From Puniceicoccales bacterium (GTDB lineage Bacteria > Verrucomicrobiota > Verrucomicrobiia > Opitutales > JAIRLG01), in assembly GCA_031288595.1 (NCBI GenBank), contig JAITRB010000016.1:60001-92000 (forward strand): a DNA stretch of 32,000 nucleotides, written 5' to 3'. The stretch's first letter is position 1. Each line of letters opens with the position of its first letter. Positions 1 through 32,000 of this stretch are shown here, piece after piece. Below the pieces are notes generated by a model. The model did no database searches and was not told the origin of the DNA. It worked only from the letters and a program-made list of their open reading frames with translations. The position numbers and the translations under genes are program-made.

Positions 1-1912
1 CTGGGACACCGAACACATAGCCCATGATGATGGGCACGAGGACGGCGCTCAGCGAGGGAATGATCATTTCCTTCTGGGCTGCCCGGGTGGAAATGGTGAC
101 GCAGCTGGCATAATCTGGCGGGCTCTTGCCCTCGAGAATACCGGCAATTTCCCGAAATTGCCGGCGCACCTCATTGACTATGCTCGCGGCCGCGCGGCCG
201 ACGGCATTGATGGTCAGCCCGCAGAAGAGAAAGGCCATCATAGAACCGACGAATAGCCCCAGCAGGACATGAGGATTCATGAGCTGCACATCGTAGAGCT
301 GCATGAAATCACTCAGTGTGGCCTGAGCAGTAGGTACCAGATGGTGCCCACAGGAGAGAAGATGATGGCCTGACTGGATCAGATGGACCCGAATGCCCTC
401 CACGTAGGACGCCATAAGGGCCAGGGCCGTGAGAGCGGCCGAGCCGATGGCAAAGCCTTTACCGGTGGCGGCGGTCGTATTGCCCAGCGCGTCGAGGGCA
501 TCTGTTCGCCGGCGAACCTCGGGCGAGAGCTGACTCATCTCGGCATTGCCACCGGCGTTGTCCGCAATGGGGCCGTAGGCATCGGTGGCCAGCGTAATGC
601 CTAGGGTGGAGAGCATGCCGACGGCGGCGATGCTGATCCCAAAGAGCCCCAGGGCAATCTCCTTTGGATTGAACTGGGAGGCGAAGCCGAAGGCGAGGGC
701 GGTGCCGATGACAATCGCCGTTACCGGAATGACGGTCGAGATCATGCCGATGCCGATGCCGCTGATGACGCCGGTGGCGGCACTGGTCGAGGCCTGTTGC
801 GCGATGCACCGGGTCGGTCGGTAGGCCTGAGAAGTGTAGTATTCGGAGGACTTCCCGATCACTTCGCCGGTGATCAGTCCGACGACGATGGCGCCCCACA
901 GCCCGAGGTAATTGGGAATTTGGAGAAAATAGAGCAGGACGAAAGACAGGGCGAAGATCAGAATGGCCGTGAGGCGAATTCCACGGTTGAGGGACCGGAG
1001 TAACCCGCACATATCGGCATTTTCCCTGGTGCGGACGGAAAAAATGCCTCCGATGGAGAGCAGACTGCCCAGTGCCCCGATGAGGGCGGGCAGAAGCGTG
1101 GCTTTGACTTGGATCGCTGCATCGTAGGAATAGAAGGCAGCTGCCCCCAGAGCAGTGGCAGCCAGGATGGAACCGTAAAAGGATTCGTAGAGATCGGCCC
1201 CCATACCGGCCACGTCGCCGACGTTGTCCCCCACATTGTCTGCGATGGCGGCTGGATTTCTCGGATCATCTTCCGGAATATTCACCTCCATCTTCCCGAC
1301 CAGGTCCGCCCCCACGTCGGCCGCCTTGGTGAAAATGCCCCCGCCGACCCGAGCGAAGAGAGCCTGCAGCGAGGTGCCGATGCCGAAGGTCAGCATCGTG
1401 CTCGTCACGGCGAGCAGCTTCTGCTGCTGGCTGTTGGCATCCAGGAAGCAGTGAAGGAGAAAGAACCAGAGGGAATAGTCGAGCAGGCCGAGGCCGACCA
1501 CCACCAATCCCATGACGGCCCCGCTGCGAAAGGCGATGCGCAGGGCATCATTCAGAGACTGGGAGGCGGCGAAGGCGGTACGGGCGGAGGCCTGGGTGGC
1601 GGTGCGCATACCGAGAAATCCAGCCAGAGAGGAGAAAAATCCGGCGGAGAGGAAGGCGAAGGGCAAGCATCGGTTCTGCAGGTTCAGGCCATAGCAGAGG
1701 TAGCTGAGGAGAATGGCCAGAAGCAGGAAGATGAAGCCGACAACCTTATATTGCTGGCGCAGGTAAGCCATCGCCCCCTGGCGGATAGAACTGGCGATAG
1801 CCTGCATTTTTTCCGAACCCATCGGGTAGTTCATCATCTGCCGGAAGAAGCCACGGGCTGTCACCAGAGCGATGAACGAGGCCAGCGGGATGAACCAGAA
1901 TAGTAAATCCAT
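1..1912 (-). CDS. hppA: Membrane-bound pyrophosphate-energised cation pump (M-PPase). The N-terminus is complete and the C-terminal end runs off the window start.
   Basis: Not in the supplied ORF track, because there is no stop inside the window. Reverse-complement translation from the ATG at 1912-1910 gives MDLLFWFIPLASF... It contains ARVGGGIFTKAADVGADLVGK, AIADNVGDNVGDVAGMG (D codon at 1240-1238, in frame with 1912), ATDAYGPIADNAGGNAEM and DALGNTTAATGKGFAIGSAAL. The frame is still open at base 2 (EMIIPSLSAVLVPIIMGYVFGVP is encoded at 70-2). The GNTTAA (Ala, not Lys) version of the motif is the K+-dependent type by established M-PPase knowledge. The + ORF 1109..1903 is its antisense shadow. 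Confidence 0.9.
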   Translation of the reverse strand, partial: MDLLFWFIPLASFIALVTARGFFRQMMNYPMGSEKMQAIASSIRQGAMAYLRQQYKVVGFIFLLLAILLSYLCYGLNLQNRCLPFAFLSAGFFSSLAGFLGMRTATQASARTAFAASQSLNDALRIAFRSGAVMGLVVVGLGLLDYSLWFFLLHCFLDANSQQQKLLAVTSTMLTFGIGTSLQALFARVGGGIFTKAADVGADLVGKMEVNIPEDDPRNPAAIADNVGDNVGDVAGMGADLYESFYGSILAATALGAAAFYSYDAAIQVKATLLPALIGALGSLLSIGGIFSVRTRENADMCGLLRSLNRGIRLTAILIFALSFVLLYFLQIPNYLGLWGAIVVGLITGEVIGKSSEYYTSQAYRPTRCIAQQASTSAATGVISGIGIGMISTVIPVTAIVIGTALAFGFASQFNPKEIALGLFGISIAAVGMLSTLGITLATDAYGPIADNAGGNAEMSQLSPEVRRRTDALDALGNTTAATGKGFAIGSAALTALALMASYVEGIRVHLIQSGHHLLSCGHHLVPTAQATLSDFMQLYDVQLMNPHVLLGLFVGSMMAFLFCGLTINAVGRAAASIVNEVRRQFREIAGILEGKSPPDYASCVTISTRAAQKEMIIPSLSAVLVPIIMGYVFGVP

Positions 1913-2114
1913 AGACAGGTGAAAAGATGATCGATTTGCGGGCCTTCTTCTCCCAAGCAATTCGGGCCCGACATCTCCCATTAAAAAGGCGTGAAAAGAG
2001 GAGGGCAAACGAAAAATGGGATTTGGAGCAGTATGGGGAGATTTTAGTCCCATTGTGAGCTTTTGTCCTTCTGGGGAATGTGGGGTTGAAGGGGAATGGG
2101 TTGTGGTCTGGGTT

Positions 2115-2203
2115 CCCCGCCGTCTTTGCCCCATGAAAATCTTGATTTTCATGGGGATGCCCGCTCCGCGGGCTGATCCCTTTGGGATCCAAAGACGGCG
2201 GGG
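2115..2203 (+). repeat. Four-way-junction (cloverleaf-like) intergenic repeat, copy A
   Basis: Outer stem: ccccgccgtctttg (2115-2128) pairs with caaagacggcgggg (2190-2203), 14 bp. Long arm: ccccatgaaaat/attttcatgggg (2129-2140/2145-2156), loop cttg. GC arm: gcccgc-tcc-gcgggc (2159-2173). Short arm: gatccc-ttt-gggatc (2175-2189). It lies between the divergent hppA and histidine kinase starts. Confidence 0.85.
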
Positions 2204-2436
2204 GCCAACGAGACCTCGGGCGGTGCGGGTAACAGTTCCCTTCCGGATTCCGGAAAAATGTCCGGATTCCATTGTAAAAAAAAAGTGTACTCTTGGAAAA
2301 ATTCGTACATTTTTAATGAAATGGCGCATTCTCCGCATCGAAGAACGCCATTTTCCTCGCTTAAACCATGAAAGATGCGTCGGAACCGGGCCGCCGCCGG
2401 GCCTGAGAAAAGGGCCTATTGGGCATCGGTATTGCC

Positions 2437-3624
2437 ATGCGCACCTATTCCCCTCTTATCCCGAACAGTTTAACCACAGGGTTCTGTGATGGAGTCTCCT
2501 CGGAGCGCTTTAAAGAGCTCCTTCCGATCCCCACCTTGCTCACGGATGCGCAGGGACGGATCCTCCAGGCCAACAGGGCAGCCCAGCATTTTCTCGGCTA
2601 TACGGGAAATTCTCTAGATGATCTGAAGCTGGAGCAGCTGGTCTTTCGATACGGAGTTCTGAAACGGACCCTGCAGCGCGAACCGAAAGCCACGGATAGC
2701 TGGAAATTGCCGCTGAAGTTCCGACATGCGCAGGGGCAGCTGTTGAGCACGGAAACGATGATCGTTCGGGAGAGTGCTCTAGAGGATGGGCGGATGGGCT
2801 TCTATATCTGGGATATGCGGGATATGCAGAAAAAAGCCAGGGCCCTGAAGGCAAAATGGCAGAGAGCGGAGCAGGCCAACCAGACCAAGAGCCTCTTCGT
2901 CAGCCTGATCTCCCACGAATTTCGCACGCCCATGGCCTCGATCCAGGCTGCAGCGGAACTCCTGAGAAATTACGGCGAGCGCTTCTCACCGGAAGAGCGC
3001 CAGGAGCAGCTGCGCCAGATCAGCGTCGATATCTTCCGCATGTCCCAGATGATGGACGATGTCCTGCTCCTGGGCAAAATACAGAACCAACAACTGAGCT
3101 TTAGAGCGACGCTCGTCGACCCGCTGACGCTTTGTCAGGACGCGATCCAGTTCGTCCAGCCCCGCGGTGGGCAATCCCGGGTCCTCATCATGGTCTCGGG
3201 AAAATTTCCTCCCATATGCTCCCTCGATCCTTCGCTCTTCCGCCACATCCTGATCAATCTGCTGAGCAATGCGCTGAAGTATTCCCCTCCGGACTCAAAG
3301 GTAACGCTGTCCCTGCGCCGCGACCGTCAGGACCTGATCCTGGAAGTGGTCGACAAGGGGATTGGGATTCCACCAGAAGATCATGGCAAGATATTTCATC
3401 TCTTCCATCGGGGAAACAATGTCGGGATGGTCAAGGGGATCGGCGTGGGGATGTTCATGCTGAAGTACTGCGTGGAGCTGCACCGCGGTAAGATCGCCTT
3501 CAAGTCGACGCTGGGAGTCGGGACGACATTTCAGGTGAGACTGCCGGTAGGCCTTCAGGGGAAGAAGGGAAAGAGCAGCCTCGCCGAGGAGACTCCCATC
3601 CACCCCGTCAACGTGCTCCGCTAG
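2437..3624 (+). CDS. Sensor histidine kinase (PAS + HisKA + HATPase_c), with no adjacent response regulator
   Basis: H-box SLISHEFRTPMASI, N-box INLLSNALKYSP, G1 DKGIGIPPED, G2 GIGVGMFMLKYCVELHRGKI. The N-terminus is PAS-like (LLTDAQGRILQANRAAQHFLGY). The track start at 2419 is a TTG. The first ATG is at 2437 (MRTYSP...), so the start is uncertain by 6 codons. Confidence 0.85.
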   Translation: MRTYSPLIPNSLTTGFCDGVSSERFKELLPIPTLLTDAQGRILQANRAAQHFLGYTGNSLDDLKLEQLVFRYGVLKRTLQREPKATDSWKLPLKFRHAQGQLLSTETMIVRESALEDGRMGFYIWDMRDMQKKARALKAKWQRAEQANQTKSLFVSLISHEFRTPMASIQAAAELLRNYGERFSPEERQEQLRQISVDIFRMSQMMDDVLLLGKIQNQQLSFRATLVDPLTLCQDAIQFVQPRGGQSRVLIMVSGKFPPICSLDPSLFRHILINLLSNALKYSPPDSKVTLSLRRDRQDLILEVVDKGIGIPPEDHGKIFHLFHRGNNVGMVKGIGVGMFMLKYCVELHRGKIAFKSTLGVGTTFQVRLPVGLQGKKGKSSLAEETPIHPVNVLR

Positions 3625-3662
3625 AGGAAGGAGAGGCTCGAGGGAGCGTAGGGACGAGGACT

Positions 3663-4061
3663 TCAGAGCCGACAGGCCAGGATTTCCAGCCAGGCAGCTG
3701 GTGGACGGACAGCACCGCCGCCCTTGCGGGCAAAGGCGTGGCGGGAACTGCCATCGAAGAGCCGCTGACCCTGGCGCTCGATGCGGTAAAAGATCTCCAC
3801 CCGCGAGCGGGGCATTTCTCGGATCACGGCCCAGACGGACAATCGGTCGTCGAAATGCGCCGAAGCGCGGTACTTGCCCTGCAGTTCGATCACGGGGAAA
3901 TGGAAACCCTCTGCTTGGACGCGGGTATAGGGATAGCCTATGGCTTCCATCAGTGCGAGGCGCGCCACCTCGCACCAGGCCCAGTAATGCGCGTGGTGCA
4001 CGACTCCCATCTGGTCCGTCTCAACGAAGCGCACCCGAATTTCGACACAGTGTTCGATCAC
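3663..4061 (-). CDS. Acyl-CoA thioesterase, 4HBT/YbgC family (hotdog fold)
   Basis: The N-terminus IRVRFVETDQMGVVHHAHYWAWCE matches the YbgC-type (V)RVxYxDTDxxGVVYHxxY motif, and the 132-aa size fits. The start codon is GTG (+ strand cac at 4059-4061). It is convergent with the histidine kinase. Confidence 0.8.
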   Translation of the reverse strand: MIEHCVEIRVRFVETDQMGVVHHAHYWAWCEVARLALMEAIGYPYTRVQAEGFHFPVIELQGKYRASAHFDDRLSVWAVIREMPRSRVEIFYRIERQGQRLFDGSSRHAFARKGGGAVRPPAAWLEILACRL

Positions 4062-4148
4062 GGATTCAGGACTGGAAAAATTTTTCCCTAGGGCAAGCTT
4101 TCATCTTTCGGTATGGGACTCGCGCGCTCCTCAATGAGCGCCTCAATC

Positions 4149-4295
4149 CCCTGCGCCGAGGAATTTCCTGTGTTTTCGAGAGAGAGGATGAAGGATTCAT
4201 GCTTTCTCCGTCGGCACTGGGCAGGCGAGCTTTTCAAAGACTTCCTTGAGCTCCTGCGTCGGGGAATTTCTCGTGTTTGTGAGAAAAGGTGAAGG
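4149..4295. repeat. Two diverged direct repeats of about 45 nt with a 104-nt period (decayed tandem duplication)
   Basis: R1 (4149-4194): cctgcgccgaggaatttcctgtgttttcgagagagaggatgaagg. R2 (4253-4295): cctgcgtcggggaatttctcgtgtttgtgagaaaaggtgaagg. By hand alignment they are roughly three quarters identical, with 3 nt of indels. Weaker similarity continues toward lower coordinates. Confidence 0.7.
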
Positions 4296-4314
4296 GGGTG
4301 TTCGCTCTTAAGTC

Positions 4315-5127
4315 CTATGGATTGGGGCTCGGCGCTCCGCCACCGGGTGGCTTACCCTTCCCAGAAGCTCCGGGCCCTCCAGAAATTCTGCCGGTGTCAG
4401 CTGGACTCTGCTTGGCTTGGGCAGTCGGCGCGTCGAAGGAATGGGCGTGTTTTTGGAGATAGATGAAGAGCTGTGTCTTATCTTCGAACTGAAAATGGAA
4501 CCCCTGAGGGCTTTCTCTCCTATTGCGGTTATTCACGACGGGCTGAAGCGTGAGGTCCCATTTGTCGCTGTCGAAGCTGTAGTAGGCGTAGCGGAAGTCG
4601 GTGCAATGGCGGAAGAGGGTGACTTTGCCGCTGGATTTCTCGCCCGAAGAGGCTTGGCTGGGCCTGCTGAAGGATCTGCCGGTTGAAGGCGAATTTTCCA
4701 GTTGGTAGTGCAAGCGCACCCGCCGTTTCTTCTCGTCGTACTCCAGGTGGTACTTGATGAATTTCCCATGCGGGTTGGCGATAAAGGGCGGCGTGCTGAA
4801 GTTCCACCAGTAGAGGCAATAGGCCCCCCATATTCCCGGATGCTCCTCGAAGTAGGGCTTTGCTGCCTGTGGGGGTAGGCTCTTCAAACGGGTGGTATAC
4901 ATCCCATCCAGGCGGATATAGGATTCCCGCAGGCTGTTCTCCAAAAACTTTTTCGCGACGACCACGCCTTCCTTTTCCCAGTCCGGTACGGCCTCCCGTT
5001 CCCAGAGCTCGACGAAGGTGGTCATCAGGGAGACTGAGGCTAGCAGAACGCTGCCGCTCAGCGCTAGGGCCAGCAGCATTTCGATCAGCGAGAAGGCGTT
5101 CCGTCTCACGGGAAGATTTTTATTCAC
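4315..5127 (-). CDS. Pseudopilin-like protein with a prepilin-type N-terminal cleavage/methylation domain
   Basis: The N-terminus VRRNAFSLIEMLLALALSGSVLLASV is the class-III signal/methylation motif (F-S-L-I-E-M-L plus a hydrophobic helix). The C-terminal tail is Gly/Pro-rich. The start codon is GTG at 5127, preceded by taaggaaat. No other secretion or pilus genes are adjacent. Confidence 0.7.
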   Translation of the reverse strand: MNKNLPVRRNAFSLIEMLLALALSGSVLLASVSLMTTFVELWEREAVPDWEKEGVVVAKKFLENSLRESYIRLDGMYTTRLKSLPPQAAKPYFEEHPGIWGAYCLYWWNFSTPPFIANPHGKFIKYHLEYDEKKRRVRLHYQLENSPSTGRSFSRPSQASSGEKSSGKVTLFRHCTDFRYAYYSFDSDKWDLTLQPVVNNRNRRESPQGFHFQFEDKTQLFIYLQKHAHSFDAPTAQAKQSPADTGRISGGPGASGKGKPPGGGAPSPNP

Positions 5128-5302
5128 ATTTCCTTAACTGTCAACGCAGCGCATCGCTGTGCTCGGCCACCGAAGCCAAGAAATCTCCATGGGCTCCCTC
5201 GAGGCTAAGCCTTCTGGATCTCCAATTTCCCCAGGGAACTTGGGGCCAGTGATCCTCTCCGAGGATAACAGTGGGGCTGGAGAGAGGTATTTGCGCTCGG
5301 CG

Positions 5303-5401
5303 GCCGCCTTTGGGGCCCTTCGGGCCCAGCCCGCCCTGCGGGCGGGCTCCGGGGCAGGACAATGAAAGAGATCTTTCATTGTCCTGCCCCGCAAAGGCGG
5401 C
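5303..5401 (-). repeat. Four-way-junction intergenic repeat, copy C (inverted orientation)
   Basis: Outer stem: gccgcctttg (5303-5312) / caaaggcggc (5392-5401). Short arm: gggccc-ttc-gggccc (5313-5327). GC arm: agcccgccc-tgc-gggcgggct (5328-5348), 9 bp. Long arm: cggggcaggacaatgaaaga/tctttcattgtcctgccccg (5350-5369/5372-5391), 20 bp. Confidence 0.85.
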
Positions 5402-5465
5402 ATGAGGAAATGCAGAAGCTCCGATCCCGCGAATCAGCCCTCGGGTCATCGAAGTTCACCAGGAG

Positions 5466-6158
5466 CTAGGGGAGCAGTTGCTCTATCGCTTCCCGGGCAG
5501 CAGCCTCCTGTGCGCGTTTCTTGGATGACGAGTGAGAACGACCGTAGAGCCTGCCATTGAGCCACAGCTCGACCTCAAAGAGCTTCTGCGGGGCCGCTCC
5601 CTCTTCCCTTACCAGTCGGTACTCGATGCTCCAGGTCGGGCTCTGACTCTGGGCATACTCCTGAATCCGTCCCTTGGGATTGTAGTCCCGCATGAGCGAT
5701 TCCAGATGGCTTCGGATGTCCCCTAAGCACTTCAGGATCACCCGTCTGGTCTTGGCGAATCCCGCTTCGAGAAAAATAGCCCCCACCAGAGCTTCGAGCA
5801 CATCCTCCACGGCGGAAGAGGCTAGGGGCCCACCGGAGGCCGCTTCGTCGAAATGTATCCATGGGCGCAATTCCATCTTTTCCGCCAACGCCGACAGGAA
5901 TTTCCCACTGGCCAATGCGCTCCTGTAAACCGTGAGCTCTCCCTCCGCCTTGTCCGGAAAGGTCCGAAAGAGTGCCTCTGCCAGAATGGCTGACAGAACC
6001 GCATCGCCCAAAAATTCCAGGCGCTCGTAGTTCTCCGTTGCCGAAACTGACGGGTGTGTCAGTGCTTTCTGCAAAAGCTCCTCCGACCTAAGGCGATAGC
6101 CAAAGATTTTCCCCAAAGCCTTCACCGGCGGAGACTCTTCTCCAGAAAACCCGCTCAT
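5466..6158 (-). CDS. rnc: Ribonuclease III
   Basis: RNase III signature ERLEFLGDAVL and a C-terminal dsRBD-like segment (PKGRIQEYAQS...KKRAQEAAAREA). 230 aa. Confidence 0.93.
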   Translation of the reverse strand: MSGFSGEESPPVKALGKIFGYRLRSEELLQKALTHPSVSATENYERLEFLGDAVLSAILAEALFRTFPDKAEGELTVYRSALASGKFLSALAEKMELRPWIHFDEAASGGPLASSAVEDVLEALVGAIFLEAGFAKTRRVILKCLGDIRSHLESLMRDYNPKGRIQEYAQSQSPTWSIEYRLVREEGAAPQKLFEVELWLNGRLYGRSHSSSKKRAQEAAAREAIEQLLP

Positions 6159-7147
6159 GAGCTTTTCGTTCCCAGGTAACTCCTGAGGGGATCCCGAATT
6201 GCCTTTCGGAAAAATCTCTCGATGCAGGACAGGCTATGCCACGGCGAGAATCCCCTCACTGGCTTCGTCCTCTTCGCCGCTTCTCGTAGGGCTTGAAACT
6301 TCTCTGCGAAGGGAGTTCGAAAGGCCGTTTGCCAGAAGAGGTGGGTCAAGTAGTAGCAATCCCAGCGCCGTGGCAGCTTTGGCCGGATGTTCTTCGGTAC
6401 ACGGGCCAGTTGCGCTTCCAGTTTTTCCGAAAAGGCCTTCCAGGGCTTTTGGTAGATGAAATGGACGATGCTCATCTCTTCCAAACTGCCCGAGGTCCTG
6501 TAGTCAAATCGATTCCAACGGGGCTGGAGCGGACAGAACTGCCCCTCGGCGAGGATATTCAGCGGGTCCTGTTCGGGAAAATCGAAGGGCCCCCTTGCCC
6601 GTATGAGGGCCACCAGGCGCTCCGTCAGCCCTTCGCTCCGCCATCGGATGGGCTCGATGAGCAGAACGCCCACGTTGAAGTAATCCGCATCTTGCGGCCG
6701 TCCCAGCCGGCGGTTGTGCCACCGCAGCGGACTAACGCCCCGTTCCGAGCGCGCCGCGAAGGCATGGCCTCCAAGTTCGGAATGGTAGAGTGACTCCCAT
6801 TCGCCCAGCACCAATGTGTCGCTGTCCAGGTAGAGGATGCGAGGGGACTCGGGTAGGATTTCCGGAAGGAATATCCGGGCATAAACCGCCGGACTGGGAT
6901 ATTTTTCCGTCACGGGCAATGAGCGAACGGCTTCCGGTAAGGAATGAAAGTGGAGCTTCAGGAAAGGGAAGTTCTTTTCCAACTGCTTCATTTTGAACTG
7001 GGAATTTTCCGAAATCGCGTCGTCCAGCACGTGCGCCTGCACTGGAACCCGGCCATGGTGATGCTCCATCAGCGACCAGAGCGCCACCGCCGTAAAGGGC
7101 ACATAGGCTTCATCACAGGCAAAGGCGACGTGTAGGATCTCTTCCAT
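6155..7147 (-). CDS. Glycosyltransferase family 8 (LPS/glycan alpha-glycosyltransferase-like)
   Basis: LHVAFACDEAYVPFTAVALWSL, RILYLDSDTLVLG (DxD) and YFNVGVLLI are typical GT8 blocks. Its stop overlaps the rnc start in ATGA (6155-6158), which indicates translational coupling. Confidence 0.8.
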   Translation of the reverse strand: MEEILHVAFACDEAYVPFTAVALWSLMEHHHGRVPVQAHVLDDAISENSQFKMKQLEKNFPFLKLHFHSLPEAVRSLPVTEKYPSPAVYARIFLPEILPESPRILYLDSDTLVLGEWESLYHSELGGHAFAARSERGVSPLRWHNRRLGRPQDADYFNVGVLLIEPIRWRSEGLTERLVALIRARGPFDFPEQDPLNILAEGQFCPLQPRWNRFDYRTSGSLEEMSIVHFIYQKPWKAFSEKLEAQLARVPKNIRPKLPRRWDCYYLTHLFWQTAFRTPFAEKFQALREAAKRTKPVRGFSPWHSLSCIERFFRKAIRDPLRSYLGTKSS

Positions 7148-7186
7148 GGACTAATATTTGGAGTCTTTCTGTGAATTGTGAGGGTT

Positions 7187-7273
7187 CCGCTGTCTTGGCC
7201 CCATGAAAATTTTTCTCATTTTCATGGGGATGCCCGCTGCGCGGGCGCTCCCTTTGGGAGCCAAAGATAGCGG
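7187..7273 (+). repeat. Four-way-junction intergenic repeat, copy B
   Basis: Outer stem: ccgctgtcttgg (7187-7198) / caaagatagcgg (7262-7273); 11 of 12 positions pair, with one G-T and one G-A. Long arm: ccccatgaaaat/attttcatgggg (7199-7210/7218-7229), loop ttttctc. GC arm: gcccgc-tgc-gcgggc (7232-7246). Short arm: gctccc-ttt-gggagc (7247-7261). Confidence 0.85.
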
Positions 7274-7345
7274 ATAGGAAGCCCTATGCCGGGCCAATTC
7301 CCCCTGTCTCCGAAGCCAATGTATGAAAAAATTTTTCAATGGGGT

Positions 7346-7873
7346 TTAGAGAAAGTGTTTGGAGAAAATTTCCTCCAATAGGCCTTCCAGGTCTCTCGCC
7401 TCTATGGGTTCCGGCAGCCAATCACGGAGGCGGCAGCAGTGGGAGCGGATGTCATCGGGATAGCGCTCAAGATCGCCGTTGACGTTGAGGCCCACCCCGC
7501 AGGCCGCCAGATGAACCTTTTCCGATACCACCCGGGTTTCCGTCAGGATCCCGCCGAGCTTGCGCCCCTGGATCATCAGGTCATTGGGGTACTTGAGCGC
7601 TACGGGTACCTGATGGCGCTCCCGCAGCGCCTGGCTGAGAAGAATGGCCACTTTGGTAGAGCAGTGCCGAAAGTCCTGTGCGACCTGCCGGGGCTGCCAG
7701 AGGATCGTCCAGTAGAGATTGCCTGGGTCGTCGCTGTACCAGCTGTGATCCCCCCGTCCCCGACCTGCGAACTGCCGCGACGCGACGACGACGAAGGGCG
7801 GAGCCTTTTCAGCACTCAGGCGAAAGGCCTCGTCATTCGTGCTATCGACCACATCCCGGCGCAGGGTTTCCAT
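7346..7873 (-). CDS. birA: Biotin--protein ligase, catalytic core only (unusually short, 175 aa)
   Basis: DSTNDEA, FAGRGRGDHSWYSDDPGNLYWTILW (the GRGRxGRxW-type biotin loop) and KYPNDLMIQGRKLGGILTE (KWPND block). I scanned the same frame upstream to the stop at 8060-8062 and found no ATG, GTG or TTG, so 7873 is the start. Confidence 0.8.
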   Translation of the reverse strand: METLRRDVVDSTNDEAFRLSAEKAPPFVVVASRQFAGRGRGDHSWYSDDPGNLYWTILWQPRQVAQDFRHCSTKVAILLSQALRERHQVPVALKYPNDLMIQGRKLGGILTETRVVSEKVHLAACGVGLNVNGDLERYPDDIRSHCCRLRDWLPEPIEARDLEGLLEEIFSKHFL

Positions 7874-7886
7874 GGGAAATTCTCTT

Positions 7887-8105
7887 CTAAAAAATGTCGA
7901 AGATGAGCATCGCGAATCCCTGGAGCAGCGCGGTTCCCAGGAGCAGGTAGAGGGCGAGCCGGTCGCAGAGGCTCTGGCTTCCCCCTCGCTGTTCCGCCCG
8001 ACGGCAGGAGGATGCGAGGATCCTCGACGAGCGCCGCTGCAGCGACCCGCGGTAGCGATTCAGAAGATGCGTCAGGTCTTTCGGACTGAGAGGATCGCGG
8101 CCCAT
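7887..8105 (-). CDS. Hypothetical small protein with a C-terminal hydrophobic helix (72 aa)
   Basis: It ends 14 nt upstream of the birA start on the same strand. Third codon positions are strongly G/C-rich, as in the neighbouring genes. C-terminus: LALYLLLGTALLQGFAMLIFDIF. I recognise no family, and it competes with overlapping ORFs in other frames. Confidence 0.35.
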   Translation of the reverse strand: MGRDPLSPKDLTHLLNRYRGSLQRRSSRILASSCRRAEQRGGSQSLCDRLALYLLLGTALLQGFAMLIFDIF

Positions 8106-8312
8106 AATTTCTTTCTATCATCTCCGAGGAACCACTCAAGGCGAAAGAGGGGAAAAGAATTTCGGAAAAGAACGGGGCTTTTCTGGAATATTTTCTCTCG
8201 GAGGAACGGTGGAGTCCTTTTGCCCCGTGAAGAACTTTCTCTTCTTAGTCATCATCGGGAACCCCAGAGCTTTTGCTCTTGCTTCCGTGACTTTCTTCTC
8301 CTCAGTAAAATC

Positions 8313-8413
<101 letters not shown>

Positions 8414-8644
8414 CTTTCCCTCTTTCGACTTTCGGCCTAGATGGAATTTCTGGAGGGAAGAAAGGTGCGGACCGGCTCTCTAAAACTTCCGCCTTAGGCT
8501 TTTTTCGGTGGAGTTTTGAGCCTGAGTGTTCCGAAAAGGAGCTTTTCCCCTTCCATACCAGATTCCGGCTTGAGGGGATTGTTTGGCTCCGAATGAAGGG
8601 AAAGCGTCCCTGCAGAAGTTTGGATTTTTCCAGGGCGGTTCTGT

Positions 8645-8773
8645 CCGCTGCCTTTGGATTCCGGAGGAATCGCCCGCGAAGCGAGCCCCAGAGCAGAAGA
8701 GGAAAAATTTCCCTATGGAGGCAGAGGGGCTGAGAGTCTTTATTTTTCCTCTTCTGCTCTGCAAAGGCAGCGG
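8645..8773 (-). repeat. Four-way-junction intergenic repeat, copy D (inverted orientation)
   Basis: Outer stem: ccgctgcctttg (8645-8656) / caaaggcagcgg (8762-8773). Short arm: gattcc-gga-ggaatc (8657-8671). GC arm: gcccgc-gaa-gcgagc (8672-8686), one mismatch. Long arm: cagagcagaagaggaaaaat/atttttcctcttctgctctg (8689-8708/8742-8761), 20 bp with a 33-nt loop. Confidence 0.85.
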
Positions 8774-8886
8774 CGAGTATCCGCAAAAGCATTTGTCTTT
8801 CCCGAAAACAGAAACCCCATCCTGATTCCTGTAAACGGTCCCTTTCCCAAGAAAGTTCCCGAAGCTACGGGAATGGGAGCAGCTCC

Positions 8887-9309
8887 TCAGCGCTTGGAGA
8901 ACTGGAAGTGCTTACGGGCGCCGGGCTGACCGGATTTCTTCCGCTCCTTCATCCGTCCATCCCGACTCAGATGATCGGCCTTTTTCAGGGAAGAGCGCAG
9001 GCTCGCATCCATCTTTTGAAGAGCCCTGGCAATACCCAGGCGAAGCGCACCGGCTTGGCCCTGGATTCCCCCGCCCAGTACCGTCGCCGTCACATCGAAT
9101 TTATCCGTCAATGCCACACACTGCAGCGGAGAAATGGCTTCCCGACGGGCACTTTCGAGGCAGAGGTAGTGCTCCCAAGCCCGTCCGTTGATGAGAAATT
9201 TCCCTTCGCCGGCCCGAAGCCGTACCTTAGCCACCGCTGCCTTGCGCCGACCGGTACCGAGAAATTCCGCCGCCGCTTCCGTCCCAACGCTCCTCTCATC
9301 GGATGCCAT
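8887..9309 (-). CDS. rpsI: 30S ribosomal protein S9
   Basis: GRRKAAVAKVRL, GGGIQGQAGALRLGIARAL and the C-terminal ARKHFQFSKR are canonical S9 blocks. It lies 11 nt downstream of rplM. Confidence 0.95.
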   Translation of the reverse strand: MASDERSVGTEAAAEFLGTGRRKAAVAKVRLRAGEGKFLINGRAWEHYLCLESARREAISPLQCVALTDKFDVTATVLGGGIQGQAGALRLGIARALQKMDASLRSSLKKADHLSRDGRMKERKKSGQPGARKHFQFSKR

Positions 9310-9320
9310 AGAATTTGAAC

Positions 9321-9752
9321 TTAAATTTCCAGTGGGATGGGATTCTGGGCCTCATGGGGATGCGTCGCTCCCGCGTAGACCTTCAGCTTTTTGAACATGG
9401 TGCTGGCGAGGCGATTCTTGGGCAACATCCCTTTGACCGCGTGTTCGACGAGAAAGCAGGGCCTCCGCGTCCGCAGGGTCTTTGCCGAGAAACGCCTCTC
9501 ATTGCCCTGGTACATGGAGTAGAACATGTAATCCTTGTCCTCATCCTTTTTCCCAGTCAGACGTACCTTCTCCGCATTCACGATGACGACGAAATCCCCC
9601 TCATCCATGTGCGGCGTGTAGCTGACCTTGTGCCGCCCGCGCAGAACATTGGCCACCTTGACCGCTAGACGCCCCAAGTTCCCCTTGGCCGCATCGACGA
9701 GGAACCACTTCTTCGCGTTCATGTCCACCTTTTTGACCAGCGTCGTTTTCAT
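9321..9752 (-). CDS. rplM: 50S ribosomal protein L13
   Basis: KKWFLVDAAKGNLGRLAVKVANVLRGRHK...YTPHMDEGDFVVIVNAEKV is canonical L13. Confidence 0.95.
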   Translation of the reverse strand: MKTTLVKKVDMNAKKWFLVDAAKGNLGRLAVKVANVLRGRHKVSYTPHMDEGDFVVIVNAEKVRLTGKKDEDKDYMFYSMYQGNERRFSAKTLRTRRPCFLVEHAVKGMLPKNRLASTMFKKLKVYAGATHPHEAQNPIPLEI

Positions 9753-9843
9753 CGGAGCATCAGCAACTGAGCTGCAAGCTAGAGTCCTCGCTCCTCTCTG
9801 TCAAACTTTTTTCTCTTAACAGCGGGCGGATTTACTCCTGGGT

Positions 9844-10188
9844 TCAGCCCGGTGGCCAGCCCATGGATCGGCCGGCGAGGAGGTGGATGTGCAGATGTGG
9901 CACCGTTTCTCCGGCCATGCGCCCGTTATTGATGACGAGGCGATAGCCATCGGTGAGCTTTTCCCTTGCGGCAAAGGCTCTGGCCGTGAGCAATAGCTTC
10001 CCGAGCAATGCCGCCTCCTCTTCCTCTGCCTCAGAAATGCGCGGAATGGGTTTCTTGGGAATGATGAGCGCGTGGACAGGAGCCTGAGGAGCGATGTCCT
10101 TGATGACGAGAGCCTCTTCGGTCTCCAGGAGAATTTCGGCCGGAATCTTCCGGCAGATGATCTTTTGAAAAAGGGTCAATTCCTCCAT
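9844..10188 (-). CDS. HIT-family (histidine triad) nucleotide hydrolase
   Basis: LFQKIICRKIPAEIL at the N-terminus, the histidine triad HLHIHLLAG near the C-terminus, and 114 aa in length. Confidence 0.85.
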   Translation of the reverse strand: MEELTLFQKIICRKIPAEILLETEEALVIKDIAPQAPVHALIIPKKPIPRISEAEEEEAALLGKLLLTARAFAAREKLTDGYRLVINNGRMAGETVPHLHIHLLAGRSMGWPPG

Positions 10189-10414
10189 ATCTCTCTGTGA
10201 AAAGCCATGAGATTATTAGTCTTGCGGACTATCTCTCCACTTCAAGTTTTAAAAAGTTCCCGTAAAGGAGCGGAGTTTAATCTTCAGAAAAGCAGACGGC
10301 TTGGGGGAGGATAGGCCAGAATCCTTCAGGGACTTTCCCTATATTTTCCTTTTGTCAGTCGGGACAAAATCTTTATCCTAAGCCGTTGCAAACGGAGACC
10401 TTCGGAATAAGGAG

Positions 10415-12253
10415 ATGGGAGATTCACCGCAGATTACTCGCTCTACCGGGCTTGCACCGCTTGGGCCAAGTGAAGGGATCCAAGGCCGTCCTTCGATTGC
10501 GCTCTTAAAGAGAGATCGACAGGTCTCTCTTTCGGCGGAACAGCAACCCAGTATCCCGGTGCAGCCACTTAGCCTCAGGTCTCATCCCCAGAATCGTAGG
10601 CAGAATGAGGGATTGGATGCCATAGGGGAAACATTGACTGGGGCGAGCGCTACTGGCGATCTTCAGAACTTACGCGATCGACTGGATGAGGCTCGGAAAA
10701 AATGGCAGTCCGGTGGAGCTGATTCTTTTGCCGAACTGGCCGAAGTGCTCGCGGATATTGCTTCAACTTTGGCGCAATCCCCAGCGGGATTGGATGGGAA
10801 AACCTCGCAGGCGATCTTGGATCTTTTGTATGGGGATATCGATCCATCGGCGAAAGATTCGCCTCTTTCGCCGGAAGAGTTTCGCAGTTGTGTGAACGCT
10901 TTGGCTCAGCTGGTGGGTGAAGTGAAGGCCATTATAGGAGAATCCCATCCTGTGCTGGATCTATTTCATTTTTCTCCCCAAGAAGGCCGTGAAGTGGCCG
11001 TTGTTTTCAGGAATAGTGATGGGGAACTGATGGCCCTGCAAGGCGAGGGAACAGGCGATGGAATCCAAGTCGAGGGAAAAGCAGAGCGACTGGCAGATTT
11101 CGTCACCAAGCATGCTGATGTTGATATCCCATTATTAGTTGTTCCCCGAGAGATCGTTTCAGGAGATTCCCTAGAAACAGATGCCGAGCTTAGGGCAAGT
11201 GCAGCGAGCACAGATCGAGAGATGCTGAACCTTAAAATTAGAGGCAGTGTATATACTGTTCCCGCGGGAGCTCTTCAGGGGACAGATGTGGAGTATGCCC
11301 GAGAGGCGATAGAGAGAGGTTTGAAGTCTTTGCAGAAGATCATGGCTGGCAATCCTGATGAGTTACGGAAAAATTCTCCCATTCATTCACGTCAGGACAT
11401 GGCGGATCTTATGTGGGCATTGGATGCAGAAGCCTGGAAGATCAGTCCCAGATACCAGGCTAGCGGGAGTGCGATGTATGTGTCCGATGCGGAGAATAAA
11501 ATATACGCGGCCCTATTGGGAGCGAAAGATGGAGAAGGGAAACCGTTTGCCTATTTCCGTGGAGGGAAGAACGACAGCTCTCATCTGCAGCCTTTTCCAA
11601 ACAGCAAAGCCTCGCAGTATGGATTCAATGCCTATGAGGATGGAGCATCGGCAACGGACCCGAGGGAGGTCAAGTTGCCCTATGGGAAAAATACGCTGTT
11701 ATTCGGTAAATTGGAAAAGACTGAGAGCGGTTTTGGCAAAAATCGAAGCTTTATAAAGCTTGAAAGCTACGGGACAGACAGCCGAGGGACGGGTATCAAG
11801 GCCCGCTGGAATTCCTTTAAGAATCTGTTATGCCACGGTTTGGAATGGTTCACAAAGTGCCTCTGTGGTATCGATTCCTCTACTAGGGAAAGTAATTTCA
11901 CAGAGAAGACGACCTCTATTCACAGAGCGGTCTCTTCCTTCTGCGAAGAGCATGGCAATGGAGTCGAGGGTGATTTCTGGAATGGCCTAAAATCAGCTGC
12001 CGAGCGCGGTTTAACTGCATTGGCTCAGCATGTCGAAAAACTCAAGGCAATGGATCTCCCCCCAAAGCAAGCTGCGTTCCTCATGGAACTCGAGGGAAGC
12101 ATCAATCGCCAACTTGAAGGGAGCATTTTAAAAGAGCATCAACTAGAAACCCTAGAAGAATGGCAGTCGAGCGGGGAGGGGGATGGACAATCGGCGTTAG
12201 CCTATTTCGCCAGGCACGATCAATCCGGAAGGGAGATCATTTTGGATCTATGA
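10415..12253 (+). CDS. Hypothetical protein, 612 aa, no recognisable domain; compositionally atypical
   Basis: A single long ORF with no competing frame. The first 100 aa or so are Ser/Pro/Gln-rich with no hydrophobic signal peptide. It contains an internal short duplication (LFGKLEKTESGFG / SFIKLESYGTDSRG). It uses rare-looking codons (tta, aga, ata). Hand-counted lines are far less GC-rich than the flanks (22/60 at 11701-11760 and 29/60 at 11221-11280, against 38/60 in dnaE at 13501-13560). Confidence 0.75.
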   Translation: MGDSPQITRSTGLAPLGPSEGIQGRPSIALLKRDRQVSLSAEQQPSIPVQPLSLRSHPQNRRQNEGLDAIGETLTGASATGDLQNLRDRLDEARKKWQSGGADSFAELAEVLADIASTLAQSPAGLDGKTSQAILDLLYGDIDPSAKDSPLSPEEFRSCVNALAQLVGEVKAIIGESHPVLDLFHFSPQEGREVAVVFRNSDGELMALQGEGTGDGIQVEGKAERLADFVTKHADVDIPLLVVPREIVSGDSLETDAELRASAASTDREMLNLKIRGSVYTVPAGALQGTDVEYAREAIERGLKSLQKIMAGNPDELRKNSPIHSRQDMADLMWALDAEAWKISPRYQASGSAMYVSDAENKIYAALLGAKDGEGKPFAYFRGGKNDSSHLQPFPNSKASQYGFNAYEDGASATDPREVKLPYGKNTLLFGKLEKTESGFGKNRSFIKLESYGTDSRGTGIKARWNSFKNLLCHGLEWFTKCLCGIDSSTRESNFTEKTTSIHRAVSSFCEEHGNGVEGDFWNGLKSAAERGLTALAQHVEKLKAMDLPPKQAAFLMELEGSINRQLEGSILKEHQLETLEEWQSSGEGDGQSALAYFARHDQSGREIILDL

Positions 12254-15200
12254 CCTCACAAGTTGTAATGTCTGAAACTTGTTTGAGCTAGAGTTATACT
12301 TGCTCAAGTCTCGGCAGCGGATTCCCATTCGACGAACGGCCTGAAATTGCTGCTCCAGTTGGCGGAGGCGCGGGAACTTGAATGGGCACTGGAAGGAAAG
12401 GGGCAGGGGAATTTCCAGAAATCGTTCCTCATCGGGGAAATAGAAGCGGAGCTGCAACGTGCAGGAGCCACTCTGCTCCTGGATGAATGCATGGAGGGCG
12501 TCGAGGAAGGCATCGATGTCCGCAGCCGAGCTGTCCAGCTCCCAGAAAATTTCCCGTACAAGCTGGGAAAGTGCTTCGTCCATGGGCTGGATCTCGCTGA
12601 CGCTGAGGCGAATTTCCTCATTTTGCCGCCGGACGCTCCCCTGAACGATGAAACTGTCCCCTTCGCTCAAGCGCTGGATGACCCGCTCGTAGGTATCGGG
12701 GAAACAACTCATGGCCCAGACGCGGTCGCGGGTCTCGAGGTCGAAGGTGGCCCAGGGGCGTTGGTCGCGAACGGGTCCGGCCGTGGGGCAGGAGCTTCGG
12801 GCGATGCGCTGGGTGAAGCGTTTTTGGAGATTCTGCAGAACGCCACAGAGGCGAAAGTGAGCCTGGTGTGCCTGTTCGTGAAGCCGATTTTCCGCCGGTG
12901 AATTGATGGCTTCCAAGAGAGTTCCATAGGGCGCCAGGGGATGACCGGTGACGTAGAAACCCAGTAGTTCCTTCTCGTGGCGCCACTTCTCCTGGGGAGG
13001 CATCGCCATCGTCGGAACGGGGGAAGCAGAGGCCGTTGCGGCGGTTTCCGGAGCCTCCGGGAGCTCGGACCAAAGATCGAAGAGCTGAGATTGCCCCGCA
13101 TCGCGGTCTTTTTGCAGCGAGGAGGCCTCGGCCATGGCGGTGTCGAGACCATCGAGCAGGGACTGTCGGTCTTCGCCCCACTCATCGAAACTGCCACATT
13201 TGATCAGGGATTCCAGCACGCGTCGGTTGACCGTGTGCAGGTCGACACGCCGCAGAAAGTCCCGAAAGCTCTTGAAGGCTCTATGCCCTTCCCGTTCGAC
13301 TAAAATGTTCTTCGAAGCCGCTTCTCCTACACCCTTGATGGCCGCCAATCCGAAGCGAATGCATGACTTTTCCAAGTTCGGAGTGAAATCTTCCAGCGAT
13401 TCATTGATGTTCGGGGCTAGGATCGGGATTTCCATCCGGCGACACTCGGCGATGAAAGTCGCCATTTTATCCGCATTACCCAACTCGGCCGAGAGCAGGG
13501 CCGCCATGAAGGCAACGGGGTAGTGCGCCTTGAGGTAGGCGGTTTGGTAGGCGATGACGGCGTAGGCGGCGGAGTGGGACTTATTGAAGCCATAGCCGGC
13601 AAATTTTTCCAGAATGTCAAAAATCTCCTCAGCCTTGATTCTGGGTATGCGGTGGTGCTTGCGGGCGCCCTCGATGAAAACCGCCCGCTGCTTGGCCATT
13701 TCCTCCACCTTTTTCTTCCCCATGGCGCGCCGCAGGATGTCCGCACCGCCGAGGGTATAGCCGGCGATGACCCGGGCGGCCTCCATGACCTGTTCCTGAT
13801 AGACCAGGATGCCGTAGGTTTCTCGGCAGATCTGCTCCAGCAGCGGGTGTGGATAGCGGATTTTTGCTGGATCTTTTTTGCCGGCGACGTAGGCCGGAAT
13901 CCACTCCATGGGCCCTGGCCGGTAGAGGGCACTCAAGGCACTGATCTCCTCGACGCTGGAGATCTCGAATTTTCGGCAAAGGGACCGCATGCCCTCCGAC
14001 TCCAATTGAAAGATACCGGTGGTCTCCCCGCTGTTGAGCAGGGCATAGGTCGCCGCATCGTCGAGCGGAATGTCGAGGATGTGGAAGTCCGGCTGCCGGG
14101 TGTGCAGCTGCACGTGCCGCTCGGCATCGGCGATGACGGTGAGGGTCTTGAGGCCCAGAAAATCCATCTTCAGCAGACCCAATTCTCCCACCGGTTCCAT
14201 GGAGAACTGCGTCGTCAAGCTGCCCTCCTGCAGGCAGACCGGAATGTGCTGCTCGATGGGACGGTCGGAGATCAGGATGCCGCAGGCGTGGGAGCCGGTG
14301 TTGCGCACCATACCTTCGATCACCTTGCCCTCCTCGATGATCTTCTGGGCCGTCGGGTTGCGCCGCACCTCCTGCTGGAGTTCTGGGGATTTCTGCAGGG
14401 CCTCTTCGAGGGTGATCTTCAGATCGTCCGGCACCATCTTGGCCATGTTATTCGCTTCGGAGTAGGGGATGTCATGCACTCGACAGAGGTCGCGCAGAAC
14501 CATTTTTGCCCCGAAGGTGCCGAAGGTGATGATGTTGGCCACCCTATCCGCGCCGTACTTCTGGCGCACGTAGCCGATGACCTCTTCGCGCCGCCGCATG
14601 CAGAAGTCGATGTCGAAGTCCGGTGGCGAAACGCGCTCGGGATTGAGAAAGCGCTCGAAGAGCAGGCCGAAGGCGATGGGGTCAATGTCCGTGATGCGCA
14701 GGACATAGGCGACGAGACAGCCAGCTCCCGAGCCCCGGCCTGGGCCGACGGAAATGTGATGCTGTCGGGCCCAGGCGATGAAGTCCCAGACGATGAGGAA
14801 GTAGTCGAGGAATCCGGTTTCCTCGATGGTGCGCAGCTCGTAATCCATGCGCTCGCAGAGCATTTTCTGGCGTTTCGAAGGGGCGTCCTTCCCCGTGAGC
14901 ATTTCTGGATTTTGGTAGGAAATGCCGTAGCGCTCCTGGAGACCCTGAACGCAGAGTGCGCGCAGGTGGGCCGCGTGGTCTCCTCGGTAGAGAGTAAGTT
15001 CTGCCGGGCTCTGGTGAAAGACGGGATAATGGTTCTCGCCATAGGGCAGCCGGAACTCGCAGCACTCCGCGACCCGAAGGGTATTGTCCAGCGCGTCCGG
15101 ACGTTCGCCGAAAATAGCCTCCATCTCCGCCCGAGACTTGAGGTAGAACTGGCGCGACGACATGCGCATGCGCTCGGCGTCCTGAATGCGGGAAGCAGTC

Positions 15201-15871
15201 TGGATGCAGAGCAGGGCATCCTGGGCCTCCCAATCCTGAGCCTTGACGTAATGCGCATCATTCGTCGCGACGACGGGCACCCCAGCCTCGTCCGCCAGCC
15301 GGAAGAGCTGAGGAAGGATCTCCGCCTGCTCGGGCATGCCGTGGTTCTGGACTTCGACAAAGAGGCGCTCGCGGCCAAAGATGTCGATGAGACGGTAAAG
15401 ACCGGATTTGGCCTCGTCGTAGAGGCCTTTGCGGAGCCTGTCGGACAGGTAGCCCTGCAGGCAACCGGTGAGACAGAGAAGGTCTTGGGCATTCTCGGCT
15501 ATGGTCTGCCAGTTGATGCGCGGTTTGTAGTAAAATCCCTGGGTGTGGGCCAGCGAGACCAGGTGCGAGAGGCGGCGATAGCCCTCCAGGGTTTGGGCGA
15601 TGAGCTCCAGATGATAGAGTGGAAAACGCTCCCGAACGCGAAAATCCTCCGAGAAGAGTGTGTAGAATTCGCAACCGATGAGGGGTTTTATCCCGTATTT
15701 CTCCGCTTCTTTGATGAAGCTAGGGATGGCGAAGACATTGCCATGATCGGTCATGGCCACCGCCGGCATGCCGAGTTTATGGACATGTTCCAGAAGCCGG
15801 TCGATGCGACAGGCCCCGTCGAGCAGGCTATAGTCGGTGTGGACGTGGAGATGGACGAAATTTTTCTCCAT
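12248..15871 (-). CDS. dnaE: DNA polymerase III alpha subunit
   Basis: N-terminal PHP domain [16 protein letters not shown], a polymerase core ([29 protein letters not shown]) and HhH/OB regions; 1207 aa. Its stop (rc of 12248-12250) overlaps the stop of the convergent 612-aa ORF. Confidence 0.97.
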
Positions 15872-16080
15872 GGCGATGAGCGAGAGGAAGATATTCCTCG
15901 AAAAAGAGCCGGAAGGTCAAGGCCGCTTGTGGAAGGAAAGTCCAATCCGTTTCTCTTGGAGCCCCTCCATTCCTTGGGGGATAGAGGGTTGTCTAGAAAC
16001 TGTCTGGACTGAGAAGAACTCGCAGGCTCTCTTCCAGATCCGGGAAATTTCGCCGAAGCCCGCTGGCTCTCATTTTTTTT

Positions 16081-16170
16081 AGCTGGCTTTGCCCCAGGCC
16101 GCTGGCACAGCCATCGGCCTGGGGCGGCCCGCGCAGCGGGCAGCGATTCTGAAAGAATCGAAAGCCAGCT
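16081..16170 (+). repeat. Four-way-junction intergenic repeat, copy E
   Basis: Outer stem: agctggcttt (16081-16090) / aaagccagct (16161-16170). Long arm: ccccaggccg/cggcctgggg (16092-16101/16115-16124), 13-nt loop. GC arm: gcccgc-gca-gcgggc (16127-16141). Short arm: gattct-gaa-agaatc (16145-16159). Confidence 0.85.
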
Positions 16171-16385
16171 GGCGAAGACCTCTCCCACCTCATTGACCGC
16201 TCTCCACCGCAGAAAAACGAAAGCCTCATCGCTCGTGAGGAGAAGAGTCTAGCTTCGGTGTGAAGGTCTGTTGCTTGAGTCGGGCACCGCGTTCGACGCG
16301 CTCCGTCTCGAATTTGAAGCTGGTGTCCCGCGGGAGGGACGGAGGGCCGAATCCATTTTCCACCGGCAGAGCTCCCGAACTAAAA

Positions 16386-16452
16386 GCCCCCATGAAAAGG
16401 GTGAGCTCCCATTTTTTATACGTGTTCATGGGGCTTTGGATCCCGAAGGGAT
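16386..16452 (+). repeat. Degenerate or partial relative of the repeat family (copy I)
   Basis: gcccccatgaa (16386-16396) pairs with ttcatggggc (16425-16434), with one bulge. This is the same ccccatgaa arm as in copies A and B. It is followed directly by tttg and by gatccc-gaa-gggat (16439-16452). No GC arm or convincing outer stem is present. Confidence 0.55.
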
Positions 16453-16518
16453 ATGACGGGATGCATTGGAATTGTGACGGGATAAAAGGGAAAAAACGCT
16501 GCGATTATTCGGCATCAG

Positions 16519-17763
16519 CTATCCAGAAAAGCCCTTGATGAGAGTGACGAGTGGGAGGAAGAGCCCGACGACGATGGAGCCGACAAAGACGGCTAAACCT
16601 GCGATCATGATCGGCTCGAGCAGCTTCGTCATCTGCTGGATGCTCTCATTGAGTTGGTATTCATAGGTCTCCGCTACGCGGTTCATCATCTCCCCGATGC
16701 TGCCCGTTTGATCTCCCATGGCCATCAGCCCCTGGGCCATGGCTGGGAATACCTGATGGCGCCGGAAAGCCTCGGCAAAGCTTATGCCGTGCGTGAGATC
16801 ATCGACCACGTAGTCCAGTGCCTGGCGGATAGTGGCGTTTTTAACACCTCCTTTGGCGAGTTGCAGGGACTCCAGCAGTGGCGCACCGCAGTGGAGCAAT
16901 TCGCCGAAGGTACGGGTAAAAAGGACGATGTTCCACTCGGTGACCATGGTCTTCAGGATGGTAATTTTAAAGAATACGCGTTCACAGAGAATGCCAAAGC
17001 GCTTCCACTTCCTCAGGGAGAACAGGGATGGAAACACACACAGGAGCGTGATGAGGATGGATTTCCAGTTGGCCAGCAACCAGCGGCTGGCTCCGAGGAT
17101 GCAGGCCGTGAGCTTCGGCATGCCCTCGGGGCCGACTTGTTCGGCCAGGATCGATTCGAAACGGGGAATGACGAAAAGCGTCAGAATGGAAACGATGATG
17201 GCGGCGGCAAATAGGACGAATAGGGGATAGAAAGAAGCAGATATGATGGCTCTACGGATACGCGCGCTCTTGATGATCAGTTCGGAGAGATGGGAGAGGG
17301 CCTGAGGTAGTTTGCCGACCGATTCGCCAGCACGGATCATCGCAATTTCATGAGCCTCGAAATTGGCCTTTATGCTCTTAAGGGCATCGGAGAGACTTTC
17401 GCCCGAATCGATGTGCCGGATAAGGGATTTCAAGAAATCAGCCATGCGGGAAGAGCGAGATTCCTGGATCAGGAGAATCCCCAGACTGGCCCTCAGCTCC
17501 ATGCCGGCATTCATGAGGATAGCCAATTGCTGGATCAGCTGTGATTTTTGCTCTTTGGGGAGGCGCTTGGCTCGTCCAGGTGTTCGCCTGATGAGGGCAT
17601 TACTGTGGCTTTTCGTCCGCGCTTGGGTCTTCAGTGTCTCCAGAAGAAGGATGCGATGTCCGGCATCTTGGAATCGCTTCTCCAACTCCCATTGGCTCTG
17701 ACTCTCGACCTTCCCGTAGAAGCGCTTCCCGCTCGGGTCCTCTGTTACGTAACGAAAAAGCAT
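16519..17763 (-). CDS. gspF: Type II secretion / type IV pilus platform protein, GspF/PilC family
   Basis: Two T2SSF-type repeats with three hydrophobic segments. From M52 the protein reads MLFRYVTEDPSGKRFYGKVESQSQWELEKRFQDAGHRILLLE, the typical GspF N-terminus. The track start at 17916 adds 51 residues that read into repeat copy F. I therefore place the start at the ATG at 17763-17761. Confidence 0.85.
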   Translation of the reverse strand: MLFRYVTEDPSGKRFYGKVESQSQWELEKRFQDAGHRILLLETLKTQARTKSHSNALIRRTPGRAKRLPKEQKSQLIQQLAILMNAGMELRASLGILLIQESRSSRMADFLKSLIRHIDSGESLSDALKSIKANFEAHEIAMIRAGESVGKLPQALSHLSELIIKSARIRRAIISASFYPLFVLFAAAIIVSILTLFVIPRFESILAEQVGPEGMPKLTACILGASRWLLANWKSILITLLCVFPSLFSLRKWKRFGILCERVFFKITILKTMVTEWNIVLFTRTFGELLHCGAPLLESLQLAKGGVKNATIRQALDYVVDDLTHGISFAEAFRRHQVFPAMAQGLMAMGDQTGSIGEMMNRVAETYEYQLNESIQQMTKLLEPIMIAGLAVFVGSIVVGLFLPLVTLIKGFSG

Positions 17764-17864
17764 GGTCCCATCCCAATGAATTGTAAGGGGAAAGCATTTT
17801 CCTGTCGAGGGAGAAGCTTCGGAAGGAGGTCGCGAAGGACTTCGGTGTTTTGGAAACAGTCTTC

Positions 17865-17969
17865 GTCCTGCCGCCTTTACGCCCTTGGCCAGGAAGGGCT
17901 TGCCCTTCCTGGCCAAGGGCGCCGCCCGCGCAGCGGGCGGGAACCTTTCAGGTTCAAAGGCGGCAGGAC
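17865..17969 (+). repeat. Four-way-junction intergenic repeat, copy F
   Basis: Outer stem: gtcctgccgccttt (17865-17878) / aaaggcggcaggac (17956-17969), 14 bp. Long arm: gcccttggccaggaaggg/cccttcctggccaagggc (17881-17898/17903-17920), loop cttg. GC arm: ccgcccgc-gca-gcgggcgg (17922-17940). Short arm: gaacct-ttc-aggttc (17941-17955). Confidence 0.85.
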
Positions 17970-18149
17970 ACCTGAGAAGGCAGCGCGTCTGGAAAGGAGG
18001 CCTTTCCCTTCTCCTGGCTTCCCCTGGTCGCCGCTGGAGCGGATATGCGGCTTCGGAGGCCTCGGGATAATTTGAGGGGCAGCGGGATGCGCTTTACATG
18101 GGGGGGATCTTTGCTACTAGAGGATTTAAAAACTCGAGGAAAGAGCGCG

Positions 18150-19496
18150 ATGTTCGAGGCGATTGCGGATAAGATGAGCCGGGCCCTGAGGGCGATACGG
18201 GGCCTGCACAGGATTTCGGAGGCCAATGTCACGGATGCCCTGGCCCATGTGAAAACGGCTCTCCTGGGTGCCGATGTCCATTACAAGGTGGCGAAGGACT
18301 TCATCGCCCGCGTGCAGGAGAGGTGCTTGGGCCAGAAGGTCCTGCTGGGTGTGACGCCCGGGCAGCAGCTTATCCGCGAGATCCATGCGGAACTCGTCGC
18401 ACTGCTGGGAGGCGACGGGGCAGCGGACTTCTTCGGCCGCAGGCCGCTGAAGCTGGTTTTAGTAGGCCTTCACGGTTCCGGCAAGACGACGACGAGCGTC
18501 AAGTTGGCGGTCATGCTGCGGGAAAAGGCTTATCGTCCGGCTGTCATCGCCTGCGATGTCCATCGTCCCGCCGCCATCGACCAGCTGGAACAGCTGGCCC
18601 AGAAGGCGGATATCCCCTTCTATAGTCTCCGTGGGGAGACGGATGTGCTCTCGATAGCCGCTGCCGGTCTCTCCTGGGCAGAAGGCCAGGCAGCGGATGC
18701 CATTCTGTGGGATACCGCCGGTCGCCTGCAGATCGACGAGCCCCTGATCCAGGAGCTGAAGGATCTGCGTATGCGGGTCAAACCCCAGGAAATCCTGCTG
18801 GTGGCGGATGCTGCTCTGGGTCAGGAAGCAGTTAATGTCGCCCAGCATTTCCACAAAGCAGTCTCCTTGACGGGCATCATCCTGAGCAAGATGGACGGCG
18901 ATGCTCGGGGCGGAGCGGCCCTTTCCATGAAGTCAGTGGCGCAGGTGCCGATCCGCTTCATCGGAACTGGCGAGAAGGTTTCGGACCTGGAGATCTTTCA
19001 TGCCGAACGCGTTGCCCAGCGAATCCTGGGCATGGGAGACATCGTCTCGCTCGTCGAGAAGACCGAGGCCGTGATCGATCGGCAGGAATCCGAGAAGCTG
19101 GCGGAGAAGATCCGGCGTTCCAGCTTTAGTCTGGAAGATTTTCTGCAGCACCTGCGCCGATTCCAGACAACGGGATCGATCGGCTCGCTGTTGCAGTATT
19201 TCCCGAATTCACATCATCTTTCCTCCGAAGAGGCCGACCGGCGCTTCAAAAGACTGGAGGCCATGATCTCCTCCATGACTCCACAGGAACGGAGGCATCC
19301 GGAGATTCTCCATGGCCAGCGGCGCCTGCGCATCGCCAGGGGCTCCGGTACAAAACTGGCCGAGGTTAATTCTCTCCTGAAGCAGTTCCGCCAGATGCAG
19401 CAGATGATGAAGAGGACGAAAAGTGCCCAGGGTCGTCGGGAACTGCAACGGATGATGGCGCAGATGGACCTAGAGGAAGCTCCATCCTTGAGCTAG
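18150..19496 (+). CDS. ffh: Signal recognition particle protein Ffh
   Basis: MFEAIADKMSRALRAIRG...EANVTDALAHVKTALLGADV is the canonical Ffh N-terminus. The GTPase has GLHGSGKTTT, DTAGR and SKMDGDARGGAALS, and there is a Met-rich M domain. The ATG at 18150 is preceded by gaggaaagag. The track start at 18045 adds 35 implausible residues. Confidence 0.95.
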   Translation: MFEAIADKMSRALRAIRGLHRISEANVTDALAHVKTALLGADVHYKVAKDFIARVQERCLGQKVLLGVTPGQQLIREIHAELVALLGGDGAADFFGRRPLKLVLVGLHGSGKTTTSVKLAVMLREKAYRPAVIACDVHRPAAIDQLEQLAQKADIPFYSLRGETDVLSIAAAGLSWAEGQAADAILWDTAGRLQIDEPLIQELKDLRMRVKPQEILLVADAALGQEAVNVAQHFHKAVSLTGIILSKMDGDARGGAALSMKSVAQVPIRFIGTGEKVSDLEIFHAERVAQRILGMGDIVSLVEKTEAVIDRQESEKLAEKIRRSSFSLEDFLQHLRRFQTTGSIGSLLQYFPNSHHLSSEEADRRFKRLEAMISSMTPQERRHPEILHGQRRLRIARGSGTKLAEVNSLLKQFRQMQQMMKRTKSAQGRRELQRMMAQMDLEEAPSLS

Positions 19497-19705
19497 GAAT
19501 TGCAGTATGCGGAAAGAGTTCTGGCAGCTCGTGAGGAGCCGGCGATTTGTCCGCCTCGTGCTTGTCTCCTTTATCACGGCGAGTGCGATTTGCACCTAGT
19601 TCTTCGGCGAGATATCTTTTCATCGGTCCGCAGCAATGCTCATTCCTTTTAGAAGGAGCGTGTATTCGCTGAATGTCTTAAAAGTTGCGGAAGACCGTCG
19701 GAGAT

Positions 19706-21379
19706 TCATCCTTTTTCTCCTCGGGCCCTCGATGCTGCCCGCTTGTACTGACGGCGGAAGCTGTTACTCAAATCCATCTGGCAACGGTTGGCAAATAGGG
19801 GATCCTTGTGGTGGGCGATTTCGGCGAAGGAACTGCAGACAGTGCCGTAGGCCATCGGCCGCATGTCGGAAAAAATCTCCAGCGCTTCAGCCGCGTCTTT
19901 GGTTCGACCCTCGTCCTGTGCGCAGATGATTTGTTCCCAGGCCTCGCTCAGCTCGTCCGCCACATCGAGAAAAATCGTCTTGATGACCGCGCCGAGAAGA
20001 TTGTGTACCGGCCGCGTCCACTCCGGGCGGTAGACAAAGGCATCGGCCGATTCGTAGGGATTTTCATAGCCCTCCAGGCGCAGCGGGCGGTACTCGTCCC
20101 CGTAAACCGTCTTGAGAATGGGCGTTCGGCACAGGGGGGCCCAGATAGGCCCCCCGGGCACTCCCGGTTTAAAGGCCAGCAGTTGCTGACCCGCTAAGGA
20201 GAGGATGTACTCCATGAATGCCCGGGCATGTGGCGGATGCTGAGCGCCGCGGAAGAGCGAGATCGGGTCCGGCGAAGGCGAGCCCCCGCCCCGGGGCAGC
20301 ACCGAGGCGAAGCGCCGTACGCCGTCCCGTTCCTGGATATTCGCCTGCTGGGCCCTGCTGTAAAAGTCAACGGCAATCCCGACTGGGCAGTTGCCGGCGG
20401 CGACATCGGTGACCGTTTTGCCGGAAGAATCGGTGAAGTAGCGCCCATTGGCGATGATCTTCTGCAGCAGCTGGAGGCCTCGGATCCAACCCTGCTCTAT
20501 CGCCTGTCGCTCCAATGCCTGGACCGCCGAGGTATTAGCGCATTCCCTCTGTCGCTCTCGCAGCGCTTCCTGCATCTGCTGCTGGATGAGCATTTCGAAG
20601 GACTTCAGGGTCGAGGAACTTTTGGACGGATCTACGATGGCGATGCCCCTGAAAAATTTCGGATTCGCCAAGTCTGTCCAGCGCTGGGGGAGATGTTCGA
20701 TCCCCAGTTCTCTCAGAGCATCTTCGTTGTAGATGATCTCAAAGGTGGTGAGACTGCCGCCGTACCAGAGACCCTCCTCGTCGTAGAGCCGCTCGCCGGC
20801 GAAAATGGAGGGAATCTGATCCTCCGCGAAAAGCTCCGGATCTTCCTCCTTCAGTCGGCTGGCCACGATATAGCCCTTTCGGCCATTCAGCTCATGCTCG
20901 AAGATCCCGCCGCCGAAGAAGAGGTCGACCCCGCATCCAACCTGGGAATTCAGGAAGGCATCCCGGACTTCCCTTTCCAAGGGCGAGGACTGGGGACCGA
21001 TTTCTTCCAGGCGCAGAAAGATGCCTCGGATTTCCTGGTTCCAACGGCGGCCGAGCCCTTCCCAGTGGAGGCGAAAGTGATTGAGAAACATGGAATCGAC
21101 GTAGCGGGCGACGTCGCGACCGCCCCCCGGATGCCGCCAATCGATGACGACTTTCCTGCCCGTCTTCTGGCGGTACCAGTCCTGAAACCCGTGACTGTAC
21201 TCCCGTCGCAGCGCCTCGTTATGGGCCGTGATGATGACCAGGACATCTTCACTGTTCGTCGGGACGAGGGAGTCGGAGGGGGAGCGGAAGAGAAAGGGAA
21301 TGGCGATGACCAGGACGATGAAGGCGAGGATCACGAGGAGCTTTGCCCTGGAACTTGACTCGGATTGGGGGTTTAGCAT
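19706..21379 (-). CDS. Membrane-anchored ABC-transporter solute-binding protein (family 1-like, iron/polyamine type), 557 aa
   Basis: A single N-terminal TM helix (KLLVILAFIVLVIAIPFLF) is followed by VLVIITAHNEALRREY...GRKVVIDWRHPGGG, which is typical of periplasmic binding proteins. It lies immediately downstream of an importer-type ATPase. The family call is made from memory only. Confidence 0.65.
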   Translation of the reverse strand: MLNPQSESSSRAKLLVILAFIVLVIAIPFLFRSPSDSLVPTNSEDVLVIITAHNEALRREYSHGFQDWYRQKTGRKVVIDWRHPGGGRDVARYVDSMFLNHFRLHWEGLGRRWNQEIRGIFLRLEEIGPQSSPLEREVRDAFLNSQVGCGVDLFFGGGIFEHELNGRKGYIVASRLKEEDPELFAEDQIPSIFAGERLYDEEGLWYGGSLTTFEIIYNEDALRELGIEHLPQRWTDLANPKFFRGIAIVDPSKSSSTLKSFEMLIQQQMQEALRERQRECANTSAVQALERQAIEQGWIRGLQLLQKIIANGRYFTDSSGKTVTDVAAGNCPVGIAVDFYSRAQQANIQERDGVRRFASVLPRGGGSPSPDPISLFRGAQHPPHARAFMEYILSLAGQQLLAFKPGVPGGPIWAPLCRTPILKTVYGDEYRPLRLEGYENPYESADAFVYRPEWTRPVHNLLGAVIKTIFLDVADELSEAWEQIICAQDEGRTKDAAEALEIFSDMRPMAYGTVCSSFAEIAHHKDPLFANRCQMDLSNSFRRQYKRAASRARGEKG

Positions 21380-21409
21380 AAGACCCGAAATGGGCGGAAT
21401 GCAGAGCCC

Positions 21410-22480
21410 TTAGTCCGAGAGAATGACGACGTCTTCCGGCGAAGCATAGGCGTAGACCATCTTTTGCTGAAAGGACTCGAAGTGCTGGGGATTCAGCTCG
21501 GAGATTTTGAGGGAAATGCCATTCTTCTCGAACTGGTAGTGGGCAATTTCACCGAAATAGGTGGCCGTCTCGATGTGCCCCTCGATGCAGTTGTCCTCCG
21601 AGGGATAAAGGTCCAGTCGCAGCACTTCCGGTCGGATGGAGACCTGAATTTTCGTACCTGCTGTGGGCACCCGGTCCCGATTGGATAGGACACCGCTAAA
21701 GCTCCCGACCTGTGTCCTCACCATGATTCCCTCCGCATGGCTGCGCAGAACGACTCCCTCCAGGAGGTTGGTCTCGCCTATGAAATTCGCCACAAAGGTA
21801 TTTTTCGGCCGCCGGTAGAGCTCCATCGGCGTGCCCACCTGTTCCACCTTCCCCTTCGACAGCACGGCGATGCGATCGGCGATGGAAAGCGCTTCCTTCT
21901 GGTCATGGGTCACGTAAATCGTCGTCAGTCCGTTCTCCTTGCAGATTTTCCGTATCTCGACCCGCATCTCATTGCGCAACTGGGCATCGAGGTTGGAGAG
22001 CGGTTCGTCCAGGAGTAGGCAGTTCGGCCGCACGACCAGCGCCCGAGCTAAGGCTACTCGCTGCTGCTGGCCACCGGAAAGCTCATTGGGTCTCCGCCTG
22101 GCGTAGTCCTTCATCTGGACTATCTCCAGAGCTTCCCCCGTCTTTTTTTCCACCTCATCCCTGGGGAGCTTTTGCTGCTCCAGGCCAAAGGCGACATTCT
22201 GGGCTACCGTCATGTGCGGCCAGAGGGCATAGCTCTGGAAGACCATACCCGTTCCCCGCTTATGGGGAAGAAGGCGGGTGACATCTCGTTCGCCGAAACA
22301 GATGCGCCCCCCATCCGGTAGGCAGAATCCCGCAATACTGCGCAGGAGCGTCGTCTTCCCGCAGCCGCTGGGGCCAAGCAGGAAGAACAGCTCACCCGAG
22401 TGGATGGAGAGCCCGATATGGTCCAGTGCAAGCACGTCCTGGAATCGCTTGAGCAGTTTCCGAATCCTTATTTCAACCAT
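21410..22480 (-). CDS. ABC importer ATP-binding protein (PotA/FbpC/CysA-like, with a C-terminal TOBE-like domain)
   Basis: Walker A GPSGCGKTT, Q-loop, signature LSGGQQQRVALARAL, Walker B LLLDEPLSNLD and H-loop YVTHDQ. The C-terminus has an ANFIGETNLLEG regulatory/OB segment. Confidence 0.9.
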   Translation of the reverse strand: MVEIRIRKLLKRFQDVLALDHIGLSIHSGELFFLLGPSGCGKTTLLRSIAGFCLPDGGRICFGERDVTRLLPHKRGTGMVFQSYALWPHMTVAQNVAFGLEQQKLPRDEVEKKTGEALEIVQMKDYARRRPNELSGGQQQRVALARALVVRPNCLLLDEPLSNLDAQLRNEMRVEIRKICKENGLTTIYVTHDQKEALSIADRIAVLSKGKVEQVGTPMELYRRPKNTFVANFIGETNLLEGVVLRSHAEGIMVRTQVGSFSGVLSNRDRVPTAGTKIQVSIRPEVLRLDLYPSEDNCIEGHIETATYFGEIAHYQFEKNGISLKISELNPQHFESFQQKMVYAYASPEDVVILSD

Positions 22481-22531
22481 GGGAAATTCGCGGGTGCCGG
22501 TGTGGACGATGAAGGCGTCTCGTCAAAACTG

Positions 22532-23269
22532 TCAAAGGCTATTTTGTCTCACATACTTGGAACAGAAGCTGGCCAGGTGTTGGCCGAGCTGCTCCGTGGC
22601 TTTCTCCAGGGCGCTTACAAGCTCTTCCCACGCAGTTTCCTGTTTCGAAGCGATATCCACCTTTTCATCCAGGGCGAAGGAATAGCTGCATTCTGGGGTC
22701 AGGCGGATGCGAGAAGCCCTGTCCTTCCCTTTCAGGCCCATCGATACTTCTCCCCGAGTGACGACCCTCTGCTGTGCTAAATCCAACTTCAGCTCTTCGA
22801 GGGACAGTTTTACTCTGAGCGTCTGGGAGAGGATGGGGGATTCTTGTCCCTCGCCCTTGCCTGAATCCGCTACAACGGGATCGGCAAGTGTCTGTCGGTA
22901 TGCTTCCGCCACGGCCCTCCGGAGCTGGGGTCGGACGATACGGGCGATTCCTTCCTCGACCGGTTCGGCCCAGCGATGGAATTCGTCGAATTCCATCTCA
23001 TGTCCAGAACGCTGCCGCATGAGCTGAGGTTTTCGGAGATAGTTGGGCAGGGAAATGACCTGAAAATCGACCGCGATGGCCTCGGCTTTCAAAGCTGGGG
23101 AATCCTCCTGTCCCTGAACTTCTTCCTGGGATTTTTCCGGATAGTGGGCGATGCCGAGGGCGTAGAATTGCGACCTATCCCGAACAGGAGTTACGAGGCA
23201 GCCGGAGAGGAGGGTGGAGAGGAGGCCCAAGAGGCCGAGGCGCGGCGAGAGGCTGTTAAAGGGCTTCAT
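22532..23269 (-). CDS. Lipoprotein, ABC-type transport auxiliary component (PqiC/YmbA-like)
   Basis: Lipobox LLSTLLSGC, followed by RSQFYALG as in the DUF330/PqiC family. It lies directly downstream of an MCE gene, with a 30-nt gap. Confidence 0.55.
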   Translation of the reverse strand: MKPFNSLSPRLGLLGLLSTLLSGCLVTPVRDRSQFYALGIAHYPEKSQEEVQGQEDSPALKAEAIAVDFQVISLPNYLRKPQLMRQRSGHEMEFDEFHRWAEPVEEGIARIVRPQLRRAVAEAYRQTLADPVVADSGKGEGQESPILSQTLRVKLSLEELKLDLAQQRVVTRGEVSMGLKGKDRASRIRLTPECSYSFALDEKVDIASKQETAWEELVSALEKATEQLGQHLASFCSKYVRQNSL

Positions 23270-23299
23270 GACGAAAAGTTTCTAGGACTGTTAAAATTT

Positions 23300-24334
23300 C
23301 TAGGGCTGTTTCCCTGCCAAAATGGCATTGGGATTGCGCTCGAAGTAGTCGATGAGAGACTGCAGCTGGCAGATCATGTCGGAGACATGCTTTAGGGTGC
23401 GGACGAATTCCCGCTGCAGGGGCATGTCTTCGTCGCAGAGGGAGGCAACACCGCTTCGAATTTCTTCTATCAGGCCGAAAATCTGTGCCGCGATCCGCCG
23501 GAAATCGTCCTTCAGCTCCGGAAAGAGGGCATTCAGCATCTTGAAAGCCTGGGAGCTCTGGACAAAGGTATCTCGCAGGGCAACCAGTCCTTGCTGCAGC
23601 GCCTCCGAGCGGACGAGCTCGGTGGCAGAACGGGAAAATTCGCGGAAGGATTGCGCCATCTGCGTGATCGCCTCCATGTCCGTCCCCTGAATTTTCTCGT
23701 CGAGGTGCTGGATACAGTCCTCTACGTGCTCCAGCAAGAGCGGTAGGTTGATGTGGGATACCTGGCGCAGGAAGCGGTCGATGTCGGAGTAGACCGTGGG
23801 GATTTGCGGCCATTTTTTCTCGCCGCTGGCCTGAGGAATTGGGATCAGCTGGCGGACACGCTGACTGTCGTAGTAGTCCAGTTCGATAAAAAGCTTGCCC
23901 GTCAGAAAGCTCTCCGTGCCCAGCTTGGCCGACAGACCCTTGGCGATTTGTTCCTGATAGAAATGGATCGTCTGGGCTGTGGAAGCTTTGGCTACCAGCA
24001 CGCCGTCGTGCGGGTGATGCGCCTCGTGGGCCTCGCCATAGTCCAGGAAGTCGGAATCTATCTTGATGGTGATGGGGGTTTTGACCGTCGATTGCTCCGC
24101 ATCGTAGCTGATGGAGATCTTTTCGACGGAACCGATGCGGACCCCGCGGAATTTTACGGGGGCACCGACCTCCAGCCCGTTGAGAGAGGTGTCGAAGCAG
24201 AGGACGAGGAAGGAATCATCTCCGCTGCTCCTCAATCCCGTCGACAGAAAGACCAAGGCTCCCAGGAAGAGACCGAGCGCCAGCAGAAAGAAAAAGCCGA
24301 TCAGGGCGGCGGTGGAGGCTCGGGCGTGACTCAT
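23300..24334 (-). CDS. mlaD: MCE-domain protein (MlaD/PqiB family) with a long C-terminal helical region
   Basis: One N-terminal TM helix (ALIGFFFLLALGLFLGALVFL). The MCE core is LNGLEVGAPVKFRGVRIGSVEKISISYD. The C-terminus reads ERNPNAILAGKQP. Its start overlaps the mlaF stop in ATGA (24331-24334). Confidence 0.8.
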   Translation of the reverse strand: MSHARASTAALIGFFFLLALGLFLGALVFLSTGLRSSGDDSFLVLCFDTSLNGLEVGAPVKFRGVRIGSVEKISISYDAEQSTVKTPITIKIDSDFLDYGEAHEAHHPHDGVLVAKASTAQTIHFYQEQIAKGLSAKLGTESFLTGKLFIELDYYDSQRVRQLIPIPQASGEKKWPQIPTVYSDIDRFLRQVSHINLPLLLEHVEDCIQHLDEKIQGTDMEAITQMAQSFREFSRSATELVRSEALQQGLVALRDTFVQSSQAFKMLNALFPELKDDFRRIAAQIFGLIEEIRSGVASLCDEDMPLQREFVRTLKHVSDMICQLQSLIDYFERNPNAILAGKQP

Positions 24335-25152
24335 CTCTGGTGAATAGGGGCGCCATCAGAGTGAAAACGCAGGAATTGGCGAATTTTTTCTTGCGGGGCG
24401 TGCTCGCGCAGCTCACGGGCGGGCCCATCGGCCAGAACGGACTGTGTCTCGGCATCCAGAAAGAGCACGCGGCCGTTGATCTTGAAAATGCTCTCCAGAT
24501 CATGGGTTACGATGACGAGGGTTGTCCCGAAGCTCCGGTTGACATTGAGGATCAGCTCATCGAGGTGGCGGGCGCTGATGGGGTCGAGGCCAGCCGAGGG
24601 CTCGTCGAAGAAAAGGATGCGGGGGTCGAGGGCCATCGCCCGAGCCAGTCCGGCCAATTTGCGCATGCCGCCCGAGATTTCCGATGGATAGAGGTGCTGG
24701 CTCTTCTCCAGACCCACTAGGGCGAGCTTCAGGGAGACGATGTCGGCGATGGTGTCCGGAGGGAGGGAAGTGTGCCTTTGGAGAGGCAGAGCCACGTTTT
24801 CGGCCAGGCTCATGTCGCTCCACAGGGCGCCGCCCTGGAAGAGAACACCGAACTGCTGGACCATTTGCTCGTGCTGAGGCCCATCGGCCAAGGCGAAGTC
24901 AATGCCCTGGTAGAAAATATGCCCCGCTTCGCTCGGCAGAAGCCCGATCAGATAGCGCAGCAACGTGCTTTTCCCGCAACCGCTTCCGCCGATGATGAGG
25001 CAGATTTCTCCGGCCTGCAGCTCGAAGGAGATGTGGCGCATGACGACGCGTTCCCCGTAGCGGGTCTCCAGGTCTTTCACCTGCAGAAAGGGAAGCGTGT
25101 GTGCTGGAGTTCTCTCTTCCGCCTTGGACATGCGGTGGCCCAGTGAGGACAA
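24331..25152 (-). CDS. mlaF: ABC transporter ATP-binding protein, MlaF-like
   Basis: Walker A GGSGCGKST, signature ISGGMRKLAGLARAMALDP and Walker B ILFFDEPSAGLDP. It is coupled to the MCE gene. Confidence 0.85.
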   Translation of the reverse strand: MSSLGHRMSKAEERTPAHTLPFLQVKDLETRYGERVVMRHISFELQAGEICLIIGGSGCGKSTLLRYLIGLLPSEAGHIFYQGIDFALADGPQHEQMVQQFGVLFQGGALWSDMSLAENVALPLQRHTSLPPDTIADIVSLKLALVGLEKSQHLYPSEISGGMRKLAGLARAMALDPRILFFDEPSAGLDPISARHLDELILNVNRSFGTTLVIVTHDLESIFKINGRVLFLDAETQSVLADGPARELREHAPQEKIRQFLRFHSDGAPIHQR

Positions 25153-25223
25153 AAAAGCTCTGATTTCAAACCAAAGCTTTTAGGAGATGAGCCGGTATCC
25201 GAGTTCCGATGGAGGAGATCTCG

Positions 25224-25323
25224 GGGCTTGGCTGTCTTTGGATCCCAAAGGGATCGGCCCGCGAAGCGGGCCGCAATAGGGGAAAGGAAAGGCCTTTCCC
25301 CTATTGCAAAGACAGCCAAGCCC
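25224..25323 (-). repeat. Four-way-junction intergenic repeat, copy G (inverted orientation)
   Basis: Outer stem: gggcttggctgtctttg (25224-25240) / caaagacagccaagccc (25307-25323), 17 bp. Short arm: gatccc-aaa-gggatc (25241-25255). GC arm: ggcccgc-gaa-gcgggcc (25256-25272). Long arm: caataggggaaagg/cctttcccctattg (25274-25287/25293-25306). Confidence 0.85.
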
Positions 25324-25443
25324 TACACCATTCCCGCGATGACAGCCTCAAGCTGGTGGCTTCAGGCTTGTTCCCTCTTTGCCAAGAGAGGGAGACCCTC
25401 TAGGGCCTTACCGGAATGTGCAGAAATTTCCAGGGGCCGATTT

Positions 25444-26784
25444 TCACCCGACGATTTTTCCCAAGAGCACCGCGGGACTAGCGGATTCGATGCGCACGGA
25501 GATGAACTGTCCGATGAGCTCCTCGTGACCGTCGAAGATGATCTTATGGAAGCCAGGATTACGGCCCCAGAAGCGACCTTCTCCGCGGTGAGCCCTGCCT
25601 TCGACCAGCACCGATTGGGTCGTTCCGACAAGCTGTCGCTTGTGCCGCAGCGAATGCTTTTCAAGCGCTCGGAGGAGAATCTGCTGGCGCTTGGCCTTGG
25701 TCTCTTCGGGAATTTGTTCCGGACTCAGGGCAGCCGCAGTGCCGCTCCGCGGGCTATAGCGGAAGATAAAGGCCATATCGAAGGAGATTTTTTCGAAAAA
25801 ATCGAGCGTTTCGCCAAAATCCTCCTCGCTCTCGCCCGGAAAGCCGACGATGAGGTCGGTCGACAGGGCTAGGTCCGGTACCTTCTCCTGCAGCCGGGAA
25901 ACGAGCTGCTGGAACTGCTCGCGGGTGTAGAGCCGTCCCATGGCCTTCAGGATGCGGTCGGAGGCACTCTGGAGCGGCAGATGGACGTGAGGACAGAGCT
26001 TGGAGAGGCGCCCGAAGCAGGCGATGAGGTCATGGCCGAAGTCCTTAGGGTGGGAGGATAGAAAACGGATGCGCTGGAGTCCGTCGAGGGACTGGAGCTT
26101 TTCCAGCAGTTGGACGAAGGGACTTTGGCCGTCGATGACCGGAAGAACGCCGTAGCCGTAGCGATTGACGATTTGGCCCAGCAGCGTGACCTCTTGGATC
26201 CCGTGAGAGAGGAGCTGTCGGATTTCGTCCAAAATTGCCTCCATGGGCCGGTGGCGCTCGCGGCCACGGGTTTGAGGAACGATGCAGTAGCGGCAGCGCA
26301 GGTTACAGCCCTGCATAATCGACACGAAGGCGGAGGCCTGCCTGGGCTTCAGCTCATGAGGAAAATTTTGACCGGATAGGCTTTCTTCTCTTCCGACATC
26401 GACGAGGGGCGTCGAAGGTTTATCCCCTGGATTGCCGAAGTATCGGTCGAGGTAATCCGCGACCTGGGACAGTTTCTCAGTCCCGAGGATGAAATCGATT
26501 TCAGGCCTCTGCCGGAGCAACTCCGATCCCAGGCGTTGGGCCATGCAACCGAGAATGCCCAGAACTGTGCCGCGCCGCCTCTTCTGCGCCCGGAGAAGGC
26601 CTAATTTCCCCAGCGCTTTGGCCTCCGCCTGTTCCCGCACGCTGCAGGTGTTGAGGAGAATGACATCGGCCCCGGAGGCGTCTTCGGTGAGGGCATAGCC
26701 GCGGGACTGGAGCAGGGCGCGCAGCGCCTCGCTGTCGCGCTCGTTGGTCTGGCAACCGTAGGTCCTGACGAAAACCCGCTTCAT
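25444..26784 (-). CDS. miaB: tRNA-i6A37 methylthiotransferase MiaB (radical SAM)
   Basis: UPF0004 domain VFVRTYGCQTNERDSE...NTCSVRE, radical-SAM cluster motif CNLRCRYC and a C-terminal TRAM domain. The start is placed at the ATG at 26784 (MKRVFVRTYGCQ), 7 nt after the lysS stop. The track start at 26838 would overlap lysS by 47 nt. Confidence 0.9.
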   Translation of the reverse strand: MKRVFVRTYGCQTNERDSEALRALLQSRGYALTEDASGADVILLNTCSVREQAEAKALGKLGLLRAQKRRRGTVLGILGCMAQRLGSELLRQRPEIDFILGTEKLSQVADYLDRYFGNPGDKPSTPLVDVGREESLSGQNFPHELKPRQASAFVSIMQGCNLRCRYCIVPQTRGRERHRPMEAILDEIRQLLSHGIQEVTLLGQIVNRYGYGVLPVIDGQSPFVQLLEKLQSLDGLQRIRFLSSHPKDFGHDLIACFGRLSKLCPHVHLPLQSASDRILKAMGRLYTREQFQQLVSRLQEKVPDLALSTDLIVGFPGESEEDFGETLDFFEKISFDMAFIFRYSPRSGTAAALSPEQIPEETKAKRQQILLRALEKHSLRHKRQLVGTTQSVLVEGRAHRGEGRFWGRNPGFHKIIFDGHEELIGQFISVRIESASPAVLLGKIVG

Positions 26785-26791
26785 GGGTAGT

Positions 26792-28303
26792 TTAGCCGGA
26801 ATGGCCGAGGGGGCGCATGGGAGGGAAGAGGATGACATCGCGGATGCTCTCGGCCTCCGTCAGCAAGGCGGCCAGTCGGTCGATGCCGATACCCATGCCG
26901 CCGGCCGGAGGCATGCCGTGTTCCAGCGCCAGGAGAAAATCATGATCCAGATTTTGCTTCTCCTCGCCGACCTGGGCCTCGAAGAGCTGGCGCTGTAGCA
27001 GGGGATCGTTCTGCTCCGAATAGGCCGGAGCGATTTCCTGACCGTTGATGCAGAGCTCGAAGACGTCGAGGACGGAAGGATCTTCTTCATTCAGCTTGGC
27101 CAATGGGCAGAGCTCTCGGGGGAGATGCGTCACGAAGGTTGGCTGGAGGAGCGTGGGCTCGATCCGTTTACTGTAGACCGCCTGGGTGATCTCGAAATCT
27201 CTCTCCTGGCCGGAGAGCTCGATGCCATTTTCGGTACAGAACTGGGCCTTCTCTTCCCTTGTTCTGGAAAACCACTGTGGGTCACAGGTGCTCTGGCAGA
27301 CGAGCTCGCGGTAGCTGAATTCCTGCCATGGGCCGCCCAGCTCGATCTCGGTGCCGTCGGGTCGGCTTAGCTGCATCCGCCCCAGAATTTCCCGGCTGAG
27401 GTGCTGGATGAGAGCGCGGATGAGTTCCATCATGCCGCGGTAGTCGCTATAGGCCTGGTAGAGCTCCAGCATCGTGAACTCCGGATGGTGCTTGCGGGAA
27501 AGGCCTTCGTTGCGGAAGATGCGCCCGATTTCGAACACGCGGTCGAAGCCGGCCACCAGCAGGCGCTTGAGGTAGAGTTCCAGCGAGATGCGCAGGTAGA
27601 AGTCGCAGTCGAGGGCATTCATGTGCGTCGTGAAGGGTCGGGCGGCGGCGCCACCGGCGATGTTCTGCAGCACCGGTGTTTCCACCTCCCTGAAATCCCT
27701 AGCCCACAGGAATTGCCGGATGAGCCTGAGCATCTCGGTGCGCCGGATGGCCCGTTCCCGGGAACGAGGGTCGGCGATGAGGTCCAGATAGCGCTGGCGG
27801 CAAATCTGGTCCTCATTGACCAGGCCGTGCCACTTTTCCGGCAGGGGCCGTAGGGCCTTGGCCAAGAGCTTGAGGGCGGTGGCCCGAAGGGTGATCTCTC
27901 CAGTCTTGGTCCGGAAGAGATTTCCCTTTACGCCGACGAAATCCCCTAGGTCGTATTTTTTGAAATCCTGATAGTTCTCCTTACCGACGGTCTGTTCGGC
28001 GACGTAGACCTGGAGGCTGCCGTTCCGGTCGAGGAGCTTGATGAAACTGGCCCGGCCCATCAGCCGAAATACGGTGATCCGTCCGGCCAGCGAGACCTCC
28101 GTCTCCTCGGCTGAGCCGCCCGAGCCTTCTTCCTTTTCGAAGATTTTCAGGGCTTCTTGGCTACTGTGGGACGCTTCCCAGTTCTGGCGATAGGGGTCTT
28201 TCCCCTCCTGCCGCAGAACTCCCAACTTTGCCTTGCGGGTGGCGAAGAGGTCGTGGCTGATCGCGTGGAGAGAGGCATCGGATTCAGTATCGCTCATGGC
28301 CAT
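26792..28303 (-). CDS. lysS: Lysine--tRNA ligase, class II
   Basis: OB anticodon-binding domain (VSLAGRITVFRLMGRASFIKLLDRNGSLQVY), motif 2 FRNEGLSRKHHPEFTMLELYQAY and motif 3 GMGIGIDRL. The track start at 28657 adds about 118 Arg/Pro-rich residues that read through repeat copy H. Plausible starts are the ATGs at 28303, 28297 or 28333. Confidence 0.93.
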   Translation of the reverse strand: MAMSDTESDASLHAISHDLFATRKAKLGVLRQEGKDPYRQNWEASHSSQEALKIFEKEEGSGGSAEETEVSLAGRITVFRLMGRASFIKLLDRNGSLQVYVAEQTVGKENYQDFKKYDLGDFVGVKGNLFRTKTGEITLRATALKLLAKALRPLPEKWHGLVNEDQICRQRYLDLIADPRSRERAIRRTEMLRLIRQFLWARDFREVETPVLQNIAGGAAARPFTTHMNALDCDFYLRISLELYLKRLLVAGFDRVFEIGRIFRNEGLSRKHHPEFTMLELYQAYSDYRGMMELIRALIQHLSREILGRMQLSRPDGTEIELGGPWQEFSYRELVCQSTCDPQWFSRTREEKAQFCTENGIELSGQERDFEITQAVYSKRIEPTLLQPTFVTHLPRELCPLAKLNEEDPSVLDVFELCINGQEIAPAYSEQNDPLLQRQLFEAQVGEEKQNLDHDFLLALEHGMPPAGGMGIGIDRLAALLTEAESIRDVILFPPMRPLGHSG

Positions 28304-28433
28304 GCTTTGAATGGGAGGATTGGACGGAATCATACGGCCTTGTAAATGGGAAAACACGGTGAGTTTGGGATAAATGAGCCTCTTGTCTATTTCCCGACGC
28401 CATTCGCTCGAGGATCTTGCGGGTTGTTGGGGA

Positions 28434-28543
28434 TTCCGCCGCCTTTGAAGCCCCGAAGGGGCTCTGGCCCGCGGCGCGGGCCGCGGGCCGCGCGGAATGG
28501 CGAGGCGTTTACGCCTCGCCACTCCGCGCCAAAGGCGGCGGAA
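28434..28543 (-). repeat. Four-way-junction intergenic repeat, copy H (inverted orientation)
   Basis: Outer stem: ttccgccgcctttg (28434-28447) / caaaggcggcggaa (28530-28543), 14 bp. Short arm: agcccc-gaa-ggggct (28449-28463). GC arm: ggcccgc-ggc-gcgggcc (28466-28482), followed by a duplicated half-arm gcgggcc (28483-28489). Long arm: gcgcgga...tccgcgc (28490-28496/28523-28529), enclosing tggcgaggcg-ttta-cgcctcgcca (28498-28521). Confidence 0.85.
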
Positions 28544-28639
28544 GAAGGCCTTCCCATACCCACGACCTGGCATGCTCCAGATCCACCGATGGGAAAAGGG
28601 CTTGAGCACTGGGATTCTTTCGCTTCCTCTAGATTTCTC

Positions 28640-29014
28640 ATGGATTATCTGGAGCATATCTTCGAGCTACAGCGGAAACTGACGGAGCGAGTACTGCCTC
28701 CCGATGCGCTGGACAGTGAGGAAAAACAAGTCCAATGGATACTGAAGTACGTCGGTGCACTGCGGCAGGAGATCGCCGAGCTGGTGGATTCCCTGCCCTG
28801 GAAGTGGTGGGCCCACTACCAAAAATTCGACCTGCAGAATGCTCGGGTGGAGCTAGTCGATGTCCTGCACTTCGTCATTTCCATCGCCCAGGCGCTGGGC
28901 ATGGATGCAGAAGACCTCCACCGCCTGTTCTGCCAGAAGAACCAGAAGAACCACGAGCGGCAGGACTGCGGCTATACCCAGAAATCTTCGGATGATTCCC
29001 GGCATATCCGCTGA
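28640..29014 (+). CDS. All-alpha NTP pyrophosphohydrolase (dimeric dUTPase/MazG-like superfamily)
   Basis: LQRKL...QWILKYVGALRQEIAELVDSLPWKWWA...ARVELVDVLHFVISIAQALG...KNQKNHERQDCGY resembles the ExxE...WKWW...ExxD pattern of dimeric dUTPase-like proteins, judged from memory only. The track start at 28346 reads through repeat copy H. I use the ATG at 28640; the ATG at 28589 is also possible. Confidence 0.55.
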   Translation: MDYLEHIFELQRKLTERVLPPDALDSEEKQVQWILKYVGALRQEIAELVDSLPWKWWAHYQKFDLQNARVELVDVLHFVISIAQALGMDAEDLHRLFCQKNQKNHERQDCGYTQKSSDDSRHIR

Positions 29015-29069
29015 GCGGTATGCCAGAATTGGGATTGCTAATCCAGTTCGCTGTTCGAGTGAAAAGCTC

Positions 29070-30086
29070 TCAGGGTCGCCGGTAGGCGTCGTGGAGGCGC
29101 AAGAGGCCGAGAACTTCATGGTTTTCGCCATCGCGCGAAAGGACCGGCAGGACCTGGACCTGAGAAGGCCCTTCTTCCATGAGGTCGATGGCCTCACCTA
29201 GACTGCACTCGGGGCCGATAAAGCGAAAATGCCGGCACATGATCTGCTCGGCCGTTGTCCGATCGATGTCCTGGCCCTCCTGGAGGAAGCGCCGGATGTC
29301 CCCATCGGTGATGAGGCCGATGAGCCGCTCCACTCCGTCGAGAATGAGGGCGGCTCCCAGGGGGCGTTCGGTCATGGCAATGACGACGTGGCGCAGGGAT
29401 GAATCCCTTCGCCCGTGAGCGACCGCTTTCAACGGATGCATGAGCTCCCGCACCTGCAGTAGGAGGTTGCGCCCGAGTTGGCCTGCCGGATGGATCTGCG
29501 CGAAGTCCTGTCTGGAAAAGGGATGTTCCGCCATCAGGGCACAGGCGATGGCGTCCCCGACGGCGAGGCTCAGGACTGCGCTGGTCGTCGGCACCAGACC
29601 GAGGGGATCGCCTTCCGGCCCGACGCCGGTGTCGAAGACGATGTCAGCATACCGGACGATGGGATTGTGGCTATTGCCGAGAATGGCGATGAGGGGCGAG
29701 TGGTGCTGCTTGAAAAAGGGGATGAGGCGCAGGAGCTCCTCGCTGCTGCCGCTCTTGGATAGGAGCAGAATGGGGTCACCGGCCTCGTAGATCCCGAGGT
29801 CGCCGTGAAGGGCTTCGCAGGGATGAAGGAAGACGGAGCGATGACCGGTGCTGTTGAGGGTGGCGGCGATTTTGCGCCCGATGTGTCCCGATTTGCCGAC
29901 GCCGCACACCAGGATCTTTCGTCGGGAGGATCCCAGCAAGGCCAAGGTGGCGGCCAATGGCTCTTCGATGCGCGTGAGCAGTCGATTCAAACCCTCTATT
30001 TCGCCCTGCAGGACGCATCTGCCTGCCCGAATGCCAGCGCCATTCCGCTCTGCCATGGAATCGATTCTCGTAATTTTTTGCCTCAA
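29070..30086 (-). CDS. kdsD: Arabinose-5-phosphate isomerase (KpsF/GutQ/KdsD family: SIS domain plus two CBS domains)
   Basis: SIS block VCGVGKSGHIGRKIAATLNSTGHRSVFLHPCEALHGDLG...LLLSKSGSSEE, then tandem CBS domains (VIAMTERPLGAALILD..., VLPVLSRDGENHEVLGLLRLHD). The start could instead be M11, at 30056. Confidence 0.9.
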   Translation of the reverse strand: MRQKITRIDSMAERNGAGIRAGRCVLQGEIEGLNRLLTRIEEPLAATLALLGSSRRKILVCGVGKSGHIGRKIAATLNSTGHRSVFLHPCEALHGDLGIYEAGDPILLLSKSGSSEELLRLIPFFKQHHSPLIAILGNSHNPIVRYADIVFDTGVGPEGDPLGLVPTTSAVLSLAVGDAIACALMAEHPFSRQDFAQIHPAGQLGRNLLLQVRELMHPLKAVAHGRRDSSLRHVVIAMTERPLGAALILDGVERLIGLITDGDIRRFLQEGQDIDRTTAEQIMCRHFRFIGPECSLGEAIDLMEEGPSQVQVLPVLSRDGENHEVLGLLRLHDAYRRP

Positions 30087-30163
30087 AAGTCAAGGGCGAT
30101 GCTGGATGAAAAAATTTTTGCCTAAATGGAAGTTTTTCGTAGCATGGGCGAAAACTGGCAGAT

Positions 30164-31117
30164 ATGCACCCACAGCGCACGGGTCATCCACGGCGGGGGA
30201 GTGTTCTCCTCCTGGTCTTGGGAACGCTCTTCGTCCTGAGCCTCCTGGTGAACTCCTTCCTGAATCACGTCGAGGCGGAAGTCCTCTATCAGGATCAGCA
30301 GCAACCACCGGCCGACCTCGAGCTGGAGTGGCAGTCCTACGGCGAGCTGACCCGGGCGGTTCTGAGCGAGTTCAAGAACTGGGATAAGGGACTATTCTCG
30401 CCGAAACAGGGCTGGGGCGATCCGATCGCTTTTGCCTCATTTCCCAGACGGAAAGACCTGGAAATCCGAATCGAGATCCAGGATGAAACAGGAAAACTTC
30501 CCTGTCTGAAGTCCTACGAGTCATGGCACCGGGCGTGGATCGCCCAGTGGGTCAGGGACTGGAGCGCCGAGCGAAAGGTACAGGAGTCCTGGAAGGCGAT
30601 GCTCGAGGGGCAGCCGGTGCCCATGAAGAAAAATCCGGGGGGATTCGGTCTGGAAAAGGAAAAGGTTTTTCTGAGAACCCTGGAGGCTTTGCGCTCGGTC
30701 GATGCCTTTAGCCCTGTGTTTTTTCACGAAAAGGGCTGGGGAAACGAGACCTGGGGGGCTTTTAAGGCTCCGCTGAGCCCCGTGTCGATCGGCCCTATCA
30801 ATGTCAATACAGCGGAAAATCTGAGAGAGCTCATAGCCCAGAAACAGGGTTGGGATCCGAAGGCATTGGCCGATTTCTTTCAGCGAAAGGACACTTTCCA
30901 TATGGGAAATGTCGCACCCTTCTTCCGCGACCAAGGCGATTTGCGAAAACATGGTTTTCAGCTGAAGGATACTGCTTTAGTAGGGTATCAGTGCCAAATC
31001 CTACAGGTGGCCATTACCCTGAAGCGGGGAGATCTGGAGTGGATGAAAAGTTTTTGGCTCAAGGCTGACGATATCCCTGGGGAAAGCTCTCTAGGGATGG
31101 AAGCTGATGCTTTGTGA
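30164..31117 (+). CDS. gspK: GspK-like minor pseudopilin (type II secretion)
   Basis: N-terminus RRGSVLLLVLGTLFVLSLLV (GspK-type, lacking the conserved Glu5). IEIQDETGKLPCLK matches the GspK xDExGKxNLN block, and GPINVNTAENLRELI matches the INVNTA block. Confidence 0.65.
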   Translation: MHPQRTGHPRRGSVLLLVLGTLFVLSLLVNSFLNHVEAEVLYQDQQQPPADLELEWQSYGELTRAVLSEFKNWDKGLFSPKQGWGDPIAFASFPRRKDLEIRIEIQDETGKLPCLKSYESWHRAWIAQWVRDWSAERKVQESWKAMLEGQPVPMKKNPGGFGLEKEKVFLRTLEALRSVDAFSPVFFHEKGWGNETWGAFKAPLSPVSIGPINVNTAENLRELIAQKQGWDPKALADFFQRKDTFHMGNVAPFFRDQGDLRKHGFQLKDTALVGYQCQILQVAITLKRGDLEWMKSFWLKADDIPGESSLGMEADAL

Positions 31118-31249
31118 AAATTCGTATCCCCTCCTGAAATCTCTCAAAAGAGGCGATAATTGTTCTTTCCTTCAGTGGATTTATGGCTAAAATAGGAACT
31201 TGTTTTTCCAGTTCTGAAGTAGAGAGTAGGCTGAAAAAGCCATTTCGTG

Positions 31250-32000
31250 GTGAGTCTTGGGTTTGAGAAGTTGAGGCAGATGATAGCCTCCCGACTGCGG
31301 GAGGCGAAGGAGAGTTTTTATCTGGTCCCCTCGCAGCTCTTCTTCATAACCCATATCGATCTCCCCAAAGGGGAAAAATTGACTGAGAAGAAGATCGAGG
31401 ATCTGGTCCGCTTCGCCCTGGAGAGCCAGAGTCCCTTTGAACTCAGCCATCTGCTCTGGGGATTTTTGCCCTATGCCTCGAAGGATGGGCTTTTGGCCTA
31501 CGCCACCTCGAAGGAGATCCTGCGGCGCGAACATCCGGAATTTTCATCGGCGACCTATGTCTTTCCGAGCTTCCTGCCCTGTTTTCTAGGAGAGGAAAAG
31601 CTGACGGGTCTCTGTCGCTTCCGCTACGGGGAGGAGGCGGTGACATTTCGCTGCACGAAAGAAGGCTACTGGAGCGGTTTCGACAAGCTTCTAGAAAGGG
31701 AAGAGGCCTCATCGCTTCCCGTACATGAAAGGGTCCTGGAGGGGGTGAAGCTGCATCATCAGGGTTGCACTTTTTCGTTGAGTCGGGGATCTGAGAAGCC
31801 GCTAAGGTGTCTGCTTTCTTTCCGCTCGTCGGACTTTTGGTCAGCCAATCTACATGATTTCGATCTGCGGCTGAGGCGTCGCACGGAGAAGAGAGTCGAG
31901 AGTGTTTGCTATCGCACGAGCATGACAGTCTCCTGTTTCTTGGCGCTCGTATTCCTCTTTTGGATCGGTCTGGAGATCATGACTTGGGGGATAATGCGGG
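31250..32000 (+). CDS. GspL/PilM-like secretion-assembly protein (partial; runs off the window end)
   Basis: Not in the ORF track, because there is no stop in the window. The frame is open from the stop at 31232-31234 to base 32000. Candidate starts are GTG 31247 or 31250, TTG 31271 and ATG 31280. It translates as ...FYLVPSQLFFITHIDLPKGEKLTEKKIEDLVRFALESQSPFELSHLLWGF... and ends in a TM-like SCFLALVFLFWIGLEIMTWGI after about 235 aa. That is the GspL layout (cytoplasmic domain then one TM), and it sits directly after the gspK-like gene. Confidence 0.45.
   Translation, partial: MSLGFEKLRQMIASRLREAKESFYLVPSQLFFITHIDLPKGEKLTEKKIEDLVRFALESQSPFELSHLLWGFLPYASKDGLLAYATSKEILRREHPEFSSATYVFPSFLPCFLGEEKLTGLCRFRYGEEAVTFRCTKEGYWSGFDKLLEREEASSLPVHERVLEGVKLHHQGCTFSLSRGSEKPLRCLLSFRSSDFWSANLHDFDLRLRRRTEKRVESVCYRTSMTVSCFLALVFLFWIGLEIMTWGIMR

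Follow-up and report, generated by a model that had tools for sequence, protein, structure and literature searches.

What kind of element places a large folded palindrome in the intergenic gaps of a genome about once every 4 kb is the question raised by a 32 kb stretch of an uncultured verrucomicrobial (Puniceicoccales) genome, hereafter called the window. It holds eight copies of a palindromic repeat of about 90–130 bp (87–129 nt), in all of which an outer stem closes three hairpins to give a four-arm cloverleaf around a four-helix junction. For this cloverleaf repeat architecture, the literature searched appears to offer no earlier description. The element is most likely neither a gene nor a regulatory RNA, and we favor, at a probability of roughly 0.6, that the copies are non-autonomous, structure-dependent selfish DNA, similar in kind to REP/REPIN, bcr1 and MITE elements and set apart by a cloverleaf architecture of their own.

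Results and Discussion

The copies and one rearranged fragment are given below, with the z score from single-stranded DNA folding and the score of a covariance model (CM).

Copy A, 2115..2203, + strand: gap between two + strand genes; laid out as outer stem, long arm, GC arm, short arm, outer stem; z = -10.8; CM 82.9 bits
Copy C, 5303..5401, - strand: 65 nt 3' of the RNase III gene stop; GC arm lengthened to 9 bp; z = -11.8; CM 73.7 bits
Copy B, 7187..7273, + strand: CTTTG with a 1-nt deletion, one G.T pair in the outer stem; z = -7.2; outside the CM seed, recovered at 67.1 bits
Copy D, 8645..8773, - strand: between the SRP RNA gene and rpsI; 33-nt insertion at the long-arm apex, T.G pair within the GC arm; z = -8.1; partial CM match, 34.8 bits
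Copy E, 16081..16170, + strand: 210 nt upstream of the dnaE start; junction pair re-partnered (GAAAG, short arm of 7 bp); z = -8.2; CM 72.6 bits
Rearranged fragment, 16386..16452, no strand assigned: A/B-type long arm between AAAG and CTTT, then a GATCCC-GAA-GGGAT short arm; GC arm absent, no match in a CM search at E<=10
Copy F, 17865..17969, + strand: divergent gap between gspF and ffh; z = -12.3; outside the CM seed, recovered at 55.8 bits
Copy G, 25224..25323, - strand: between the start of an ABC ATPase gene and the stop codon of miaB; outer stem of 17 bp; z = -11.1; CM 83 bits
Copy H, 28434..28543, - strand: divergent gap between lysS and the dUTPase_2 gene; 7-nt duplication in the GC arm, one G.T pair in the long arm; z = -11.0; outside the CM seed, recovered at 40.7 bits

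Folding confirmed the eight predicted copies and their architecture both as RNA, with an outer stem and three hairpins at -53 to -100 kcal/mol, and as single-stranded DNA, where z ranges from -7.2 to -12.3 and 0/200 shuffles were equally stable for any copy. The motif GCCCGC-N3-GCGGGC, allowing at most one mismatch, matches eight times in the window, once in each copy, against a chance expectation of 0.32. A CM built on a seed of seven copies, with window copies B, F and H left out, recovered these three at 41–67 bits, well clear of the maximum of 27 bits in 715 kb of unrelated control DNA. Seven window copies give full-length matches at 41–83 bits and D only a partial one, and scanning the window yielded no match beyond the known copies. 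For every copy, with D as a partial match, the assigned orientation scores 26–47 bits above the opposite one.

Across 14 copies, eight from the window and six from relatives, 98.7 % of 558 stem cells are paired, 145 are altered on both sides and only 5 (<1 %) are wobble pairs; a 10-copy alignment is paired in 99.0 % of its cells, and sliding the 3' partner by 1–3 columns drops pairing to 40–51 %. These counts rest on alignments fitted to the structure by hand, with 14 copies from about 70 kb, and the long-arm "covariation" therefore mostly reflects that each arm is its own palindrome. With double-sided changes in all four helices, the repeats are, as originally predicted, a genuine family under pairing constraint rather than a recently amplified simple repeat. 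The short arm follows the prediction as well, having seven sequences among the eight copies and pairing perfectly in each.

Other parts of the original prediction had to be revised. Outer stems do not differ freely, as they share the core GCYGYCTTTG...CAAAGRCRGC and their covariation is limited to two Y:R positions and the outermost extension. This core is conserved about as much as the GC arm, so that describing the latter as the only nearly invariant part was overstated; the relative L083a moreover carries GTCCGC/GCGGAC there, a compensated change like those seen in the junction motif of relatives (CTTTTG/AAAAG, CTTCG/GAAG). Nor are the long arms unrelated: one arm is common to A, B and the fragment at 16386, six arms contain ATGAAA(R), and in the majority of long arms purines predominate on the 5' strand close to the apex. 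The fragment itself, regarded as a degenerate relative, turned out to be a rearrangement of long arm, CTTTG and short arm.

Intergenic DNA makes up 16 % of the window and contains all eight copies (P about 5e-7), and the predicted absence from supported coding sequences thus holds for 8/8. Six of them sit 65–350 nt past a stop codon, while F and H occupy divergent promoter gaps. Orientation is 4:4 in the window and unrelated to transcription direction, as had been claimed; relative to transcription, about 5 copies are sense and 6 antisense. The copies also give rise to spurious small ORF calls in metagenome-assembled genomes (MAGs). A role as intrinsic terminator, one of the alternatives originally proposed, found no support, with 0/8 copies called terminator-like and no T-run in the flanks after any of them.

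Copies are confined to MAGs of one small Puniceicoccales clade, in which different species have different sites occupied. In the sister species L075, copies lie in the ffh-SBP and ABC_trans_aux-MlaD gaps, both of which are empty in the window, where the latter gap measures only 30 bp. Copy E belongs to the same subfamily as L075 6084–6179. Copy F is the only window copy with a detectable sister-species orthologue, of which the 3' half (L075 88–152) is 91 % identical and carries uncompensated changes; its site is filled in the window and the sister species and empty in the more distant 69 % relatives. Upstream of dnaE and downstream of rnc, subfamilies differ among species and orientations are opposite, and the sister species has, at a different locus (L083 867–1043), a C-type copy whose outer stem, long-arm base and short arm are identical. 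The related species L077 has no copy in 11 kb of syntenic sequence. Assembly contigs break inside copies, with the Logan contig L080 ending within D. Differing occupancy and contig breaks back the mobile half of the original REP/MITE-like reading, although filled and empty sites were compared across species about 13 % diverged, at which distance boundaries are blurred and gain is indistinguishable from loss, and neither an excision nor an insertion was observed to the exact base pair.

Could the copies instead serve the host? They might act as orientation-independent DNA or RNA structural modules whose arms stay paired through selection on function, with mRNA 3'-end protectors, transcription or supercoiling insulators, RNase III substrates and nucleoid-protein sites as candidates, as proposed for E. 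coli REP/BIME. The position of 6/8 copies downstream of stop codons is consistent with such a role, as are the retained pairing of all helices, the better conservation of F than of its flanking intergenic DNA between two species, and a long arm that, stacked on the outer stem, would form a helix of >22 bp, enough for RNase III. REPs, for their part, have been described as transcribed and bound by nucleoid proteins (PMC4550694). However, at housekeeping loci occupancy varies even among closely related species, and no locus therefore depends on its own copy. The copy-free syntenic stretch of L077, the two copies in divergent promoter gaps, the missing T-run signature and the roughly 5:6 orientation likewise weigh against a host module, which we consider unlikely; host use would be compatible with a mobile origin.

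We regard as highly improbable that the copies represent a strand-specific structured non-coding RNA family, either sRNA or cis-regulatory, whose helices are kept by RNA covariation. The covariation statistics are strong, and single-sided changes are all transitions that, in the common orientation, give G.T rather than C.A in 5/6 cases (not significant). RNA families are nevertheless expected to contain far more wobble pairs than the <1 % observed, and this value together with the near-even orientation does not support a strand-specific RNA role. Both orientations occur relative to flanking genes, the conserved motifs are strand-symmetric, and the long arms come close to perfect palindromes with centres of 2 nt, an arrangement that would not be favored by any RNA loop. 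The eight copies also stand beside unrelated housekeeping genes, and no promoter-like sites were found inside them. Searching Rfam up to E<=10 returned SRP RNA at 8315–8414 as the only credible match in the window; those overlapping the elements were miRNA models only, with E = 1.5–8.8 and far below gathering scores, and the expectation that the repeats match no Rfam family was thus upheld.

We further compared the copies with known classes of structured DNA. ARAGORN reports no tRNA or tmRNA gene in the window, and the integron attC boxes R'' (RYYYAAC) and R' (GTTRRRY) are missing from all 14 copies. The REP tag GTAG/CTAC is present in just 2/14 copies at unrelated positions, and CGTC/GACG has no fixed position, arising in A from the outer-stem Y = T variant; the original view that the element is not a tagged REP, attC or tRNA therefore stands. 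REP/REPIN elements, mobilized by RAYT (TnpA-REP HUH) enzymes, are similar in being short, GC-rich, palindromic, high-copy and extragenic, in occurring in both orientations without target-site duplication and in varying in copy content among relatives. High copy number, extragenic location and compensatory pairing are all found here (8 per 32 kb; 145 double-sided cells; 98.7 % paired). Hairpins of REPINs are kept by compensatory changes (PMC3116915), and the verrucomicrobium Opitutus terrae was reported to be REP-rich (PMC3733652). REPs are, however, single imperfect hairpins of 20–40 nt, one end of which bears a GTAG or CGTC tag, and REPINs one long hairpin from two REPs, whereas every Puniceicoccales unit is an untagged 87–129 nt junction of four helices.

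The bcr1 element of the Bacillus cereus group is an intergenic repeat of about 155 bp, its distribution varies among related strains, and its "cruciform-like" structure is maintained by compensatory base changes (PMC3184786); it has flanking 5-bp direct repeats and was described as a transcribed RNA element. The Puniceicoccales copies are unrelated to it in sequence, belong to another phylum and have no flanking direct repeats above chance, the best ones having a mean length of 3.5 nt, compared with 3.65 nt (sd 1.06) around randomly chosen positions of the window. This value also speaks against a DDE-type MITE, and no conserved target motif was found at the copy flanks. MITEs such as Correia/NEMIS, Nezha and Chunjie are comparably small, non-coding, multicopy and intergenic with terminal inverted repeats, which would correspond to our outer stem. 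The tips of these repeats are conserved in MITEs, whose DDE transposase generates a target-site duplication, whereas in our copies the outermost bases vary (CCCC, GTCCT, GGGCTTG, TTCC, none), conservation resides in the inner 10 bp and duplications are absent. The inverted terminal repeats of AAV, a parvovirus, also enclose small GC-rich hairpins with 3-nt loops in an outer stem, occur in two internal orientations (flip/flop) and are read as folded DNA by a HUH nuclease. They are three-way, T-shaped ends of a linear viral genome, in contrast to our four-way, chromosomal and interspersed elements, which have no known Rep-like gene, and the CTTTG pentamer common to both is probably a coincidence.

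A selfish, structure-dependent DNA thus remains our preferred reading. The family is multicopy and strictly intergenic, lies in either orientation and has subfamilies that recur at different loci. Copies would spread via a folded single strand or an extruded cruciform, recognized by a putative enzyme encoded elsewhere in the genome and acting in trans. Its recognition surface may consist of the strand-symmetric conserved parts, namely the outer-stem core up to CTTTG/CAAAG and the central GC arm GCCCGC/GCGGGC; because these are identical on both strands, orientation would be immaterial. In the variable long and short arms, pairing alone would be required, and complementarity would persist because copies able to fold are selected for as the element propagates, probably with the help of intra-hairpin template-switch correction. 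The C-type copy at a different sister-species locus points to such propagated lineages, while old resident copies would slowly decay, as suggested by the uncompensated changes in the F orthologue and by bulges in the long arms of L084. Counting against mobility, the window encodes housekeeping genes only, with no gene for a transposase, recombinase or other mobilizing enzyme and none that contains a transposase domain, Y1_Tnp included, and shows neither target-site duplication nor target motif. Transposition of single-stranded DNA of the IS200/IS605 type typically has a replication-strand bias, of which the 4:4 orientation, a small sample, gives no sign.

The complementarity of the arms may be kept by selection or by hairpin template-switching. 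If it were purely mutational, through quasi-palindrome template-switch correction or intra-hairpin gene conversion, the copies could be relics, presently neither mobile nor selected for their fold, that spread or vanish through recombination and deletion. The near absence of wobble intermediates, perfect 20-bp palindromes of differing sequence, the clustering of insertions at long-arm apices and the GC arm of L083b, in which an apparently newly templated 3' arm adjoins a decayed older one, all agree with this. The commonest loops are mutually reverse complementary (TGC/GCA, TTC/GAA), a pattern that is not significant (P = 0.17 and 0.35). Relics would, however, leave unexplained both the sequence core common to all copies and the fact that identical copies of a subfamily turn up at separate loci from one species to another, and uncorrected mismatches do build up in old copies, which makes this explanation very unlikely in our view.

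Taken one step further, mobile structure-dependent DNA could amount to a new class that transposes from a four-way DNA junction instead of a simple hairpin, with the junction read by a putative HUH nuclease, resolvase-like protein or recombinase, a proposal that we hold to be quite unlikely. Such an enzyme would recognize the outer-stem core and the central GC arm, making either strand a substrate, and hairpin-templated synthesis in each transposition cycle would keep the side arms perfectly palindromic. A second junction element of the same layout and unrelated sequence, L075 2391–2472, might then be a sister family sharing the machinery.

Conclusion

DNA palindromes can show near-perfect covariation and hardly any wobble pairs, and covariation alone should therefore not count as evidence for a functional RNA. 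For work with MAGs, the copies are of practical concern, as they break metagenomic assemblies and inflate small ORF annotation. The strand-symmetric conserved parts would offer a starting point in the search for a structure-specific DNA enzyme, in which gene content is correlated with element presence across Puniceicoccales genomes. If our reading is true, this clade holds a dense repeat family, which, extrapolated from the copy density in the window, may reach hundreds of copies per genome.

Folding, covariance model and genomic placement

The 87-129 nt repeats of the window, in which an outer stem encloses a long arm, a GC arm and a short arm, form a multicopy, intergenic and orientation-free family with subfamilies, whose occupancy varies by species and whose four helices stay paired despite sequence change.

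Copies in the window
2115-2203, + strand: copy A
5303-5401, - strand: copy C
7187-7273, + strand: copy B
8645-8773, - strand: copy D
16081-16170, + strand: copy E
16386-16452: rearranged fragment without GC arm
17865-17969, + strand: copy F
25224-25323, - strand: copy G
28434-28543, - strand: copy H

As originally predicted, all eight copies fold into an outer stem around three hairpins, both as RNA (-53 to -100 kcal/mol) and as single-stranded DNA, the latter with z = -7.2 to -12.3 against 200 dinucleotide shuffles per copy; for none of the eight did any shuffle fold as well as the real copy. The motif GCCCGC-N3-GCGGGC with at most one mismatch occurs eight times in the window, once per copy, while 0.32 occurrences are expected.

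For a covariance model (CM), as proposed alongside the original prediction, the copies were first given the same orientation (A, B, E and F as + strand; C, D, G and H reverse-complemented); seven copies with their long arms trimmed (five of the window, two of one relative) then formed the seed. Searching the window with filters off recovered eight of eight copies, D as a partial match of 34.8 bits, including those left out of the seed, namely B (67 bits), F (56 bits) and H (41 bits). No further match in the window was better than E = 1, and coding sequence matched nowhere. The score gain in the assigned orientation amounted to 26-47 bits for six copies and 8 bits for H, with D being reported on that strand alone. 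Unrelated DNA of bacteria and viruses (715 kb), much of it picked for matching part of the motif, scored 27 bits at most. According to the curated gene map only 16 % of the window is intergenic; this fraction contains all eight copies (P about 5e-7), confirming that they lie outside supported coding sequence, and the copies themselves fill 16 % of it. The repeat family is real and well defined.

Genomic surroundings

The window has a G+C content of 57 % and encodes ordinary bacterial housekeeping functions, with domain-annotated genes for a histidine kinase, RNase III, lipoate-protein ligase, rpsI/rplM, a HIT protein, dnaE, gspF, ffh, a Mla-type ABC system, miaB, lysS, a dimeric dUTPase and a SIS/CBS protein. 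Domain annotation and an ARAGORN tRNA search revealed neither transposase, recombinase nor tRNA. As the closest species representative in the genome collection shares just 51 % identity with the window's Ffh, the window stems from a poorly sampled verrucomicrobial lineage; that representative, picked out by the Ffh-based scan of the collection, carries no element.

Features next to copies or lacking annotation
5466-6158, - strand: RNase III gene (Ribonuclease_3 and dsrm domains), end 65 nt upstream of copy C
8315-8414, + strand: bacterial small SRP RNA gene (Rfam RF00169, 58.8 bits, E = 1.2e-10)
10415-12253, + strand: 612-aa protein, no Pfam or NCBIfam match

The SRP RNA gene lies 231 nt from copy D, and an ORF overlapping both (8352-8792) is spurious. 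A link to RNase III through copy C beside rnc was rejected: the adjacency looks coincidental, since the copy at the same site in L084, a contig from a related species, belongs to another subfamily and has reversed orientation. The 612-aa protein keeps its place between HIT and dnaE in the related contigs L077 (600 aa) and L084 (586 aa), and so counts among the conserved hypothetical proteins specific to this clade, with no relation to the repeat.

Comparison with known elements

Curated Rfam families gave no match, either at gathering threshold or at E<=10, and direct tests for a tRNA-like gene or tRNA origin, an attC site and a GTAG- or CGTC-tagged REP were all negative. A target-site-duplicating MITE is likewise rejected, as the flanking direct repeats that were suggested as worth looking for average 3.5 nt compared to 3.65 nt at random positions; a MITE with conserved tips is incompatible with the variable stem tips, and the copy flanks contain no target motif. 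The terminator alternative raised earlier fails as well, because every copy lacks a T-run and none of the eight was called as an intrinsic terminator. A strand-specific RNA does not fit the orientations either: where a gap has a clear direction of transcription, about five copies are sense and six antisense.

Scanning metagenomes with the pattern GCCCGCNNNGCGGGC-N14-20-CAAAGRCRGC returned 52 loci, all of them chance matches that lack the short arm, carry at least two mismatches in the 5' outer stem and score 27 bits or less with the CM; two scan loci on viral contigs do not belong to the family either. Plasmid and phage collections contained no match, and exact-protein look-ups for other strains found only the same-strain contigs L001 and L080, one window protein having no entry.

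Anatomy of the element

The outer stem has a conserved 10-bp core, GCYGYCTTTG...CAAAGRCRGC, whose two Y:R positions covary as C-G or T-A. Past the core the stems are unrelated yet complementary (CCCC/GGGG, GTCCT/AGGAC, GGGCTTG/CAAGCCC, TTCC/GGAA), so that the claim of outer stems that differ but still pair applies beyond the core, whereas within it covariation is confined to these two positions. The GC arm is invariably central, facing the outer stem. As both GC arm and outer-stem core are strand-symmetric, reading identically from either strand, the two orientations differ solely in the side bearing the long versus the short arm. Most copies have junction linkers of 0-3 nt; the innermost pair of the outer stem is re-partnered in the E subfamily, which keeps the junction fully paired.

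The long arms form palindromes of up to 20 bp, perfect or nearly so and often with just 2 nt at the centre, and in most copies their 5' strand is purine-rich by the apex. Contrary to the original description, they are not unrelated between most copies: A and B have one long arm in common with the fragment at 16386, and ATGAAA(R) is found in six arms. The long-arm apex is a hotspot for unrelated insertions, with 33 nt in D (8677-8741), about 30 nt in the fragment (16399-16432) and 57 nt in L083b, one of two copies on the related contig L083 (about 955-1011).

Pairing and covariation

Pairing was counted in hand-built, N-padded alignments holding each helix in register; being fitted to the structure, these yield long-arm counts that for the most part only reflect the palindromic nature of each single copy.

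Table. Pairing statistics from structure-fitted alignments of 10 copies and of 14 copies (eight from the window, six from relatives)
Cells lettered on both sides: 412 (10 copies); 558 (14 copies)
Cells with a standard pair: 99.0 % (10 copies); 98.7 % (14 copies)
Standard pairs after sliding the 3' partner by 1-3 columns: 41-51 % (10 copies); 40-50 % (14 copies)
Cells altered on both sides: 106 (10 copies); 145 (14 copies)
Wobble (G.U type) cells: 3 (10 copies); 5 (14 copies)

The short arm is Watson-Crick paired in 84 of 84 cells, with nine distinct sequences in 14 copies. Two-sided changes in relatives also affect the junction motif (CTTTTG/AAAAG or CTTCG/GAAG), a G-C pair of the outer-stem core (A-T) and the GC arm (GTCCGC/GCGGAC). 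The proposal that the GC arm is the only nearly invariant sequence has to be amended for the relatives and for the outer-stem core, which is conserved too. Single-sided changes are transitions without exception, their number being too small to reveal a strand preference.

In the common orientation, the commonest GC-arm loop of the 14 copies is TGC (four copies), accompanied by its reverse complement GCA (three copies), and GAA, among the commonest short-arm loops (five copies), is accompanied by TTC (two copies). This pattern suggests hairpin-loop inversion, which did not reach significance when identical loops were counted as shared ancestry (P = 0.17 and 0.35).

Relatives and turnover of sites

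Only a handful of close relatives were located by Ffh and DnaE protein searches, and their loci were fetched via exact-protein look-up.

Relatives compared
Sister species (L075, L076, L083): Ffh 91 %, DnaE 94 % identity
Two species (L077, L084, L085): about 80 % DnaE, 69 % Ffh identity
One species (L079): 75 % Ffh identity

The comparison of presence and absence envisaged at the outset shows that occupancy differs between species. The sister species carries full copies in the ffh-SBP gap and the ABC_trans_aux/MlaD gap, the latter only 30 bp long in the window, which has no copy in either. The orthologue of F is kept in the sister species, with a 3' half that is 91 % identical and uncompensated changes, the contig end falling inside the copy. 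Where the window has E, upstream of dnaE, the sister species has an additional gene and two copies, both of other subfamilies.

L083 52-780, + strand: 242-aa gene adjoining the two copies; no Pfam match, no window counterpart

Judged from its sequence, the encoded protein, with the C-terminus ...CSF, looks like an outer-membrane beta-barrel protein. One of the two neighbouring copies, L083b, is a complete C-type copy at a different locus from C, to which it is identical in the outer stem, the short arm and the base of the long arm. This makes the long-arm variants lineages that are propagated, not sequences arising afresh per site. In L084, copies occur upstream of dnaE as well as downstream of rnc; they belong to a lineage-specific subfamily with the short arm GAGCCC, are oriented opposite to C and show bulges and decay in their long arms. 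No copies were found in L077, L085, L079 or L002, the relative with 51 % identical Ffh. This distribution fits an element that is gained and lost, not a fixed functional site. The copies may have a host-level role as RNA 3'-end barrier, insulator or nucleoid-protein site, which would not conflict with their being selfish in origin, but none of the loci depends on the copy it carries.

Insertion boundaries were not recoverable at base-pair level, with the window and L075 too diverged outside genes and L077 and L084 only 79 % identical. Opposite window 23250-23300, L075 (6050-6310) has an extra block of roughly 210 bp, consisting of a 96-bp element and 115 bp of unrelated sequence, bordered by TTTCTGGGG and ATTCTAGGG. 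At the window's empty site, TTTCTAGG is present twice at a distance of 9 nt; this may stem from a duplication or mark where a deletion ended, and the change may have gone in either direction.

Contigs from independent assemblies end inside copies, namely L075 (1-90) in F and the same-strain Logan contig L080 in D (end at window about 8658); G/C-rich assembly debris of low quality seems to make up the first 90 nt of L075. MAG assemblies of this clade are fragmented by the repeats. ORFs of 66-83 aa without Pfam match, called by public gene callers across or beside elements (L001 1401-1601 and 1634-1837; L075 1835-2086), are probably not real proteins but artefacts of the repeats.

The sister species also contains a second element of the same layout at L075 2391-2472, unrelated in sequence and scoring 24 bits with the family CM, in which an outer stem CCGGCGA.../...TCGCCGG surrounds a 10-bp arm, a 9-bp GC-rich central arm with a 3-nt loop and a 7-bp AT arm. 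It may represent a sister family with a common fold, and as a single example hints that fold rather than sequence is propagated.

Proposed mechanism and significance

The original reading as structure-constrained REP/MITE-like DNA largely holds, and we infer the following mechanism for it. The element would be selfish, non-autonomous DNA that spreads while folded, as a single strand or a cruciform. Its strand-symmetric parts, the outer-stem core and the GC arm, would be read by an enzyme whose gene lies elsewhere, with pairing as the only requirement on the side arms. Two processes might keep the arms complementary: intra-hairpin template switching, an established mutational route that turns imperfect palindromes perfect, or selection for foldable copies in each propagation round. 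Compensatory changes are common in REPINs, for which selection for foldable copies has been argued (PMC3116915). Some features point towards a DNA-level process, namely the scarcity of wobble pairs, the 2-nt palindrome centres and the rearranged GC arm of L083b, which resembles a freshly templated arm beside a decayed one.

The closest kinds of element are REP/REPIN elements, MITEs and bcr1 of Bacillus, whose 'cruciform-like' structure is preserved by compensatory changes (PMC3184786). Unlike classical REPs, defined by a tag and a single hairpin, and unlike DDE-type MITEs, defined by target-site duplication and conserved tips, the Puniceicoccales family shows neither pair of hallmarks. In the literature examined, we found no published description of a four-helix junction with a central strand-symmetric GC arm. 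The class is familiar and the family is known from MAG fragments only, but it provides a clean example of all-helix covariation in a family of DNA palindromes and a starting point for tracing what may be a novel structure-specific enzyme.
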